Below are positions 1 to 64,000 of a stretch of DNA of 64,000 nt, in pieces. How positions within the stretch are numbered: position 1 is the first letter of the stretch; every line of letters begins with the position of its first letter. Both the position numbers and the translations under genes were made by a program. Location of the stretch: sequence record MK817115.1; one strand, written 5' to 3'. The notes below the pieces were generated by a model. That model was given only the letters and a program-made list of their open reading frames with translations. It had not been told where the DNA came from and did no database searches.

Positions 1-2
1 TC

Positions 3-2021
3 CTACCACTGAAGGTAGGAACTTCATCTGACCCTAATTCAGCAGTTAACGTAAAATATCTTGAAGATAACCCTAATGCATTATTTGGTGTTGTACCCCC
101 TACCGATGATGTAGGAAAGAACAATAATACGTATTTTCAAATTGATGAAGATGGTATTGTTGATATTTTTGCAAAAAGTAATGGTACATGGGTAAAATCA
201 TTATACATTAATAAAAAAGTTCTATCCAGTAAAAATGGTGGCGATTTCATCGGACTTATTACTGGAGGTACAGTTCAACAGGCCCAGTTTTATATAACAC
301 CAGAAGAATTTGGTGCTAAAGGTGATGGCGAAACTGATGACACTGCTGCTGTAAATTTATGTGCTGCTTATGCTAAAGAAAATAAAATCCAAATTCAGGC
401 TGGTGGTAATTACCGTATCAAAACTGCAATATACCTGGAAGATGTAACTTGGTTTGGGGGAACTATTACTGGTAATGGTGGTACTATGGTATCCGTTATT
501 AATTCCCAAATACAATTTGCAACACTTACTGGATGTTATTTAAAATTCTTCGGTGGCGATGGTAAGTTTTATTTTAATAAATTTATAAACATCACAAGTA
601 CTGCTGCATTTTTAATGCAAGGTATGACACAACCAGGAACAATAGATTTTTGCTTTAATGAAATGACCCAATGTAAGTATGGTGTTCTTCAACAAGGTAC
701 TGGTGAGAAAATGAAGGTTGGTAGATATTCATATAACCACATACATGATATATATGGTGATGCAATTGAACTAAACGTAATTAACTCACATTATCCTGAT
801 GGTTTTGTGATTGAAGGAAACGTAATTGAAAACGTTGATGGTTCTAACGCTCCAATCCCACTTTCAAACTGGGGCATTGGTATTGGCGTTGCTGGTTCTG
901 GTCCTTATGGTTTAGATGCACCAGATACACAATATGTCAGAAACTTTGTTATTAAAAATAACAGACTATATAATGTTAGACAATGTATCCACGTTGAATT
1001 AGGAATGGACTTTAAAATACTTAATAATGAAGTTTATCCATCATCTTTAGTTTCTGTTGGTACTGGATTAACCACTGCTGGTGTTATAACTTATGGTTCG
1101 AAAGAATTCATTATTGATGGGTTGACTGGTCATTTGCTTAATGATCCTTCTATCACAAATAGAATGGTTTCAATAAACTGGGGTGTAACTTCTGGTCGTT
1201 TTGCTGGACCACCTAGAAACTTTAAAATTTCTAATCTCTATATTCCAGAGTCTTCTATACTTGTTTATACTTCCGGTTCTGATAATTGGTTAAATAATAC
1301 AGAATTGAGCAATATCACCTGTTCTAAAATCCTTTGGCGTGGTTTGCCATCATCATCTAAATTTAGTGATATTAGAACTAAAGAATTAGATGTAATTGGT
1401 CAACACCTCTCTACCGAAGGCGAAGGTGGTGGTATCTATACTCGCTCTAAATATACTTATACTAATTGGACTAACTGTGTTGTTCAAGATGATTGTAATG
1501 TTTCAAAATATAGTTTTTCTAAAATGTATGTAGACAGAATAGACCAATCATCTAATAACTTTAAAGTTACAACTGCAATCGATGGTACAGGACACCGTGG
1601 CCCAGTACTGATACCTGTAGTTGAGCAATATTATATTCCATACGATACTTTTCCTGGGGGACGCTATTTCTCTGAAGGCACGATTATTCATAAACAATCG
1701 GGTGGAAAATATATTGTAACTGTTGGTGGTTCTTTTTTCGGAAAATATGACACAATTAGACAAACGGTAGCAGGACAAACATACATAGAAGCATTGGGTG
1801 TGTCATGGGGTGAAAACCAATATGCAAAAGCTGCTGGTACTGAGATCATTATATCCGGTGCTGGTGAAAATGGTGGTGATTTGAGAACGTATATAACTCG
1901 TGCAGTGTATGTTGTAAACAACGTATATAGAATTGATATTGCAGATCCTATCATAACAGCAACTGCCGCTGGTGCAGCATTAAAAGCTGCCCAACCCGTA
2001 ACTTACATAACCCTACCATAA
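3..2021 (+). CDS. Tailspike, colanic-acid depolymerase-like (WcaM-related beta-helix); 5' end lies outside the window
   Basis: The frame of ORF 486..2021 is open back to position 3. It contains the pectate-lyase-3-type start motif PEEFGAKGDGETDDTAA, and NWGIGIGVAG...VRNFVIKN...RQCIHVELG closely resembles WcaM and phage colanidases. Confidence 0.8.
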   Translation, partial: LPLKVGTSSDPNSAVNVKYLEDNPNALFGVVPPTDDVGKNNNTYFQIDEDGIVDIFAKSNGTWVKSLYINKKVLSSKNGGDFIGLITGGTVQQAQFYITPEEFGAKGDGETDDTAAVNLCAAYAKENKIQIQAGGNYRIKTAIYLEDVTWFGGTITGNGGTMVSVINSQIQFATLTGCYLKFFGGDGKFYFNKFINITSTAAFLMQGMTQPGTIDFCFNEMTQCKYGVLQQGTGEKMKVGRYSYNHIHDIYGDAIELNVINSHYPDGFVIEGNVIENVDGSNAPIPLSNWGIGIGVAGSGPYGLDAPDTQYVRNFVIKNNRLYNVRQCIHVELGMDFKILNNEVYPSSLVSVGTGLTTAGVITYGSKEFIIDGLTGHLLNDPSITNRMVSINWGVTSGRFAGPPRNFKISNLYIPESSILVYTSGSDNWLNNTELSNITCSKILWRGLPSSSKFSDIRTKELDVIGQHLSTEGEGGGIYTRSKYTYTNWTNCVVQDDCNVSKYSFSKMYVDRIDQSSNNFKVTTAIDGTGHRGPVLIPVVEQYYIPYDTFPGGRYFSEGTIIHKQSGGKYIVTVGGSFFGKYDTIRQTVAGQTYIEALGVSWGENQYAKAAGTEIIISGAGENGGDLRTYITRAVYVVNNVYRIDIADPIITATAAGAALKAAQPVTYITLP

Positions 2022-2037
2022 AGGAGATTATATTAAA

Positions 2038-2934
2038 ATGGCAGTTTTTTCTAATTTAGAAGGAACCATGAAGAAGTCCTTCATTCTTGGGAAGAATGGT
2101 GCACAGATTACCACAAATGGTAGTGTTGTGCAAATTCAAAACTACTCAGGAACACAACTTCTTCCAATTTCAGCAGGTGAACCAACTGCAAACACACACT
2201 TGGTTACATTAGGATATTTAAACGCACACAGTGGTGGTGGTAGTTCTGGTATCTTACGTGGAACAACAGCACCATCCGATTCGATCGGTCTAGATGGTGA
2301 CGTTTACTTTTTGGTTGATAGTACTAATGTTCTTCAAATTTATATTAAAGATCTTGGTATTTGGAAACCATTTAAAGGTAGCTCACCTGGGACTGATAGC
2401 TCATATGTAACTACTGAAATAGTTCCTGTTTCTGCATTTACATTAGTGCCAGATACTACTGATCATTATACTTACACACTACCAGAATCAGTTCATGGTA
2501 GAGGTTCTGATATTATGATCCAACTACAAGGTGACCCAGGTAATGTTGCATTGGAATCAGTATTCCAAACCACAGTAACAGTTAGTGGTATTGGGGATAT
2601 AACAATTGATGTGATTGGTCAAATCACAGATTATGCAAGTGTTAAAGTAAACATTATAGGAGCAACAACAATGACAGTACCTTATAGTAAATTGGTAAAC
2701 CAAGCAGATTGGGTTTCTAGTGATGGTGATTTTACAATCACTATTCCTGCATCTGAACACAATCAAACACCAGATAATTTGTATATTTCAATTTATGCAA
2801 ATAAAACACCTGGGAGTGTTTCGTCATCTCCATTTGAATTGGTAGTGACTGATACACAAATTAGTAGTACTGGTGATGTAATCTTCACTTCTGATATTTC
2901 TTTCAGTGGTAAGATTGTCATCTCTGGTAAGTAA
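2038..2934 (+). CDS. Tail fibre/tailspike-associated structural protein sharing an N-terminal anchor module with the upstream tailspike
   Basis: 298 aa with an AGGAG RBS. LLPISAGEPTANTHLVTLGYL and GTTAPSDSIGLDGDVYF..IW resemble LPLKVGTSSDPNSAVNVKYL and GVVPPTDDVGKNNNTYF..TW of the upstream gene. Confidence 0.6.
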   Translation: MAVFSNLEGTMKKSFILGKNGAQITTNGSVVQIQNYSGTQLLPISAGEPTANTHLVTLGYLNAHSGGGSSGILRGTTAPSDSIGLDGDVYFLVDSTNVLQIYIKDLGIWKPFKGSSPGTDSSYVTTEIVPVSAFTLVPDTTDHYTYTLPESVHGRGSDIMIQLQGDPGNVALESVFQTTVTVSGIGDITIDVIGQITDYASVKVNIIGATTMTVPYSKLVNQADWVSSDGDFTITIPASEHNQTPDNLYISIYANKTPGSVSSSPFELVVTDTQISSTGDVIFTSDISFSGKIVISGK

Positions 2935-2941
2935 AAAAATT

Positions 2942-2973
2942 AACCAGACTTGTTCTAAATAAGTCTGGTTTTT
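2942..2973 (+). terminator. Rho-independent terminator
   Basis: AACCAGACTT-N9-AAGTCTGGTT hairpin followed by a T run. Confidence 0.75.
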
Positions 2974-3071
2974 ATTATATTTGCTTTTGTCAAATAACAT
3001 ATTAATTGTTGGATAACAGCATAATAAAACTAAATATATACATATTAACAAGGTTATAATGGAGGGTATAA

Positions 3072-6000
3072 ATGTACTCAATAAAAACTGACTTAGATAT
3101 TACTGGTGCTGGTACGGTTGGTAAGGATCTTTTAGTCAAAGGAAATGCTGTTTTCAACAATAACCTAACTGTAAATGGTACTGTAACTTTTGCAAATGCA
3201 ACTTTTACTGCCATTGAATCATCAACTGCCAACATTACATCTACTTTAGATGTAGGTGGCAAAGCAACACTTTCTGGTGGTCTTGGTGTTGAGGGTAATA
3301 CTACAATCGGTAGTGCAGTTGTTGGGTCTGATACAGCAACAATTAATTCAAACGCTACCTTTAACGGTACTGTATCAGTTGGTTCTGATTTTACACAAAC
3401 TGCTGGTACAACCACTCTACAAGCAACTAAAGTTAAAAACTTAGAAGTTGCTGAAACAACAGCATTTAAAGGTAATATTACTGCTGATGTTGGGACTACT
3501 GCTGCATTTGATAAAATTACTGCTAATACCGCAGAAATTACTAATGTAAGTACAACAGATATTAGTAGTACTGGTACTGCTACATTTAACGATGTGACAA
3601 TTAGTGGTACACTTGGTGGTGAGTTTAATCTATCTGACTTAAATGCAGTAACATTGAACGTTACTGGTGCATCTAACCAACAAGGTGCAGTAACTTTCGG
3701 TGCTAACGTAACTGGTATTAACAGTACTGCTACTTTTAAAGACATTCGTATTGGTTCTAACTCTGAATCACAAACCTTCAGATTAAGCTTCCCTTACACT
3801 GCTCCTGGTAAACGCCCAACTGTTATTCTACAAAACGAAATTCAGTCCGAGCTAATGTCACCTGCAAACTTGACAGTATTGACCTCTGCTTCTTTTGGTA
3901 ATGCGTCATTATCTTCTTATGGTATTACTGGTAATGGTCTAAACAAATTAGATTATCTAACAGTTTCTGGTAACAATACACAATCACCAGACACACCACT
4001 ATTAGAAGTTCAAAAAGGAAAAACTAAAGTTGCTGACTTTGAAGTAACCGGAACTGCAACTATTCCAAATATCGAAAGTACTGGTACTGCTAATTTTAAT
4101 AACATTAATGTTTCTGGTCTTCTTGGTGGAACGTTCCAACTAGACGATATTAATGCAGTATCTTTGAACGTTACTGGTGTAACTTCATTAGTTGGTGGTG
4201 TTACTCTTGGTTCTAATATTACTGGTTATAACAGTACTGCATCCTTTAAAGCTATCAGCTTAGGTCAAAATAGTCAAGATGCGGCAGTGAAACTAGGTTT
4301 TGGATATACTGCACCAGGTCAACGCCCAACAGTTATTCTACCTAACGAAGTTCAATCAGAAGTCGTTTCTCCTTCTACATTGAACGTTCTTAAAACAGCA
4401 ACTTTCGGTAACGCTTCTCTTTCCACTTATGGTATTACTGGTAACGGTCTAAACAAACTAGATTACCTAACTATTACTGGTAACGAAACACAAGCTCCAG
4501 GTACACCATTCCTACAAGTTGGTGGTAAAGCAATTCTTAATGATGTTGAATTTACTGGAACAGTAACTGGACTAACTGTTGATGTTAGTGGGCAGGATCT
4601 AACACCTAATTCTGTTGTCGCGGCAGCAAATATTAAAGGTGCAACACTTGAAAGTACTGGTAACACTACCGTGGGTGCTAAACTAACTGTTACTGGTGAT
4701 ATTGCTGGTACAACTGCAACTCTTTCTGGTGCATTATCCGCTGGTTCAGTAAGTTCTGGTTCTATTACTGGTACAACTTCTGTATCTGCACCAACAATTA
4801 GTGCATCTACTGAAGTAACGGCCCCTACTATCACTGCGAGTGGAACTGTAAGTGGGCAAACAATTAACGGTACTAATATTAGTGCAACAACTCTGACTGC
4901 ACCAACTATTAGTGGTAATACTAACTTTACAGAAAATGTTGATATTACTGGTAGCTTAACTGTTGGTTCTCTAGACTTGAGCACTACCGATATTAATGCT
5001 AAATCAATCACTACTACTGCTGGTGCAACTATTGGTGGTGATTTAGTAGTTCAAGGCTCTTTTGATTTATCAGCAGCCGACCTTAATGTTAAATCATTAA
5101 CTACTTCTGGTATTGTTAAAAGTAATGATCTTGTTAATGCTAACGTACTTCCAGTACTTAATAGTACTACCATAACGGCAACTACTGTTAATGCTGATGA
5201 TATAACTGTTACCGGATCTGCTAATTTGGGTACAATTTACTCAAGCTCATCTGTTCTAGTTGGGTCAACTTTAACTGTAACTGGTGAAACTACAACTGCA
5301 TCGTTGGTTACCCCAACCATTTCAAATGCAAGTGGTGTCACTATTTCCAATAATACAAATGTAACTGGTGACCTAACTGTTACTGGTGCAGTTATTCCAG
5401 GCTCTATCGATCTAGCAACAACTGATGTTAATGCTAAATCCATTACTACTACTGCTGGTGCAACTATTGGTGGTAACCTAACTGTTAATGGTACAGTAGA
5501 TCTTACTACGGCTGATGTTACTGTCAAATCTTTAACTAGTACTGGTGCAATTGTTAGTAATGAATCCACAATTAGTAGTGTTCTACCTAAACTTCAAAGT
5601 ACTGATGCAACTATTGCAACCCTTGGTTCAACAACTGCAAATATTACTAATTTGAATGTTACTGGTGCATCTACCGTAGCTGACGTAACTTCTTCAGGTA
5701 AAGTTAAAGCAGTTTCTGTAGAAACCCCAACAATTAGTAACGTTGATGGTGTATCTATTTCCAATAATACATCTATTACTGGTGACCTAACAGTTTCTGG
5801 TACAGTAACACCAGGTGCAATTGATTTGAGCACAACTGATGTAAGTGCAAAATCCATTACTACTACCGCTGGAGCAAATATTGGTGGAGATCTTGTTGTT
5901 TCTGGTACAGTTGATTTAAGTGGTGCTGATGTATCTGTTAAATCTCTAACAAGTACTGGTATTATTACAGTTAGTAGTGCAGAAGGTATCAACGTTCTAC

Positions 6001-8597
6001 CTAAAGTTCAAAGTACTGAAGTTACAGTGTCTGCTCTAAATGCAACAAATGCAGTAGTTTCTGGTGATGTTTCAGCAGCAACAGCTTCAATCTCAGGTGC
6101 AATTACTGGTGGGTCAGCAACACTATCTGGTGTTGGAACTGCTCTAAATGTAACTAATAACGCAACTGTTGGTGGTGTACTTACTGTTGGTTCTATTACT
6201 TCAGCGGCAGAAAATGTATCCATTACTAAAAATACCGCGATTACTGGTAATTTAGCAGTATCTGGAACACTAACTGCGGGTGTTATTGATCTTAGCACAA
6301 CTGATGTGTCTGTGAAGACATTAACTTCTCTAGGTGATGCAACCGTTCAAGGTAACTTAACTGTTGATGGTACTATTAACCTAAGTTCTGCAAACATCGT
6401 CGGTGTAACACTAGAAAGTACTGGCTCCACTACCGTAGGTACTGATTTGATACTAACTACTGGTAACATTACAGGTAGTCCATCTATTTCTGGTAACTTA
6501 GGTGTAACTGGCACTACAACTTTAACTGGTGCAACAACAGTTTCAAATACATTGAATACTGCTGGTAAACTAACAGTTAATGCTGGTGGAATTCAGGTTG
6601 TTGCTGGTGGTATACAAGTTGATTCTGGAACTATTACTGCTTCTAGTGCTAATATTTCTGGTAGCTCAACACTTAATAGTGCTACTGTAACCACTACACT
6701 AGGTGTTACTGGTGCAGCAAGTATGAATGGTGGTTTAACTGCTTCTACATTGGATGTAACAGGTGATAGTACAGTACAAAAACTAACTGTTAAGGGTGTA
6801 TTTGTTCCTGAAGGTGGTTTGGACTTATCCGGTGCTGATCTTAGTGTGAATAGCGTAACTGCGGCAACCACATTAAGTGTTACTGGTGCTAGTACTCTAA
6901 CTGGTGGTGTTTCCACTTCAACTGTTACTGCATCCGGTAAGGTAACCGCACAAGAACTAAGTACTGGTACATTGGATGTAACCACAAATGGAACTGTTGG
7001 TGGAACTTTAGGTGTAACTGGTAAAGCAACTGTTGGATCACTAGATTCAGGTGCAATCTCTGCAACATCTGGTACATTTAGTACTACACTAGATGTGACT
7101 GGTGCAGCAACCTTTGGTAATAATGTTAACATTACTGGTACATTAACCCCAGGTGCATTGGATTTAGCTAGTACTGATGTAGTTGCTAACAGTCTTTCTG
7201 TAGCTACAACTCTACATTCAGATGGCAACGCAACAATTGGTGGCACATTAGGCGTAACTGGTGCAGTATCTGCTCCATCAATCGCTCTTAATGGTGAAGG
7301 TGCTGCGTTAGCAGTTACTAATAACGCAACAATTGGTGGTACATTAGGTGTAACTGGTGCTACAACTTTAGGTTCTCTAACAACCTCTGGTGCAGTTAAA
7401 ACTGGTGCTGATGTTATTATCGGTACTAAAATTGGCGATCAACCAGAGACAGTTCAGATTTTCCCTAATACTTACATTGCTGGCTCCTTGCGTGTAGATG
7501 GTGGTATCAACGCTGATATTGACGTTAGTGGTCAAACAATTGAACCTTATGCAGTTGTTGCGGCGGACACTATTAGTGCAGCGGGTAATATTACTTCTGG
7601 TGCAGAGTTGATTTCCAAATCAGCAACTATTGGTGATGTTGGTTCACAAAACAACAACTTAACAATCAATGGTAACGTAGTTAACAACGGTAACTTTACA
7701 GTAACTGGTCTACTTAACGCAACACTAAACCAAGCAAACTCTGACGTGGCTGTTAAATCATTAACTGCAACCAACAGTGTTGCTGCTGGTACTAGTATTA
7801 CCGCAGGTACAAGTATTACTGCAACTGGTCTACTAAAAGGGAACACCCTTGAAGTAACTACTACTGGTTCATTTGGTGGTGCAGTAACAATGTCAAGTGG
7901 TGCTAACATTACTGGAACCGTTGGAATTACTTCTGGTAACCTAACTGTTGGTGGTGATATTTCTGCAACAGGTACTGCAACCCTAGCAGCAACTTCAGTA
8001 ACTACCATTACTACTTCTGGTGCAGCAACACTTGCTAGTGCATCTGTTACTGGAGCAGCAACAATCGGTGGTACTTTAACTGTTACTGGTTTAATGACTG
8101 CAAATGGTAGTGTTGTTTTAGGTGACGCTGCTGCTGATACATTAACTGTCAATGCAACATCTTCTTTCAAAGAAAATGCAGTATTTGATAAAGATGTAAC
8201 TGTAACTGGTCAATTAACAACTACTAATGCTGACCTAACTACTACAACAGTAACTACTAAAAAATATGATGTTATTCCTAATCAAGTAACTTCTTCTGTT
8301 ATCGCACCAACTGGTACTTGGACCCCAGACGGTACTAGCAACGTATACTTTATCACTCTAGATCAAGATACCACTCTAGCACCAATCACTGGTCTAATCG
8401 GTGGTGGTAAAGCATCTTCAGTATACATTTATGTGAAACAAGATGCAACAGGTAATAGAAACTTTACTACTGATGGTACTTATGCGGTTGTTGATGGCAC
8501 ACTGAACAAAACTGCAAACTCTGTAACTATCTACCAAGTCATTTATGACGGTGTGAGTCCAGTAACAGATATGTTTATTGCACAACGTACTGCTTAA
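3072..8597 (+). CDS. Very long repetitive tail fibre / virion fibre protein (1841 aa)
   Basis: GGAGG RBS. Thr/Gly/Ser/Val/Ala-rich with internal 170-aa and ~140-aa repeats. The C-terminal domain (ITLDQDTT...VKQDATGNR) is typical of phage fibre tips, and a DUF4376 chaperone gene follows. Confidence 0.7.
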   Translation: MYSIKTDLDITGAGTVGKDLLVKGNAVFNNNLTVNGTVTFANATFTAIESSTANITSTLDVGGKATLSGGLGVEGNTTIGSAVVGSDTATINSNATFNGTVSVGSDFTQTAGTTTLQATKVKNLEVAETTAFKGNITADVGTTAAFDKITANTAEITNVSTTDISSTGTATFNDVTISGTLGGEFNLSDLNAVTLNVTGASNQQGAVTFGANVTGINSTATFKDIRIGSNSESQTFRLSFPYTAPGKRPTVILQNEIQSELMSPANLTVLTSASFGNASLSSYGITGNGLNKLDYLTVSGNNTQSPDTPLLEVQKGKTKVADFEVTGTATIPNIESTGTANFNNINVSGLLGGTFQLDDINAVSLNVTGVTSLVGGVTLGSNITGYNSTASFKAISLGQNSQDAAVKLGFGYTAPGQRPTVILPNEVQSEVVSPSTLNVLKTATFGNASLSTYGITGNGLNKLDYLTITGNETQAPGTPFLQVGGKAILNDVEFTGTVTGLTVDVSGQDLTPNSVVAAANIKGATLESTGNTTVGAKLTVTGDIAGTTATLSGALSAGSVSSGSITGTTSVSAPTISASTEVTAPTITASGTVSGQTINGTNISATTLTAPTISGNTNFTENVDITGSLTVGSLDLSTTDINAKSITTTAGATIGGDLVVQGSFDLSAADLNVKSLTTSGIVKSNDLVNANVLPVLNSTTITATTVNADDITVTGSANLGTIYSSSSVLVGSTLTVTGETTTASLVTPTISNASGVTISNNTNVTGDLTVTGAVIPGSIDLATTDVNAKSITTTAGATIGGNLTVNGTVDLTTADVTVKSLTSTGAIVSNESTISSVLPKLQSTDATIATLGSTTANITNLNVTGASTVADVTSSGKVKAVSVETPTISNVDGVSISNNTSITGDLTVSGTVTPGAIDLSTTDVSAKSITTTAGANIGGDLVVSGTVDLSGADVSVKSLTSTGIITVSSAEGINVLPKVQSTEVTVSALNATNAVVSGDVSAATASISGAITGGSATLSGVGTALNVTNNATVGGVLTVGSITSAAENVSITKNTAITGNLAVSGTLTAGVIDLSTTDVSVKTLTSLGDATVQGNLTVDGTINLSSANIVGVTLESTGSTTVGTDLILTTGNITGSPSISGNLGVTGTTTLTGATTVSNTLNTAGKLTVNAGGIQVVAGGIQVDSGTITASSANISGSSTLNSATVTTTLGVTGAASMNGGLTASTLDVTGDSTVQKLTVKGVFVPEGGLDLSGADLSVNSVTAATTLSVTGASTLTGGVSTSTVTASGKVTAQELSTGTLDVTTNGTVGGTLGVTGKATVGSLDSGAISATSGTFSTTLDVTGAATFGNNVNITGTLTPGALDLASTDVVANSLSVATTLHSDGNATIGGTLGVTGAVSAPSIALNGEGAALAVTNNATIGGTLGVTGATTLGSLTTSGAVKTGADVIIGTKIGDQPETVQIFPNTYIAGSLRVDGGINADIDVSGQTIEPYAVVAADTISAAGNITSGAELISKSATIGDVGSQNNNLTINGNVVNNGNFTVTGLLNATLNQANSDVAVKSLTATNSVAAGTSITAGTSITATGLLKGNTLEVTTTGSFGGAVTMSSGANITGTVGITSGNLTVGGDISATGTATLAATSVTTITTSGAATLASASVTGAATIGGTLTVTGLMTANGSVVLGDAAADTLTVNATSSFKENAVFDKDVTVTGQLTTTNADLTTTTVTTKKYDVIPNQVTSSVIAPTGTWTPDGTSNVYFITLDQDTTLAPITGLIGGGKASSVYIYVKQDATGNRNFTTDGTYAVVDGTLNKTANSVTIYQVIYDGVSPVTDMFIAQRTA
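3600..4530 (+). repeat. Tandem 510-nt (170-aa) internal duplication in the fibre gene
   Basis: ACAGTACTGC at 3721 and 4231; YTAPG(K/Q)RPTVIL and YGITGNGLNKLDYLT each occur twice. Confidence 0.9.
4930..6400 (+). repeat. Four degenerate ~138-145-aa repeats in the fibre gene
   Basis: Recurrent DLSTTD(I/V)xAKSITTTAGAxIGGxLxVxGxxDL..A unit near 4980, 5410, 5825 and 6290. Confidence 0.8.
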
Positions 8598-8661
8598 TAA
8601 TTATAATAATAAAGGTGTCACTCATTTTGGGTGACACCATCATAACAAGTGAGGTAGTTAT

Positions 8662-9441
8662 ATGTTCACATATGTGAAAGGAAATTCAAAAGAAAATTAT
8701 GAATTGGGAAACATTATTTCCAATCCAATTGGTGTAAAAGGACTTAAAGAACGTCCTGGTGCAACACCAGAAGATCCACAAACCTATCGTTATCTTTATA
8801 GTGATATTAGAACTCTTTATGGTATTTCAAGTAAAGATGGTTCCCCAGTAGAACCTAATGATGCTGTTAGAAAAGAAGAAGGTTTTTGGTGGTTAGTGTA
8901 TAAAAATGTTGGAAATGTTAATGCTATTGAACAACCGTTGGAGTTTATTAAATTAAAAGATGAAAATCAACCTATTGTTGAATTTTTAGAAGACGCTACC
9001 GAAGAATATAAAGCACTAACTGTTCTTAAAACATATCATTATATTGATATGCCAATAGCAGATGTTAAAGTTGATTTAAAAGCAAGAACTATATCAGAAC
9101 GTACAAATCGTATGAATTCTGGTTATATGTTCAATGGTCATCGTTACAGTACTGATATGTCTGGTCGTCAAATGCTTCTTAATTACTATACACAAGTCAC
9201 TTCAGGTTCTGAAAGTGTTTCTATTTTTCTTGATGACGCAATTGTAAAATTATCTGCTACTGAAATGACACAACTATACACTGGAGCCTTTGCTATGATT
9301 GAGCAATTGTTTACAGAATGTGACAATCAGTGTGCAGCAATTGATGCAGTTGATGATTTAGATCCTGATGCAATTTATAAGGCACAACAAGCTGCAACTT
9401 GGGTATATGAAGGTGTTGATATTCCTGAACGTATACGTTAA
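8662..9441 (+). CDS. Tail fibre assembly protein, DUF4376-like C-terminal domain
   Basis: GAGGT RBS. RMNSGYMFNGHRYSTDMSGRQ...IVKLSATEM pattern of DUF4376; lies directly after the fibre gene. Confidence 0.6.
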   Translation: MFTYVKGNSKENYELGNIISNPIGVKGLKERPGATPEDPQTYRYLYSDIRTLYGISSKDGSPVEPNDAVRKEEGFWWLVYKNVGNVNAIEQPLEFIKLKDENQPIVEFLEDATEEYKALTVLKTYHYIDMPIADVKVDLKARTISERTNRMNSGYMFNGHRYSTDMSGRQMLLNYYTQVTSGSESVSIFLDDAIVKLSATEMTQLYTGAFAMIEQLFTECDNQCAAIDAVDDLDPDAIYKAQQAATWVYEGVDIPERIR

Positions 9442-9525
9442 TTTTTTAAGGTCAAGCCTATGCTTGGCCTTTTCTTTTAACTAAAATAAATACATCATAT
9501 AAATCTATTCTGAGGAAATATTTAA

Positions 9526-11490
9526 ATGAGTATAAATCGAATTAGAGGTGATGGTGGTGTAATTATTGATAGTAAATCTTTTTTAGAGTTACCGAAAGCA
9601 CCATCAAAAGAAACCGCTGATGTAATAAGATCAGGGATGATTAGATACAATAAGGAATGGAAATCATTTGAAGGTGTTCTGGATTTTGAAGATGGTACTA
9701 TGGCATATCGCCGCTTTGCAAACTTAGATGCAAATGGTAAACTTCTTACTTCCCAATTACCAGATTCAGTAACTAGTGGTTTACAGTTTGTTGGTACATA
9801 CAATCCTATCCCAGATGATATTGATCCACCTTTAGCACAAACACCACTACCAGCACCAGCAGCATCACTAAATGGTGATTATTATGTTGTTCGTGGTATT
9901 ATGGATGCAGCACAAGCACACTTTGAAGCAAATAACCCACAAACAAGTCCGGTTACATTTACACCTACGAACCCAACTGGTCAAGGTAATTGGATTGAAA
10001 TTTTATATTATGTTGACTCCAATCCAAATATATCTGGTGCTAAACTTGTAACATACGCTTTTGCAAGAATTATTACTGCATCTATTCCTAGTACTGGTCA
10101 TGATGGTCTTAAAAATTTAGCAACAGATGCTGACTTAACCAAACCATTTGCTTCAGGCGTTCCAATGAACCAAACCGCACTATCAGATGGTGATTGGATC
10201 ATTATAACTGAAGATAAAAACATACGTCTACGCCAGTCAAGAACAAGCATTTCTGCTGCTTCTGTATTATATGACAATACAGTAATGATTGCAAACCATC
10301 GTCAATTTAGAACAAACGCAGGAACCGTACAAACATCCATAGATAACGTTGTGATTGAATGTTTACGTAGAACTGGTGATTCCATGTATAATGATGGAAC
10401 AAGCGGCTCAGGGCGTTTTGGTGTGGTCTATGGTAGTGCAGCAGCACCAGCATTGACATTTAATAACAATCCATTTGATCCAACCAATAACCCAGGTAAT
10501 GATCCTGCAAAATGGTCAGACGCTAATACTGGTATATTTCATCCAGCCGATGACGCAATTGGGTTCAGTACTGCTGGAACTGAACGTATTAGAATTAATA
10601 ATTCAACATTAACATTATACCAAACAACTTCAACCCCAGCATCAACCCCAGTACTAAGATTTGATAATGCAACCAATACTAATGTTGGACTAAGTGCTAG
10701 TAGTAATATTATTTCATTTAGTTCAATGAATAAAGTACAAGTTGAATTTAAAAATGGTGAAAGTGCGTTTCATGGTAATATTGTGGTTGATGGTACAAGT
10801 ACATTGACTGGTGATACATCAGCTAGTAATATCACTGCTAGTGGTAATTTGAACATTCAAGGTAATACTACATTAGGCGATGCTGCATCTGATACAATTA
10901 CAGTTAATGGAGTTAGTACGTTTACAGCAAACACTAATTTCAATGGAACAACTAATAAATTTAAAAATATAAATCTATTAGCTAATGGTATAATTACATT
11001 AGAAAGTACTACTAATCAAAGTACAATCCAATTAGTTAGTTCTGATTTAAAACTATCAATGGGTAATTATGCTGATGTAAGTATCTATGATAATGGAACT
11101 ATAAGAACACGTTTTAATAGATATGGTATCCAATTACCAGTACTAGCTACTATTGATAACTCTGTTGGCGTTGATGGTATGATTGCATACTCCAATACCG
11201 AGCGTACTTCAATGCAAAAAGTTCAAGGTCAATGGGTTCCAATTGGTTCAGGTTCAGTGAGAACCGATGCTTTTACAATTTCATCTTGGGTATTAAGTGG
11301 TAACTACTACACCCTTACTGTAACAGCCTCAAACATCGTCACAGCAGAGATACAGGAACAGGTTAGTCCTGGTGTCTATACTCGTGTTGAGGTCGATAGC
11401 GTTACGTTTAACGGCACTAACGTAGTGTTTAGTATACCTTCAACTCCTGATGTACGTTTCGACGGAAGAACATTGGTAACAATTAGATAA
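9526..11490 (+). CDS. Virion structural protein (tail fibre/baseplate-associated), 654 aa
   Basis: GAGG RBS with TAAATA upstream. GMIRYN..FEG and GDAASDTITVN fibre-type motifs; the latter is shared with the 1841-aa protein. Confidence 0.55.
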   Translation: MSINRIRGDGGVIIDSKSFLELPKAPSKETADVIRSGMIRYNKEWKSFEGVLDFEDGTMAYRRFANLDANGKLLTSQLPDSVTSGLQFVGTYNPIPDDIDPPLAQTPLPAPAASLNGDYYVVRGIMDAAQAHFEANNPQTSPVTFTPTNPTGQGNWIEILYYVDSNPNISGAKLVTYAFARIITASIPSTGHDGLKNLATDADLTKPFASGVPMNQTALSDGDWIIITEDKNIRLRQSRTSISAASVLYDNTVMIANHRQFRTNAGTVQTSIDNVVIECLRRTGDSMYNDGTSGSGRFGVVYGSAAAPALTFNNNPFDPTNNPGNDPAKWSDANTGIFHPADDAIGFSTAGTERIRINNSTLTLYQTTSTPASTPVLRFDNATNTNVGLSASSNIISFSSMNKVQVEFKNGESAFHGNIVVDGTSTLTGDTSASNITASGNLNIQGNTTLGDAASDTITVNGVSTFTANTNFNGTTNKFKNINLLANGIITLESTTNQSTIQLVSSDLKLSMGNYADVSIYDNGTIRTRFNRYGIQLPVLATIDNSVGVDGMIAYSNTERTSMQKVQGQWVPIGSGSVRTDAFTISSWVLSGNYYTLTVTASNIVTAEIQEQVSPGVYTRVEVDSVTFNGTNVVFSIPSTPDVRFDGRTLVTIR

Positions 11491-11491
11491 T

Positions 11492-11521
11492 AAAAAAGGG
11501 AGAACTGATGTTCTCCCTTTT
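11492..11521. terminator. Bidirectional Rho-independent terminator between convergent genes
   Basis: AAAAAAGGGAGAAC-TGAT-GTTCTCCCTTTT between the + strand structural operon and the minus-strand thyA. Confidence 0.85.
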
Positions 11522-11524
11522 CGT

Positions 11525-12454
11525 TTATACAGCCATAGGTGCTTTAATTGTTGGCATTGGGTTGTAATTCACTAATTTAAAAGAATCCATAGTGAAATCT
11601 TCAATATTAGTAATTGTAGGATCAAGCCACAATTCAGGTAATTCACGAGGTTTTCGCTGTAGTTGTTCTTTTACTTGTTCAACGTGGTTTTTATAAATGT
11701 GACAATCACCACCATTCCAAATAAATTCACCAACATCTAAACCAGTAATTTGTGCAATCATATGAGTTAGTAGTGAGTAACTACTGATATTAAATGGAAC
11801 TCCTAAAAATAGATCAGCGGAGCGTTGATGCAGAATACAGCTTAGTTTTCCTTGCACTACACAAAATTGCACAAAGCTATGACAAGGTGGTAACGTCATA
11901 TCATCAAGCTCACCAACGTTCCATGCACTTAGAATGTGGCGACGGCCATATGGATCGGACTTTATACCTTTGATTAGTTCTTGTAATTGGTCAGTTGTAC
12001 GTTTCATAACAACACCATGTGAACCAGTATAATCGATAACTTTGTATCCTTTATCTTTTAATTCTTGAATTTCTTCAGTACTGGAACTAAATTTATAATC
12101 TTCCCATTCACGCCATTGCTTACCATACACTGGACCTAACTCACCATCAGTATAACCAAGAGCAACGCCTTGATTTAGGTAATTATCTGTCCAAATAGTT
12201 TTCTTTTCTGTATCACGAGTTCCATGCAAAATTTCACAAAGGCGACGCTCATCATGGGAACCTTCAATAAACCATAGTAATTCTGAAGTCATTGCTTTCC
12301 AAGCTAGACGTTTTGTCGTCACTGCTGGGAAACCATCTTTAAGGTCAAAACGCATTTGTTGACCGATAAGTTTGATTGTTCCAACACCAGTACGGTCAAC
12401 GCTTTCTACGCCTTCATCTAGAATTTTTTGATATAGTTCTTGTAGTTGTTTCAT
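11525..12454 (-). CDS. thyA: Thymidylate synthase (ThyA type)
   Basis: DRTGVGT, FPAVTTKRL, LGPVYGKQWR, catalytic LPPCH, QRSADLFLGVPFN and GDCHIYKNH motifs. Confidence 0.98.
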   Translation of the reverse strand: MKQLQELYQKILDEGVESVDRTGVGTIKLIGQQMRFDLKDGFPAVTTKRLAWKAMTSELLWFIEGSHDERRLCEILHGTRDTEKKTIWTDNYLNQGVALGYTDGELGPVYGKQWREWEDYKFSSSTEEIQELKDKGYKVIDYTGSHGVVMKRTTDQLQELIKGIKSDPYGRRHILSAWNVGELDDMTLPPCHSFVQFCVVQGKLSCILHQRSADLFLGVPFNISSYSLLTHMIAQITGLDVGEFIWNGGDCHIYKNHVEQVKEQLQRKPRELPELWLDPTITNIEDFTMDSFKLVNYNPMPTIKAPMAV

Positions 12455-13047
12455 TATTCTTCCTTGAAAAATGTAATAAAATGTTCCATATGTTTTTCGG
12501 TGGCATTGCGTGAACCAATACCAGTCCAGTTACCATGTGGTGCTGGAACGACGAATGTTTGTGTGAACTCTTTCAGTACTGTATCGAAATAAAATACTGA
12601 ACGTGAATTCATATCATAACAATAAATTTCAGGATTTTCAACTGAATCCATATACATCTGTACTGCCCATGCAGTACCACCACTTACCTTAGTTGGTGAT
12701 GTGATATTTGCAATACAATATATTCTTTCTGTATTAAGTATCTGATAACTATTCCTTGCAAGTAAGTTGTAAACATAAGAACCAGGCTTTGGTACTTTTC
12801 GCTGCAACGAGTAACATGCAATGTTTAGTTGATTTAATATAGAAATATCAGATAGAATATTGGATGGTATTTCTAATATAGTACTTTCATCTACACTATG
12901 CTCATGACCTTTGAATGAAAAATTAATAACTTCAAATCCATTATTTTTTGCATAGATAGAAAAAAGGCGGTCAGCACCTGCTGCCCCGCCACTAAAACAT
13001 ACATTAGATAAACCTTTAATTGCTTCATCTAATTCATTCTTTTTCAT
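12454..13047 (-). CDS. Standalone SLOG-superfamily (DprA/LOG/YpsA-like) nucleotide-binding protein
   Basis: SGGAAGAD glycine loop near the N-terminus, later SGGTAWAV and TGIGSR motifs. Confidence 0.65.
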   Translation of the reverse strand: MKKNELDEAIKGLSNVCFSGGAAGADRLFSIYAKNNGFEVINFSFKGHEHSVDESTILEIPSNILSDISILNQLNIACYSLQRKVPKPGSYVYNLLARNSYQILNTERIYCIANITSPTKVSGGTAWAVQMYMDSVENPEIYCYDMNSRSVFYFDTVLKEFTQTFVVPAPHGNWTGIGSRNATEKHMEHFITFFKEE

Positions 13048-13050
13048 ATT

Positions 13051-13707
13051 TTATTTTGCTTTACGTTCTGCAAATAGTTGTTTTACTTTCTCAATAGCTT
13101 TAGTCTGTGAAATACCTTCTGGAATTTCTAGATAAATTGTTTTACTATCTTTCGGTTGTTCAACAACTTGTGTTTGCGGACGCAAGCTTGGCTCTAAATT
13201 GTATGCACGTTCATAATGTTCTTTAGCCAGTTGTTCATATTTTTGTGCATCAGAGAGAAGTTTTTCTACAATAGTAGCTTCTTCTACTTTAGTGTCTGCT
13301 TCTTGTGGATTGAATGGGTTAAAGTCTTTTACTTTACCATCTTCTTGTACTTTCGCTTGATTTTCATCTAATGCTTTGTTTAGAACATCAAGAGAAATTT
13401 TATTATTACCACCAGTGTGCATATCAATGTCACAAGTACGAACGCGACGTAGATGTTGCATGTTGTGTAGAACATCTAGCATTTTGCGTCCATCGAGATA
13501 ACCAATTTTATGCATTACTTCCCACAAATCAATATTAGATTGACCATGACCCATAACAATATCAGTTACTGCGTGAACATATGCTTCTGGTAGTGAATCA
13601 CGATAAACGATAAGGCAGTGTTCAGGATCATCTGGTAGTGAACGCCAAACAACAAAAACACGAGAACCTGTATTACGCATTACACCAACATGACGAATAG
13701 CTGCCAT
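13051..13707 (-). CDS. Conserved large-phage hypothetical protein
   Basis: 218-aa ORF with GGAG RBS and typical codon usage. Confidence 0.6.
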   Translation of the reverse strand: MAAIRHVGVMRNTGSRVFVVWRSLPDDPEHCLIVYRDSLPEAYVHAVTDIVMGHGQSNIDLWEVMHKIGYLDGRKMLDVLHNMQHLRRVRTCDIDMHTGGNNKISLDVLNKALDENQAKVQEDGKVKDFNPFNPQEADTKVEEATIVEKLLSDAQKYEQLAKEHYERAYNLEPSLRPQTQVVEQPKDSKTIYLEIPEGISQTKAIEKVKQLFAERKAK

Positions 13708-13709
13708 AA

Positions 13710-13955
13710 TTATTCTCCTTTATCTTCTTGAGTTTCACTATCTTGTGATTCAGCTTCTTCTTTAGCTGCATCTTCTTGTGCTTTAATATCTTCAAGAGCT
13801 ACATTTGCAAAAGAAACAAATTTAGATACAACTGGAGCAACCTCAACAAGTTCTTCAACTTTAAAGGTGTTTCGTGCAACAGCAGCTTCCATGATTTTTG
13901 CAGCATTGATTAGGTCTAGAAGGGTTAGTTGAATTTGATTATTTTCTTGTTCCAT
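13710..13955 (-). CDS. Small hypothetical protein with acidic tail
   Basis: ORF 13710..13970; a GGAG RBS favours the start at MEQENN (13955), downstream of the promoter at 13990. Confidence 0.6.
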   Translation of the reverse strand: MEQENNQIQLTLLDLINAAKIMEAAVARNTFKVEELVEVAPVVSKFVSFANVALEDIKAQEDAAKEEAESQDSETQEDKGE

Positions 13956-13989
13956 TTTAATACTCTCCATGTATATTGGTACATTAACT

Positions 13990-14018
13990 ATTATATCATA
14001 TTTTTATAAGTTGTCCCA
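13990..14018 (-). promoter_or_regulatory. Promoter, TGGGACA-N16-TATAAT class
   Basis: Minus strand TGGGACA acttataaaaatatga TATAAT. Confidence 0.7.
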
Positions 14019-14024
14019 CTTATA

Positions 14025-14056
14025 AAAGAAGAGAACGGAAAATTCCGTTCTCTTTA
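14025..14056 (-). terminator. Rho-independent terminator after the vWA gene
   Basis: AAAAGAAGAGAACGGAA-AATTCCGTTCTCTTT hairpin with a U tail on the minus strand. Confidence 0.7.
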
Positions 14057-14064
14057 TTTAGTAC

Positions 14065-15489
14065 TTAACTACGTTGACGCTTTTTATCAGCTTCATATTC
14101 GTAGTGTACAGTCTCACCAAATGGTGCAACTTTATTTGGGTTACTGTGAATCACGAACAGTGTTTTACAGTAGTTTGGATCACCCCATGACTGCCACGGT
14201 TCACCATCAGTAAACATTACAAGCTGTTTAGGCTTGTAGTTGTCGTTCTTCATATGAACCCATACTGCTTCAAAGTCAGTACCACCACCACCTTTTACTG
14301 GATATTCCAGAATCTTACGTTCTTCGCCAGTTTTGTAATCCTTTACAGTATAAACTTCAGTATCAAAAGTCATGATACGAATCTTAAACTGTTTGAATTG
14401 TTTAGTGATGCCAAGAACTTCACTAATGAAATCACGAAGCATATCTTCAGAAATAGACCCAGAAGCATCTAGTGCAATCGCAATATCAATATCATCATCT
14501 GGTTTCATCCCTGGGTAAATTGGATTACCATAGAATGAACCATTAGAACCAAAACCAGCACCCCATGAACGACGAGAAGGACTTTGATACGTTGCATCAG
14601 ACTTCAACCAACTACGAAGTGTACGTTGAAGTTTTGAACGCCAGTCAATCTTTGGTTCTTTAAAGTTGTTAATCATACGAGCGATTTCTGCTGGTGTACC
14701 ACCTGCACGTGCAGCATTCATCATTGCTGTTTTGAAATCATCCATATAATCACGTTTTTGCTGTTCACTTGAACCACCTTCTTGACCTTCTTGTGGAACG
14801 TCATGCTGGTCAATGGTAGTACCTTTTGGTTTACCCTTACCATCTTTAATATCACCAAAAGTACCGCGATTTTTACCTTCACCTTCACCGCCGCCACTTT
14901 GTGGTTGACCTTCACCTTCACCATCTTCTTTTTGTTCTTCTTCTTCAAGAAGAATGTAAATCTCTTCTGCGGTCATACCTTCATATTTTTTATCATACAA
15001 CCATGAACTTTGGATTTTTCCAATTTTCTCACGAACGATGATTTGGTTAATGGCATAATCCGCTGCACGGTTATAACGTTGTGGATCACGCATACCACGA
15101 CGAAGGAAGTGATCGTAAGCACAGTGTAGAATTTCATGACAAATTACAGCAATAAGGTTTTCATCAGTCAAACCTTCAGTCATTTCTTTTAATTGTTCGT
15201 CTGTAACTTCAGGATGCTTTTCACGAATAGCTTCTTCATATTCTTTCTTTTTAGATGGGTCTTGAATACCCATTACAAATTCTACGTTGTAGAATAGATG
15301 TTTACCATCAACTGCTAGAGTACGACACCATGTATTATTAGGAACTGGACGTAAACGTGAAGCGAGTACACCAAAGAATGGTGCAGTTAACATCAAAGAT
15401 GTACGAGCCAGAACCAGACGATCTTGACATTCTTTCTGGAGTGCCGGAGATACTTCATTGAATCTGGAAGTAGATTTGTTATCTGACAT
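14065..15489 (-). CDS. DUF2201-type HExxH metallopeptidase fused to a vWA domain
   Basis: TLAVDGKHLFYN, ICHEILHCAYDH (HExxH), N.A.DYAINQ, acidic linker, MIDAS DASGS, GGGGTDF and FTDG. Confidence 0.9.
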   Translation of the reverse strand: MSDNKSTSRFNEVSPALQKECQDRLVLARTSLMLTAPFFGVLASRLRPVPNNTWCRTLAVDGKHLFYNVEFVMGIQDPSKKKEYEEAIREKHPEVTDEQLKEMTEGLTDENLIAVICHEILHCAYDHFLRRGMRDPQRYNRAADYAINQIIVREKIGKIQSSWLYDKKYEGMTAEEIYILLEEEEQKEDGEGEGQPQSGGGEGEGKNRGTFGDIKDGKGKPKGTTIDQHDVPQEGQEGGSSEQQKRDYMDDFKTAMMNAARAGGTPAEIARMINNFKEPKIDWRSKLQRTLRSWLKSDATYQSPSRRSWGAGFGSNGSFYGNPIYPGMKPDDDIDIAIALDASGSISEDMLRDFISEVLGITKQFKQFKIRIMTFDTEVYTVKDYKTGEERKILEYPVKGGGGTDFEAVWVHMKNDNYKPKQLVMFTDGEPWQSWGDPNYCKTLFVIHSNPNKVAPFGETVHYEYEADKKRQRS

Positions 15490-15563
15490 GTATATTTCCT
15501 CGTTTAGTTAAGATAAAAGAAGGATACCATTAGGCATCCTTCTTGTCAACAACTCTTTGTTAA

Positions 15564-16889
15564 TTAGCCAAGAGAGCGTGCTTTACGTACAAGTTCAGAG
15601 TACTTAGCGATGAAATCTTTAAACGCTGGTACATCTTTAATGGAAATCGCAACCTTATGAAGCGTGATGGTACGAATTGCCAGTACTGCCAGTTCTGCTT
15701 GAGTTGCAGAGAAGTTATGGTCTAGGAAGGTGATGAAGTTGTTACACAGTTTACCCCATTCTTCCACTGGTAGACGTTGTTCTTGCTTCTCATTGAACAG
15801 GTCGATAATTTTATAAACCAAGTTCAGAGTGATAAAGTAGTTCGCAGAAATATCCAGCGTTGCGTCGATTTCTTTGATTTCACCAGACAGAATAGACATA
15901 GTATCTGGTAGTTTAGCAACGTTCTCAACGTACTCAATGTATTCAGTTGCAACACCTTCACCAACACGACCAGCAATCATTGCACGGAACACTTCTTTAT
16001 CAATTGTCTTAGTTTTCTTGAGATCTTCGTAGCGTGCTACTGCTTCCCATGAACGTGGAGAAGTACCACCACTGTGAGAAGGATCTTGTGGACTAAGTGT
16101 GTTAAAGTACTTAGAACCAGTGTTGTTGATGAACGCAACAGTTGCTGGGTTCAAACGTTTTGCAATCGCATAATCGTTAATCCAATCTTGATGATAAGGA
16201 ATCATCTCAATGTGAGTCATACGGTCACGCAGTGGTGTAGCAAGAGAGAAAGTTACACCGCCATCAGTTTCACGGTTACCTGCTGCAAGAATCAGTGCAG
16301 TCTTAGGTAGCTTCATCTCACCAACACAACGGTCGAGGATTAGCTGATAAGACGCTGCCTGAACAATAGGCATTGCAGAGTTAATTTCGTCAAACAGAAT
16401 AACACCTTTCCAATCTTCGGACAATTTCAGAACTTTAGGTGCAGCCCATACTACCGCAGTTTCAGCTACATAATCTTTTGCTTCGGCAAGCTCAGATTCT
16501 TTCAGAAGAGAACCGTCAGTTTTACGGAAAAGCTTCTCTGGTACTGGAATACCGCGAAGGTCACTTGGTTCGATTTGAGACAAACGGAAATCGATAAAGT
16601 TAGTATCTTGGTCGATTAGTTTTGCTTCAAATGCAGCCAGTTCACGGCGTAGCTGATCAGCATTTTCAGGGTCAGCTTCGATTTGTTGTTTCATGAACTC
16701 GATTTTAGCTACGTTATCTTTACGCAGTGGGTAATTTTCATCAGCGTATTGACGAGCGATTGCAGACTTACCGATACCTGGGCTACCCCAAATCATCAGG
16801 CTATCTTGAATCATGTCAGCTAGTGCCATTGCTTCTTTAGCTTTCTTTGGAGTCAGTTTAACGTTCAGGATATCGTTTTGAGTAGTCAT
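15564..16889 (-). CDS. MoxR/dynein-related AAA+ ATPase
   Basis: Walker A GSPGIGKS, Walker B ILFDEINSA, AAGNR sensor, LRDRMTH arginine finger and SPRSWE. Confidence 0.92.
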   Translation of the reverse strand: MTTQNDILNVKLTPKKAKEAMALADMIQDSLMIWGSPGIGKSAIARQYADENYPLRKDNVAKIEFMKQQIEADPENADQLRRELAAFEAKLIDQDTNFIDFRLSQIEPSDLRGIPVPEKLFRKTDGSLLKESELAEAKDYVAETAVVWAAPKVLKLSEDWKGVILFDEINSAMPIVQAASYQLILDRCVGEMKLPKTALILAAGNRETDGGVTFSLATPLRDRMTHIEMIPYHQDWINDYAIAKRLNPATVAFINNTGSKYFNTLSPQDPSHSGGTSPRSWEAVARYEDLKKTKTIDKEVFRAMIAGRVGEGVATEYIEYVENVAKLPDTMSILSGEIKEIDATLDISANYFITLNLVYKIIDLFNEKQEQRLPVEEWGKLCNNFITFLDHNFSATQAELAVLAIRTITLHKVAISIKDVPAFKDFIAKYSELVRKARSLG

Positions 16890-16929
16890 GTATATATTTC
16901 CTTTTGTTGGATAAAATCGTTTAAGTTTC

Positions 16930-16958
16930 TATTATAGCCAATCCGTGGGCAAAAGTAA
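16930..16958 (-). promoter_or_regulatory. sigma70-like promoter immediately upstream of the AAA ATPase
   Basis: Minus strand TTTACT-N17-TATAAT. Confidence 0.5.
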
Positions 16959-17058
16959 AGGAACTGTGTTAAAATAATTTAACTTATCAGTTCCTTTGTT
17001 ACTTCATGAATCATCCGTGTGTTTAAAAGGTAAATCTCTTTGCTGTCTTGATGTGAAC

Positions 17059-17086
17059 ATTATATCACATCGTTTCAACTTGTCAA
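17059..17086 (-). promoter_or_regulatory. Promoter TTGACA-N16-TATAAT with extended -10 (copy 1 of tandem pair)
   Basis: Minus strand TTGACA agttgaaacgatgtga TATAAT. Confidence 0.8.
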
Positions 17087-17152
17087 TCACTTTTTTTCTT
17101 TTTTTTTCAAACTCACATCTTGTGTCGCTTGAAAACTTTATGTCTGATGCTT

Positions 17153-17180
17153 ATTGTATCACATCATTCTATCTTGTCAA
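17153..17180 (-). promoter_or_regulatory. Promoter TTGACA-N16-TACAAT (copy 2 of tandem pair)
   Basis: Minus strand TTGACA agatagaatgatgtga TACAAT; degenerate duplicate 94 bp from copy 1. Confidence 0.75.
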
Positions 17181-17204
17181 CATTTATTTTTAATTCATTT
17201 TTTC

Positions 17205-17585
17205 TTACATATGAATAGAAAATAACTGTTTAAAATCGTCACAACACAATGTTAATTCAGTTATTATCATTGCATCTGTCAGATATATGTACTGACCTTC
17301 AACATAATAAGGTGAAGTACATATTCTGTCAAGTGATGTAAACATTATAGAACTTTTAAATTCTCTTTGCAAGGGGATTTTTGTAAATTCATAAAGATTA
17401 TTTTCTTTACAAATTCCATACCCAAACTTGCTAAGACGTAAACCACCGCCAGTTCTGAAATTTTCAAAAATTGACATCAGAAGCATACGGTCTGTTATTT
17501 CTGAATCTGATTCATGTACTTCCCTAACTTTGGAAAGTACATTATTTTGATATTCAGTACTGTTATGTGATGGTTCTGGAAACAT
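17205..17585 (-). CDS. Hypothetical protein
   Basis: 126-aa ORF in a tightly packed operon. Confidence 0.55.
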   Translation of the reverse strand: MFPEPSHNSTEYQNNVLSKVREVHESDSEITDRMLLMSIFENFRTGGGLRLSKFGYGICKENNLYEFTKIPLQREFKSSIMFTSLDRICTSPYYVEGQYIYLTDAMIITELTLCCDDFKQLFSIHM

Positions 17586-17588
17586 ATA

Positions 17589-17984
17589 TTAGTCTCCAAC
17601 AAAACCTTGACGTGCAGCATATGATGGTGCACCAGGCTCATTATAGTGTTGTACGCCTTCTTTGTCAATTGTTGGTCCCATACCTTCAGTTCCAAAACAA
17701 CCTGCAATGGCTTCCAACACTTCTTCATCAGCAACTTCAGTACTTTCATCATTATATCGAATGTCAGACAAAATGTCACAGGCTTTTTGTAGTTTATCTA
17801 CAATTTCTTTTTGGTCTTCACCAGATTTAATCTTATCAACAATATCAATAAGACATTTGGTAATATCCTTAAGAACATCAACTGCTACAACATCGGATTC
17901 AACTTCAACTGAAAAACTTTCGTCTTCATCTCTTCCGGTAATTTCGTCTAACGCTTCAACTAGTTCACGATAATTATATTGCAT
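17589..17984 (-). CDS. Acidic hypothetical protein (probably morphogenesis)
   Basis: 131 aa, GGAG RBS, operon context. Confidence 0.55.
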   Translation of the reverse strand: MQYNYRELVEALDEITGRDEDESFSVEVESDVVAVDVLKDITKCLIDIVDKIKSGEDQKEIVDKLQKACDILSDIRYNDESTEVADEEVLEAIAGCFGTEGMGPTIDKEGVQHYNEPGAPSYAARQGFVGD

Positions 17985-17985
17985 A

Positions 17986-18966
17986 TTATTTGTCTCCTAA
18001 AAATTTCTTGTATTTTTCTTGGAGACTTTCAAAAATATCTTCTACTTCTTCATCAGAATCATCTTCCAAGTCAATGTTACCTTCAGGTGAATCATCTTCT
18101 TCACTTTCATTAACATTTAGTGGGTTATCTCCTAATGCAGTGCCTGGGAATTTTGGTTCAAATTTATGAACACGATTTTCGTTCCCTTCATTATCATAAT
18201 ACTCAGGTTCTGGACGATTGTCAAGATCTTCATCTACAACACGTCTCCAATAAAATTGATTGCCTTTTGCAATTACAACAAAATGGTCACCTTCAACACC
18301 ATTAGTCTTTAGTTGACCATCACGAACGGCATCAGCTTCTGTTTCATATGGACCATAATCAGTACTGTTAGATGGTTCTTCATCTTCAGAGATACTTAGA
18401 TCTGGTAGAAATTGGGTATCTTTCATTTCTTTATCGGTAGCAGGATTACCCTCTACTGAAAAATCTTCGTCTTCTTCTTCGTTAATACCAGCAAGAGATA
18501 GCATACGACTAAAATCGAATTCTTCTTCAATAATTTCTTCTTCTTCCTCATCGTCTTCTTCAACTGATTCTAGTTGAGGTTGACCACTAAGGTCAAGAGA
18601 AAAATCTTCTTCACCTTCTACACCTGGTTCTGAAAATTCAGCATCCATACTAACTTCATCTGTGTCAGCACCAAAATCACCAACATCAGCGGAAAGATCA
18701 TCAACTGCCGCTGCTAGTGGGTCTTCAACTGAAGTTTCAATTCCACCAATTTCTTCTTCAGCACCAATAGAATCGAGATCTAGTGGAGCAATAGGTGGAA
18801 GAGATGGAGTCATAGACCCCATAGATGGTACTGGAGCAGCAACTACTGGGTCTTGGCGTTCAGCTTGACCAGCAAGAGCTAACATACGTGATAGAGTTTC
18901 CAAATCATCAGATTCTAAACCTGCGATATCGATTTTAACTTGTGCTTCATTAATTTTTTTAGCCAT
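17986..18966 (-). CDS. Highly acidic protein, possible prohead core/scaffold or internal protein
   Basis: 326 aa, very D/E-rich, lies in the late structural operon; function is inference. Confidence 0.5.
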   Translation of the reverse strand: MAKKINEAQVKIDIAGLESDDLETLSRMLALAGQAERQDPVVAAPVPSMGSMTPSLPPIAPLDLDSIGAEEEIGGIETSVEDPLAAAVDDLSADVGDFGADTDEVSMDAEFSEPGVEGEEDFSLDLSGQPQLESVEEDDEEEEEIIEEEFDFSRMLSLAGINEEEDEDFSVEGNPATDKEMKDTQFLPDLSISEDEEPSNSTDYGPYETEADAVRDGQLKTNGVEGDHFVVIAKGNQFYWRRVVDEDLDNRPEPEYYDNEGNENRVHKFEPKFPGTALGDNPLNVNESEEDDSPEGNIDLEDDSDEEVEDIFESLQEKYKKFLGDK

Positions 18967-18988
18967 TTTAAATAAATCCTTTTAGTTA

Positions 18989-20506
18989 TCAATCATTATT
19001 ATTTAATGATTTTAAAATTTGCACTGTTTCATCCTTTTTACCTGAAAGTAAAATGTCAGCAGCAAGTAGAGAAACCTCATCACCACGAGTTAGTAGTACT
19101 GTGATTTTTTTAGCATAAGGTGACTCTTTAATTTTAGAAGCTAATGATTGTACATCATCACCAGCAATTGTTTCAGATTTAGTTTCTGGTTCAGAAACTT
19201 CGTCTGGTTTTTGTTCAGATTCTGGTTCTTTCTTAGGTTCTTCTTTTGATTGAATTTGCTCAGTACCAGAGTCTACTTCAGGTGTTTCATCACTTTTAAC
19301 TTCTTTATCTTGTTCATATTTGGCAAGTAATTTAGCAGCAGTTGCTTTTGGTATAAACTTACCATCAGCACTAATGAATCTGTCACCACCAACATACGAA
19401 TATTCTTTGCCTTGTTTGGATTTAACTTTTGTACCGATTTTCATAGCACCGGAATTGTTATGACGGAAAATATCACGCTGTGCTGCTCGTTCAACACTTT
19501 TAGAAGCACTTGTGTTAAGTTGCTTTTTACTTTCGATATCATACCACAAGTTATTTTTCTTAGCGTATGTTTTTCCTTTAGAAGAAGTCATTCTATAACC
19601 GTCAGGAACAGTAATGCTTTCAAATTCTTCAATTTCTTCATCTGCTTCATTAATTGATTCTTTAGTTGCAAATACTGGCTGTTTAGCAGGTTGTGAAGCT
19701 TGTTGTGGCTTTTCACCTGAACCAAAACGTTGCTCACTATGTTCTTGTTCACCCGTTAATGTTGGAAAATCACTTGGGTTATTCTTAACAAATTGCTGAT
19801 ATGCATTAATAATTGCATGTGCATTTTGTTCTGGAATTACTACATTACCATCATTATCACAAAATTCTTTACCATTCCACTCACAACGTGTATTGCCTTG
19901 AACTAAGGTTGATTTGATTGGAATTAGTTTATTTTTAGAAGCTAACTGACGAGCAATACGCATACCTTCATCTGATAGTTTACGGGTCATTGCTGGATCA
20001 ACTGCTCGTCCTGATTTCATATCAACAAAACGGTGATTCTTTGGCACAAATTTAAAACCACTTACTTCCATACCTGCTGGAATTGATATATCATCAGCAT
20101 ATGGTGGAAGAATGTAAAATTTTAATGCATTCCATTCTTTTTGTAGTGTTTCTTTAGAAACATTATATACTCGATGATCATCTGCCATTAATTCAGTGAT
20201 GAATTCACTTTCAGTTAATAGAATTCCATCTTTTGAATTGAAACGGTTTTCACCAATAAATGTACACTCTTTACCTTCAACAATATATTTGTTACCAATC
20301 TTATATTCATTTGAAGCTAGATTGTGCTCGACAATCTGTTGTCGAGCACTTGCGTACATGGATGGGTATTTTCTAGGGTCTACCATTAACATATTATTGT
20401 CATTGAACCAGAATCCTTCAAGAAATACATATTTTGCACCAGTATGTGACGTATATACATATCCATTAGGAACTGTGGTAGTTTCAGTACTGAAAAAATT
20501 ATCCAT
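18989..20506 (-). CDS. Hypothetical structural protein with three internal repeats
   Basis: 505 aa; repeats begin TVPNGYVYTS, SIPAGMEVSG and TVPDGYRMTS. Confidence 0.55.
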   Translation of the reverse strand: MDNFFSTETTTVPNGYVYTSHTGAKYVFLEGFWFNDNNMLMVDPRKYPSMYASARQQIVEHNLASNEYKIGNKYIVEGKECTFIGENRFNSKDGILLTESEFITELMADDHRVYNVSKETLQKEWNALKFYILPPYADDISIPAGMEVSGFKFVPKNHRFVDMKSGRAVDPAMTRKLSDEGMRIARQLASKNKLIPIKSTLVQGNTRCEWNGKEFCDNDGNVVIPEQNAHAIINAYQQFVKNNPSDFPTLTGEQEHSEQRFGSGEKPQQASQPAKQPVFATKESINEADEEIEEFESITVPDGYRMTSSKGKTYAKKNNLWYDIESKKQLNTSASKSVERAAQRDIFRHNNSGAMKIGTKVKSKQGKEYSYVGGDRFISADGKFIPKATAAKLLAKYEQDKEVKSDETPEVDSGTEQIQSKEEPKKEPESEQKPDEVSEPETKSETIAGDDVQSLASKIKESPYAKKITVLLTRGDEVSLLAADILLSGKKDETVQILKSLNNND

Positions 20507-20519
20507 GTGTTGATTCTCC

Positions 20520-21062
20520 TTAAGAAAGCATACGTAACAGTTGGTCGCGTTGCTCTGGACTTAATTTTTGTAGAGCATCAGGGATACTGGAACCTTGTGC
20601 TTTTGGTTGTTCTTGTTGTGCTGGTTGCTCAGTTGAGGTCGATTGTGATGGTTGTGATTCTGAACTTTCTTCGCCACCTTGTTGGTCACGGTAGTCATTC
20701 ATTATATCACGAGCAGCATTTAATAGAGCAGTACCTACATCTTTTGGTGTAAAAGAACGACGAGGATTGTTCCCTAAATGTTTAATATCAAGATTGTTAC
20801 CTTTAAAAAACTGTGCCACATCAGCGTAAGGTACTGATGGTTGAGCTTTACCATATTTACGTCCAACATAACGTTTAAACTCTGCCCATAAGCGGTTGGC
20901 TTCAGCACCAACTTCTTGTGCACCTTGTTCAATCTGTCCACTACCAAAAAAGCCTTTTACTTTTCCTTTTGCACTATCAACTGCACTTTGTGAACGACTA
21001 TAAGGACGAGCTTCATTTAACTCATTGTCTTCATAATCTAACATTTCATTAAGTATACTCAT
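20520..21062 (-). CDS. Hypothetical protein (late operon)
   Basis: 180-aa ORF with AGGA RBS. Confidence 0.55.
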   Translation of the reverse strand: MSILNEMLDYEDNELNEARPYSRSQSAVDSAKGKVKGFFGSGQIEQGAQEVGAEANRLWAEFKRYVGRKYGKAQPSVPYADVAQFFKGNNLDIKHLGNNPRRSFTPKDVGTALLNAARDIMNDYRDQQGGEESSESQPSQSTSTEQPAQQEQPKAQGSSIPDALQKLSPEQRDQLLRMLS

Positions 21063-21065
21063 GTG

Positions 21066-21602
21066 TTAATCCTTTTTACCAAAACCAGCACTCATATATT
21101 GAGAGTATTTATTGTCTTTTTTCGATGCTTCAATTGCATCATCAACGGCAGTGTTTGCACGTTGTTGTCCAGCTAAGTCATAACTGTCTTCTGGTTTACC
21201 AAAATCCACTCCAATAACTGGTTCATCAACATCATCAAAATCGATATCATCTTCCAAATCAGTCATTTCAATTTGACGAGGTTCATCTTTACTACGAACA
21301 CGAATCAATGCTTCTGTCATGCTTAGTAAATTGCCAATTTCATACATTAGTACATTTGATTGAACGCCACGATGACATTTAAAGTCAAACATCCAAATTT
21401 CACCACAATCTAATTCATAGAAATCTAATGGTTTTTCCATAAAAATTGTTTTCTTTAGTGCTCCAATTTCAAACGCATCATAGCGATCCATTAGTCGCTG
21501 TGTTACTTTACTAAGTTGCTCAGGTGTTGGTTCAACTGCAAACTTAACTCGGTATTCATAAACTGGTTTCTTTTCAGTTAGGATTTGTTGTAATCTATTC
21601 AT
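21066..21602 (-). CDS. Conserved large-phage hypothetical protein
   Basis: 178 aa, GGAG RBS, TAAATA upstream. Confidence 0.55.
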   Translation of the reverse strand: MNRLQQILTEKKPVYEYRVKFAVEPTPEQLSKVTQRLMDRYDAFEIGALKKTIFMEKPLDFYELDCGEIWMFDFKCHRGVQSNVLMYEIGNLLSMTEALIRVRSKDEPRQIEMTDLEDDIDFDDVDEPVIGVDFGKPEDSYDLAGQQRANTAVDDAIEASKKDNKYSQYMSAGFGKKD

Positions 21603-21629
21603 TTTAATAACTCCATAAGGTCGTTTAAG

Positions 21630-23737
<2,108 letters not shown>

Positions 23738-23748
23738 TCATTATCTCC

Positions 23749-24525
23749 TTAAAATCCTACACTACCAAAAACACGATCAATGATATCTAAACCTTGATTG
23801 ACATTTTCAGGTAAAAGTGAATTAATTCTGGTACTATACATTTCTTCAATATTATCAAATTGTATACAATTATCTGGTTTGATAGTAACTACCATTTCAA
23901 CTGGAGAACTTGAGCTATAATCTAATGAATCGTATGATATGTTTTGAATAACACATCCGGTTAAAACAAAGTATTCCATAACACCAGCACTGTTATATGA
24001 AGAACCACCAATAAATTGATCTACTGCATTTACTAAGCCAGAATTATTTGTTGCAGCAGTTGCAGCATCTACTAGAGTATCTCTTCCTAGATTTCCTAGT
24101 GTATCATCTGAGTTACGTCCACTCAACATCTGTATAACCAAACCAAATTTATAAGAACCATAATCTTGGTCATTTCTGGAAGTTATTCTACGTTGAAAGT
24201 CAAGTTGTTTTTGTAATTGTCGTGATAATGCTTTTGCTGATGCATTACCAACTGAATCACGGATAGATATTGTAATTGGTTCCCAATCATGACTACCTAT
24301 ATAGGAAGTATTAGTAGTAAATTGATATAGTTTATGAGTACTAAATGTTACAGTAGGTCTATCAATTTTATCAACATCTAATGCGATGTGATCACGTTCA
24401 TCTATATCAGTACCGAAATTATACACAATAACACGAAACTTGTATTTTGCTTTCGGTTGTAGCATTGAACGATTACGCCCCGATGGTAAAGGAACGCCAT
24501 ATTTATTAATCATGTTATTTGCCAT
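23749..24525 (-). CDS. Tail tube protein paralog
   Basis: KYGVPL...QPKAKYKFRV and WEPITISIRDSVGNASAKAL shared with 24620..25306. Confidence 0.75.
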   Translation of the reverse strand: MANNMINKYGVPLPSGRNRSMLQPKAKYKFRVIVYNFGTDIDERDHIALDVDKIDRPTVTFSTHKLYQFTTNTSYIGSHDWEPITISIRDSVGNASAKALSRQLQKQLDFQRRITSRNDQDYGSYKFGLVIQMLSGRNSDDTLGNLGRDTLVDAATAATNNSGLVNAVDQFIGGSSYNSAGVMEYFVLTGCVIQNISYDSLDYSSSSPVEMVVTIKPDNCIQFDNIEEMYSTRINSLLPENVNQGLDIIDRVFGSVGF

Positions 24526-24619
24526 AGCAACCTCTTTTTATTTTATAAGGCATTATACTTTATTTAGCATAAAAAAAGCCCCGAATAGATTCGAGGCTAT
24601 ATATTAAGTTTAAATAAAA

Positions 24620-25306
24620 TTAATTTTCGTAGAAGTTACTATCTGGTAGAGTAGTACTACTAATATTAGTTTGTGCACCAGAAATAGAGGTAGCAGTTGA
24701 TGGATTACCGAAGCCACTAACTTCATCACCGAACGCTTCGCCATTTGGACCCAATTTAGCACAACCATCTGGTTGAACAGTCATTGAAATAACTTGTGCT
24801 TCACTTGAGGAATAATCCCAATCACCAAAGTTGCTGGATTCAATAAAGCAACCTTGACATACCCAAGTACTCAATGTTCCTTCAAACAAGTTTGTTGTAT
24901 TTTCACTATTAGAACCATCAAGCTCTTGAATCCACATTTCAAATTTAAATTGTGAATCTGTCATGCGAGATTCTTGACTGTAGTAGTTGAATTCTTTACG
25001 CATTTGGTTGTATAGTGCTTTAGCAGAAGCATTACCTACTGAGTCACGGAAAGCAACATCAATTGTATCCCAAGTGTACTTACCTTTATAGTGTGCAGAA
25101 CTGTTGTAACTATGAACAGTAACATTTTCATGTGATACAGATACTGCCCCAACTGTATTGGTGTCTAGTGTAATCATATTACCATCATCATTAGTACCAA
25201 AACCAAAGAAAATAACACGAAATTTGTATTTTGCTTTTGGTTGTTTCATAGAGATACGACCACCGCCAGCGAGCGGTACGCCATATCGATCAAGCATTGT
25301 AGCCAT
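24620..25306 (-). CDS. Major tail tube protein (gp19-like)
   Basis: Follows the sheath gene; GKYTWDTIDVAFRD and W..QGCF...N.GD.DY.SS tube motifs; TAAATA upstream. Confidence 0.82.
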   Translation of the reverse strand: MATMLDRYGVPLAGGGRISMKQPKAKYKFRVIFFGFGTNDDGNMITLDTNTVGAVSVSHENVTVHSYNSSAHYKGKYTWDTIDVAFRDSVGNASAKALYNQMRKEFNYYSQESRMTDSQFKFEMWIQELDGSNSENTTNLFEGTLSTWVCQGCFIESSNFGDWDYSSSEAQVISMTVQPDGCAKLGPNGEAFGDEVSGFGNPSTATSISGAQTNISSTTLPDSNFYEN

Positions 25307-25366
25307 TTATATTCTCCTATTATGGAATGACATCTTTATATTATTTATCTATCTGGAAGTATATTT

Positions 25367-25622
25367 TTAATTAACTAAAGTGTCATCAACAGGGAACCAA
25401 TTAATATTAACACAATATAAGTATCTTTTTCGTTTAGTGTGGTCAATATAGTTTACTGATATAGACCATTTTCCATTTGTGTATACTTCGTATTTTTCAA
25501 TTATACCGACAATCTTCCAAATTTTTTAAAAATATATTTAGTATGTGTACTGATTCCAACTGAGTTAAAACTATTTTACTGACATCTTGTATTGTTTTTT
25601 TTAGTATTTCTTCCATATCCAT
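25367..25622 (-). pseudogene. Unannotated ~84-aa ORF broken by one extra base in an A6 run (frameshift or sequencing error)
   Basis: MDMEEILKK...NIFLK in one frame continues as IWKIVGIIEKYEV...DDTLVN* in the +1 frame; the span is 256 nt = 3n+1. Confidence 0.5.
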
Positions 25623-25701
25623 AATGTTCCTTTATAACATCAATATAAAGGTATTTAATTTTAATCAATAAAAAAGGGAACCAAAAGGTTCCCTTAGTGT
25701 T

Positions 25702-28365
25702 TTATTGAGTTTTCTCGATACGGATTGGTACGTAAATGAAGTTAATACTCTTAGTTGGTTGAATTGCAATATCCATCCAAAGTTCATTACGGTCAATACG
25801 CTCTGCGGTGTTGTTACTTTCATCACAAACCACTGCGAAGTTATAAAGACCCTGTTGTTGAACAATTTCAGCCAAGAAGCTATTAACTACACCACTAAAT
25901 TCCTGACGAGTACTTGGAGTATTCAAACGGAATAGGAATGGTTCGGAAATAATTTCTAGTTGACGACGAATATAAACAACTAAACGAGCAACGTTAACAC
26001 GACTTAGTGCAGAAGTTTGATTAGCAGATAGAGTTTTATCTCCATAAACAAGCAAACCACGGTTAGGACGCATTGCAATTGGGTTAATGTTGTTAGTATA
26101 CATAACGTCACGTTGACCTTGGTTGTATACTACTGGTTGATATTCACCTTCGCTGTTGATAAAACCAGTACTTGCAGCGTTTGTTACAACACCACGAGTT
26201 GTACCAGCAGGTGGATACCATACATAACTAACACTATCACTGTATGCATATGTACGCATTGCAATAGTACTACCAGGAACTGCAACTTCTTCACCATCAA
26301 CGTTAGTACTTAGACACCAACCCATATACTGAGCAGCATAATCATAAGCAGTTGTACGACCAACTGAACCGTTGCTTGGTGCATTGTTAGCATTAGTAGC
26401 CCATTGTTGTACAGCACTACCGTTTCCGGTTGGATTCAAACGTGCTGGAACGTCAGTAACAATAAATGCAGTTTCTTTACGATCAGTGTTTAAAGTTACA
26501 CATTCATCAAGTGTTTCAACGTAACCAGGTACACAAATTAGGTTAAAATCAATAAATTCAGAACGAATGTCATCATTACCAATAATAACAGCAGCTAGTG
26601 CTTCAACTACTAGTTGACGTTGTGCAGCACGACCAAATAGGCCAGCACCATCAAGACTTACACCACTAACAACTTCCCATTGACCATTAACCATTTTCTT
26701 AACAACACCTTCAGTGTTACCTAGGTCAACTGCAAGCATACCATTTTGATACAATGCCGCAGCAGGAACTTGGCTTGGGAAATTAAAGTCTTGGAAAATC
26801 ATACCATTTAGTGTACTTTGATCAGTACTGTCAAGTTTAACCCATTCACCATCAACGTTACGATAGAAATCATAACCATCAATGCCTTGAGACAAAGGAC
26901 AAACCCAAATTAAACGGTCAGCCGCTGGTTCATCAACTTGTACATATTTGTTTTCTTCTTGTACTAGATCCCATTCATCATTAGCAACATCAGCAACATA
27001 CATAGTTACAGTTAGATTATCGGAGTTCCCGAAATCATACCAGAGAGTTCCTTCTTTTGCTACACTACGTGGTACTGAATAACTAACACGGAAGTTATTA
27101 ACGTTAATTAGAGAGTAGTTGTTACTATCTACAGTTAGTTTTTGTAGTTCAGGTTCAGCAAAAATATCATCACCACTTTGTGTGATTTTGAAACTGTAAC
27201 CTTTTGTATTGGAAACAACTAAACCACCATTAGTTTCACGTTTAAATTTAAAACCATCGTTAATAATTTCAGCATTTGCATTTAGATTATTGATGATAGT
27301 TTGGGTATTAATAACACCGCCTTGTGGAACTGCTAGTACTTTAACTGATTTATTCAAATAAACAAAAGTCATATAACTATCAGCACCTGCTTGTTCAATA
27401 ATAGTTTCACCAAGTGGCAAAGCAGGAGCACTAATTGTTGTTAGTTTTGCACTTTGAATATAGAAAGAGAAACTCTTACTATCTTCATCAAAACGAGATG
27501 CGATATAACTATTGTTTAGTACACCACTTTTCGCTTCAATTTCTTGGAATGAATTACCAGTATATGCTGGTACAATATTCCAAACTTGAGTTAGGGATGC
27601 ATAACGTTTAATAACAAAACGAGTACCAAAATAGTTTGAACCATTTTGGGTGTAACCATCACGAATCCAAATGTTACCTTTTTCTACAGTTGAGCCAACT
27701 GGAACTTTGTTAATTGGTGATAGATAAGTTTCCATTTGCACTAGCCCAGAAGCAGAACGTTTATACATTAGCATCTGACCATTGCTTGGTTTGTAACGTA
27801 GAACTAAATCATCAACATTTAAACCTACTAGACTTACATCTTCAACTTCTTCAGCACTTACAATAGTTACTGGCTTAAGTTGCCAATCATAAAAACTGCT
27901 TGGACTATCTTTCTTCGCTACATACGCTTCTACTTGTGATTGTGCGGTATCAAACCACAAAGTACCATTGGATACTGGGCCAGTTGGTGCTTCAGCACTT
28001 GGTGCTAGTTGTGCTAGATCGATATCAGCACGAATTACATATGCACGGTTAGTAATGCCTAGATAAGAATATACTGCATGTAGGCCATATTCGTTTAGTT
28101 CATCACCTTGAACAACAGAACCGTTATTCATTTGAAAAATTGGTGTACCATAGGTATCAAGTGAGCTTTTTTGTGATGTTAGAAGCTGTAGTTTTCCAGC
28201 GTTTGCTTTAGTAGTTCCCGCAGCTATTGCACTGCTTCCTGGGACAAGTTTGTCTTCAGCAGTAGCGATTACAAATAGTGGTACAGTGCCAGGAGCAGCA
28301 GCGGTACTCATACTTTCATCAGTTACTGAAATGGAAACGCCAGGTGAGAGTAGATCTCCTGCCAT
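25702..28365 (-). CDS. Contractile tail sheath protein (gp18-like), 887 aa
   Basis: LLSPGVSISVTDES start, GDELNEYGL, WYPPAGTTRGVV, LYTNNINPI-type motif, YGDKTL...SRVNVARL and VCDESNNT..IDRNELW.DIAIQP. Confidence 0.96.
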   Translation of the reverse strand: MAGDLLSPGVSISVTDESMSTAAAPGTVPLFVIATAEDKLVPGSSAIAAGTTKANAGKLQLLTSQKSSLDTYGTPIFQMNNGSVVQGDELNEYGLHAVYSYLGITNRAYVIRADIDLAQLAPSAEAPTGPVSNGTLWFDTAQSQVEAYVAKKDSPSSFYDWQLKPVTIVSAEEVEDVSLVGLNVDDLVLRYKPSNGQMLMYKRSASGLVQMETYLSPINKVPVGSTVEKGNIWIRDGYTQNGSNYFGTRFVIKRYASLTQVWNIVPAYTGNSFQEIEAKSGVLNNSYIASRFDEDSKSFSFYIQSAKLTTISAPALPLGETIIEQAGADSYMTFVYLNKSVKVLAVPQGGVINTQTIINNLNANAEIINDGFKFKRETNGGLVVSNTKGYSFKITQSGDDIFAEPELQKLTVDSNNYSLINVNNFRVSYSVPRSVAKEGTLWYDFGNSDNLTVTMYVADVANDEWDLVQEENKYVQVDEPAADRLIWVCPLSQGIDGYDFYRNVDGEWVKLDSTDQSTLNGMIFQDFNFPSQVPAAALYQNGMLAVDLGNTEGVVKKMVNGQWEVVSGVSLDGAGLFGRAAQRQLVVEALAAVIIGNDDIRSEFIDFNLICVPGYVETLDECVTLNTDRKETAFIVTDVPARLNPTGNGSAVQQWATNANNAPSNGSVGRTTAYDYAAQYMGWCLSTNVDGEEVAVPGSTIAMRTYAYSDSVSYVWYPPAGTTRGVVTNAASTGFINSEGEYQPVVYNQGQRDVMYTNNINPIAMRPNRGLLVYGDKTLSANQTSALSRVNVARLVVYIRRQLEIISEPFLFRLNTPSTRQEFSGVVNSFLAEIVQQQGLYNFAVVCDESNNTAERIDRNELWMDIAIQPTKSINFIYVPIRIEKTQ

Positions 28366-28459
28366 ATTAAATCCTCCAAAAATAATTGGTTATTCGAAAT
28401 ATATTCGTATAGTCTTATTTATTGAAGGATTTAATTGTCCAGTCCTTATTGTTTATAAT

Positions 28460-29086
28460 TTATGTATTAGAATAAATAATGTCCATTGCTTTTTTATGTA
28501 AATCATCAATAGTACTGTTATTCTGTACAATTATATCAGGATTGTTTATGCCAATCCAAGCCCACTCAGATTCGTGTACTGATTCTAGTTCAACTGGTTT
28601 AATATTAATATCCCCTTTATTATAAGAGGCCGCCAAACCATACCAATGTGGTAGAACACGTTGAACTTCAATAATAGTCCCATTTTGCGATCTAATCATT
28701 TTTAATTCATTTGGAAAACGGCAATCAGTGATGATGATATTTCCATCTATTTCTTGCATTGATTTTTCTAAACTGAATACCCAAATATCATTATGAAAAT
28801 ACTTACGCAAAATATTAGTACCATAATTCTGCAATACCCATCGAGGGGATACATCACTACGACCTAACTTATCACACCAGTACTGGTCCGGTTCTTCACG
28901 AATCTTACGACTTTCCTTAGTTGAACCTTCAAGCATTTCACGATCCCATCCAAAAATAGCAGCAACGGAATCTTTAAGATTAGTTGCAAATGACATTCTG
29001 GTGTAACCATTATTAATAAAAGTTTCTCCAAAAGTATCTTTACCACTTCCAATAGTACCGTTAATTGCAATTATTTGTCTTTCCAT
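28460..29086 (-). CDS. Deoxynucleoside monophosphate kinase (T4 gp1-like)
   Basis: GTIGSGKDT P-loop, SFATNLKD, PRWVLQNYGT..R and ITDCRFPNE. Confidence 0.92.
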   Translation of the reverse strand: MERQIIAINGTIGSGKDTFGETFINNGYTRMSFATNLKDSVAAIFGWDREMLEGSTKESRKIREEPDQYWCDKLGRSDVSPRWVLQNYGTNILRKYFHNDIWVFSLEKSMQEIDGNIIITDCRFPNELKMIRSQNGTIIEVQRVLPHWYGLAASYNKGDINIKPVELESVHESEWAWIGINNPDIIVQNNSTIDDLHKKAMDIIYSNT

Positions 29087-29104
29087 AATACTTCTCCATG
29101 TATA

Positions 29105-29374
29105 TTATATAAGTACTACTAAATCCTTTCCTACTAAACATTCAAGTAATTGAACTATAAACTCGCTCCCATAATATATAGTAACATAAGTGATGTAGAA
29201 TGTTTCTCCATTATCATCACGACATATACTCGCCCACGCGTTTATTCGATCTCTACCGAAAACATCAACGATTGATTCTTTTAAAAATTTCCAGAATTTT
29301 TCAGTTGACTCATAATCTAATGTAGGTGCACCACAACTATATTTGTTATACATTGCATCTATGTTGTTATTCAT
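29105..29374 (-). CDS. Hypothetical protein
   Basis: 89-aa ORF downstream of an extended -10 (TGTGATATAAT at 29402). Confidence 0.5.
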   Translation of the reverse strand: MNNNIDAMYNKYSCGAPTLDYESTEKFWKFLKESIVDVFGRDRINAWASICRDDNGETFYITYVTIYYGSEFIVQLLECLVGKDLVVLI

Positions 29375-29450
29375 GTTAGGTTCCTTAAGATTAATATTAT
29401 CATTATATCACATAATGTGAAAAAGACTCCATATAGGAGTCTTTTTTAAT

Positions 29451-30242
29451 TTAACCAATAATCATACCTAGTGGTTCAGCACCATCTTGATAACGTTTCA
29501 AACGCTCTTTAAGCTGTTCCTGAAGTTGTAATCCTTCATTACGTAATGTATCACCATCCATAGAAAACGTTCCCTGTGGACCTGGAAGAGAAGCAAATTT
29601 GGCACGGTTACGACCCAACATAATCATGGCTTCAGACAATGCCCAATCACGTAGCCAAGGATAACTTTGCTGTCTTTGAAACAACAATGGTTCAGGAATA
29701 TTATGATATACGTGTAATAGTACTTCTTCAGTACCGCGAATATCACGATCTATAATTAATTTTTTGGTCATTGGGTTAAATTGAAATATAATATCACGAC
29801 CAAACATACGACCTACCAGTTCTTGGAACTGAAAACTAAAATCATATGTAGTTAGATCATATCCACCTGCATTTCGTGCTGAAGTCAATAAGTAAGTGTT
29901 GGTGAATGCTAGAGAAAACGGATCTACTGAGTTCCCACTACCAGAACTTAAGTAACCATTACCATAACGATAAATCTTTTTAACAATTTCAACTTCAGTT
30001 GGTAGCATATATACAGATTGTGAATCATAAAATTTCATATTTAAAAATGCTTCTTCTTTAGAAGCAGAACTCCACGCTCTGTAATTCGATACCGCATTAT
30101 CAATTGCAATTTCTAATTGACCATCAGTAATTTCTACCTCAACGGCCCCAGCACCCAACATTTGAGTGATAACATCTTTCAGTTTTTCACGATGGTCAAA
30201 GTTAGGAGCATCAGGGTTTCCACCCATATAATCGTAAGACAT
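29451..30242 (-). CDS. Neck protein (T4 gp13-like)
   Basis: LGAGAVEVEITDGQLEIAIDNA...WLRDWALSEAMIMLGRNRAKF..LPG..G.FSMDG; GAGGTG RBS favours the start at 30242. Confidence 0.85.
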   Translation of the reverse strand: MSYDYMGGNPDAPNFDHREKLKDVITQMLGAGAVEVEITDGQLEIAIDNAVSNYRAWSSASKEEAFLNMKFYDSQSVYMLPTEVEIVKKIYRYGNGYLSSGSGNSVDPFSLAFTNTYLLTSARNAGGYDLTTYDFSFQFQELVGRMFGRDIIFQFNPMTKKLIIDRDIRGTEEVLLHVYHNIPEPLLFQRQQSYPWLRDWALSEAMIMLGRNRAKFASLPGPQGTFSMDGDTLRNEGLQLQEQLKERLKRYQDGAEPLGMIIG

Positions 30243-30292
30243 AAAAAAGCACCTCATTAATGTTTATATACATTATTTAGAGGTGCTAATAG

Positions 30293-30511
30293 TTATTTTG
30301 AATTATACAAGCAGTACAGGTATACCAATGGAGTAAAATGCTCGGAATCTATTATATATATTAACTGAGTAACATATATTCCATATAGATCTCGTGATTT
30401 ATCTCTGTACATTAACAATGATTTATTTAAGTAAGGATCAACCCAGTACTTAATATCATTGTACTTCAACGTGTTGTTACGGTAACCTGACAGTTTCGAA
30501 TTTTTATTCAA
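30293..30511 (-). CDS. Small hypothetical protein
   Basis: 72-aa ORF overlapping the upstream stop. Confidence 0.4.
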   Translation of the reverse strand: MNKNSKLSGYRNNTLKYNDIKYWVDPYLNKSLLMYRDKSRDLYGIYVTQLIYIIDSEHFTPLVYLYCLYNSK

Positions 30512-30881
30512 TTTTCTTACAATTACTCAGTAAGTGAATGATATCATCAGCAGTGAATGGTCCCAATACCAGAACTTCTTCACCATTACCGAAAATGCTC
30601 AATGGTACTGATTGCTGACCAGCTAGATATTCAATTTGTTCCAGTTCGAAAATGTCATCAGCAGCATAAACTACCTGCTCCATTTCATTATCTTTAATCC
30701 ATGACTGCCAATGTTCTTTAAACTTCTTAGCTTCGTATTCTTGAACATAGTTAGGTGATTCAGGGTTGTATTGATGTAACATAGTCATCCCAGCCATTAC
30801 TAATTCTTTAGGGGATGGTGTAGAATCTTTCAGTACTACGATAGCTTGGATAGTTTTTACTTTAACGTCATTAGCAGCCAT
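30504..30881 (-). CDS. Degenerate peptidyl-tRNA hydrolase 2 (PTH2)-fold protein
   Basis: QAIVVLKD, W..W...QVVY...ELEQIEYLA...VP and VLVLGP....I..L match the PTH2 layout; the AAQ.xH and DAG motifs are absent. Confidence 0.5.
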   Translation of the reverse strand: MAANDVKVKTIQAIVVLKDSTPSPKELVMAGMTMLHQYNPESPNYVQEYEAKKFKEHWQSWIKDNEMEQVVYAADDIFELEQIEYLAGQQSVPLSIFGNGEEVLVLGPFTADDIIHLLSNCKKIE

Positions 30882-30893
30882 TATATACCTCTA

Positions 30894-31202
30894 TTATAGA
30901 ATGATTTTATTCTCAGGAACGAAAACTTTTGGAGTGTTTTCGATTGCTTTAATAGCATCAACATAAGCATCAACTAATGCAGGGTTTGCATCACTAACAC
31001 TAATAATGTTGGATTTATAAAAAATAACATTTTTCTCCATACTAACAAACTCTAGATAATCACGAAGAATGATTTCACCATTTTCGTCAGTCCCTAGTTG
31101 TGCTGGGTAGTTAACTACAACAGCTTCAGCAGAATCGGTTTGTAGAACTGCTAGTACTGGGCCAATGTTATTGATGTTTAGTAGTTTAACGGTCATAGTC
31201 AT
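30894..31202 (-). CDS. Small beta-rich hypothetical protein (possibly Sm-like)
   Basis: ~102 aa, AGGA RBS; fold is inference. Confidence 0.5.
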   Translation of the reverse strand: MTMTVKLLNINNIGPVLAVLQTDSAEAVVVNYPAQLGTDENGEIILRDYLEFVSMEKNVIFYKSNIISVSDANPALVDAYVDAIKAIENTPKVFVPENKIIL

Positions 31203-31221
31203 TTTTGTCAAGTCCTTTTGT

Positions 31222-31698
31222 TTATTTTAGAATGTATAAGTGTTTTTCTGCATTGACCAGTCGGTGATCAATGATTTCTTTGATAACGTTCCAGTTACCG
31301 CCGCCCAAATCGGCTCCAATTTTCGGGAAGTGTACATGAACATCTCGATCAACTTTACAAAAATAATTTAGATGTTTGAACACATCGTCGATTGCATCAT
31401 AACTGACATATTTAGCACCGTCATTACCGTACATTTTTTGGGTAATACAGTTTGCAATAATCAAATTATCGTTAATTGCTGAATATGCAATTTGTCCAAT
31501 TCTAAGAAATCCCATTTCCTTTTCATATGCTTTATAATCATCATATGCCATTGGGTAACGATTTCTTAGCTCTTTTGCAAAACCTGAACCCATTTTACCC
31601 TGTGCGTTACAACCATGAGCAATTATATGTATTGCTGTTTTATCATCTGTAACAGTACTGAATAATTCAAACAGATTACCTCGGTGTTCATGAATCAT
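31222..31698 (-). CDS. Macrodomain ADP-ribosylhydrolase (Appr-1''-p processing, TARG1/T4 Tk.4-like)
   Basis: GNLF, IIAHGCNAQGKMGSGFAKELR, IANCITQKMYG and FPKIGADLGGGNW. Confidence 0.92.
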   Translation of the reverse strand: MIHEHRGNLFELFSTVTDDKTAIHIIAHGCNAQGKMGSGFAKELRNRYPMAYDDYKAYEKEMGFLRIGQIAYSAINDNLIIANCITQKMYGNDGAKYVSYDAIDDVFKHLNYFCKVDRDVHVHFPKIGADLGGGNWNVIKEIIDHRLVNAEKHLYILK

Positions 31699-31747
31699 TA
31701 TATTCTCCGAAAAGAAAGGACTCTGTGGTCAGAGTCCTTATTTTAAA

Positions 31748-32005
31748 TTATTCTTCTTCACCGAAACGGATTTTCTTTAATTCTTTTCGATGCTTTCTAG
31801 CTATTGTACTTTTGTGAAGTCTATTACTGCGTTTTGTGTCTTTTGTAATGTACCATGAATCTTCTGGTGCATCATAATCACAAAATCCATCTTCCGTAAT
31901 TGTTCCTAAAAATGCAGATTTTTTAGGAATATTAGTTTGAGCTTTAGTCTGAAATTGACCTTTTGCTAATTGTTCACGAAAACTGAGCATAATAGTATCT
32001 CCCAA
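31748..32005 (-). CDS. Small basic hypothetical protein
   Basis: 85-aa ORF followed by a terminator hairpin at 31713-31740. Confidence 0.5.
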   Translation of the reverse strand: MGDTIMLSFREQLAKGQFQTKAQTNIPKKSAFLGTITEDGFCDYDAPEDSWYITKDTKRSNRLHKSTIARKHRKELKKIRFGEEE

Positions 32006-32036
32006 ATTGTTAAGAAGAACTTTTTGTTCTTCACAT

Positions 32037-32288
32037 TTATTTAGGGTTGCCAGAAACCTTCACATATTTGATAAATGCCAAAATATCATCTTTACTAAAA
32101 GATTTTACAATAAATTCGACAGCGGAATCATACTGTTCTTGTTTAGATAGATATTCTTTCATCTTGTTAATTTTAATCTGGGCTTTTTCTTTAGCTATTG
32201 AAATATCAGGAATTTTGAACTCTACTCCCAACGTATCAGCTAGTTGTTTTGCACGAGATGATACTTTTTCAATATCCATTAGTTCCAA
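32037..32288 (-). CDS. Hypothetical protein
   Basis: 83-aa ORF overlapping the glutaredoxin stop. Confidence 0.55.
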   Translation of the reverse strand: MELMDIEKVSSRAKQLADTLGVEFKIPDISIAKEKAQIKINKMKEYLSKQEQYDSAVEFIVKSFSKDDILAFIKYVKVSGNPK

Positions 32289-32527
32289 CGACCTTCTTTA
32301 AGACCTTCAATAAACCCAGTACAACCACCTGGCACATAAATGTCATTTACGAAAATTTGAGGAACTTGACGAACTGGTTCACCACAAATTTCAGACAGTT
32401 TTGAACCATCGATACCTTCAGCAACAATATCTACAAACTCCATTTCAAATTTATTTTGTTCACATACAGCTTTTGCAGTGTCGCAAAATTTACAACCAGT
32501 CTTGCGACCATAAATTTTAACTTTCAT
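32279..32527 (-). CDS. Glutaredoxin (T4 NrdC-like)
   Basis: CKFC active site, VRQVPQIF and GGC. Confidence 0.93.
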   Translation of the reverse strand: MKVKIYGRKTGCKFCDTAKAVCEQNKFEMEFVDIVAEGIDGSKLSEICGEPVRQVPQIFVNDIYVPGGCTGFIEGLKEGRWN

Positions 32528-32528
32528 G

Positions 32529-32961
32529 TTATTTCCTTCTATTTCTTTGAAAAGCTTTAACAGCTTTAATAATACTGTTACACATTCGTTCAGTCAAATA
32601 CTTTTGACATTCTCGTACATCAATGTACATGAACTTATCCAATTCTGGATGACTCTTACCATATCTATTAGTGTAAGTACTTTTACAAACTAATTCATCT
32701 GGTATTGGTTTGTCTTTGGCAGTATAAAAGAAAAGTACTAACCTTTTTCCCTTTCTATATGATACATCACCAAGAAACAGAAGATCATCTTCATCGATTT
32801 CGTATCCTGTCTCTTCGAAACATTCACGTACAGCAGCTTCTTTGAAAGTTTCATTACCCTCAGCTTTCCCTTTAGGTAAATCCCAATGATTCTGTCCGTG
32901 TTGTATGTCCGATAAGTATCTGACCATCACGATAAAATATTATACCACAACTATAACGCAT
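32529..32961 (-). CDS. NUDIX hydrolase (T4 NudE-like), with a one-base frameshift near codon 22
   Basis: Nudix box WDLPKGKAEGNETFKEAAVRECFEETG. The natural N-terminus MRYSCGIIFYRDGQILIGHTT (ATG 32961) is in a different frame; span 433 nt = 3n+1. Confidence 0.85.
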
Positions 32962-33002
32962 ATCTTATCTCTTTGTCATCAATCGATGTTCAGATACTAA
33001 TA

Positions 33003-33031
33003 ATTATATCAGTTATTGGTTTTTTGTCCCA
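33003..33031 (-). promoter_or_regulatory. Promoter, TGGGACA-N16-TATAAT class
   Basis: Minus strand TGGGACA aaaaaccaataactga TATAAT, ~40 nt upstream of the NUDIX ATG. Confidence 0.7.
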
Positions 33032-33038
33032 CTATTTT

Positions 33039-34151
33039 TTAGAACATTTGTTTGATTGCTTCGTAACGAAGTTCACAAACAAAATCACGAATTTCTGACG
33101 TTTCAAGTTCACCATCTTTGACCATTTGCTGAATATCAGGCAATTCAACATCAGTATAACGATCATAAACTTTAATAATTAGATCTTCAAGTTCTAAATC
33201 AATTTCTTTTCGCAAAATGAAGTATTCCAAAACTTTATAAAGGAATTCTTCACCTCCGTTATTTTTAATATTCATATCCAATAAAATATTACCCATTTCA
33301 ATAGGGGTCTTTTTACGGAATGTTTTGATATCATCACGGAAACGTTTGATATAATTACTAAATTTAACATACTTAACTGGAACTTTAATAGCACCGTTAA
33401 GTACTGAATCATTATTTACTTCTTCATTTTCAAGAAGAATAGACCACAGAAAATATGGTTTATATACATCTGTACAGTTCTCTGCAATATAATCAATAAG
33501 GTCTAAATTCTTTTTGGTCAAAGATGTATTAAACACCTTTTCGTAATAACCAAATTTACTTAGCGTCTTAAGGAACTTTGCAGGCTTTTCTTCGGAAAAT
33601 GCTTTTTCGAATTCCACAAACACACGGTCAGGAACAAGATGATTTAGCTCACCACTATTGACCATTCCAATAGCGAGTTCCTCAGTGCTTTCATGGATAG
33701 TAAAGTCAGAATAACGAGTAGCAAATCGAGCAAGACGTAACACACGTAATGGATCTTCTTTAAAATGGTCAGACACATGACGTAGTACCTTGTTCTTGAT
33801 ATCAGCTTTACCACCGTATGGGTCAATGTGAATTTGTAGTACTGGATCATACGAAATTGCATTTATTGTTAGGTCACGGCGATACAAATCTTGTTCGAGT
33901 GTTACGCCTTTTGTATCCACTTCAAAGCCACCATATCCAGTACCAGTTTTACGCTCAGTACGGGCTAATGCGTGTTCATTACCTTCTGGACTTAGATATA
34001 CAGGGAAATCTTTACCTACTTGCTTATAGCCAATACTTTGCAAGTACTTAATATCAGATTCAGTTGCTCCGACAATGACATAATCTTTGTCTTTTGCACG
34101 AAGACCCATTAAACGGTCACGGACGTAGCCACCAACCAAATACTTTTTCAT
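33039..34151 (-). CDS. cca: tRNA nucleotidyltransferase (CCA-adding enzyme, class II)
   Basis: YLVGGYVRDRLMG..KDKDYV, VGKDFPVY, EHALARTERKTGTGY, DLYRRDLTINA and EDPLRVLRLARF. Confidence 0.96.
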   Translation of the reverse strand: MKKYLVGGYVRDRLMGLRAKDKDYVIVGATESDIKYLQSIGYKQVGKDFPVYLSPEGNEHALARTERKTGTGYGGFEVDTKGVTLEQDLYRRDLTINAISYDPVLQIHIDPYGGKADIKNKVLRHVSDHFKEDPLRVLRLARFATRYSDFTIHESTEELAIGMVNSGELNHLVPDRVFVEFEKAFSEEKPAKFLKTLSKFGYYEKVFNTSLTKKNLDLIDYIAENCTDVYKPYFLWSILLENEEVNNDSVLNGAIKVPVKYVKFSNYIKRFRDDIKTFRKKTPIEMGNILLDMNIKNNGGEEFLYKVLEYFILRKEIDLELEDLIIKVYDRYTDVELPDIQQMVKDGELETSEIRDFVCELRYEAIKQMF

Positions 34152-34152
34152 A

Positions 34153-34275
34153 TTATTCCCCCATCAACCAATCACGCAAACGTTCCCAGAAGCCTTTGGG
34201 CTTATATTCTGGGTATTCATATTCATCAGTGCCTTGCTCGGAAACACCCCAATCTTCTTCTAACATAGCAATCAT
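34153..34275 (-). CDS. 40-aa small protein (below the ORF-track cutoff)
   Basis: GGAGG RBS; MIAMLEEDWGVSEQGTDEYEYPEYKPKGFWERLRDWLMGE fills the gap exactly. Confidence 0.65.
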   Translation of the reverse strand: MIAMLEEDWGVSEQGTDEYEYPEYKPKGFWERLRDWLMGE

Positions 34276-34286
34276 AATGCCTCCAA

Positions 34287-34709
34287 TTAAATTAATCTAT
34301 CACGTAGACGGTCGTAATATTTTTCGTGTATAGCTAGTATACACTGATATGCAGAATAGTCAATGCCAAATGTATCATCAATGAACATGTACTGATCAAG
34401 TGTTTCTGGTCCATTATCATCAACTGGTAATGTCCCTTCTTTTTTTGATAGGGTGTGCCACATCAACTCACTTTCAATATGGTGAGTTGCGTATGTCAAT
34501 TCAATCTTACTTTTTCTTAGTAAAATTAACAATTCATCATTGTCGTCGAGTGCATTACGAAATTTAATACGAACAGTACCCTGAAAATTATTAGTGTACA
34601 TAACACGATGTTGATTATATGTAACTAAACCACGTCTTTCAGTACTGATTTCATGTTCAGCAAAGTACTTTAACGTTTCATTAAATTTTGGAATTTTAGT
34701 AACGTCCAA
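34287..34709 (-). CDS. Hypothetical protein, expanded paralog family
   Basis: C-terminal ETLDQYMFIDDTFGIDYSAYQ motif shared with neighbours. Confidence 0.6.
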   Translation of the reverse strand: MDVTKIPKFNETLKYFAEHEISTERRGLVTYNQHRVMYTNNFQGTVRIKFRNALDDNDELLILLRKSKIELTYATHHIESELMWHTLSKKEGTLPVDDNGPETLDQYMFIDDTFGIDYSAYQCILAIHEKYYDRLRDRLI

Positions 34710-35106
34710 TCACATAATCCTCATAAAGTTCGTATACCCTCATTATACTCTGATATGTTTCAAAGTCAATGCCAAAGGTATCCTCAATGAACTGATATTG
34801 CATAAACTCTTCCTCTGTAGCAGCAATAGGAAGAGTCCCGTTTCGTTGTTCTGTTGATTGAACATCCTCAATATACATCAACACTATACTTTCATCCAGA
34901 TTTATATCTATCATAAAAACATCTTCACTATAAAATAAGTTATATGTACGGATGAAGAGATTTCCTGTTCTATCATAACTTGACACGTGTGTTTCATAAT
35001 ACATTTTATCTAAACTAAAGAACAAACCTGTACTATCTGGCTTTTTAGTATTTTTTAATTTAATTTCGATAGCATCAATCATAGGTTTAATATCAAACTT
35101 TTTCAT
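34696..35106 (-). CDS. Hypothetical protein, expanded paralog family
   Basis: C-terminal EEEFMQYQFIEDTFGIDFETYQ. Confidence 0.6.
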   Translation of the reverse strand: MKKFDIKPMIDAIEIKLKNTKKPDSTGLFFSLDKMYYETHVSSYDRTGNLFIRTYNLFYSEDVFMIDINLDESIVLMYIEDVQSTEQRNGTLPIAATEEEFMQYQFIEDTFGIDFETYQSIMRVYELYEDYVIGRY

Positions 35107-35288
35107 ATACAAATCACATACTTATTACTATGTGGTTCGTAACAATATGAATCATTTACCTTAATACCAGGCTTAAGTTCAATAGTTGTTCCTGTTTCTG
35201 TACTGGGTTCTGCATCACAATAAATCATCACACCAACCCCGACTAGTAAGGATATGATACATATAACTATACATATTGTATATTCCAT
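35103..35288 (-). CDS. Small membrane-anchored protein
   Basis: 61 aa with an N-terminal hydrophobic helix and GGAG RBS. Confidence 0.55.
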   Translation of the reverse strand: MEYTICIVICIISLLVGVGVMIYCDAEPSTETGTTIELKPGIKVNDSYCYEPHSNKYVICI

Positions 35289-35301
35289 AAATTTATCTCC
35301 A

Positions 35302-35697
35302 TTATAAAAAGTAATTATACAGTTTATTGTACAATATAAAAAGGTCTTTCACATTATCATAAGTAATATCAGATACATCATGAATTAATGATAACTGAAA
35401 AAATGAAGCTTCGTCTATTTCTGCTGGAATTATAACATCACCATCGTCTTCGTCCATTTTATTGGTGTAGTATTTTATGTGATCTACATTCAACTCAATA
35501 GAAAACGCAATGTTGGTTTTTGTATAATCTTCAATTAATCCAATATATTGAGATTTTTCATTAATAAAAAATCCAATCCCAACACAACGGTTATCTGGAT
35601 ATGGATAGTACCATCTATTAATAACTAAGTGTTCAGGTAAGTCCATATCATGTGTTGATATTAGAGATTTTACAATTTCCATCCAGGAATAATTCAT
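35302..35697 (-). CDS. Hypothetical protein, expanded paralog family
   Basis: C-terminal EASFFQLSLIHDVSDITYD. Confidence 0.6.
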   Translation of the reverse strand: MNYSWMEIVKSLISTHDMDLPEHLVINRWYYPYPDNRCVGIGFFINEKSQYIGLIEDYTKTNIAFSIELNVDHIKYYTNKMDEDDGDVIIPAEIDEASFFQLSLIHDVSDITYDNVKDLFILYNKLYNYFL

Positions 35698-35750
35698 AAT
35701 TAAAACTCCATAAGAAAAGGGACAGAATTAATCTGTCCCTTTAGTATATA

Positions 35751-36083
35751 TTACTCTTCGTTTTCTGTCAAATCATCAAGAACTGGGTGTTCTGGATGGT
35801 TTCGGCGGTGTAATTTAATGCTTTTGTCTTTACTGAATACAGTTTCCATTTTTTCAAATGAATCACCAATTGCTTTGTATAAATCTGCTGCATCGGCAGT
35901 AACTGATTTACTACCTGATGTTAGAGTCACAGAGTATTGAGACTTATGCTCTTTCTTCACATGAACTTCAATATCCATTACAGTTGAAGTACGGAACTTT
36001 TCAAGACATTTAGCACCATCGTAAATTGCATCTTGAATTGCAAGAGTAAAATCAACATTACCTTGAATATTTAATTTTAGCAT
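35751..36083 (-). CDS. hpf: Ribosome hibernation promoting factor-like (HPF/RaiA, S30AE family)
   Basis: LNIQG-NVDFTLAIQDAI..., IEVHVK and SVTADAADLYKAIGDSFEKME match the HPF layout. Confidence 0.78.
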   Translation of the reverse strand: MLKLNIQGNVDFTLAIQDAIYDGAKCLEKFRTSTVMDIEVHVKKEHKSQYSVTLTSGSKSVTADAADLYKAIGDSFEKMETVFSKDKSIKLHRRNHPEHPVLDDLTENEE

Positions 36084-36099
36084 AATTTACCTACCTTTT

Positions 36100-37026
36100 T
36101 TAGAGTGAACTTAACAACAAATCTGCTCGGTTTGTAACTTGACGATACCATAAGGAATTCATAATTTCTTTTTTAAATTTCTTAGGGTTATCATTTTTCA
36201 CACTTTTCCAAAGTTTATTAAACGTTGCTAATTTATCAACACCCATTGTATAGGACATTTCATAAAGAATACGTTGTTGTTCTTTGGTCAGATTTACTGC
36301 TTCTTTTTTCTGCATCAATAATAAAAAGTCATCATATGTTCTTTTCATATCTTGCATCAAAAGTTTGTTGGCTTGAGCTTTGGTAATACCGTTTCTGTAC
36401 TTAATCGCATCAGATTCTTTTCTACCCAAATAATGCCCATAACCTATTGTATAATTACCTTTCATGTCCTTGTAGGGATGAAATTTAGAATTGTGGAAAG
36501 GAACTCCGACTTTCCCACCAAGTAAACGGCGTTTGTTCTTGGACTGAAATTCAATTGAACCTTCAGCTTCTTTGATGTGATTGACAATTTCTGGATCATT
36601 ATAATCAAACAGTACAGTCACATCTGGTAACAATACGTTCTTCAAATCCTCTTTTGTTGGGATAAAGATACCCTGAGAAGTATGAAGAGTAGCATTTAAA
36701 TTGATATTTTTCAACAAAATAACATACTCTTCAAGTTGTACATTTTTAGGTTTAAACTTTTTAGCAATAGAATAATAACTATCACCAGGTTGAACCGTAT
36801 AATGCTTCTCGCCGCGTGGAACATCCTTTGATATTTCTACCTTTGGTAATTCCTGCTTTTGAATTTGCGTAACTTGTGGTTTTAAATTGTGTACCTGACT
36901 TTCGTCCGATGATGATACACGATCATTTTGAGAAAAACCATAAAATCCAATCGCAGCGACAAGTACTGTGCAAACTAGAACACCATAAGTAGTCTTAGTT
37001 TTCAGTGCTTTTTTCGCTTGTTTCAA
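36100..37026 (-). CDS. LysM + T4-type lysozyme with N-terminal hydrophobic helix (endolysin or virion lysin)
   Basis: HYTVQPGDSYYSIAKKF LysM; IKEAEG...YKDMKGNYTIGYGH, YEMSYTMG and SLWYRQVTNRA lysozyme motifs. GGAGG RBS precedes the TTG at 37026. Confidence 0.88.
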   Translation of the reverse strand: MKQAKKALKTKTTYGVLVCTVLVAAIGFYGFSQNDRVSSSDESQVHNLKPQVTQIQKQELPKVEISKDVPRGEKHYTVQPGDSYYSIAKKFKPKNVQLEEYVILLKNINLNATLHTSQGIFIPTKEDLKNVLLPDVTVLFDYNDPEIVNHIKEAEGSIEFQSKNKRRLLGGKVGVPFHNSKFHPYKDMKGNYTIGYGHYLGRKESDAIKYRNGITKAQANKLLMQDMKRTYDDFLLLMQKKEAVNLTKEQQRILYEMSYTMGVDKLATFNKLWKSVKNDNPKKFKKEIMNSLWYRQVTNRADLLLSSL

Positions 37027-37142
37027 AACGCCTCCTTTGTTGATTGTTAAGATGGGCAATCACAAAGATGGCAAAGAGGCCATTTGCAAAAGCCTCATCG
37101 GACTTTCTACAGTACAAAAACGTTCTTTTCAAATGTTTAAGT

Positions 37143-37170
37143 AGTATAGCATATTTTTATTTTATTACAA
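37143..37170 (-). promoter_or_regulatory. Promoter TTGTAA-N16-TATACT upstream of the lysozyme leader
   Basis: Minus strand TTGTAA taaaataaaaatatgc TATACT. Confidence 0.55.
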
Positions 37171-37194
37171 GACATATTTACTGTAAAAACCACA

Positions 37195-37605
37195 TTAATC
37201 GTAGTAAGTTCTACCTACAGTGATGTGATATTTAAAGTACTTGGTTGGTAGTCCTAGTTCATTTCTAATATGTGTGATGAAATCATCTTCAAATTCAATG
37301 ATAAAGAATGAACCTGGATTCTTTTTATCTTTTACTATCTCAATACAAGGATTGAACTTTATCTTTACTTTCATTCCATCGTACTTTTTCCAGTACTCTG
37401 GATTTGGTGGCACTTCACCACGAACGATACTGACATGTGCTCCCCATTGTGGGTCTTTAATATCAATATGTAAGTCAGTTCTGATGAAGTACTGGTAGTA
37501 TCGAACCAACTGTAATGGAAGTTGTAGTACTAACCAGAAGTCCTTCTTCTTTTTCATAGTGCCACGTTCTGGATCATACACCAGAGTTCCTTCCATTTCA
37601 ATCAT
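37195..37605 (-). CDS. 2H phosphoesterase-family protein
   Basis: Two Hx(S/T) motifs: GAHVSIV and KYHITVG. Confidence 0.75.
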   Translation of the reverse strand: MIEMEGTLVYDPERGTMKKKKDFWLVLQLPLQLVRYYQYFIRTDLHIDIKDPQWGAHVSIVRGEVPPNPEYWKKYDGMKVKIKFNPCIEIVKDKKNPGSFFIIEFEDDFITHIRNELGLPTKYFKYHITVGRTYYD

Positions 37606-37612
37606 ATGTTAC

Positions 37613-37831
37613 CTATAAAATTACATATATGTTTTTATTTTCAATACGAACATATGTTTCCAAAACATCTTTCGGAATTTTATTACTTGTTTTGAACCAT
37701 GTAGTATTCTCTACTAAAACAAAAGTTTCACCTTCAGTTTCACCAAATGTACTTAGTGCATAAATGAAGTAATTGGGTGATGCACTACAATATATATCAG
37801 CATTAATTTCAATCATACTTTTACACCACAA
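37613..37831 (-). CDS. Small hypothetical protein
   Basis: 72-aa ORF in an operon. Confidence 0.45.
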   Translation of the reverse strand: MWCKSMIEINADIYCSASPNYFIYALSTFGETEGETFVLVENTTWFKTSNKIPKDVLETYVRIENKNIYVIL

Positions 37832-37952
37832 TAAAACTTAATACAACAAGTGTAATAAACACACCCACAATAGCAGTCATTTCTGGGTTTGCATCATATG
37901 TATAGCGTATACATTTTAGAAAATCTTTACCAAATTTCTTTAGTCCATTCAT
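37821..37952 (-). CDS. 43-aa small membrane protein (below the ORF-track cutoff)
   Basis: AGGA RBS; MNGLKKFGKDFLKCIRYTYDANPEMTAIVGVFITLVVLSFIVV. Confidence 0.6.
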   Translation of the reverse strand: MNGLKKFGKDFLKCIRYTYDANPEMTAIVGVFITLVVLSFIVV

Positions 37953-37963
37953 ATATTTTCCTT

Positions 37964-38320
37964 TTATTTCTTGTGTAAAGGTTCATCACTTTCATAATAA
38001 ATTGTATCATTATTTCGCTCTATAGTAAAGCTCTTTTGACACAACTCTTCAGCTAAACCCTTTGCATAGTTTAATACATCTCGGTTGAGATATACTTCTT
38101 CTTTTGGAAAGCGTGGGTACTGAATAATACGAGCACACATCCCACTTTCAAGACCGCCAGTGTAGATATATTCACAGGGAATTAATTGTACACAAAAGCC
38201 ATGCTTAAACGCAAATTTTCTTGTGTACTCTCTTGCTGTTTGAATATCACCAGCAATATGGATATTCCAGTACTGTGTCTCCACTGTACCTTTATCGATG
38301 TATTTCATACTCATCTCCAA
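37964..38320 (-). CDS. Conserved phage hypothetical protein
   Basis: 118 aa, GGAG RBS; YIYTGGLESG and IIQYPRFP conserved-looking blocks. Confidence 0.55.
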   Translation of the reverse strand: MEMSMKYIDKGTVETQYWNIHIAGDIQTAREYTRKFAFKHGFCVQLIPCEYIYTGGLESGMCARIIQYPRFPKEEVYLNRDVLNYAKGLAEELCQKSFTIERNNDTIYYESDEPLHKK

Positions 38321-38337
38321 TTATAGCACTAAAAATC

Positions 38338-38727
38338 TCACTTTCCCAACTCTTCTATGATTCTTTTTATTGAATCATGGTTTTCCAGACATAAAGTACT
38401 GTAATTTCTGCCAGTTTTTTCATTGATGTCGTCGATTTCAATCATAAGATATCCATATGTAATATCTTGAACCCTACTTCGTTTTACCCTTGAGTACAGC
38501 TTGATTGGTACTGATACACGAGTATTCAAAAACAATTCAGATAAATCATAACGATACACCTGGTATTCATTCTTGGAACGCTTACGACTGTACGATGCTA
38601 AACACTGCGGATAACGTCTATCAAAAATACTGGTCCTTAGCTGAAGATTCATCGGATCTAACTTATGTGAGTAATATTTTTTAATTATTTTGTCAAAACG
38701 CTTAATGTGACGTTTCTTCCATCTCAT
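38338..38727 (-). CDS. Basic hypothetical protein
   Basis: 129 aa, ATGA overlap with the upstream gene. Confidence 0.5.
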   Translation of the reverse strand: MRWKKRHIKRFDKIIKKYYSHKLDPMNLQLRTSIFDRRYPQCLASYSRKRSKNEYQVYRYDLSELFLNTRVSVPIKLYSRVKRSRVQDITYGYLMIEIDDINEKTGRNYSTLCLENHDSIKRIIEELGK

Positions 38728-39221
38728 GTTCTAACTCCTTTCAATAATACAATAGGAAAATACTGTGTATCTGTATCAGAAATACTATTACAGTACTCAA
38801 TTATTTCTTGATGGAGTGTGTTTATATAAATGCTAGGATATGGAATTGGTGTTTGTATTAGTCCAGAACTATAAACACAATCAGTTCTTTGACAATCAAT
38901 ATAGTGTGTTGTTGGTATACCTTTACCACGTTCCTCAACTACAATTGAGTACGAGTCAGCAATAAAAATGAACGCATTGTTAATTGATACATATTGTAGG
39001 GAATACACATCATCATGAACTTCAATCAAAGGACCATCAAAATACATCAATACCGAACGGCGATAACCTAACACATCACTCATTGCATCGAACTGTTCTT
39101 GTGATGAAAGATAACAAAAACACGTATCACGACATACGTCAATAAAACGCTTAAATGTTGCTGTTTCTATAAGCATATAATTTTCCTTAAAAAAGACCCC
39201 ACATAGTGAGGTCAAATACAT
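38724..39221 (-). CDS. Hypothetical protein
   Basis: ORF in an operon; likely start at MLIETA after an AGGA RBS. Confidence 0.5.
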   Translation of the reverse strand: MYLTSLCGVFFKENYMLIETATFKRFIDVCRDTCFCYLSSQEQFDAMSDVLGYRRSVLMYFDGPLIEVHDDVYSLQYVSINNAFIFIADSYSIVVEERGKGIPTTHYIDCQRTDCVYSSGLIQTPIPYPSIYINTLHQEIIEYCNSISDTDTQYFPIVLLKGVRT

Positions 39222-39446
39222 TTAATCGTTATCATCATCCAATGCGTCACGGTAAACATAATAAACATGTGCACCTAGCAGAGCAATAAGTACAATAAAG
39301 ATTAACCAGAATGGTACAAAATGCAGTACTAGTGAAAACGCCAGTACTGTAATAACCATTACAACTGAACTGAAAATAAGACTTGCTGCTTTTTCAAATC
39401 CAGATAGTAATTTTTTAAAGATTTTTTTCATAAATGAATCAACCAT
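39222..39446 (-). CDS. Small two-helix membrane protein
   Basis: Two hydrophobic segments. Confidence 0.55.
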   Translation of the reverse strand: MVDSFMKKIFKKLLSGFEKAASLIFSSVVMVITVLAFSLVLHFVPFWLIFIVLIALLGAHVYYVYRDALDDDND

Positions 39447-39789
39447 TTTTAATCCTCAAGAAAGTATGCTTACATTTTAGTTTATTACCATAGAATGAAA
39501 TAGGAACATTAAACATTTCAATCTTATCTTCTTTCAACAAACGTAGAATATCAGGATCGTTTTTTGTTTGAATACAATGAAGACCATTAACCTGAATTTC
39601 TAAACCTTTCTTTAGATATTCATAAATTTTTTGACGACGCATCCCACCATAACTATCATTATGTACCACATCACATAATTCTTTATATTCTTGCTTCAAT
39701 GCTCGGTCTACAAGTGTTCCATCTTTCTTCTTGATCTCTGCAATACATTTATATTGATTTGAACCTCTAAGAGCCATGTTGTACCTCAT
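39439..39789 (-). CDS. Hypothetical protein
   Basis: 116-aa ORF. Confidence 0.5.
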   Translation of the reverse strand: MRYNMALRGSNQYKCIAEIKKKDGTLVDRALKQEYKELCDVVHNDSYGGMRRQKIYEYLKKGLEIQVNGLHCIQTKNDPDILRLLKEDKIEMFNVPISFYGNKLKCKHTFLRIKNG

Positions 39790-40246
39790 TAGGGTATTTT
39801 TTCATCAATTCGTGTAAACGCTGAATCTCTTGTTCTTTTTTTCTATCACTCTCGTATTTTCGAGAAAGTTTCTTTTTTGTATTTGCTTCTTCTAATCTAA
39901 TATCAGTACAGAATTTGTCATTTTTAAAAAAATTGATACGCAATGCATCGAAAACAGACTTGAAATCGTTTCCTAATTCTTTAGACGTGTCAGTGTAATT
40001 ATGAAAATACATGTTATTTGTCATATTTACATGTTCAATAACTGCACCATTATGAGTTACGATAAACATTATATCTCCATACTGTTCACGTGGTTCAGTA
40101 CGATATAGATATATATGTTGACGTAAATAATCTTTTAATTCATGTTCAATGCCACTTTGTTCATAACTTTGATATACTAAAACCTCACCATCAGTTGAAC
40201 TGTTGTCAGATTCATATGGTTCGCGGATAATTATAAGATTATACAT
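39767..40246 (-). CDS. Hypothetical protein
   Basis: 159 aa, GGAG RBS. Confidence 0.55.
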   Translation of the reverse strand: MYNLIIIREPYESDNSSTDGEVLVYQSYEQSGIEHELKDYLRQHIYLYRTEPREQYGDIMFIVTHNGAVIEHVNMTNNMYFHNYTDTSKELGNDFKSVFDALRINFFKNDKFCTDIRLEEANTKKKLSRKYESDRKKEQEIQRLHELMKKYPNEVQHGS

Positions 40247-40254
40247 ATTACTCC

Positions 40255-40536
40255 TTATACCGGAGATACGGTACTCAACATTAGTAAAGCTGTATTTTCA
40301 TCAATTTCATGATAGTTGTCGCATACAAGTGTTTCCAACAAATCAGGATGATAATAATAATGTTCATAATCAGTATCATTAGGAATATGATGATATACAA
40401 ATACAATATCAAAAACATCATCATCATTTTCACACTTGAAACGCTTTAATTCATCGACACTTTCAACAAAGCCATATTCTTCAAAAGCAGTTGTACCATC
40501 TGGTAGTTTCATCCATGCACTTGCAACAATTTTCAT
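40255..40536 (-). CDS. Hypothetical protein
   Basis: 93 aa, AGGA RBS. Confidence 0.5.
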   Translation of the reverse strand: MKIVASAWMKLPDGTTAFEEYGFVESVDELKRFKCENDDDVFDIVFVYHHIPNDTDYEHYYYHPDLLETLVCDNYHEIDENTALLMLSTVSPV

Positions 40537-40553
40537 AAATTTGTGAATCCTTA

Positions 40554-41138
40554 TTATTTTGTAATGTTTAGTTTAGAAACGAAGTATTCTTTGGCTTCTT
40601 CATATGTCATTGAAGTATACATAGGATTCCATTTATCGTCAATATCGATAAGTACTTTAACTTCCATTACATCTTCTGGTGTATAGAATTGCCATGTATT
40701 GTGATCTGGCTCATAGTTAGGGTCCAGTACAAAAACCGTACCATCCTGACCATAAACTTCTCCATCCTCTAATAGCTCACGGAAGAAATCTTCTCCAGTA
40801 GTTGGGTCTTCGTATGCATTATAAAAACGAAAAACAACATTCTCAACATCTGTTCGGGTAGTACCATCGTCTTCATCATATTCCACCAAACGGTCCTGAT
40901 GAAATACTAGGTCAATTGCACCAATGCGAGGTTTATTATGTGGAGTTTTGATTTCTTGCTGGGAATTGTAATCAATACGTTCAGTACTGATGAATACTCC
41001 ACTAGGGGTAATTTCAATACCAGACACATTTTCTGGTGAATAGTAAGCGTCACACATGTCATCAATGTGCATGTGCTCATTATACACTTCCATTTCAGGA
41101 TTCTGCAACAACAGTGCTGCTAAGTCTTTTGCTTTCAA
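40554..41138 (-). CDS. Hypothetical protein, paralog of 41874..42491
   Basis: MKAKDLAALLLQNPEMEVY, ITPSGVF, FYTPEDV and MTYEEAKE shared blocks. Confidence 0.6.
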   Translation of the reverse strand: MKAKDLAALLLQNPEMEVYNEHMHIDDMCDAYYSPENVSGIEITPSGVFISTERIDYNSQQEIKTPHNKPRIGAIDLVFHQDRLVEYDEDDGTTRTDVENVVFRFYNAYEDPTTGEDFFRELLEDGEVYGQDGTVFVLDPNYEPDHNTWQFYTPEDVMEVKVLIDIDDKWNPMYTSMTYEEAKEYFVSKLNITK

Positions 41139-41527
41139 TCTACAATCTCCATAGAATTATCATCATCATAATCATCACTGGTGTACTTAGTTTTTACCTC
41201 AATACCATTCTCATGTAGGTATGTGATAAAACCATTACCATAAACGAATTGATTATAATATGTATTTTCTTCTACATGTGCATCATAATCATCTTCATAA
41301 TATGTGGGTATTGTAACATCATGACCTACACTTTGCAAGTACTGGAACAATTCTTTCAGTACTACTTCGATATCACCTTCTTCTGTGCCATAACAATATG
41401 CAGGTTCACCGTGAGTGAATTTGAATCCTTTACAGGAAACTGTATAAATGTCACTCATGTTCATACCACAATCATCACATTCATGTATAGAACAATGCTG
41501 GTGGAATTTAATCTTTTTGATTTGCAT
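41135..41527 (-). CDS. Acidic hypothetical protein with CxxC
   Basis: 130 aa; HECDDCG motif. Confidence 0.5.
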   Translation of the reverse strand: MQIKKIKFHQHCSIHECDDCGMNMSDIYTVSCKGFKFTHGEPAYCYGTEEGDIEVVLKELFQYLQSVGHDVTIPTYYEDDYDAHVEENTYYNQFVYGNGFITYLHENGIEVKTKYTSDDYDDDNSMEIVD

Positions 41528-41867
41528 TTAGAAAATCCTGTAAAGATGTAGTAGACATTGGACTATCAGCACCATCATACCACAGTGATGTATATGGCTG
41601 AACTGAACTAATATCAATACACAACCCTTCACGCTCACATTTTTGAGCGAATTCTTCAGTAGTTAGTTTGTTACCAAAAGAAATCTCAAATTCATAACTA
41701 GACATATCAATATCAGTACTGTAAATCAATGCACCATCATATGTAATATGGAGTTTAGAATCTGCGTCAAAAAGACGATCTGAAATAGCTTCATAATCAT
41801 CTTCAGGAACTGCTTCAATAAGACGTGCCATTAGTCCAGATGTTACGCGGTAATCACTCATGTTCAA
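41508..41867 (-). CDS. Hypothetical protein
   Basis: 119 aa, GAGG RBS. Confidence 0.55.
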   Translation of the reverse strand: MNMSDYRVTSGLMARLIEAVPEDDYEAISDRLFDADSKLHITYDGALIYSTDIDMSSYEFEISFGNKLTTEEFAQKCEREGLCIDISSVQPYTSLWYDGADSPMSTTSLQDFLNANQKD

Positions 41868-41873
41868 CCTCTT

Positions 41874-42491
41874 TTATTTTTTAATTTTATCAATCATAGA
41901 AGGTGATACTTTTACATTGAATTCAGAATCAGGAAAATCTTTAGAAAATGAATCAATTTGTTCTTGTGAAAGTTCTTCTTTTTGTGGAAATAACATTTTA
42001 ACTAAATTTTTACCACATTCAATTGCTTCATCATACGACATAGTTTCCCATGTTCCATGCCAAGTACTAGGTTCATATTCTGTCAGTACAGAAATGAAAT
42101 CAATATCATCGGGTGTATACCAAACAGCATTTTGATTCCCTGATGGTGCTGATTGATTTTTACCTAATAAAACAATTGGCTTTTCATAAGGAATGTTAAA
42201 TATCAACCCAGATTCTAAGTTAAGAACAGTTTGAATAGATGAACCCTCCAATTTTGGAGTAATAGTACCATCCTTAAAGAAAATTTGTACATGACCCAAG
42301 AGCGGGGTTTCGTATGGTGTAAGTACATTTTCAGAAACTGATGTGGGTTTTACCGTTGTGAAAATGCCAGATGGGGTGACCATTAATTTATTATCAAAAT
42401 TCTGATAATGCAAGTCACTCTCTGCATCATAATGATAAATTTCTAGATTTGGTTGAGATAGTAGTAATTTTGCTAAATCATGAGATTTCAT
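41874..42491 (-). CDS. Hypothetical protein, paralog of 40554..41138
   Basis: GGAG RBS before MKSHDLAKLLLSQPNLEIY; VTPSGIF, WYTPDDI and MSYDEAIE. Confidence 0.6.
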   Translation of the reverse strand: MKSHDLAKLLLSQPNLEIYHYDAESDLHYQNFDNKLMVTPSGIFTTVKPTSVSENVLTPYETPLLGHVQIFFKDGTITPKLEGSSIQTVLNLESGLIFNIPYEKPIVLLGKNQSAPSGNQNAVWYTPDDIDFISVLTEYEPSTWHGTWETMSYDEAIECGKNLVKMLFPQKEELSQEQIDSFSKDFPDSEFNVKVSPSMIDKIKK

Positions 42492-42539
42492 TTTATTTCT
42501 CCAAAAGAAAAGGAGAGTCACAATGACTCTCCATATATT

Positions 42540-42980
42540 TTATTGTAAAACTTTAAGTTTGTAAAGTGTTCCTTCAACAAAACTCATAATATCTTCTAAT
42601 GTGTTTACACTGCCGTAATCACCTGATTCTTCAAGCATATCATGAATTGCTCTACATTGCTCAACATATTCTTCAAGAATTGGTACACAATCTTCAATTG
42701 GTGTAAAACGATAACTATTACCAGTTCCAACTTGTAAAGCACCACGATTATTCATGATACCTTCAACAAATGCGTCTACATATTCTGGTAATTCTTTATA
42801 TAGTTCATCTAATTGTAAATGCTTTGTATAAAAATGACATTGTAAGTGCCAGTTATGTGCAGCAGAACTTAAAAACAAACTATTTTCAATAAAAGTTAAT
42901 AGTACTTCATCATACGAATTATCTTCTTCAGTACTTCCGATAAAGTCCATTACGTGTCGTAAATCATTAATATCTTCCAT
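42540..42980 (-). CDS. Dps/ferritin-like four-helix protein
   Basis: AHNWHLQC...KHLQLDELY...VDAFVE matches the Dps ferroxidase signature. Confidence 0.75.
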   Translation of the reverse strand: MEDINDLRHVMDFIGSTEEDNSYDEVLLTFIENSLFLSSAAHNWHLQCHFYTKHLQLDELYKELPEYVDAFVEGIMNNRGALQVGTGNSYRFTPIEDCVPILEEYVEQCRAIHDMLEESGDYGSVNTLEDIMSFVEGTLYKLKVLQ

Positions 42981-43012
42981 AATATCTCTCCTTAGAGTTA
43001 TTCTCTTATTAT

Positions 43013-43441
43013 TTAGTTAATAATAAAGGTAATTTCAGGATTCATTTCAGAAACTGCATTGCGTTTACTTCTATCCCATAGTATTCTGTTATTATACAAA
43101 GAAGAATCACATACTACAAGTAAGCAATTTCTTAATCTACTTACAGTACTTTGATTATTTAAATCAGTTTCTGAAATAAAAAATACATTTTCAGGAACTA
43201 CTAAAGGAATAGATTTATCAAAAAACAAAACTACAATAGGTCTTGTTGTATGAACTGATTTAACGAAATCCAAAATACTATTATAAAAATTAGTTTCTTT
43301 AGTAATTACTGACGGATCTTTAATTCTTTTCAAATATTGCTGTGGTAATTGATGTTCGTCTTTTATCTGAAACTCAAAATATTCTTTGAATAACATTTGT
43401 GTTAATTCGGATTTATCGGATATTTTCGTTGTGTTACTCAT
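43013..43441 (-). CDS. Hypothetical protein
   Basis: 142-aa ORF. Confidence 0.45.
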   Translation of the reverse strand: MSNTTKISDKSELTQMLFKEYFEFQIKDEHQLPQQYLKRIKDPSVITKETNFYNSILDFVKSVHTTRPIVVLFFDKSIPLVVPENVFFISETDLNNQSTVSRLRNCLLVVCDSSLYNNRILWDRSKRNAVSEMNPEITFIIN

Positions 43442-43581
43442 TCACTTCGTTCTCTCGTAACTCAAGAAGTCACTGCGTTTACTTCGTAAACTAGTTCCTT
43501 CTGAAAATGATAATGTACTTTAAAAACTTGACGGGATTTGTTGAGGACTATTACATCCCCCCGCAGGGGAATGAAGGTAAT

Positions 43582-43604
43582 AAAAAAGAGACAATTAAGT
43601 CTCT
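43582..43604 (-). terminator. Rho-independent terminator closing the candidate ncRNA
   Basis: Minus strand AGAGAC-TTAATT-GTCTCT followed by TTTTT. Confidence 0.6.
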
Positions 43605-43643
43605 CTTGACGATGATGGCATCGGATATTATCGAATTGCGAAT

Positions 43644-43825
43644 TTCTCAAATTTTGGACGGATCTTTCTTGTACCAAAATTTAGAGAGCGAAAGCGGGTT
43701 GCTCGGTTTCTCTCTATCGCAGTCATATGCAACGGTCGCTGGTCTTTTCATCAACAGCACTCAGTACTAACTCTATTCGATCAAAGTAGTACTTGTTCTC
43801 AAATTTTGGACGCAACTTTCTTGTA
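43644..43825. repeat. Two 30-nt direct repeats (28/30 identical) 152 bp apart
   Basis: TTCTCAAATTTTGGACGGATCTTTCTTGTA (43644) and TTCTCAAATTTTGGACGCAACTTTCTTGTA (43796). Confidence 0.9.
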
Positions 43826-44102
43826 AAAATTGCGTCCGCTATCCTTGAACTCCCTTAGCAAATCTGGTAAGGTGCGAACCTTATACATCTATCTAGGAAC
43901 TCTCTGTATGCTTATCGGAGTTCTTTATACAGCCGTGTCGCCGTGATTCGTGGTCTTACATCGTGTTTGTTTGAATGCCAGTACTCTAACAGGTTTCTTC
44001 TGCTGTTCGCTACAACGGTAAAGCTCATCTATCCTTTACATTTTCAAGAGAAGTAGGTTCTCAGTGTCCATTTTTCAATGTCCGTTGTCATTTTCTATAT
44101 AC

Positions 44103-44131
44103 ATTATATCATTGGAACATATAATGTCCCA
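44103..44131 (-). promoter_or_regulatory. Promoter, TGGGACA-N16-TATAAT class, firing into the non-coding region
   Basis: Minus strand TGGGACA ttatatgttccaatga TATAAT. Confidence 0.7.
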
Positions 44132-44530
44132 TTACATGTATACTTTTTTAAAATCCTTAGAACAACGATCAAAAATTGTGTTTATGAATTCAACATCTTC
44201 GATAATATTCGAATCGTTAGCAACATTTTCATTTCTTGTCGTGTTCCTATATGTGTGTTCAGGATGATTGTATACCACCTTGACTACATTATTTAGGTCT
44301 ATAAAATTTGACGTTTTTTGCGTATATGAAGCCTGAAGCTTGATGAGTTTACCATCATTCTCAAGATTGGTTTTATGAATTAGTTCTTCAATACCAGTTA
44401 AATGGCTATAGCTATCTTTTTCTTTTACAAAAGTAATAGTAACAAGAACTGCTTTCTCATCTCCCATATCGGAAATGTTTTTTACAGCACTGATAATTTC
44501 TAAGTTTGAAAAATCTAATTCTTTAAGCAT
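44132..44530 (-). CDS. Hypothetical protein
   Basis: 132-aa ORF. Confidence 0.5.
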   Translation of the reverse strand: MLKELDFSNLEIISAVKNISDMGDEKAVLVTITFVKEKDSYSHLTGIEELIHKTNLENDGKLIKLQASYTQKTSNFIDLNNVVKVVYNHPEHTYRNTTRNENVANDSNIIEDVEFINTIFDRCSKDFKKVYM

Positions 44531-44531
44531 T

Positions 44532-44888
44532 TTACAAATATTTCCACAAAGTTCGATAAGTGATAATTTCTTCTCTGGTTACAGAAACTTCATTGCACTT
44601 AACACCATCAGTTTCATTACTGAATGGTTGTACTGGTCTATCTTCTGTTAAACCTCGTTCATAAGTACAATGATAAAACTTATTTGTACTCATGTCAAGA
44701 AATACGAGATCAAATTCTTCAGTCCATCTTCTGTGCCCTTTGCTTTCATTGCAGATGATTTTATATTTTACATCTGGTTTAAAAGTTTCAGTACTGTCAT
44801 CCCATGCACCATAGTCAGTATATTCATCATTTTCATCTAACTCTGCTAGATGCCACATTAATTGTGGTAAAAAGATTTTAGATTTCAT
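44532..44888 (-). CDS. Hypothetical protein
   Basis: 118 aa, GGAG RBS. Confidence 0.55.
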   Translation of the reverse strand: MKSKIFLPQLMWHLAELDENDEYTDYGAWDDSTETFKPDVKYKIICNESKGHRRWTEEFDLVFLDMSTNKFYHCTYERGLTEDRPVQPFSNETDGVKCNEVSVTREEIITYRTLWKYL

Positions 44889-44940
44889 TTATTTTCTCCA
44901 AAAAAAAGGACTTGAATACTCAAGTCCTTATAATATCATA

Positions 44941-45552
44941 TCAATCATGTTTATTCAATTTCTTCTGTTCTTTTTTCAAAGCTTTCATATGACGACCAAA
45001 CTCTCGAACATGCCATAGATGATCAGTTTCCCATAATTCTTGACGTAACCTACGTTCTTCTAGTAGTTTCGACTTGTCAATGTTATTTTTCTTTTTTTGT
45101 ACATTAAAGAAATTATTCATATGTTCTTGGAGAAGATTACGACCTTTAACTTTCTCAAGAAACTCATCAACTGTTTCAGTTTTATTCGAACGTAGTTGAT
45201 TACATCTGGAGCACATAGTATTAAAGTTTGACTCTAAATCAGGTCCACCCTTAGATGCCAGATGATTATGGTCAACTGTCATTAAAACTTCATAAAGACC
45301 ACATACAGCATATACATTTAAATGTGGTTTACCATATACTGGATCAGAACATAATGAACGTTCAATGCGTACTTCAGTAGCTTCAATCCCACATGCCACG
45401 CATTTTGGATTCTTAACAAAAGTAAGAACTTTTTGTGGGAAATATCGAAAAGTAATACCATTTAAAGTGTAGCGTTTCATCTTAGTACTTCGTTGATTTA
45501 ATTCTTCAAGAAGTGATAATTTTGTCGTATAGTAAACATGATATTTGTTCAT
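44941..45552 (-). CDS. HNH endonuclease-like protein
   Basis: CVACG and TVDHNHLASKGGPDLESNFNTMCSRCNQLRSN (HNH with Zn ligands); probable start MNKYHV just after the o-spanin stop. Confidence 0.75.
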   Translation of the reverse strand: MNKYHVYYTTKLSLLEELNQRSTKMKRYTLNGITFRYFPQKVLTFVKNPKCVACGIEATEVRIERSLCSDPVYGKPHLNVYAVCGLYEVLMTVDHNHLASKGGPDLESNFNTMCSRCNQLRSNKTETVDEFLEKVKGRNLLQEHMNNFFNVQKKKNNIDKSKLLEERRLRQELWETDHLWHVREFGRHMKALKKEQKKLNKHD

Positions 45553-45553
45553 T

Positions 45554-45862
45554 TTATTCCTTGATATTGATTTTAATATCTTTACCTTGTAAATCACGAA
45601 TAGTTTTAATCAATGCGTCGTGTTTTAAAGCACATTCATTGTAGACTGCATCCCAACGAGTAAGTACTTTAAGAATTTCTGCACCATCATAACCTTTAAA
45701 ACCATTTTTGTCAATCATAATTTTTTGTGGTAGAGGTGTATCATCATCACATCTTTCTAACAGAATTTCTTGTTTAATTGGTGCGGGGGATTGTAGTTTT
45801 ACTTGCTCGGCACACCCACTTATAATTAAAAAAGAAATCATTGGAACTAATAATTTTTTCAT
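45554..45862 (-). CDS. Outer-membrane spanin (Rz1-like lipoprotein)
   Basis: Lipoprotein signal MKKLLVPMISFLIISG-C, proline-rich segment, CA..HDAL; ATGA overlap with the i-spanin. Confidence 0.8.
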   Translation of the reverse strand: MKKLLVPMISFLIISGCAEQVKLQSPAPIKQEILLERCDDDTPLPQKIMIDKNGFKGYDGAEILKVLTRWDAVYNECALKHDALIKTIRDLQGKDIKINIKE

Positions 45863-46233
45863 TTGAATTTATTCCTCGCTGCTTGAGAATTTTGTTTTAG
45901 TTCATTCAGTACTTTTACACCATCTTCATCTAAACATACATTCTTATAAACTTCACGTTCTACAATAAAAGGAACCTTTGTTTCAATAACTTTAGCATTA
46001 TCTTCCATGATTTTTTTAGTTTCAAGGTAATTTTTTGCATTTTCTTGTTGCATTTTATCCAAGGCGGTATCAACTTTTTTAGCTATTTGTTGCTCTATGC
46101 TTTGTTGATATCCACTGTAATAAGTATTAGCTTCCCAACCAGCATAAGCTGAACCGCCAATTAATAATACAAAAGAAATTGGTTTCCAAAATGGAATAAG
46201 AATTTTTGAAACAATTATTTCTAACATACTCAT
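45859..46233 (-). CDS. Inner-membrane spanin (Rz-like)
   Basis: N-terminal TM helix, coiled coil and VYKNVCLDEDG C-terminal motif; TAAATA upstream. Confidence 0.8.
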   Translation of the reverse strand: MSMLEIIVSKILIPFWKPISFVLLIGGSAYAGWEANTYYSGYQQSIEQQIAKKVDTALDKMQQENAKNYLETKKIMEDNAKVIETKVPFIVEREVYKNVCLDEDGVKVLNELKQNSQAARNKFK

Positions 46234-46286
46234 AATAATATCTCCTATAGTTGATGATATTATTTAGAGTATACAATTGTATAGTT

Positions 46287-46706
46287 TTACAACATTTTTT
46301 GAATATGTTCTACTAGTTCATACAGCTTAGTTTCATTATTCTCGAACTTTTCATCAACTTCAACATTGAATTTTTCTTCTAGTTCCATTACCATTTCAAT
46401 CCAATCAAGCCAATCAAAATGGAATTTTTCTTCGACTTCCAATTTAGTAAGATTGAAGTTCGCTGATACATCATTCTCTGATGTATCACAATAACGAGTA
46501 GTGATGAATTTGACAATTTCTTTTTCAACATCGTTTAATTCACGAGTTTGATATTCGGGCTGAAGATACCACCACTCTCCCTTATTAATAGATTCCAATT
46601 CTTGTTTGATTTCATGCATTACTTTATAACGGTCAGTACTTTTATGAATAGAATTGACTTCTTGGTTCAATACATGTAGTGCATTTTTAATACGTTCATT
46701 TAACAT
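46287..46706 (-). CDS. Acyl-carrier-protein-like protein lacking the phosphopantetheine serine
   Basis: C-terminal FDWLDWIEMVMELEEKFNVEV aligns with ACP [21 protein letters not shown], with S replaced by W. Confidence 0.7.
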   Translation of the reverse strand: MLNERIKNALHVLNQEVNSIHKSTDRYKVMHEIKQELESINKGEWWYLQPEYQTRELNDVEKEIVKFITTRYCDTSENDVSANFNLTKLEVEEKFHFDWLDWIEMVMELEEKFNVEVDEKFENNETKLYELVEHIQKML

Positions 46707-46781
46707 TTTATCACCTTATAAAAAAAAGAGAACTCCATATGAAGTTCTCTGATTATACATAATTACTTTTTCTATGTCAAG

Positions 46782-49571
46782 TTATAAATCACGGAAACGA
46801 TTTGGTGTGTTTAAGCGGTACATTGAGTATAATCCCAATCCACGCATAATCTCACCTGCCCAGAAACCAAAAAACATACCATTATCAGTACCTTCTCTAA
46901 CTGCTGGACTCCATGAACCATTCATTGGTGAACCTGGATTTACAATAACATAATTCTTTTGAAGTTCGAGAACTAAGTTATCAGCGAGTGTTGTTAGACC
47001 TTCTATTTTACATCCAGCCAATCCAGCAGCACAAGCCCCAGCTAACCACAACCCACACATATGACCTGTAAAGTCCCAATCTGGACCTTCAACTGTGCCA
47101 TCTTTATTGAAGATTGTTGGTGAACGACCATCATTATCTTTTTGAAATTGAATTAAAAAGTGAATCCAATTCTCACAAAATTCAACAAGATCTGCTGGTG
47201 GTTCAATTCCTCTCTCTGCGAGTTCTTGCCATGCTCTGGCAGCCCCAAAGAACGCACGTGGTTCATACCCACTCCATGCTTGATCACCCCAATGTAGCAT
47301 AGTAAATGTATCTGGTTCACCATATTTTAAGTTATCCCAGCGGTTCCAAACATATGCTTGTGCACACGGACCAACAGTACCGAATTGTTGAGTAAACCAT
47401 GTTTGGGAATCTTTCATAAAGCTTAACATGTTTCCTAAGCGTGTGTTATCTACTGGCTGGTCTTTAAAACAATATATCACAGGATATTGATAACCTGGAT
47501 ACGGTAAACCACGCCATCCTGAATACTGGTTCGCATACGGGTCAGTGATGTTAGAAAATGGTATTGTTCCTGGTGTGTAATGCAATGAGTTTAACAAATA
47601 ATCCTTGATTACACAATCCCCTAACTGTGCAGTATATGGTGATTCACCTGCAATTGTTATTGAAAATGTCATAGTATAGTCATCACCGTCAGCATCCGTG
47701 TATAATTCTGGAATGTCATTAATACAATACCAATCAATTATTGCAGCAACACCATCTACTGGGGTTGTATCAGGTAAAATAGTAATATCTTCTAGTTCAC
47801 TATAAACTGGTGCATCTGGTCTTGGGTCAGAACTTGGATGATTTGGCTGATACCCAGATAAACGTAATGTATCGGAACTTAGTGTGATTGTAGTCCATTC
47901 CCCGTGTGTTGCAGGAATCATCCACCACCATCTCCAACCATTATCATCTACAATTCTTATATTGTAATCATCTTCATATGAACGATAGGTAAAAGATTTA
48001 ACTTCAGACTTATTTGTTGCTAATAGCCAAAATCCAATAACAGCACCATCATCTTCACCACAAACTAACTGATTAATGGTATCGCGGCGTGTAACTAATA
48101 TATCAGTACTATATATCATTTCGGACGTTGCTGCACCATAAGGAACAACAATTCTATTATCAGCAATTATATAAGGGGAACCATCTGCTTTCTTTTCTCT
48201 AACAAATGCACTTAAAGGTGTTAATGAATGTGTGATATTTTGGTCTTTACTTTCCGGTAAGCCACAACGATAACGAACAACATCATGGTCATTTTTTGTT
48301 TTTGACAATTCCAGTACTGGTTTAAATGATAACGGCTTACCATCATCACATACACCACCATAGTCTACAAGTAATTTAGAATCAGCATTGACCCTGAACC
48401 AAATAGCTTGTTGTTCCATAGTACTTTGTGCACTTTGGTCTTGCCTGATAGTAATATATCCTAGAGAATTTCTACCAAACTTAGCAATAGCATCACTAGG
48501 ATAAAAATATTCATAGGAAATACCATCAGTGAATGGTGTGGTTACAATTGTACTTTGTCTGAAAAATTTATCTCTGGAGTCAATATCACCATAAGCATAA
48601 CACGTTAGTAGTGAACATTTCCAACCCAAATAATGTTTTCTTTCTTTTGTTATTTTATATAACAAATAAGAAGCATCACTAAACCATAATTCTGCATCTG
48701 ATGCGTTATCAGCAAATTCCAAATCAATTGGAACATGAAGAGGGCGGTTGTGTTGCATTTCATTTCGTTGAATTATCACACCACCATATTCTACTGGTTG
48801 ACGATTTGCAAAATTTAATTTATATACACCATTAATTGTTGTATTCTTTAATTGAACAGTTCCTTTTTCAGATTCGTCAAAACCTTCTGCTAAAATATTA
48901 CCATCCCAGTCGATTTTTCTACCCATGAAATCGATAATCCAGTCAACATCATATTGTTCACCTGGTGTATCCCAATCAACACTACCATCTGGTAATAATG
49001 CTTTTACTGAAGCATTTATTTGGTTCCATGCTAACGCACCTTTGAATGCAAATGTCACTTTATCCAAGAACTGACCATAATATGGTGCACCATGTGGTAT
49101 TTTACATTGACCATTAGTAAATGTAAATTCTACTCCCTTGAAACCACCATGTGTGGGCCAGCCATCATCAGCTAAAGGCCAGTTAGCCAATATAGGTTCT
49201 TTGGCATTAACTATCCAGTTACATTGTAGTGGTGTAGGTGGATCTGGTAATTCACGTCCAGCATAAAAGTACTGATGATATGCGTCCCAATACCACTTTG
49301 CCTTATCTAAAAACATTGGATCATTTGTTGCCAGATACGCATAAATGTATCCTAAAATTAATAGACTTTGACCTTCTGTTGTCCCGTCACCGTTTGGTTG
49401 ACCTTCCATTGCAGAATAGTTAATAAAATGACGGTTGTTCGCCAAAACACCCTGATTATTCACCACATAATGTTGTACTGTTGGGTCTATTGTATCACCA
49501 GTATTTCTTTCAATAAATTTGTGATGCCCATAAAGAAGTTGTACAATATTATCAATATTATTGTTTAACAT
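46782..49571 (-). CDS. Glycoside hydrolase family 8-like (alpha/alpha)6 protein with large insertions, probably virion-associated
   Basis: TTEGQSLLILG (GH8 catalytic-acid motif) and NASDAELWF (GH8 A(T/S)DAD-type motif); located among tail genes. Confidence 0.65.
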   Translation of the reverse strand: MLNNNIDNIVQLLYGHHKFIERNTGDTIDPTVQHYVVNNQGVLANNRHFINYSAMEGQPNGDGTTEGQSLLILGYIYAYLATNDPMFLDKAKWYWDAYHQYFYAGRELPDPPTPLQCNWIVNAKEPILANWPLADDGWPTHGGFKGVEFTFTNGQCKIPHGAPYYGQFLDKVTFAFKGALAWNQINASVKALLPDGSVDWDTPGEQYDVDWIIDFMGRKIDWDGNILAEGFDESEKGTVQLKNTTINGVYKLNFANRQPVEYGGVIIQRNEMQHNRPLHVPIDLEFADNASDAELWFSDASYLLYKITKERKHYLGWKCSLLTCYAYGDIDSRDKFFRQSTIVTTPFTDGISYEYFYPSDAIAKFGRNSLGYITIRQDQSAQSTMEQQAIWFRVNADSKLLVDYGGVCDDGKPLSFKPVLELSKTKNDHDVVRYRCGLPESKDQNITHSLTPLSAFVREKKADGSPYIIADNRIVVPYGAATSEMIYSTDILVTRRDTINQLVCGEDDGAVIGFWLLATNKSEVKSFTYRSYEDDYNIRIVDDNGWRWWWMIPATHGEWTTITLSSDTLRLSGYQPNHPSSDPRPDAPVYSELEDITILPDTTPVDGVAAIIDWYCINDIPELYTDADGDDYTMTFSITIAGESPYTAQLGDCVIKDYLLNSLHYTPGTIPFSNITDPYANQYSGWRGLPYPGYQYPVIYCFKDQPVDNTRLGNMLSFMKDSQTWFTQQFGTVGPCAQAYVWNRWDNLKYGEPDTFTMLHWGDQAWSGYEPRAFFGAARAWQELAERGIEPPADLVEFCENWIHFLIQFQKDNDGRSPTIFNKDGTVEGPDWDFTGHMCGLWLAGACAAGLAGCKIEGLTTLADNLVLELQKNYVIVNPGSPMNGSWSPAVREGTDNGMFFGFWAGEIMRGLGLYSMYRLNTPNRFRDL

Positions 49572-49572
49572 A

Positions 49573-50200
49573 TCATACTCCTGCTCTAATTAATGCACCG
49601 TACCATGTAACTCCTTTATCATATGTTTCTAATGAAATAATATCTTTTTCACCAATTTCATAAGAAAGAACAACTGGTCTGTTATATGACCATTTAACAT
49701 TAGAACCCCAATTAACTAGGTTTGAACCTGTTTGTTGTGTTAATAGGATGGTAATTGAATAAACTTCAGTAGGAGCCGTACCAATCGAAATAGTAGTATT
49801 TCTATCAGATAAATTAATATTAAAAACAGAATTGCCCGACAGTGGATTAATTAAAATATTATTAGAACTTAATACATTATATAACTTATTACTTGCACTA
49901 TCATATAATGTTACCCATTCTGTTTCATGATTCTCGTTAGTAGCTTTAGCTTTTATCTTAACATTATTTTCAGAATCAGTCATTCCAGTCCATCCAGATA
50001 TAATAAAAGAACTGTTTTTATTAGTTCCGAATGATGCAATCACAGAATCACTAAGAGAACTATCTTCACCATCAATAGATCCGAGTACTGACAATGTTAA
50101 AACCATCATTTTTAATGTCTACACCAGTAGCACCAGAAAAATTATTTTGAAATTTAATAACTCCGGTAGTGTGGATATCTGTGAAAATTTGTTGTGCCAT
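49573..50200 (-). CDS. Tail fibre-type protein, apparently frameshifted at an A5 run near 50110
   Basis: AGGA RBS and TAAATA precede MAQQIFTDIH (50200). The C-terminal fibre-tip domain is in the +1 frame (ORF 49573..50109); span 628 nt = 3n+1. Confidence 0.6.
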
Positions 50201-50277
50201 ACTTAATCCTTGTGTTAATTTATATTGAGTATTTATTGAGTGTAATGGCATTTTTAGTACCATTACACTTGTATATG

Positions 50278-51510
50278 TTACTTATACCATTGCATTTCTC
50301 TAATATCAATGATAATTTTTGATGCTAACTTGATGTTTGGTTTTTTAGGAAGTACTGATTTCTTATATAGAACATCACGAATGTATTGTACTTTATCATC
50401 GAAATATTCTAATACTTCTTCATACTTCCATTTACCATTACGAATATCCATCAACATTTGTGCATCTGGTCGTTTAACTTGAATAATTCCACTTTGTAAC
50501 GCTTCTTCTGCACTATTCAAAAGTCGGATTGTGTGCATAGCATGTTTACAATCGTATCCGTGTTGTGATTCTAAAATAGCACGTTTGGCATTACGATTTT
50601 CTTTCCATTTATGATAACTTTTCCTATTCTCACTATTTTCCTGATATTCTTTTTCGTTAAATTTGACAATTAGTTCTGGTTTGGTTTTCAACTCTTCAGT
50701 ACTACGTTCTTTTGAAAAATAACGCAATGAACCATCATGGTTAATAGTGCTTTCATTAGGATTCTTAACAATCGCAAAAATGTTTTCTCCGTAATGAATT
50801 AGTTCATAACCATTATTAAAATTCAATAAATTGAAATCACGATCAAGAATTTTTTCAGTAGTGTAGTTATGCACTAATCTTACGAAATGATATTGCTTTA
50901 ATGGATTTTTCGAAACTAACTGCAATGATGTATCACGCATATATTTTTCAAAATCAATCTTTTTAGCATTAAATGGATGTAAGTTGGATGTATCTAAACG
51001 TTCAACAAGATACTGTGGGAATGAATCATACATCCACGCAAGAACCTCATCGACAGGGTGTTCTTCTAAAATCTCATTTAATCGTTTTTCAGCAATACGC
51101 TCTTTATCCATCCAACCGTGATGATTTGTCATACGCTTAATCTGATTATATGCATATCCAGTGTATGAAAATGCAATCTTGGAACTAAGAAGTTTTTGGT
51201 TAAATGAACGAAGATAGTCATAAATTTCAGTACTTTCCACAATGTGTTCAGGTTCAACCCAAAGTGATTCAAGAATATTAGGGTTAGCTTCAGTGTATAA
51301 TTTTAAATACTGATTCAACTCATAGAATTTAGTATCTTCTTCGCTTTTGTCAGCTACCTCGTTGACCTTATAGAAGGGTGTAAGAATAAATTCTTTATTA
51401 GCAAGAAAAATACCACGATAATCAGTATCACTTTCCGGTGTACTGGTTCCGTAGGCTTGTGACCCAGCCAAGTGTTTCACTATTGTTTGTTCAATATATT
51501 GGTTATTCAT
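50278..51510 (-). CDS. Pol-beta superfamily nucleotidyltransferase (RlaP/PF10127-like)
   Basis: LAGSQAYGTSTPESDTDYRGIF (GS...DxD), ANPNILESLW and GYDCKHAMHTIRLL...DIRNGK. Confidence 0.85.
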   Translation of the reverse strand: MNNQYIEQTIVKHLAGSQAYGTSTPESDTDYRGIFLANKEFILTPFYKVNEVADKSEEDTKFYELNQYLKLYTEANPNILESLWVEPEHIVESTEIYDYLRSFNQKLLSSKIAFSYTGYAYNQIKRMTNHHGWMDKERIAEKRLNEILEEHPVDEVLAWMYDSFPQYLVERLDTSNLHPFNAKKIDFEKYMRDTSLQLVSKNPLKQYHFVRLVHNYTTEKILDRDFNLLNFNNGYELIHYGENIFAIVKNPNESTINHDGSLRYFSKERSTEELKTKPELIVKFNEKEYQENSENRKSYHKWKENRNAKRAILESQHGYDCKHAMHTIRLLNSAEEALQSGIIQVKRPDAQMLMDIRNGKWKYEEVLEYFDDKVQYIRDVLYKKSVLPKKPNIKLASKIIIDIREMQWYK

Positions 51511-51908
51511 AGATAAATTGTTAACTCCTTTAAGAAACCATTATAATAACGATTAAAGTCATGTTCTAATGTTTTATAATCATCAAAACTAAAACCTAAA
51601 TTGATAATTGTATCTTCTTGAAAGAAAGTTTCTTCATTCATACATTCAATAGGTTCGTAATTAATTCCACCTTTGAAAACTTTTGTAAAAAACATTCCAT
51701 CATTATTAATTTCAACATACATAAAATTATTTTCTGGGTCACGAGGACAGACGATATTCAGTGAACTATTTCCACTTGTATTGTACTCATAAGAAATTAT
51801 ATCAAAAGAATCAATACCATAACACTTAGATTTTTCTTTATCGCCAAATACTTTTCTATCTGTACTCATATTGCGTATAGTGCTATAGATATCATCAACT
51901 GTAGTCAT
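51507..51908 (-). CDS. Hypothetical protein, expanded paralog family
   Basis: C-terminal EETFFQEDTIINLGFSFDDY. Confidence 0.55.
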   Translation of the reverse strand: MTTVDDIYSTIRNMSTDRKVFGDKEKSKCYGIDSFDIISYEYNTSGNSSLNIVCPRDPENNFMYVEINNDGMFFTKVFKGGINYEPIECMNEETFFQEDTIINLGFSFDDYKTLEHDFNRYYNGFLKELTIYL

Positions 51909-51910
51909 AG

Positions 51911-52420
51911 TTAACCACCATACTTTGACTTGTATGTTTCAAGTGATAAAGATATACGATTTTGCTTTTTAATTCTTTCATCAATATCCTTTGAATTCTT
52001 CACACTTCGGTATACGTCAGCTAATAAATTATAATCTTCTTTATTTGAGCTATGCTGTGTCCAACCTATGTCTGTTTTAATACGAACATTTGCTTTATTT
52101 GACGAGTAAAAGAAACTGAAACCATTTGACCCATCAAAAATATCAAAAGTATCTACCCAATCACCATAAGGAAAACTCATCGGGACTGACTCGTGGTCGA
52201 TTGTGATATCCGATAAATTTTTTGAACAGTACTTCGCAAAGTGATAAACAATTGGATCACATTTAGATAATTCATATTTGTATTCAATGATAGTTTTTCT
52301 ATTAGCATCATTGATAGCATATTCTTTCATCAATGGGCTTTTTTTGATGATAAGAGTCCACAGAAACGATTCTAATCCGGTTTCATCAACTTTTTGTTTC
52401 TTTTTGAAAAATGAAATCAT
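51911..52420 (-). CDS. Hypothetical protein, tandem paralog 1 of 3
   Basis: KKSPLMKEY...DANRKTIIEYKYELSK block shared with the next two genes. Confidence 0.6.
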   Translation of the reverse strand: MISFFKKKQKVDETGLESFLWTLIIKKSPLMKEYAINDANRKTIIEYKYELSKCDPIVYHFAKYCSKNLSDITIDHESVPMSFPYGDWVDTFDIFDGSNGFSFFYSSNKANVRIKTDIGWTQHSSNKEDYNLLADVYRSVKNSKDIDERIKKQNRISLSLETYKSKYGG

Positions 52421-52938
52421 TTATATAAACCCTTAATTTTCTGTCTATTATGTATATCATTTTGCTGGATTTTCAATTTAGTAAGGTTGTTTCTTACACC
52501 TTCAACTCCACGCATTATTTGTAACATAATTAGTGATTCGTCATATGTTAGTACATTGCTATTATTATCGATATATACTTTCACTCCACTTTCAAGATAA
52601 TCATTTTCTTTGGAGTTAAAGTTTCTAATAGCAAACTTAACGCCATTTGATGTATCACTGAAAACATATCGTTCCGCACCGTAGAATGTTTTTCCACGAA
52701 ATAAACCGCCGTCTTCCCACTTCCAACGACTAGATTCATAATCATTAACGTAATCAATGATTAAAGAAAGTAAAGGGTGTTTGCTCAATTTATATTTTGC
52801 ATCTAACAGGATACGTCTATCATTATCTGTGGTGATAATATCCTTTAGTGAGTAGCTTTTAGATATAATTTTAAAGATAATTTCATGCCAAATTAAAGTA
52901 CTGTTTTGTTTTCCAACTGATCCAAAAAACATATCCAT
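52417..52938 (-). CDS. Hypothetical protein, tandem paralog 2 of 3
   Basis: SKSYSLKDI...DNDRRILLDAKYKLSK. Confidence 0.6.
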   Translation of the reverse strand: MDMFFGSVGKQNSTLIWHEIIFKIISKSYSLKDIITTDNDRRILLDAKYKLSKHPLLSLIIDYVNDYESSRWKWEDGGLFRGKTFYGAERYVFSDTSNGVKFAIRNFNSKENDYLESGVKVYIDNNSNVLTYDESLIMLQIMRGVEGVRNNLTKLKIQQNDIHNRQKIKGLYK

Positions 52939-52944
52939 TCCTCA

Positions 52945-53511
52945 TTAGTATAAATCAGTAATGTCTTTGTATGCATTAATCTGTTTTTGTTGTAATGAAA
53001 GTTCATTGAGTTTAGTTACCATTTTATCTACACCAACACGTGTATAGAAAATAATAAATGAATCTAAATTGCCTAGAGTAATTCTTGAACTGTAATTTGA
53101 AAGTTTTCTTGCATAAACATAAATTTCTTCTTCACTTGGTAAACGTTTCTCAATCGGCCAGCTTTCCACACCATTCGGCTCATAATCGATTTCAAATTCA
53201 ACTCCCATCACTGTGTCTTGAATGAGATCCGTATATGAACCACCGTAAAAATACTCTCTTGGTTTGGCTCTCCAACGAGGACTAAATGGGTCAGATGCGT
53301 ATTCTTTTACAAATTTGTAAAAGGACATTTTACTGAGCATATACTTCATCTCAATTAGTGCTTTGCGGTCATCATCAGTTTTAAACTCTGCTTTGAGCGA
53401 TGGACTTTTACACAGTAACTTAACTAAATTGATGTACATCTTTAATGTACGTTGTTCTTTCATTTCTTTGATTTTGTGACGTTTTGGTGGCGGTAATAAA
53501 GATTTGACCAT
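52945..53511 (-). CDS. Hypothetical protein, tandem paralog 3 of 3
   Basis: CKSPSLKAE...DDDRKALIEMKYMLSK. Confidence 0.6.
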   Translation of the reverse strand: MVKSLLPPPKRHKIKEMKEQRTLKMYINLVKLLCKSPSLKAEFKTDDDRKALIEMKYMLSKMSFYKFVKEYASDPFSPRWRAKPREYFYGGSYTDLIQDTVMGVEFEIDYEPNGVESWPIEKRLPSEEEIYVYARKLSNYSSRITLGNLDSFIIFYTRVGVDKMVTKLNELSLQQKQINAYKDITDLY

Positions 53512-53578
53512 AATTTCCTCCTATTTTTATTCAATTATACACATAAAAGAAAAGCCCGTCAATAGACGAGCTTTAAAT

Positions 53579-56308
53579 TTATTTCCAACGTGTACCTGGA
53601 CCTGATGGTACACCAGTACTGGCAGGTATCGCTGAACCACGTTTCGTTGTACTTGGACGATATGTCAAAAAACGAGTTACTTTTTCTGTATCAATTGAAG
53701 TTATTCCTGAAGTTCCAGTAACTATCTTACCAATGTAAGTGCTAGTTAAAGATTCATCAATTGTTTCAGTACTAATAACATATGACGCTTTCTTAGTATT
53801 CCTGTTCATTTGTATATACAAATAGAACGTAGTATTAGCTGGGTTACTTTTTACAGTACTTAAATCAACACTTTGTATAGGTAGTCTGTCGAAAATTCCA
53901 CCTAAAAACACCGGAACTTCACGTGTAAAGTACACTGAGAATCCTTGTGCAACGTCTTGTGATACTACCACAATCTTTTCTTTAACGCTACCATTTCCAC
54001 TAATTAAACCATCCATTTCAGCAGATGTTGTACCAAAAACGCTGAATACAGATTTGGTTTGATAGTCAGAATCTTGAAAATTGTAATATCCAAAACCAAC
54101 ACCAGGAATAACACCATGTTGATATGCTGCACCAAGTTGGATGTAACTAGATGATAAAAAACGATTTGATGTTATGACACCATCTACTGTTTTAGCTATC
54201 ATCATCTTAAATTGTGCATTACCTGGTTGTGAAAATTGATGAACAGCATCAACACCAATGTAACCAAATCCTGAATATTTTGCAACTGTTAGACCAGTAC
54301 AACGTTTCATATATGCTTCAGTAATAATTCCTGTAACAGAACTAAGTGTCTCATATCTAGTACTCACCAATGTAGCTGAAGTTATGTTAGTTCCAGATAA
54401 TACAACATCAACTTCGGCATAGATTGCATAACCTTGGTTATTGTTAAGATTATATGCTGAAACTACTGCGATGGATTTAGAAAAAGTATTATCAGGTACA
54501 TAATATAATACAATTTGTCCAGATAGTGTGCCAACAATGCCAGAGTTTCCTATATTAGCAAAAATATCTTGTTTTAATGATTCTAATACCGTTGGTTCTA
54601 TTGTATATGTTTCATCAAATTCTAAAGTATCTGGGTTTAATAATCCACCACTTGTTTTATATACACCTTCAATGAATGATGTTCCATAGCATCTAACACT
54701 ACCATCGGTATCAACAAGAGAAATCATAGCAGTGTATGTAAAATCATCGCCTATTTGTTTACGATTAGATTGTGGTGCAAAACCATTTAATGTAGTATTA
54801 TTTTGAACTGAGTTATATTGATATGTTGGTTGTGAACCTATTTCAGAAAAAACAGTATTATTATAATTATATGTTACATCATCATACGTACCAGAACATG
54901 CTAATAATATTTTTCTATTATCGATGAAACGTACACCTAAAAGGTTTGCACCAACAGCACTACCAAAAACTGGTAAAACGTTTGCATTTATAACGTTACT
55001 TGCGGTTCTAGTACTGGCAACCCATGAATCAAACGGTGTACCACTAACCTTATATCGTTGTAGACCATAAAATTCAGTTGAACTCCATCTAAATTTAGAT
55101 GCAAATACCAAACCATCTTTAGTTTGACATAAACCACCTGCGTTTCCTAATACACCAGCAGCAGTTGTCCCTGTGAAGTTGACCATATTAATTTCAAATG
55201 GGTTAGAAACTTGAAATCCATTATTATATGAAACAGTTGCAGGTGCACGAGCACTACCATCTAGTGACATAGATTTTGAGTTTATATTATAAACAAAACT
55301 TATTCCAGTACCATAAACTGTTGAAATATACAAAGGTGTAACCATTCGATGTGTTGGATATAAAGTTACACGTATTTTTGATAAATCAGTACTAACGTTG
55401 GCTTGAATGTTAAAGTCTGTATAGTCTGAAAATTCTACACGTGATACTGGTGATGTAACTTCGAATAATGAATCCGAGCTAGTACCAACACTATATAATT
55501 TATCGAACACTCTTATGTTATTAGATGCAGAATAACTTGTGTTTCGAACAGTTTGACCTGATAACCCAGTAACTTTTGTTAATGATGCCATTGAGCTTGC
55601 TTTCACATCACTTAGCTCTACTGTATAAATTGAAAGTGCTAATCCTAAATTAGAAACACTTTTATCTTTACACCAAATATAAACCTTTGTCCCAACAATA
55701 TGTGTATATATTGGCATATCATTACCAAAAGAAGTACTTGGCACTTTAGCATGAATATGTGATATTTCGTTAAATGTGCCATTGGTTATAGTAAAAATAT
55801 AATTATCTTCAGTACTTAAACATCCAAGCATCTCATAACCATTAGAGCCAATAAAATACTTAATATTTTCAGTACTACTCATAATTGAAGGTTTATACAT
55901 TGAATTGGTTGAAATAACACTTTCTTGTGAAATCATAGTTATATTTCGGAGTTCTCGTATAAATGAATAATAAAAACCTTTAGTACTACCATTGGTTCCG
56001 CTACGCAGAACAACGGCGGTTCCATCATCTTCAATAATTGTTGGCTGAACTACTTGGTCACTTGACATAGGTGTAGCACCTTCATACGACCCACTTACGT
56101 TTAATGGTAAGTAATCCATTTCTCCTACACGTGATATAGGCAACATATCTAAAATACTTTGAACTTCTGAACGCTTATATATTGGATATTGAACAATTCC
56201 AGTATTGGCATTCGGTGAGGTTCCATTAAAAGTACGCATAGCGTACCTTTGTCCAATTGCCAAGTTCCCAAGGATCTCGGCACTTCCTATAATTCGTTTT
56301 GATGACAT
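53579..56308 (-). CDS. Tail fibre/receptor-binding-like structural protein (~909 aa), paralog of 56924..59620
   Basis: AGGA RBS before MSSKRIIG (56308); EDDGTAVVLRSGTNGS, VSQDVAQGF..YFT and C-terminal G.P..W shared. Confidence 0.7.
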   Translation of the reverse strand: MSSKRIIGSAEILGNLAIGQRYAMRTFNGTSPNANTGIVQYPIYKRSEVQSILDMLPISRVGEMDYLPLNVSGSYEGATPMSSDQVVQPTIIEDDGTAVVLRSGTNGSTKGFYYSFIRELRNITMISQESVISTNSMYKPSIMSSTENIKYFIGSNGYEMLGCLSTEDNYIFTITNGTFNEISHIHAKVPSTSFGNDMPIYTHIVGTKVYIWCKDKSVSNLGLALSIYTVELSDVKASSMASLTKVTGLSGQTVRNTSYSASNNIRVFDKLYSVGTSSDSLFEVTSPVSRVEFSDYTDFNIQANVSTDLSKIRVTLYPTHRMVTPLYISTVYGTGISFVYNINSKSMSLDGSARAPATVSYNNGFQVSNPFEINMVNFTGTTAAGVLGNAGGLCQTKDGLVFASKFRWSSTEFYGLQRYKVSGTPFDSWVASTRTASNVINANVLPVFGSAVGANLLGVRFIDNRKILLACSGTYDDVTYNYNNTVFSEIGSQPTYQYNSVQNNTTLNGFAPQSNRKQIGDDFTYTAMISLVDTDGSVRCYGTSFIEGVYKTSGGLLNPDTLEFDETYTIEPTVLESLKQDIFANIGNSGIVGTLSGQIVLYYVPDNTFSKSIAVVSAYNLNNNQGYAIYAEVDVVLSGTNITSATLVSTRYETLSSVTGIITEAYMKRCTGLTVAKYSGFGYIGVDAVHQFSQPGNAQFKMMIAKTVDGVITSNRFLSSSYIQLGAAYQHGVIPGVGFGYYNFQDSDYQTKSVFSVFGTTSAEMDGLISGNGSVKEKIVVVSQDVAQGFSVYFTREVPVFLGGIFDRLPIQSVDLSTVKSNPANTTFYLYIQMNRNTKKASYVISTETIDESLTSTYIGKIVTGTSGITSIDTEKVTRFLTYRPSTTKRGSAIPASTGVPSGPGTRWK

Positions 56309-56324
56309 CTTTCTTTTCCTTAAT

Positions 56325-56912
56325 TTACCAACCAATTGTACCAGTTTCTGATGGTTTTCCAGTACTGACTGGGAATGAAGAACCTTTTTGTGTAACACTA
56401 GGTCTATATGTACTAAATCTGGATACTTTATTAATGTTTATATTTGTAATACCACTTGTACCAACGGTCAGTGTTCCAATAAACATTATAATTTCAGATT
56501 CTTGTATTTGTGTTGGTGATATTTTATAAATTGGTTCACCGAGAACTAACGTTGCATATACGTATTGTGTTTGTGTTCCAGATGAAACAGTTGAAGCAAA
56601 AATAGAAACTGCTGGAAATTTATAAAGATAACCACCAATAAATGATGGTATCTGTCTATTAAATGTAAGACTATAGCCTGATGAAGTAATATTTAGACTA
56701 GCGTCATCATACAATTCTCCGTATTGTGTAAGTGGTAATCCATTGACAATAAAGTTAACTTCATCTTTGGTAATAGAGGGGAATGTACATTCCCCATTTG
56801 AATTTGTTGGGTAATAAGTCATATTATTACCTAATACACCAAGACCAGTACTTTTACCCTGAACTGTAACTTGTTGCATTGCCTTAAGGTCTGCTCTTAT
56901 TTTATATGCCAT
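56325..56912 (-). CDS. Short paralog of the flanking tail proteins (195 aa), lacking the central domain
   Basis: LPLTQYG N-module joined directly to the C-module YVYATL...RFSTYRPS...GSSFPVSTG.PS.TG..W. Confidence 0.7.
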   Translation of the reverse strand: MAYKIRADLKAMQQVTVQGKSTGLGVLGNNMTYYPTNSNGECTFPSITKDEVNFIVNGLPLTQYGELYDDASLNITSSGYSLTFNRQIPSFIGGYLYKFPAVSIFASTVSSGTQTQYVYATLVLGEPIYKISPTQIQESEIIMFIGTLTVGTSGITNININKVSRFSTYRPSVTQKGSSFPVSTGKPSETGTIGW

Positions 56913-56923
56913 TATGTAATCCT

Positions 56924-59620
56924 TTACCAGTTTATGGTTCCTGTTTGTGATGGTAGACCGTAGCTAACTGGGAACGATGAACCTGCTGATTCAAGTGAAG
57001 CACCAAATATATCTAAACGGGAACGTTTTTGTATATTAATTGTTTCGATTTGAATTGCATTAGTTTGAATTGTACCTATCCAAAAAATATTATATGCAGT
57101 TGTCCCTGTTTCAGAAATAACATCAGTAGTTATGTAATAGTTTGCCAATCCTTGTTCCAATTTAACATATACATAAAATGTTGTATTTGCTGGATTAGAC
57201 TTAATAGTTCTCAAATCAATATTTGAAACTGGTAGTGAAAATGACTTACCTGAAAGAATAACTGGTGTTTCCTCTGTAAAATATACAATAAACCCTTGAG
57301 CAACGTCCTGGGATACTACGTTAATTGGGCTACCTTGTGCAGTCCAGTTATTATAGTCTGCAATCGTTGTTCCATATTTTTTGAATGTCATTTTATTTGA
57401 GTAATCCATTGGTTCAAAAATTCCAAAACCAATACCAGGTAATGCTGCTGGTTGACTTCCTTGTTCATAACTGGCATGAGATCCAGTAATTATAAAACTT
57501 GTAAATTGTGCAGTTGATTTAGTTACATATGCTCTAAATTGATGAGTTGCAGTATTACCTATTGTTGGATGTGATAATGGGTCAGAACCACCAATGAAGT
57601 AGAATGAACCACCATCATATATGGTCAAACCAACAGAAGAAGATGCAATCGAACCATTCCCAGTTGGTGTAAAGTTATCACCATACGTATTCTCAAGTAC
57701 TAAACGCTTAAATGTAATAGATGTAATATTACCAACTCTAGTATTGACATTAACTTCAGCAATTCTAATATAGTTTCTATAATCATTAGTAATTGTACTC
57801 AACATAACAAAAGCTGGAATGTCTGTTTGTTGTGGAACAAATAGTGTCATATCACGGTATGCTTGTGCTGATAAATTCCAATCACTTAGAACTTTGGCAT
57901 ATTCAGTATTTCTAAAATTGTCCAGTACTGATTGTGTAACGCTTATAATTCCTGTGCCATTTAAGTTTTTATCATAGGATAATGATTGTGAATAACGTTG
58001 CCCAACCATAAAAATACCACCATTGGTTGTGACAGTTGACCCAGAAATACTACTAATAAAAATTCTATTATTTGCATTATCATCAACATTAGCACGTTCA
58101 ACTGTAGGTTCATAACCTTGTATTGTTCCTAAAGATAATGATTTAAATGTAAAATTAGGAGTACTTTTATGAACTGCATATGATGGTCTAAATCCACCAC
58201 TACCTGATGCACGTGAATATTGTTTAGTACTGTTATCTGGTAGTAATTCTACACCATTAATAAATGAACCAACCGCTGAACCAAAAGACGGGCGAACTAT
58301 ACCACCTTTGAAGTCAGTAGAAAGTACAGCACGGACATTCAGCATACTATAAACTATTTGAATAGGAAACTTAGCTTTTTGCATAAGTAATGGTTCTGCT
58401 AAGTTTGGACATGTAGTACAAAAAGCTTCACCAGAATTCAAATAAAAATATGAACTATAAATGTTTCTTGCATTTGCATGGTTATACAATGGATCGTTAT
58501 TTAAAACGTTACCAGTAGGAACTAATGCCGAACCAGTATTAGTTATAACTAATGGTGCTTGATATGAACCAATATCGTTACCCGCATCTAATGTACATTG
58601 TTTAGTACTCATATTGAACACAAAACTGTAACTATGCTGTGGACGTGTATTATATGTTGCCATTGTAAACCAAGCGTCCCCGTTCATTCTAAAGCGGAAA
58701 TTCTGCGTTCCTGGCTGCTGTGCAACATATAAATCAATTGATGTCATGTAAATCCCAATACCACGTAGATTTTGTGGAACATACACATAAGGTTTATCAG
58801 CAATATTTGTTGATGTTACCTGATTAGTAATAACCATATTATTTTGTGCAGAATATGTCGTGTTATAAAATGTTTTAGTAGTCCATCCAGTAATTCGAGT
58901 TGCAGTATAAGTACCATTGCTTATATTATAAACAACTTTTACAACAACTAATTGTAGTTGGTTATTTTCATTAAGTACGTTAAAAACATATATAGAACCA
59001 TCTTCTGCCATCATAGCATATTCAATACCACCTTCAGGTGATATATCTGCTTGGTTAACGAAAAAACCAGTATGCAATTTATCATCTAATGTACCATTGG
59101 TAATTGATATGAACAAACCATTAGTACTGTTAGAAGTATCAATATATCTACCGAGTAAAATATTTGGATCAGTATTGTATAAACCAATCGCAACTCTATT
59201 TGAACCAAAAAACCCAGGCTTGTATTGACGACTAGTGTTAATTGTACGGCTCATGTCATCAACTGATAATGCGTTAGCCAAATATGAATAAAATAATCCC
59301 TCAACACTACCGTTTGTCCCACTACGTAAAAGTACTAGTGTACCATCGTTTTCTAATAAAATTTTATTTCTACGTTGTGACTGGTTTTCTGATGCACCAT
59401 TGAAATCCCCAGAAACACCCGCAGGTAGATAGTTTTGTGAACCATAATGGGAGATTGGCATCATACTTACTATATCTAGTACTTCATCTCTGGAATAAGT
59501 ATCTAATTCCAAGTTACCGTTGGAATCAAAAACTTGTTCATTTATTCCTTGAATTGTTCTTTTACCATTAACTGTCACATTATGTGTGACATCTAAGCCA
59601 CCATATATTTTCTTTGACAT
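56924..59620 (-). CDS. Tail fibre/receptor-binding-like structural protein (898 aa)
   Basis: Perfect TATAAATA upstream; ENDGTLVLLRSGTNGS, VSQDVAQGF..YFT and GSSFPVSYGLPSQTGTINW. Confidence 0.7.
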   Translation of the reverse strand: MSKKIYGGLDVTHNVTVNGKRTIQGINEQVFDSNGNLELDTYSRDEVLDIVSMMPISHYGSQNYLPAGVSGDFNGASENQSQRRNKILLENDGTLVLLRSGTNGSVEGLFYSYLANALSVDDMSRTINTSRQYKPGFFGSNRVAIGLYNTDPNILLGRYIDTSNSTNGLFISITNGTLDDKLHTGFFVNQADISPEGGIEYAMMAEDGSIYVFNVLNENNQLQLVVVKVVYNISNGTYTATRITGWTTKTFYNTTYSAQNNMVITNQVTSTNIADKPYVYVPQNLRGIGIYMTSIDLYVAQQPGTQNFRFRMNGDAWFTMATYNTRPQHSYSFVFNMSTKQCTLDAGNDIGSYQAPLVITNTGSALVPTGNVLNNDPLYNHANARNIYSSYFYLNSGEAFCTTCPNLAEPLLMQKAKFPIQIVYSMLNVRAVLSTDFKGGIVRPSFGSAVGSFINGVELLPDNSTKQYSRASGSGGFRPSYAVHKSTPNFTFKSLSLGTIQGYEPTVERANVDDNANNRIFISSISGSTVTTNGGIFMVGQRYSQSLSYDKNLNGTGIISVTQSVLDNFRNTEYAKVLSDWNLSAQAYRDMTLFVPQQTDIPAFVMLSTITNDYRNYIRIAEVNVNTRVGNITSITFKRLVLENTYGDNFTPTGNGSIASSSVGLTIYDGGSFYFIGGSDPLSHPTIGNTATHQFRAYVTKSTAQFTSFIITGSHASYEQGSQPAALPGIGFGIFEPMDYSNKMTFKKYGTTIADYNNWTAQGSPINVVSQDVAQGFIVYFTEETPVILSGKSFSLPVSNIDLRTIKSNPANTTFYVYVKLEQGLANYYITTDVISETGTTAYNIFWIGTIQTNAIQIETINIQKRSRLDIFGASLESAGSSFPVSYGLPSQTGTINW

Positions 59621-59654
59621 TATATATCCCTTATAAATTAGATATTAGTTAATG

Positions 59655-59662
59655 TATTTATA
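59655..59662 (-). promoter_or_regulatory. T4-type late promoter TATAAATA; shorter TAAATA cores precede other structural genes
   Basis: Minus strand TATAAATA 35 nt before the tail gene. TAAATA also at 50230, 46261, 30274, 28416, 25342, 24561 and 21631 (minus) and at 3031 and 9487 (plus). Confidence 0.55.
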
Positions 59663-59669
59663 TACATAA

Positions 59670-59694
59670 TAAAAAAGCACCCAACGGGTGCTTA
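59670..59694 (-). terminator. Rho-independent terminator after nrdG
   Basis: AAAAAAGCACCC-AAC-GGGTGCTT. Confidence 0.7.
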
Positions 59695-59696
59695 TG

Positions 59697-60167
59697 CTAA
59701 AAATCTTTATTTTTATATAGTATTCTTTGATTATTTGAACCACGGAAAGGTAATTTTAAATTCTTTTCGGACTCAATAAACTTACCATCAACTAATACAT
59801 CTAAGTACTGAAGTATATCTTTAGCATGATTTTTCATAATCTCATCTAAAGTATACCCACTCCAGCACCAAATAGTTTTACTAGGATAAGTTTCTTTAAC
59901 TACTTTGCATAGATTTAAAACTTCATCTATATTCTTTTTCATTAATGGATCGCCGCCTAGAAGTGACAAACCACTAACATATGGTTTTTTTAGTTCCTGT
60001 AGTATAATCTCAACTGTTTCAGTACTGAACAATTGACCACTTCTGTAATCCCATGCTTCTTCATTGAAGCAACCATCACATCCGTGCGAACACCCACTAA
60101 CAAATAAAGAGCAGCGAACGCCCTCTCCATTTACTAAATCATCCTTGATTATCGTCTGGTAATTCAT
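59697..60167 (-). CDS. nrdG: Anaerobic ribonucleotide reductase activating enzyme (radical SAM)
   Basis: NGEGVRCSLFVSGCSHGCDGCFN, GLSLLGGDPL and FRGSNNQRI. Confidence 0.96.
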   Translation of the reverse strand: MNYQTIIKDDLVNGEGVRCSLFVSGCSHGCDGCFNEEAWDYRSGQLFSTETVEIILQELKKPYVSGLSLLGGDPLMKKNIDEVLNLCKVVKETYPSKTIWCWSGYTLDEIMKNHAKDILQYLDVLVDGKFIESEKNLKLPFRGSNNQRILYKNKDF

Positions 60168-60471
60168 CTAATATTGCACTCACTATTTCGACAAGAACAT
60201 CGCCGTGACATGATTTTGGTTTACAGAAACAACCAAGGCGTTTCCCTGCGAGTTCAAGTAATTCATCAATCTTAACTTCTCCACAAGAAATACGTTCAAT
60301 AATGTATTCTCTGAATTTTTCAATTGATTCTTCTCTTGTACTAACAATGAACTCGGCTTTGGTTTGTTTATCTTTAATATGGGTAAATGGGTTTCCCCAT
60401 TTAGACCCACGTCCAATATACACATCATACGGTTCTTTGTATTTGTTAACCACAATTGGCTTTAAATCCAT
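60139..60471 (-). CDS. DUF4326 family protein
   Basis: VVNKYKEPYDVYIGRGSKWGNPF...ELAGKRLGCFCKPKSCHGDVL. Confidence 0.85.
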   Translation of the reverse strand: MDLKPIVVNKYKEPYDVYIGRGSKWGNPFTHIKDKQTKAEFIVSTREESIEKFREYIIERISCGEVKIDELLELAGKRLGCFCKPKSCHGDVLVEIVSAILDELPDDNQG

Positions 60472-60479
60472 AATTTACC

Positions 60480-62285
60480 TTATTTGTGCTGAATACGCTC
60501 ACAACACTCTTGTTGCTTGCCTTTATTGAAGCCACGCGAAGAAGGATTACCCAAGTACCCAGAAACACGACGAATCACTGAGATTGTCTTCTCATTACGA
60601 TTATCACATACAGGACAGTGGAAACCATGTTTATCTACACTGAACTCACCCTGGAAGCCACATTCATAACAATGGTCAACTGGTTGGTTAATACCAAAAT
60701 ATGGTATCTTAGTGTACGCATAGTTAACTAATGTTTCAAGTGCTTGAATGTTGTTTGCTAAGTTTGGAGATTCAACATAACTGATGTTTCCACCGTTACT
60801 TAGGTAAGCAAACCCTTCTTCATAACTCCATTTATCAAATGGAGAACTTTCTACCCATACTGGTTGATGGAAGGAATTTGTGATGTAATCACGTTTTAGT
60901 ACTGAAGGATATTTTGCTTCAATGCAACGTGCAAATTTATAACAAAGCGACTCTGCTGGAGTTCCATATAGACTAAAAGCAATATTACTTTCTTTTTTGA
61001 ACTCATCACATTTTACTTTCATATAATTCAGTACTGACATACAAAACTCCTTACTGATAGAACCAGTGAGGATTTCTGAACATTCAACAAGACCAACATA
61101 ACCAATACTAATACTAGCATAACCATTGTAAAATAGCTTGTCAATAGTTTCTTCTGCACCTAAACGTGCTAATGCACCTTCCATGAACAAAATTGGATTC
61201 TGCTTCGCTTTAGTGCCTTTTAAACGCTCCACACGGTTCATCTGAGCACGATATGCAATATTCATATGCTCGTCTATCTTATCAAAAAACTCTCCATCAG
61301 AATCACTCTCAAGAGCAATTAGAGGTAAATTGATAGAAACCACACCTAAATTGAAACGACCGTTGTATTGTTCATTTCCATTTGAATCTTCCCATTTTCC
61401 TAAGAATGAACGACATCCCATCGGTGTTACAGCAGTACTACTACTTCCCGTCACTTTGTGATTTAATGGAACTGAAACAAAGTCTGGGTAGATTCGTTTT
61501 GATGCACAACGCATAGCTAACTGTTTAAGGTCATAATTACTATCATTGGTATTCATGTTTATACCATCTTGTAAAAAGAAAATTACTTTAGGAAACACTG
61601 GAGTAATCTTATCTTTACCTAAACCATTCTCATGAACTTTTAAGTACTGTTCAGTGATTAATTTACCAAATTTAGAAGTATTAAGCCCTAAACTAAGAGA
61701 AATGAATGCAGCTTGTCCATTAGTGCTAATCATTGAATTAGTCTGGTAAAGTAATGTTTGACATCCATCGTATACTTCTTTTCGTAATTCTTCTTCAATG
61801 AACTCATCACTTAGATTATATTTCTTTTGTTTTTCTAACAGCTTATCCCATGACTTTTGAACGTAAGGTTCTAAACCGACATCAATGTGAGCCAACGATT
61901 GACCGCCGTATTGGGAACTAGCTACAGCTTGTACAATCTGTGTCAGTACTGTACATGCTACACTAAAACTCTTTGGTTCTTCAATTTTGGCACAACCAAT
62001 GGTAAATCCATTTTTTAGCATATCTGGGTAGTTAACTAAGCAACAGTTGGTTAATGGGCTGATATAGTAGTCTAAATCATGAATATGACCATAACCATCA
62101 TTATGCCACTGCATTAGCTCATTTGGAATAACATCTTGTGAATAATGCTTAGATAGGATACCTGCAAGTAAATCCCTGTGTGTATTGACGCATTTCGCAT
62201 CTTTGTTCGCATTTTCGTTGGTAAGATCAGTATTGCTCTGATTGAGGAAATTCGTTACGTCAGTATATAATTTATCTAATTGCAT
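60480..62285 (-). CDS. nrdD: Class III (anaerobic) ribonucleoside-triphosphate reductase, no ATP cone
   Basis: ENANKD, HIHDLDY, TNCCL, QYGGQS, PMGCRSFL, RFNLGVVSINL, TPAESL, Zn-finger CYECG/CPVC and glycyl-radical RRVSGYLG; AGGA RBS before MQLDKL (62285). Confidence 0.98.
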   Translation of the reverse strand: MQLDKLYTDVTNFLNQSNTDLTNENANKDAKCVNTHRDLLAGILSKHYSQDVIPNELMQWHNDGYGHIHDLDYYISPLTNCCLVNYPDMLKNGFTIGCAKIEEPKSFSVACTVLTQIVQAVASSQYGGQSLAHIDVGLEPYVQKSWDKLLEKQKKYNLSDEFIEEELRKEVYDGCQTLLYQTNSMISTNGQAAFISLSLGLNTSKFGKLITEQYLKVHENGLGKDKITPVFPKVIFFLQDGINMNTNDSNYDLKQLAMRCASKRIYPDFVSVPLNHKVTGSSSTAVTPMGCRSFLGKWEDSNGNEQYNGRFNLGVVSINLPLIALESDSDGEFFDKIDEHMNIAYRAQMNRVERLKGTKAKQNPILFMEGALARLGAEETIDKLFYNGYASISIGYVGLVECSEILTGSISKEFCMSVLNYMKVKCDEFKKESNIAFSLYGTPAESLCYKFARCIEAKYPSVLKRDYITNSFHQPVWVESSPFDKWSYEEGFAYLSNGGNISYVESPNLANNIQALETLVNYAYTKIPYFGINQPVDHCYECGFQGEFSVDKHGFHCPVCDNRNEKTISVIRRVSGYLGNPSSRGFNKGKQQECCERIQHK

Positions 62286-62444
62286 TGTACATTCCTTGTA
62301 TTTTGAAATCATCTGGGGGTGAAGATATTTAATATCACCAGACAACATTATAGCGTCAGAACAGGTTATTTCTCTTGACCTATATCAAGGAAAAGTCACA
62401 TTGGTTTTTATTTGCACAAATAGAAAAAGCACCACTAGGGTGCT

Positions 62445-62561
62445 TTAAAGTACTGCTAATATAACAACTGCCCAAATTAACAGTAATACATTGGTTGGTG
62501 CGGAAAAAAGCATATATGCAGCAAGTGCACTACAACCTATGACAAGTTTAGCTAGTCTCAT
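62445..62561 (-). CDS. 38-aa hydrophobic small protein (below the ORF-track cutoff)
   Basis: MRLAKLVIGCSALAAYMLFSAPTNVLLLIWAVVILAVL, followed by a terminator at 62424-62447. Confidence 0.5.
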   Translation of the reverse strand: MRLAKLVIGCSALAAYMLFSAPTNVLLLIWAVVILAVL

Positions 62562-62733
62562 CTGGACTCCATGTAATAGTCACTGTGAAAGTGCCTTCCT
62601 GAAAACCAAACTCATCTTGTGGGATTTGTTCAGCTAATGGGTTAAATCTTGAATCGAAGGCTTCATGTACGTCTCTTTGAATATCATAGAGACTTTCACC
62701 ATCGTATTCTTTTTTGAAGATTTCATTCTGCAT
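62548..62733 (-). CDS. Small hypothetical protein
   Basis: 61-aa ORF. Confidence 0.5.
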   Translation of the reverse strand: MQNEIFKKEYDGESLYDIQRDVHEAFDSRFNPLAEQIPQDEFGFQEGTFTVTITWSPDETS

Positions 62734-63133
62734 TTAAACGTAACGACCCTCGGATTGTATATGGATAATTATCTAATAGATCGATTAGTCTATTAAATGT
62801 ATGAGTACTGATGAATGGATGTTTCTTAGCTAGTTCAATGCGTTTTTCAAAATCCATTATTGTAATCTCGGTTCTATTGAAACTACCTTTACGTCTGTAC
62901 GTTAGTAAACGCTCTTTATGTCCATCAAGCTGGAAATCAAAATATGTTGTTGCATTATAATCACTATCATCACTGATAGGCTTTGAAAGATCCAGATTAT
63001 ACGTAGTTCCAATCGCAAAAAAGTATCCACCATCTTCCAATGGAATATCTTTGTCGCTTAGATTGAAATCTGTTTCATCACCTAGTATATCAAATATCTT
63101 GATACTTAGTGACATAAATTCATCAGCTAACAT
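62723..63133 (-). CDS. Hypothetical protein
   Basis: 136-aa ORF. Confidence 0.5.
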   Translation of the reverse strand: MLADEFMSLSIKIFDILGDETDFNLSDKDIPLEDGGYFFAIGTTYNLDLSKPISDDSDYNATTYFDFQLDGHKERLLTYRRKGSFNRTEITIMDFEKRIELAKKHPFISTHTFNRLIDLLDNYPYTIRGSLRLNAE

Positions 63134-63144
63134 TTCTTTTTACC

Positions 63145-63363
63145 TTATTTGATAACTCTACAGTAGTACTGAATAATGTAAGGAAATAAAGGATTATTTA
63201 CGTATGTTGCAAAATTAGCTATTGTAACTTTTTTATAGTACGAATTATGAATTGTTATAAGAGTGTGGGGGTCTATTGATTCTCTATTAGAGAGTTCAAC
63301 ATAACGCCCACACTTCATATAAGCCTTACCATAATAATCGTAAATTATCTCGTATTTTTCCAT
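63145..63363 (-). CDS. Small hypothetical protein
   Basis: 72-aa ORF. Confidence 0.45.
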   Translation of the reverse strand: MEKYEIIYDYYGKAYMKCGRYVELSNRESIDPHTLITIHNSYYKKVTIANFATYVNNPLFPYIIQYYCRVIK

Positions 63364-63723
63364 TTATTCAGGATCTTTATTTTTATCAACTGTGTTGTTT
63401 TTATTCAAATCAATTTGCAAAGCCATTGCAGCTTCAGCATTTTCTTCATGTGTGCCATTGAATTTATACCCATTCTTGATGAGATTCACGGTGTAGTACT
63501 TATTATAAAGAAATGCCCATACAACCATTGCAATTGTACCCACAATCCAAAATGACACTGCGTTGAGGATGAAGTAAATTACGAATGCACCGATGAACGT
63601 AATAAAGTCACCACGAAACAATGCAGGGAACGGTCCAAAGAATAATGTTGTCCAAGAAAAACCAAAGAAACCATCTTTGCGTTGTCCTACATTTTCATTT
63701 TTTAAAGAAATTGTTTTAGCCAT
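63364..63723 (-). CDS. Membrane protein, DUF2628-like
   Basis: GGAG RBS before MAKTIS; GFFGFSWTTLFFGPFPALFRGD plus TM helices and NKYYTVNLIKNGY. Confidence 0.6.
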   Translation of the reverse strand: MAKTISLKNENVGQRKDGFFGFSWTTLFFGPFPALFRGDFITFIGAFVIYFILNAVSFWIVGTIAMVVWAFLYNKYYTVNLIKNGYKFNGTHEENAEAAMALQIDLNKNNTVDKNKDPE

Positions 63724-63733
63724 TTTTAATCTC

Positions 63734-63955
63734 CTACTTTTTATTTGGGTTTGGTATACAGTACACAAATACTAAATGATTAAAATGTTCTGTATTCGCA
63801 TACTTTGCTAAGTCGGTTATGAGGAAGTTTGTATCTTTAAATCTGCCATCATTGTATGTTGTGATTTGAAAACGTAGTTCCGGTGCAAAAATATAATAAT
63901 AGAATATATCATTTACACACCCAACAGTATGCTTAGCATATCTTTCAATTTTCAT
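63734..63955 (-). CDS. Small hypothetical protein
   Basis: 73-aa ORF. Confidence 0.4.
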   Translation of the reverse strand: MKIERYAKHTVGCVNDIFYYYIFAPELRFQITTYNDGRFKDTNFLITDLAKYANTEHFNHLVFVYCIPNPNKK

Positions 63956-64000
63956 GTGTGGATAATCTCTTTCACCCCATATTCTTTTATTGCTAATGAG

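Follow-up and report, generated by a model that had tools for sequence, protein, structure and literature searches.

The genomes of cyanobacteria contain a short palindrome, HIP1, at about one copy per few hundred bases. HIP1 is found in all coding frames and in non-coding DNA, affects codon and dipeptide usage, and is shared within a clade while its individual sites turn over. Either selection or a methylation-linked repair drive is held responsible, and biased mismatch correction or gene conversion, possibly linked to methylation, is the model that has been proposed. Uptake signal sequences and Chi are further over-represented words, kept by molecular drive or selection. Phage genomes, for their part, generally purge restriction-type palindromes. 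AGTACT, the ScaI site, belongs among the classic type II targets. The same hexamer is the core of the palindrome to which the Escherichia coli protein SlmA binds as a symmetric dimer on double-stranded DNA (PMC3020112). In Mollivirus sibericum a virus-encoded methyltransferase with no partner nuclease has been assigned to AGTACT, and no excess of the word was reported (PMC7253447). We found no description of AGTACT enrichment in the literature.

Here we describe such an enrichment in a window of 64,000 nucleotides from Escherichia phage phAPEC6 (MK817115.1, bases 186001-250000), in the rest of that genome and in its relatives. By exact count the window contains 134 AGTACT sites (597..63500); they run from one at 597-602 to one at 63495-63500 and are on average about 480 bp apart. 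The initial annotation, which drew attention to the word, had its extent right and its number slightly low (about 129, by hand tally); its rough expectation of about 22 agrees with the zero-order value of 21.6 at the window's GC content of 34.6%. Shuffles of the window that preserve dinucleotides give a mean of 19.2 (sd 4.8, maximum 29). In our own gene set, which makes 90% of the window coding, 125 sites lie within genes and are spread over all three frames, as had been noticed: AGT-ACT 70 times, xxA-GTA-CTx 36 times and xAG-TAC-Txx 19 times. Six codon readings quoted at the outset (22406, 23152, 34043, 34664, 37236 and 37488) are correct on the minus (sense) strand. The other nine sites fall outside the gene calls (12880..12885, 14060, 20486, 30445, 42063, 43788, 43980, 62449 and 63165), against about two expected from composition in the 6.25 kb of non-coding DNA. 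Several copies are inside the tail sheath gene (25702..28365, minus strand), which served as the anchor for retrieving the homologous regions of relatives.

Does translation, with its preferences for certain amino acids, codons and codon pairs, produce this excess? Such preferences do matter, as codon and amino-acid usage lift the expectation from 22 to 47. When synonymous codons are shuffled gene by gene, with protein and codon usage fixed, AGTACT occurs 46.9 times (sd 5.4, maximum 65, n=500). The initial annotation had named a codon-preserving null as a refuting test, and observed over expected is not near 1 (2.9x, z=16). Our coding-aware nulls were this within-gene codon shuffle, a pooled shuffle and a third-position shuffle that fixes every dinucleotide; the last is the strictest (87.9 sites, sd 5.4, maximum 105, n=1000, z=8.6), and z runs from 8.6 to 17 across them. 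The enrichment first put at 5-6-fold thus holds for the raw count, which is about 6-fold, while 2-3-fold is left under a coding-aware null. About half of the raw excess is due to amino-acid and codon usage, itself inflated by the motif; the remainder is highly significant and specific to the full palindrome.

That specificity is seen in the surrounding words. AGTACT is the leading outlier among all 2,080 hexamers in the window, whereas its neighbours GGTACT, AGTACC, AGTACA and TGTACT stand at 0.73-1.24x under the coding-aware nulls. Equal enrichment of three of these (GGTACT, AGTACA, TGTACT) had been the second refuting test, and it is not found. Nor is the enriched word a shorter unit: AGTAC not followed by T, and GTAC without the outer A and T, show zero excess once full sites are removed, which rules out GTAC and AGTAC. 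Several other abundant hexamers of the window are plain codon-pair effects. For AGTACT a coding artefact has next to no probability left. The excess persists under within-gene, pooled and dinucleotide-preserving third-position shuffles, which refute an origin in codon or dicodon usage and bear out the early view that Ser-Thr-rich proteins do not explain it. In addition, three frames with unrelated dipeptides and non-coding DNA are all affected, the palindrome alone among its neighbours is raised, and the reversed codon pair is not enriched (ACT-AGT, 34 vs 73 expected).

The whole phAPEC6 genome contains 912 AGTACT in 349 kb, against 117 expected from composition and about 391 under the codon null. 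Enrichment is equally strong in structural and replication genes, the number per kb is equal between plus- and minus-strand genes, and density peaks in the least constrained region, that of the early genes. The proteins carry the imprint. Of all dipeptides, the two used most in excess are S-T and V-L, which AGTACT spells in two of the frames (S-T 706 vs 484 expected, V-L 751 vs 542); Q-Y is the fifth, while the reversed dipeptides show no enrichment (T-S 479, L-V 515). AGT-ACT encodes 52% of all S-T pairs, and the codon pair GTA-CTG is used 139 times vs 20 expected. Codon-pair odds for AGTACT of 2.7-3.1 give an estimated preference of about 3-fold per site and a scaled force near 1.

What recognises the word? 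Whatever the frame and codon position, AGTACT tends to have C at -1 and G at +1 (39-46% C vs 12-19% background) and to lack G at -1 and C at +1. Among the 8-mers of the window its preferred form, CAGTACTG, ranks first, with 29 copies vs 4.3 expected under the codon shuffle; one example (22405..22412) is read as Q-Y-W in a minus-strand head-completion gene. As the preference holds in all three frames, recognition is at the level of DNA and symmetric about the dyad. A palindrome with mirror-symmetric flanks has no polarity, which makes the Chi-like recombination signal entertained in the initial annotation unlikely. The same flanks, in every frame, are unlike a single-stranded directional signal and bear on the idea that AGUACU acts in mRNA as a processing site or structure-forming element. 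Most sites are transcribed, since nearly all genes share one strand, and two copies of the palindrome can pair, as in one terminator stem of phage CBB that is built so. However, many sites are upstream of a -10 element, where the transcript of that promoter does not reach, and genes of either strand carry AGTACT at the same density; we regard a signal in RNA as very improbable. The flanks also bear on SlmA, the host nucleoid-occlusion protein, which the phage sites might capture so as to block cell division. The central hexamer of its reported 12-bp site is identical to AGTACT (PMC3020112), yet just 4 of the 912 phage sites combine a preceding G with a following C, the full 12-mer occurs 0 times, and the phage flank preference is the opposite of that of the SlmA site. 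Capture of SlmA is effectively refuted.

The excess extends to every RaK2-like lineage tested, ten genomes besides phAPEC6. AGTACT ranks first or second of 2,080 hexamers in UE-S1, BF17, Turkey5, JNE01, EJP2, CBB, RaK2, SE_PL, XaC1 and fHe-Yen9-04, and in RaK2-like phages it occurs about once per 400 bases. The outgroup PA5oct has 1 copy vs 13.4 expected, the coliphage ECGD1 has 0 vs 13.8, and a sample of E. coli K-12 has 3 in 50 kb. It had been remarked that phages usually deplete such palindromes, and this is borne out by ECGD1 and PA5oct and by the RaK2-like clade itself, which purges CTGCAG, CAGCTG, GGTACC and GCGC while AGTACT is enriched. At 2.9-6x over expectation in the window, AGTACT lacks the depletion of a type II site avoided because of restriction. 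Three features of a HIP-type word are seen: the excess is genome-wide, the word occurs in every frame as well as outside genes and alters codon and dipeptide usage, and the clade shares it while the outgroups PA5oct and ECGD1 are depleted. The core of the earlier interpretation, selection or a site-directed process like that behind HIP1, holds under every null, genome-wide and clade-wide.

Some sites are arranged in pairs. Two AGTACT lie 10 bp apart at 5153..5168, within a long plus-strand tail-fibre-like gene (3072-8597), and two lie 20 bp apart at 41338..41363, belonging to a class of 20-23 bp spacings that is about 3x over-represented genome-wide. Apart from these 20-23 bp promoter pairs we found no even spacing or periodicity, in a test of limited power. 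The pairs are two helical turns apart, and 33 of 56 early-region promoter candidates in phAPEC6 carry AGTACT at two preferred offsets, one adjoining the -35 and the other immediately 5' of the -10. Both observations would suit an operator or promoter element bound by a regulator of early σ70-type promoters, with intragenic copies as spill-over. However, promoter-like windows hold only 74 of the 912 sites (8%), the published RpoD-like promoters of clade member CBB lack AGTACT at those positions, and structural and replication genes are just as enriched. We reject such an element as the main cause and consider the proposal improbable as a whole.

The initial annotation proposed a search for an orphan methyltransferase. 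A methyltransferase for the palindrome or its core is a further feature of HIP-type words. The 349 kb of phAPEC6 yield just two recognisable DNA methyltransferases, a C5 enzyme and a Dam-family adenine methyltransferase, gp394c, and neither family tracks the AGTACT excess outside the clade. Catalytic motifs across 534 ORFs reveal no further amino-methyltransferase, the sole match belonging to gp394c. The C5 enzyme, the only one of the two with a homologue found in ECGD1, is rejected as the cause, since that homologue (51%) is in a phage with zero AGTACT. Loss of C5 is likewise rejected as an explanation of the low density in UE-S1: the gene that appears split there contains one in-frame intein and its function is not lost, and JNE01 carries this intein too and has a normal AGTACT density. 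The gene for gp394c occurs throughout the RaK2-like clade and PA5oct-like phages apparently lack it, but its homologues in Acinetobacter and Staphylococcus phages come with no AGTACT excess. Among the recognisable enzymes gp394c has the best-fitting distribution, but nothing links it to AGTACT. Membership in either methyltransferase family is excluded as the main cause. We found no methylome data in the literature.

Each genome has most of its AGTACT sites to itself, though density is maintained. The loss rate is ordinary (36% vs a median of 32% for control hexamers), and at shallow depth individual sites are not detectably better conserved than ordinary hexamers. Since sites turn over so quickly, the number of AGTACT matters more than their place. 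Gains and losses vary with lineage; UE-S1, of low density, is shedding sites with no obvious gene loss, and the pressure appears relaxed there. The youngest changes are few, with four losses and two gains, and wider parsimony counts of gain and loss are biased for control words.

With no detectable extra conservation of individual sites, a function that is free of place is hard to tell from a drive without function. Such a drive would consist in mismatch correction or gene conversion biased towards one sequence: as these T4-like genomes recombine heavily, near-matches would be turned into AGTACT, to no purpose. This would suit the high turnover with an ordinary loss rate per site, the filling of any tolerant position, promoter spacers and terminator stems included, the greatest density where constraint is least, a force that is weak and uniform across frames, and a pressure that depends on lineage, as expected with one enzyme gained or lost. 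However, no one-mismatch variant is clearly depleted, and the deamination product AGTATT/AATACT, at 0.85x, is not below other words containing AGT or ACT. Neither methyltransferase is adjoined by a Vsr-like or other nuclease domain, which together with the lack of a specifically depleted variant leads us to reject a Vsr-type repair signature. The youngest changes are too few to decide. A drive also leaves unexplained why a site avoided by other coliphages is present in 900 copies in a clade that purges other restriction sites. We consider it possible but rather doubtful.

A weak, pervasive directional pressure writes AGTACT wherever it is tolerated, in all three frames, intergenic DNA, promoter spacers and terminator stems. 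The best reading is of a HIP1-like palindrome under a push of about 3-fold per site, acting either as a dense self-mark with a clade-specific factor or through a repair drive. Our tentative preference, held at somewhat less than even confidence, is that the RaK2-like jumbo-phage clade has in AGTACT, preferably CAGTACTG, a highly iterated palindrome, a DNA-level signature rather than a coding by-product, which serves as a dense mark via a clade-specific reader. The pressure would come from a putative reader of double-stranded DNA with two-fold symmetry that would have arisen at the base of the clade, perhaps a modification enzyme or a protein binding as a dimer. Sites would act by number, separating phage DNA (about 2.6 per kb) from host DNA (about 0.06 per kb, from a single 50-kb sample). 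In Asteriusvirus, AGTACT in early promoters probably couples this putative reader to early transcription. Of the roles suggested initially, a self-mark or binding site still fits best, with a putative reader protein; as for the methyltransferases suggested with it, two are indeed present in the genome and neither family follows the motif. It is a more speculative step, possible though unlikely, to suppose that RaK2-like phages have a system, dedicated and so far unrecognised, for reading CAGTACTG in double-stranded DNA and that the ~900 copies are a genome-wide mark of self-identity. If true, the mark may spare phage DNA while host DNA is attacked, may direct protection, compaction or transcription to phage DNA, and would be a new kind of viral self/non-self discrimination, written into coding sequence itself.

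A whole clade of 350-kb phages that enriches one restriction-type palindrome while purging others is an exception to the rule, under a pressure strong enough to reshape the clade's proteome. The RaK2-like phages are a tractable model for what creates and maintains highly iterated palindromes: their genomes are small, many relatives have been sequenced, the phylogenetic boundary is sharp, and in one lineage, UE-S1, the pressure is apparently relaxed. The word is also a near-diagnostic signature for RaK2-like DNA in metagenomes, and its excess predicts how virion DNA behaves towards enzymes that cut AGTACT.

How does AGTACT compare with the described systems? Restriction-site avoidance is shared by the same genomes for CTGCAG, CAGCTG, GGTACC and GCGC, and ECGD1 and PA5oct avoid AGTACT itself, but in the clade the sign is opposite, with a 6-8-fold excess in place of depletion. 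SlmA sites number only tens per chromosome, against ~900 AGTACT in the phage. The SlmA site does show that in this host a protein can bind to an AGTACT core, with flanks opposite to the phage preference (PMC3020112). Mollivirus sibericum is, like phAPEC6, a large DNA virus, but infects amoebae, and no enzyme related to its AGTACT methyltransferase was recognised in phAPEC6, where the only amino-methyltransferase motif is that of gp394c. Uptake signal sequences and Chi likewise combine a genome-wide excess of one short word with a specific reader; they are asymmetric and strand-biased, whereas AGTACT is palindromic, with symmetric flanks and no polarity. HIP1 is matched in density, in use of all frames and non-coding DNA, in its effect on codons and dipeptides, and in being clade-shared while sites turn over. 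Unlike HIP1, AGTACT is of restriction type, is avoided by related phages and the host, and has been matched to no cognate methyltransferase; it is AT-rich with a 6-bp core, and its carrier is a clade of viruses rather than a cellular lineage.

The window matches bases 186001-250000 of MK817115.1 at 100% identity. This is the genome of Escherichia phage vB_EcoM_phAPEC6 (phAPEC6), an Asteriusvirus and RaK2-like jumbo myovirus of 352.6 kb. Tail-fibre, tail-tube, sheath, neck, nucleotide-metabolism and many hypothetical genes are present, and the minus strand predominates. Several long, intact ORFs are omitted from the deposited annotation: 486-2021, 2038-2934, 8662-9441 and 9526-11490 on the plus strand, and 53579-56398 and 56325-56912 on the minus strand. 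Homologues of these six are annotated in close relatives as colanic-acid-degrading, structural or tail-fibre proteins. At 42540-42980 on the minus strand is a small gene of a type unusual in a phage; its counterparts in relatives are labelled Dps-like, starvation-inducible DNA-binding or ferritin-like. The gene set used here, the deposited annotation together with the omitted long ORFs, covers 90% of the window.

There are 134 AGTACT sites in the window, spanning 597 to 63500. Base composition predicts 21.6, and shuffles that preserve dinucleotides predict 19.2 (sd 4.8). By frame, 70 are AGT-ACT, 36 are xxA-GTA-CTx, 19 are xAG-TAC-Txx and 9 are non-coding; the six codon readings quoted in the initial annotation are all right on the sense strand. 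Is the excess the result of the encoded proteins and their codons? When synonymous codons were shuffled within genes, with each protein and each gene's codon usage held fixed (500 shuffles), 46.9 sites were expected (sd 5.4, maximum 65), and the observed count is 2.9x this value (z=16). The most conservative shuffle exchanged third positions only, among codons of one gene that agree in their first two bases and in the base that follows, which keeps all dinucleotides; here 87.9 sites were expected (sd 5.4, z=8.6), and none of 1000 shuffles exceeded 105. The excess thus survives both nulls, and the initial claim of enrichment stands; about half of the raw 6-fold value is amino-acid and codon usage, and a residual 2-3-fold enrichment remains. 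This residual is a conservative estimate because amino-acid and codon usage is itself inflated by AGTACT.

Scored against the codon shuffle, AGTACT deviates most of all 2,080 strand-folded hexamers (z=17.3), and CAGTACTG ranks top in the corresponding 8-mer scan (29 against 4.2 expected, z=18.3). The neighbouring words GGTACT, AGTACC, AGTACA and TGTACT are at 0.73-1.24x expectation, so the equal enrichment of neighbours that would have told against the initial claim is not seen. Once full sites are removed, there is no excess of the sub-words AGTAC, GTACT and GTAC; the unit is therefore the whole hexamer.

The pressure towards AGTACT is strong enough to alter protein sequence. Across 349 kb of the phAPEC6 genome (eight pieces handled separately, 534 ORFs), S-T and V-L head the list of over-used dipeptides in the proteome, and Q-Y is fifth. 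These are the pairs spelled by AGTACT in its three frames. S-T occurs 706 times against 484 expected and V-L 751 times against 542, with the reverse pairs T-S and L-V at 479 and 515. AGT-ACT makes up 52% of the S-T pairs (366 vs 108 expected), and the xxA-GTA-CTx and xAG-TAC-Txx classes number 224 and 142 (vs 52 and 22 expected). The leading codon pairs are GTA-CTG, AGT-ACT, CAG-TAC, AAG-TAC and GAG-TAC, and the reversed pair ACT-AGT is depleted. Since the dipeptide and codon-pair bias fits the word and the reversed pairs do not, the pressure acts on the nucleic acid.

The bases flanking the sites are likewise non-random. Of the 912 phAPEC6 sites, 48% have C immediately before them and 43% have G immediately after; G in the first of these positions and C in the second are avoided. 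The share of C at -1 is 39%, 41% and 46% in the three frames, where the background is 12%, 15% and 19%, and the preference is present in every frame, whichever codon position the flank occupies. Mirror-image flanks in all frames would be expected from neither a directional mRNA signal nor any codon effect. Such symmetry is what a reader of double-stranded DNA with two-fold symmetry would leave behind.

The excess extends throughout phAPEC6 (912 sites in 349 kb). Sites are sparsest in the replication and structural core (11-16 per 10 kb) and densest among the small early genes of the 320-349 kb region (65-67 per 10 kb). This early region, which lies beyond the window (locus L008:20000-49000), contains a dense array of sigma70-like promoters before tiny genes, many with AGTACT; the -35 and -10 search patterns were the sigma70 consensus hexamers. 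Within these promoters AGTACT keeps to two set positions, one immediately 5' of the -10 and one abutting the -35, and pairs are often 20-23 bp apart. Promoter-like windows hold just 74 of the 912 sites (8%). The RpoD-like promoters published for clade member CBB are without AGTACT at these two offsets, and one CBB terminator stem is made of two AGTACT copies. AGTACT seems to occupy whatever positions tolerate the word.

Relatives were compared over homologous regions of ~42 kb, with every record taken as deposited. AGTACT is one of the two leading hexamers in UE-S1, BF17, Turkey5, JNE01 and EJP2, and also in CBB (Pectobacterium), RaK2 (Klebsiella), SE_PL (Salmonella) and XaC1 (Xanthomonas). 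In Yersinia phage fHe-Yen9-04, where the region used differs from the others, it ranks first: 40.5 kb holds 173 sites (z=20.6). Pseudomonas phage PA5oct, the next outgroup, has 1 site in 40 kb against 13.4 expected, AGTACT being its most depleted palindrome. The unrelated coliphage ECGD1 has 0 in 41 kb against 13.8 expected, and an E. coli K-12 sample has 3 in 50 kb. These shortages suggest that AGTACT-cutting enzymes matter in these hosts. The trait arose at the root of the RaK2-like clade, against a background of avoidance of the word.

The clade is itself under ordinary restriction avoidance, as CTGCAG and CAGCTG are wholly missing from all members in every piece tested and GGTACC is missing from most, including the window. 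In the window GCGC is found 0 times against 28 expected and GATC 106 against 180. Some avoidance is lineage-specific, with GATATC at 0 in CBB and XaC1 and AAGCTT at 0 in SE_PL. In window genes the T4-type late-promoter word is scarce, as the most depleted hexamer in the form TAAATA (45 vs 98) and among the most depleted 8-mers in the form TATAAATA (1 vs 9.4), which fits avoidance of spurious late promoters inside genes. The E. coli Chi octamer is found 27 times genome-wide in phAPEC6, where the codon null predicts 19.1 and composition ~1.5; the window has 5 copies on the plus strand and 0 on the minus.

At 71-79% identity, AGTACT is kept in place 2-4x more often than control hexamers; despite this, most sites are private to each genome. 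At shallower depth the loss rate is ordinary (36% vs a control median of 32%), and with lineages pooled gains are about equal to losses. The codon-pair odds give a per-site preference of ~3-fold and a scaled force of about 1. We tentatively prefer the reading in which AGTACT is a dense self-mark for a symmetric reader specific to the clade; a functionless repair or conversion drive is somewhat less likely.

Lineages differ in this pressure. When changes are polarised by the outgroup Turkey5, 12 gains and 5 losses fall on the branch to phAPEC6. The branch to UE-S1 has 16 losses vs 2-3 gains, the lowest gain/loss ratio among 97 well-sampled words, and the UE-S1 density of 1.17 per kb is about half that of its relatives. 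Exposure to a host enzyme cutting AGTACT is one possibility for the losses in UE-S1. The youngest changes, in six near-identical genomes, number 4 losses and 2 gains, a sample too small to tell selection from a mutational drive.

What might the reader be? Two DNA methyltransferases are recognisable in phAPEC6, both beyond the window: gp123c, a C5-cytosine enzyme of 286 aa, and gp394c, a Dam-family N6-adenine enzyme of 173 aa. No other phAPEC6 ORF has an amino-methyltransferase catalytic motif, and no nuclease domain adjoins either gene. The C5 enzyme is an unlikely cause, since ECGD1 has a 51% homologue yet zero AGTACT. Its gene is apparently split in UE-S1 and four other phages (TH47, JNE01, ph0011 and A4, with the same two-place match). 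The split is a single in-frame intein, which in UE-S1 (locus L015:2250-4130) carries Hint and LAGLIDADG homing-endonuclease domains. Intein carriage does not track AGTACT density. The Dam-family gene is present in every clade lineage listed and apparently missing from PA5oct-like phages. It is unrelated to the small methylase of ECGD1, and its homologues (42-47% identity) are found in Acinetobacter and Staphylococcus phages without AGTACT excess. In fHe-Yen9-04 an extra gene (34015-34860 of locus L029) adjoins the DNA ligase gene, and its annotation is type II DNA modification methyltransferase; the gene at the counterpart position in phAPEC6 is a different one, labelled hypothetical. SlmA, a host protein, recognises a 12-bp palindrome built around AGTACT (PMC3020112); it is rejected as the reader because the flanks of the phage sites are opposite to those of the SlmA site.

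The AGTACT enrichment is real, specific, DNA-level, symmetric and clade-wide. As far as the literature could be searched, no earlier description of it was found. It is best described as an iterated palindrome like HIP1, the highly iterated palindrome of cyanobacterial genomes, here in a virus clade.

Follow-up and report, generated by a model that had tools for sequence, protein, structure and literature searches.

ROOL (RF03087) and GOLLD (RF01998) are the described RNAs closest to the one reported here, and both self-assemble into homo-oligomers. They fall in a size class of ~500-800 nt, have covarying helices, pseudoknots and long invariant unpaired stretches, form their own transcription units, and occur in phages and in integrated elements. 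The same features are found at a locus of Escherichia phage vB_EcoM_phAPEC6 (genus Asteriusvirus, 352,598 bp), a Rak2-like jumbo phage whose host is E. coli. The window that we analysed is a 64,000-nucleotide stretch of this genome (MK817115.1, 186001-250000, same strand), and positions are those of the window unless stated otherwise. In contrast to ROOL and GOLLD, the phAPEC6 RNA belongs to a family found in Enterobacterales jumbo phages and islands with 2-5 paralogs per genome, no tRNA or tmRNA gene is present in the 64-kb window (ARAGORN, 0 genes), conserved accessory hairpins follow the terminator, and neither covariance model matches the window or ten homolog loci. It resembles ROOL and GOLLD in general kind but is unrelated to them, and its copy number and distribution are unusual. 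To our knowledge, large RNAs with so much conserved tertiary-type structure are rare, and the classes known so far have all proved to be ribozymes, ribonucleoprotein cores or self-assembling particles.

Other systems share part of this arrangement. The primer RNAs of plasmid and phage origins (ColE1 RNA II and T4 oriF/oriG) are similar in that a ~500-nt promoter-driven transcript has a fold that could gate priming; a promoter type of replication genes, dispersed copies, a downstream G-run and a phage that encodes RNase H and UvsW add to the likeness. However, the phAPEC6 copy has a terminator before the G-run and far more conserved tertiary-type structure, and the antisense regulator of ColE1 RNA II was not seen at the locus in a promoter scan, which is a weak test. 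The put RNA of HK022 is also structured, directly follows a phage promoter and lies upstream of a terminator, but the phAPEC6 RNA is ~7x larger and its copies stand alone, with neighbours that are unrelated or convergent. Non-coding transcripts of a similar sort have been defined by RNA-seq in the Pseudomonas jumbo phage PA5oct, a distant relative of the Rak2-like phages (ncRNA001-004, 236-619 nt), and two of them, ncRNA001 and ncRNA002, are highly expressed (PMC7318152). We considered these two as homologs of the phAPEC6 RNA and rejected them, as they have no sequence similarity to it. No description of the RNA family was found in the literature on phAPEC6, Rak2-like phages, jumbo-phage ncRNAs, ROOL and GOLLD.

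The gap and its boundaries

The RNA lies in a gap (43442-44131) whose longest ORF encodes 87 amino acids. The gap and its boundaries comprise the following features:

44132-44530: upstream flank, a 132-aa gene (DUF7325); the gap starts after its stop codon
44103-44131, minus strand: putative promoter, with a -35-like TGGGACA (44131-44125) and an extended -10 TGATATAAT (44111-44103)
43582-44096, minus strand: body of the predicted ncRNA, ~515 nt, its 5' end placed from the -10 box and its 3' end at the U-tract of T1
43582-43605, minus strand: intrinsic terminator T1, a stem AGAGAC/GUCUCU followed by a U-tract
43013-43441: downstream flank, a 142-aa ORF; the gap ends at its ATG

A first-pass annotation, made from the sequence alone, had described this gap as the largest between credible genes, and the only longer stretch free of ORFs of at least 100 aa (31699-32528) is filled by three tandem ORFs of 82-85 aa; therefore 43442-44131 is the largest truly ORF-poor gap of the window. 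It is also richer in GC than its flanks, as had been noted (0.40-0.41 in the gap and 0.25-0.33 on either side). The overall picture of a promoter, a structured RNA and a terminator on the minus strand, with no conserved ORF, is confirmed.

The promoter scan recovers GGGACA-16-TATAAT with a TG before the -10 box (44130-44103, 10/12 matches), immediately past the stop codon of the upstream gene. The proposal that a TGGGACA-N16-TATAAT promoter points into the gap is thus borne out by the scan, and the promoter is kept in every homolog. We defined a promoter class by TATAAT, a TG one base upstream and a TG(G/A)(G/A)AC element 16-17 nt upstream. The phAPEC6 promoter has all three, which places it, as a predicted promoter, in the sigma-70-type extended -10 or 'divergent RpoD-like' class. 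There are 22 such sites in the phAPEC6 genome, where ~1.5 are expected, and 21 of them are on the minus strand; they include the sites before ssb, a dnaB-like gene and the gene of a gp55-like late sigma factor. 'Divergent RpoD-like' promoters have been described for CBB and GAP32, where they precede DNA-synthesis genes (PMC5259590). Judging by the motif, the phAPEC6 class is the same as that of CBB and GAP32, and it is probably a middle-phase promoter.

The hairpin with a U-tract that had been proposed to close the unit (43582-43604) holds in the sequence and in predicted folds. It is present in both the MFE and the centroid fold, although a simple terminator scan misses it, and its stable stem directly followed by a U-tract is that of a Rho-independent terminator. 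The T1 stem covaries in homologs, and its sequences vary freely with no conserved alternative pairing. By strict criteria T1 is found in 29 of 62 homologs and is absent in the other 33, among them copies 2 and 3 of phAPEC6 itself. T1 is a plain terminator and not a constant feature of the RNA family.

Conservation runs ~150 nt past T1 in every copy, including the bacterial copies and those lacking T1. The elements in this region are:

about 43575-43551 (block 43527-43576), minus strand: GC hairpin with an invariant G-run
43543-43527, minus strand: motif CAACAAAUCCCGUCAAG; the motif conserved across copies is AAAUCYCGUCA
43485-43466, minus strand: first hairpin with a (G)AACGnAGUG(A) loop, stem GAAGU/ACUUC
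43460-43434, minus strand: second hairpin with this loop, stem UUAC/GUAA, the loop containing the ATG of the 142-aa ORF

In the GC hairpin, the C strand varies but the G-run is conserved to at least 95%. The hairpins with a GAACGnAGUGA loop occur once or twice per homolog, 70-120 nt further on, and keep the loop on entirely different stems. These elements are as strongly conserved as the RNA core. Given this conservation and the absence of T1 from about half of the homologs, the functional unit may be longer than the T1-bounded RNA, or may act partly at the DNA level. A T4-late-type TATAAAT box following the GC hairpin was considered as the cause of the conservation and rejected, since the bacterial copies lack the box but retain the motif that flanks it.

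Covarying helices and pseudoknots

To collect homologs, we scanned IMG/VR, metagenomes and a single genome per species for sequence patterns and passed the results of each scan to nhmmer. In total there were 150 nhmmer matches; 105 of them cover the full length, 80 are distinct and 67 share less than 95% identity. A looser 15-base core pattern gave additional IMG/VR matches on short contigs, which nhmmer did not confirm and which we regard as chance. The predicted fold of the 517-nt RNA has an energy of -130.8 kcal/mol (z = -3.3 relative to shuffled sequences). The homolog alignments were made by MAFFT and fitted to no structure, and a blind search in them for stacks of covarying columns recovered 13 helices. 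Their 62 pairs are canonical in 97.0% of cells across the 67 non-redundant homologs, and 53 of the pairs have changes on both sides. When the 3' partner is slid by 1-3 columns, 38-42% of cells are canonical and 26-30 pairs change on both sides, and column shuffles give 73.5 +/- 0.4% canonical cells; as the helices were picked by the covariation scan, these canonical figures carry some selection bias, although the margin is very large. A separate alignment of 22 diverse members was folded with RNAalifold, which predicts 64 pairs and finds compensatory changes at 45. The alignment of relatives' intergenic regions, which the first-pass annotation had put forward as a check, thus reveals both conservation and covariation. 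In the paired columns, G.U cells greatly outnumber A.C cells (300 and 27, respectively), which assigns the structure to the strand transcribed from the promoter.

The helices and related elements, all on the minus strand and listed in the direction of transcription, are:

44088-44082 with 44018-44012, minus strand: P1 pseudoknot, ACAACGG with CCGUUGU, 7 of 8 pairs changed on both sides
44056-44046 with 44036-44029, minus strand: P2 hairpin with the conserved loop GAAAAUGUA, covarying (RNAalifold)
44024-44022 with 44011-44009, minus strand: helix of 3 bp around the P1 partner, GCU with AGC, covarying, with the partner in its loop; the P1/P2 region as a whole spans 44009-44088
44006-44002 with 43933-43929, minus strand: P3, region 43929-44006
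43992-43989 with 43944-43941, minus strand: P3a
43923-43917 with 43903-43897, minus strand: P4 hairpin, covarying
43883-43879 with 43872-43868, minus strand: P5 hairpin, covarying; an invariant UAAGGGAG lies 3' of it
43850-43846 with about 43799-43795, minus strand: stem PA, covarying, enclosing the optional module A
43837-43808, within 43795-43850, minus strand: optional module A, hairpin GGACGCAA/UUGCGUCC, with one copy of the 30-mer
43793-43782 with 43775-43763, minus strand: P6, a long hairpin, covarying
43781-43775 with 43636-43630, minus strand: PK-L6, 7 bp between loop L6 and the segment directly 3' of P8
43759-43755 with 43741-43737, minus strand: P7
43733-43729 with 43702-43698, minus strand: PK-a, GUUGC with GCAAC inside the P9 loop, 100% canonical
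43721-43717 with 43641-43637, minus strand: P8, 99% canonical
43714-43710 with 43694-43690, minus strand: P9, GAGAG/CUUUC, 100% canonical
43687-43685 with 43647-43645, minus strand: P10, enclosing the optional module B (43682-43649)
43622-43619 with 43611-43608, minus strand: P11, predicted

Three pseudoknots are supported by covariation (P1, PK-a and PK-L6). In PK-L6, 99.8-100% of cells are canonical and all seven pairs have changed on both sides, and the L6 pairing sequence differs in each of the four phAPEC6 paralogs. P3 and P3a enclose a variable insert and are 99% canonical, with three pairs changed on both sides. The most conserved stretch across genera is the 3' pseudoknot core (43630-43759), and many of the unpaired stretches are invariant among homologs. 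Most of the stems that had been drawn from the single sequence find support in the covariation, namely ACAACGG/CCGUUGU (P1), GAACUC/GAGUUC (P4), the hairpin UAAGGU-UCGC-ACCUUA in the form UAAGG/CCUUA (P5), and the stem with two AGTACT sites as an AGUACU stem (P6). The exception is AGAGAG/CUCUCU, which is canonical in only 71% of cells across homologs and is replaced by the P9 pairing.

The 30-nt repeat reported at 43644 and 43796 is real. It is an optional inserted module with a consensus close to UACAAUAUAGAUCCGUCCAAAAUU and one or two insertion sites; among 62 scorable homologs, 17 have no copy, 31 have one, 13 have two and one has three. It had also been proposed that both copies expose UACAAGAAAG in a hairpin loop on different stems, as a possible repeated protein-binding site. 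The module hairpins are supported, whereas in module A an extended stem can take up most of UACAAGAAAG, leaving a CAA loop.

The RNA is longer than 400 nt, non-coding, and has compensatory helices and pseudoknots, and so belongs to the operational class of 'ornate' large ncRNAs. At the gathering threshold, none of the Rfam 15 models matches any part of the window, including ROOL, GOLLD, OLE, raiA, HEARO and all other 4227 models, and searching 43300-44300 at E up to 10 yields chance-level matches of snoRNA type only. Across the ten homolog loci, the sole match is the host ffs gene. The initial impression that the RNA is not a tRNA, tmRNA, RNase P or intron thus agrees with ARAGORN and Rfam 15, and the Rfam search for ROOL, GOLLD and OLE suggested at that stage is negative. 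A group I or group II intron was rejected: Rfam gives no match, and the ORFs on either side are complete and not related from one copy to the next.

Taken together, the 67 homologs, the covariation, the G.U strand bias, the failed coding tests (see below) and the conserved promoter strongly support a promoter-driven large structured ncRNA. On sequence evidence, the gap is the gene for a large pseudoknotted ncRNA of an undescribed family.

Copies in Rak2-like phages and bacterial islands

Beyond the first-pass annotation, we found that the RNA has four paralogs in phAPEC6, is conserved across Rak2-like jumbo phages and is present in bacterial islands. The paralogs, which were detected by aligning the other large annotation gaps of the phAPEC6 genome, are dispersed, all on the minus strand, and each located in an annotation gap of 600-830 bp. 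Their positions in the record are:

40.07-40.68 kb, minus strand
150.7-151.4 kb, minus strand
229.5-230.1 kb, minus strand: the copy of the window
285.2-285.8 kb, minus strand

Copy 2 comes after an RpoD-like sigma gene, likewise in RaK2, copy 3 is near a Dam methylase, likewise in Serratia phage BF, and copy 4 is near endonuclease VII, likewise in Salmonella phage Munch. As these locations are matched in RaK2, BF and Munch, the positions are old. The four Asteriusvirus copies nevertheless cluster together in the tree, which suggests that these paralogs may be under concerted evolution. The genes neighbouring the RNA are unrelated between copies, copy 4 is antisense to its neighbours, and in several homologs a bidirectional terminator comes next, followed by the apparent end of a convergent gene.

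At the DNA level, conservation is confined to the non-coding part: a distant blastn search recovered it, with several matches per genome, from 72 Rak2-like phage records, in which the genes on either side are not conserved. The hosts of these phages are Escherichia, Salmonella, Klebsiella, Cronobacter, Pectobacterium, Yersinia, Serratia, Erwinia and Xanthomonas. The family is present in all Rak2-like phages examined, and it is unusual that several copies (2-5) are kept in genomes that are otherwise tightly packed. No homolog was detected in phages outside the Rak2-like clade, with a phage copy and an island copy as queries, nor on plasmids. Since the family occurs in phages that grow on laboratory E. 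coli, genetics is possible.

Eight full-length homologs are located in the chromosomes of other Enterobacterales (Serratia, Silvania, Buttiauxella, Enterobacter and others), and a further one in an E. coli island next to ffs, present in 2 of 5,426 complete E. coli genomes. The islands are ~10-12.5 kb long and carry a single RNA copy just after an integrase of the tyrosine or large serine type. Some have a cI/cro-like pair, and there the unit faces the 3' end of a convergent cI gene. Candidate defence genes are part of the cargo, PDC-S73 and AbiGi in one island and PDC-M45 in the E. coli island. The island copies retain the promoter type and the elements past T1. That the family uses the phage's replication-phase promoter type is unusual, and so is its presence in host defence islands as well as in phages. 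In the tree, the island copies fall for the most part into a single clade next to a jumbo-phage paralog, but the one from E. coli branches elsewhere, among phage copies; the tree thus indicates at least two phage-island transfers.

No recognisable replication genes were found in the islands examined, and the 286-aa and 257-aa proteins of the island could not be assigned to a family. No partner protein co-occurs with the RNA in phages and islands; DUF4326 is shared, in one island only. An ADP-ribosylglycohydrolase was rejected as a shared partner, as it is a host gene and its presence was judged coincidental.

The dispersed copies on a single strand, and the lone island copy with no replication genes, also fit a cis-acting role, for example as an origin.

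Possible roles of the RNA

We found no transcriptome of a Rak2-like phage in the literature, so we infer the expression, ends and abundance of the RNA. The reading that we favour, with a probability of roughly 55%, is a stand-alone, abundant and compactly folded RNA that is made together with replication-phase genes and serves as a scaffold, as a decoy or by associating with itself. Transcription from the conserved TG(G/A)GACA and extended -10 promoter would yield the predicted ~515-nt transcript, which would fold into at least 13 conserved helices, three pseudoknots and invariant unpaired stretches and, in the copy of the window, would end at T1. The folded RNA would then act as an RNA-protein scaffold or decoy, or as a self-associating RNA, and not as an mRNA leader; it would be made at the same time as the replication-phase genes that share its promoter type, and its multiple copies would serve dosage. 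A free RNA is favoured because the neighbouring genes are unrelated and some copies are closed by a second, bidirectional terminator, and because dense invariant unpaired bases and pseudoknots are typical of RNAs that work as folded molecules. The RNA may self-assemble through L6 pairing into homo-oligomers, like ROOL and GOLLD. The perfectly covarying pairing of L6 with 43636-43630 can be likened to the loop pairing of the phi29 pRNA, and L6 sequences specific to each paralog are as expected if the contact were intermolecular. However, the phAPEC6 RNA has no similarity to the pRNA in sequence or size and no link to packaging.

The locus is also a concrete candidate for a role in replication, as an origin of Rak2-like phages, or in the conflict between phage and host, as a new RNA player. 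An origin primed by RNA, in the style of ColE1 RNA II or T4 oriF/oriG, is possible, and we consider it unlikely. The transcript would hybridise at the G-run and prime the leading strand; the fraction that passes T1 would possibly be the primer, with the folded 5' part controlling hybrid formation. T4 origins use a middle promoter, and the phAPEC6 promoter class is shared with replication genes. The four copies are dispersed on one strand, the invariant G-run and conserved hairpins are located just past an optional terminator, and phAPEC6 encodes RNase H, a UvsW-type RNA-DNA helicase and a T4-type replisome. On the other hand, a strong terminator separates the RNA from the downstream elements in the copy of the window, and three pseudoknots and many invariant unpaired bases exceed the known needs of an R-loop primer. 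The promoter scan, as a weak test, found no antisense control promoter, and GC skew has no inflection at any of the four copies, although this is also a weak test of an origin, as skew tracks gene orientation. The origin reading extends to the islands, which hold the module and no recognisable replication genes of their own, and would carry a copy so that the replisome of an infecting phage replicates them. That the whole module, from the promoter, pseudoknotted RNA and optional terminator to the invariant G-run hairpin and the GAACGnAGUGA-loop hairpins, is an RNA-gated origin of Rak2-like phages, captured by islands so that an infecting phage fires them, is a rather doubtful proposal; if true, the islands would be the first elements to parasitise jumbo phages or to act as their satellites.

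A module of phage-island conflict is improbable as the main explanation and compatible with the other readings. On this view, the island copy would titrate a phage factor as a decoy, or the phage transcription programme would fire it as a sensor or hijack element; the original target or tool would be the copies in the phages. Full-length copies with the same promoter type do reside in islands of ~10-12.5 kb next to an integrase, candidate defence genes and, in some, a cI/cro-like pair, and the tree indicates that the RNA moved between phages and islands at least twice. But this support is purely contextual, host sigma-70 alone may read the promoter, and few genomes have such an island (2 of 5,426 in E. 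coli).

A cis-acting leader, in which the RNA would control read-through at T1 as a riboswitch, a protein-dependent attenuator or a put-like antiterminator, is very improbable. Promoter, structured RNA, terminator and same-strand genes do follow each other in this order at copies 1-3 of phAPEC6, and conserved hairpins lie between T1 and the next ORF. However, we found neither a constant class of downstream genes nor a conserved terminator/antiterminator alternative. The genes downstream of one copy are unrelated to those downstream of another, and copy 4 runs antisense to the genes around it. Several homologs lead into a bidirectional terminator and the apparent end of a convergent gene, and the island unit faces the 3' end of a convergent cI gene. 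T1 itself varies freely in its stems and is missing from 33 of 62 homologs.

Small protein-coding genes, either the annotated gp307 (87-aa ORF, 43507-43770, plus strand) or a 71-aa ORF on the minus strand, can practically be dismissed: hypothetical proteins are annotated in the gap in phAPEC6 and several related records, and most homologs have an antisense ORF (median ~70 aa), but neither ORF has codon periodicity or an excess of third-position variability in the homolog alignment, only 7 of 67 homologs keep the gp307 frame open, homolog lengths are spread evenly over mod 3, and compensatory base-pair changes explain the conservation. With gp307 rejected by the open-frame, periodicity and indel-in-threes tests, the annotation of this and similar 'hypothetical proteins' in dozens of records is corrected to spurious.

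Promoters of the type that precedes the RNA

The motif TG(G/A)(G/A)AC-N14-TGnTATAAT occurs at 22 sites in the phAPEC6 genome, against ~1.5 expected, and 21 of the 22 are on the minus strand. Four of the sites fall within the window (3491-3517, 13990-14018, 33003-33031 and 44103-44131), the last being the promoter of the predicted ~515-nt RNA. Genes preceded by such a site include ssb, the phage's late sigma gene and one resembling dnaB, and these promoters may be read by phAPEC6's own RpoD-like sigma factor.

Genes and ORFs around the RNA in the window

43507-43770, plus strand: gp307, annotated in MK817115 as a hypothetical protein, antisense and inside the RNA
43013-43441, minus strand: 142-aa ORF, unannotated in MK817115, immediately downstream of the module (promoter, RNA and conserved elements beyond its terminator T1)
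44941-45597, minus strand: HNH endonuclease gene gp310c, ~800 nt upstream of the promoter of the RNA
42512-42532: terminator-like bidirectional hairpin of 9 bp, separating the 146-aa DUF5856 gene from the gene that follows it
31699-32528: second ORF-poor stretch, with three tandem ORFs of 82-85 aa on the minus strand

As a protein-coding gene, gp307 failed all coding tests. Several related records carry up to six annotated 'hypothetical proteins' across the same stretch. The second GAACGnAGUGA hairpin carries the ATG of the 142-aa ORF in its loop, and the protein encoded by this ORF has no match in Pfam or NCBIfam. None of the other three copies of the RNA in phAPEC6 is accompanied by this HNH endonuclease gene. 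The three tandem ORFs of the second ORF-poor stretch look like small genes and not a further RNA.

In one paralog group (L024, L021, L013 and L005), the module is closed ~250 nt beyond T1 by a strong bidirectional terminator, CCAGC...GCUGG with flanking A- and U-runs; long read-through transcripts of ~750-800 nt are therefore possible. Judged from its sequence, what lies past this terminator resembles the 3' end of a gene running in the opposite direction.

Bacterial islands carrying the RNA

L103:7753-18400: ~10-kb island adjoining ffs in E. coli LR-29-1 (NZ_AP027515.1)
L103:12930-13030: iteron-like TATCGATCGTT repeats of this island, in the interval that separates the RNA from the next gene
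Window 60166-60483: phAPEC6 gene for a DUF4326 protein that shares 41% identity with its DUF4326 counterpart in the E. coli island
L100:7186-7214: second promoter of the RNA promoter type, ahead of a 52-aa ORF in the Buttiauxella-type island

The E. coli island encodes an integrase disrupted by IS3, the RNA homolog and a resolvase, together with a candidate defence trio of the PDC-M45 type, made up of DuOB, DUF488 and DUF4326. DUF4326 is the sole protein common to the phage and an island. In the Buttiauxella-type island, the 52-aa ORF is located between the integrase and the RNA.
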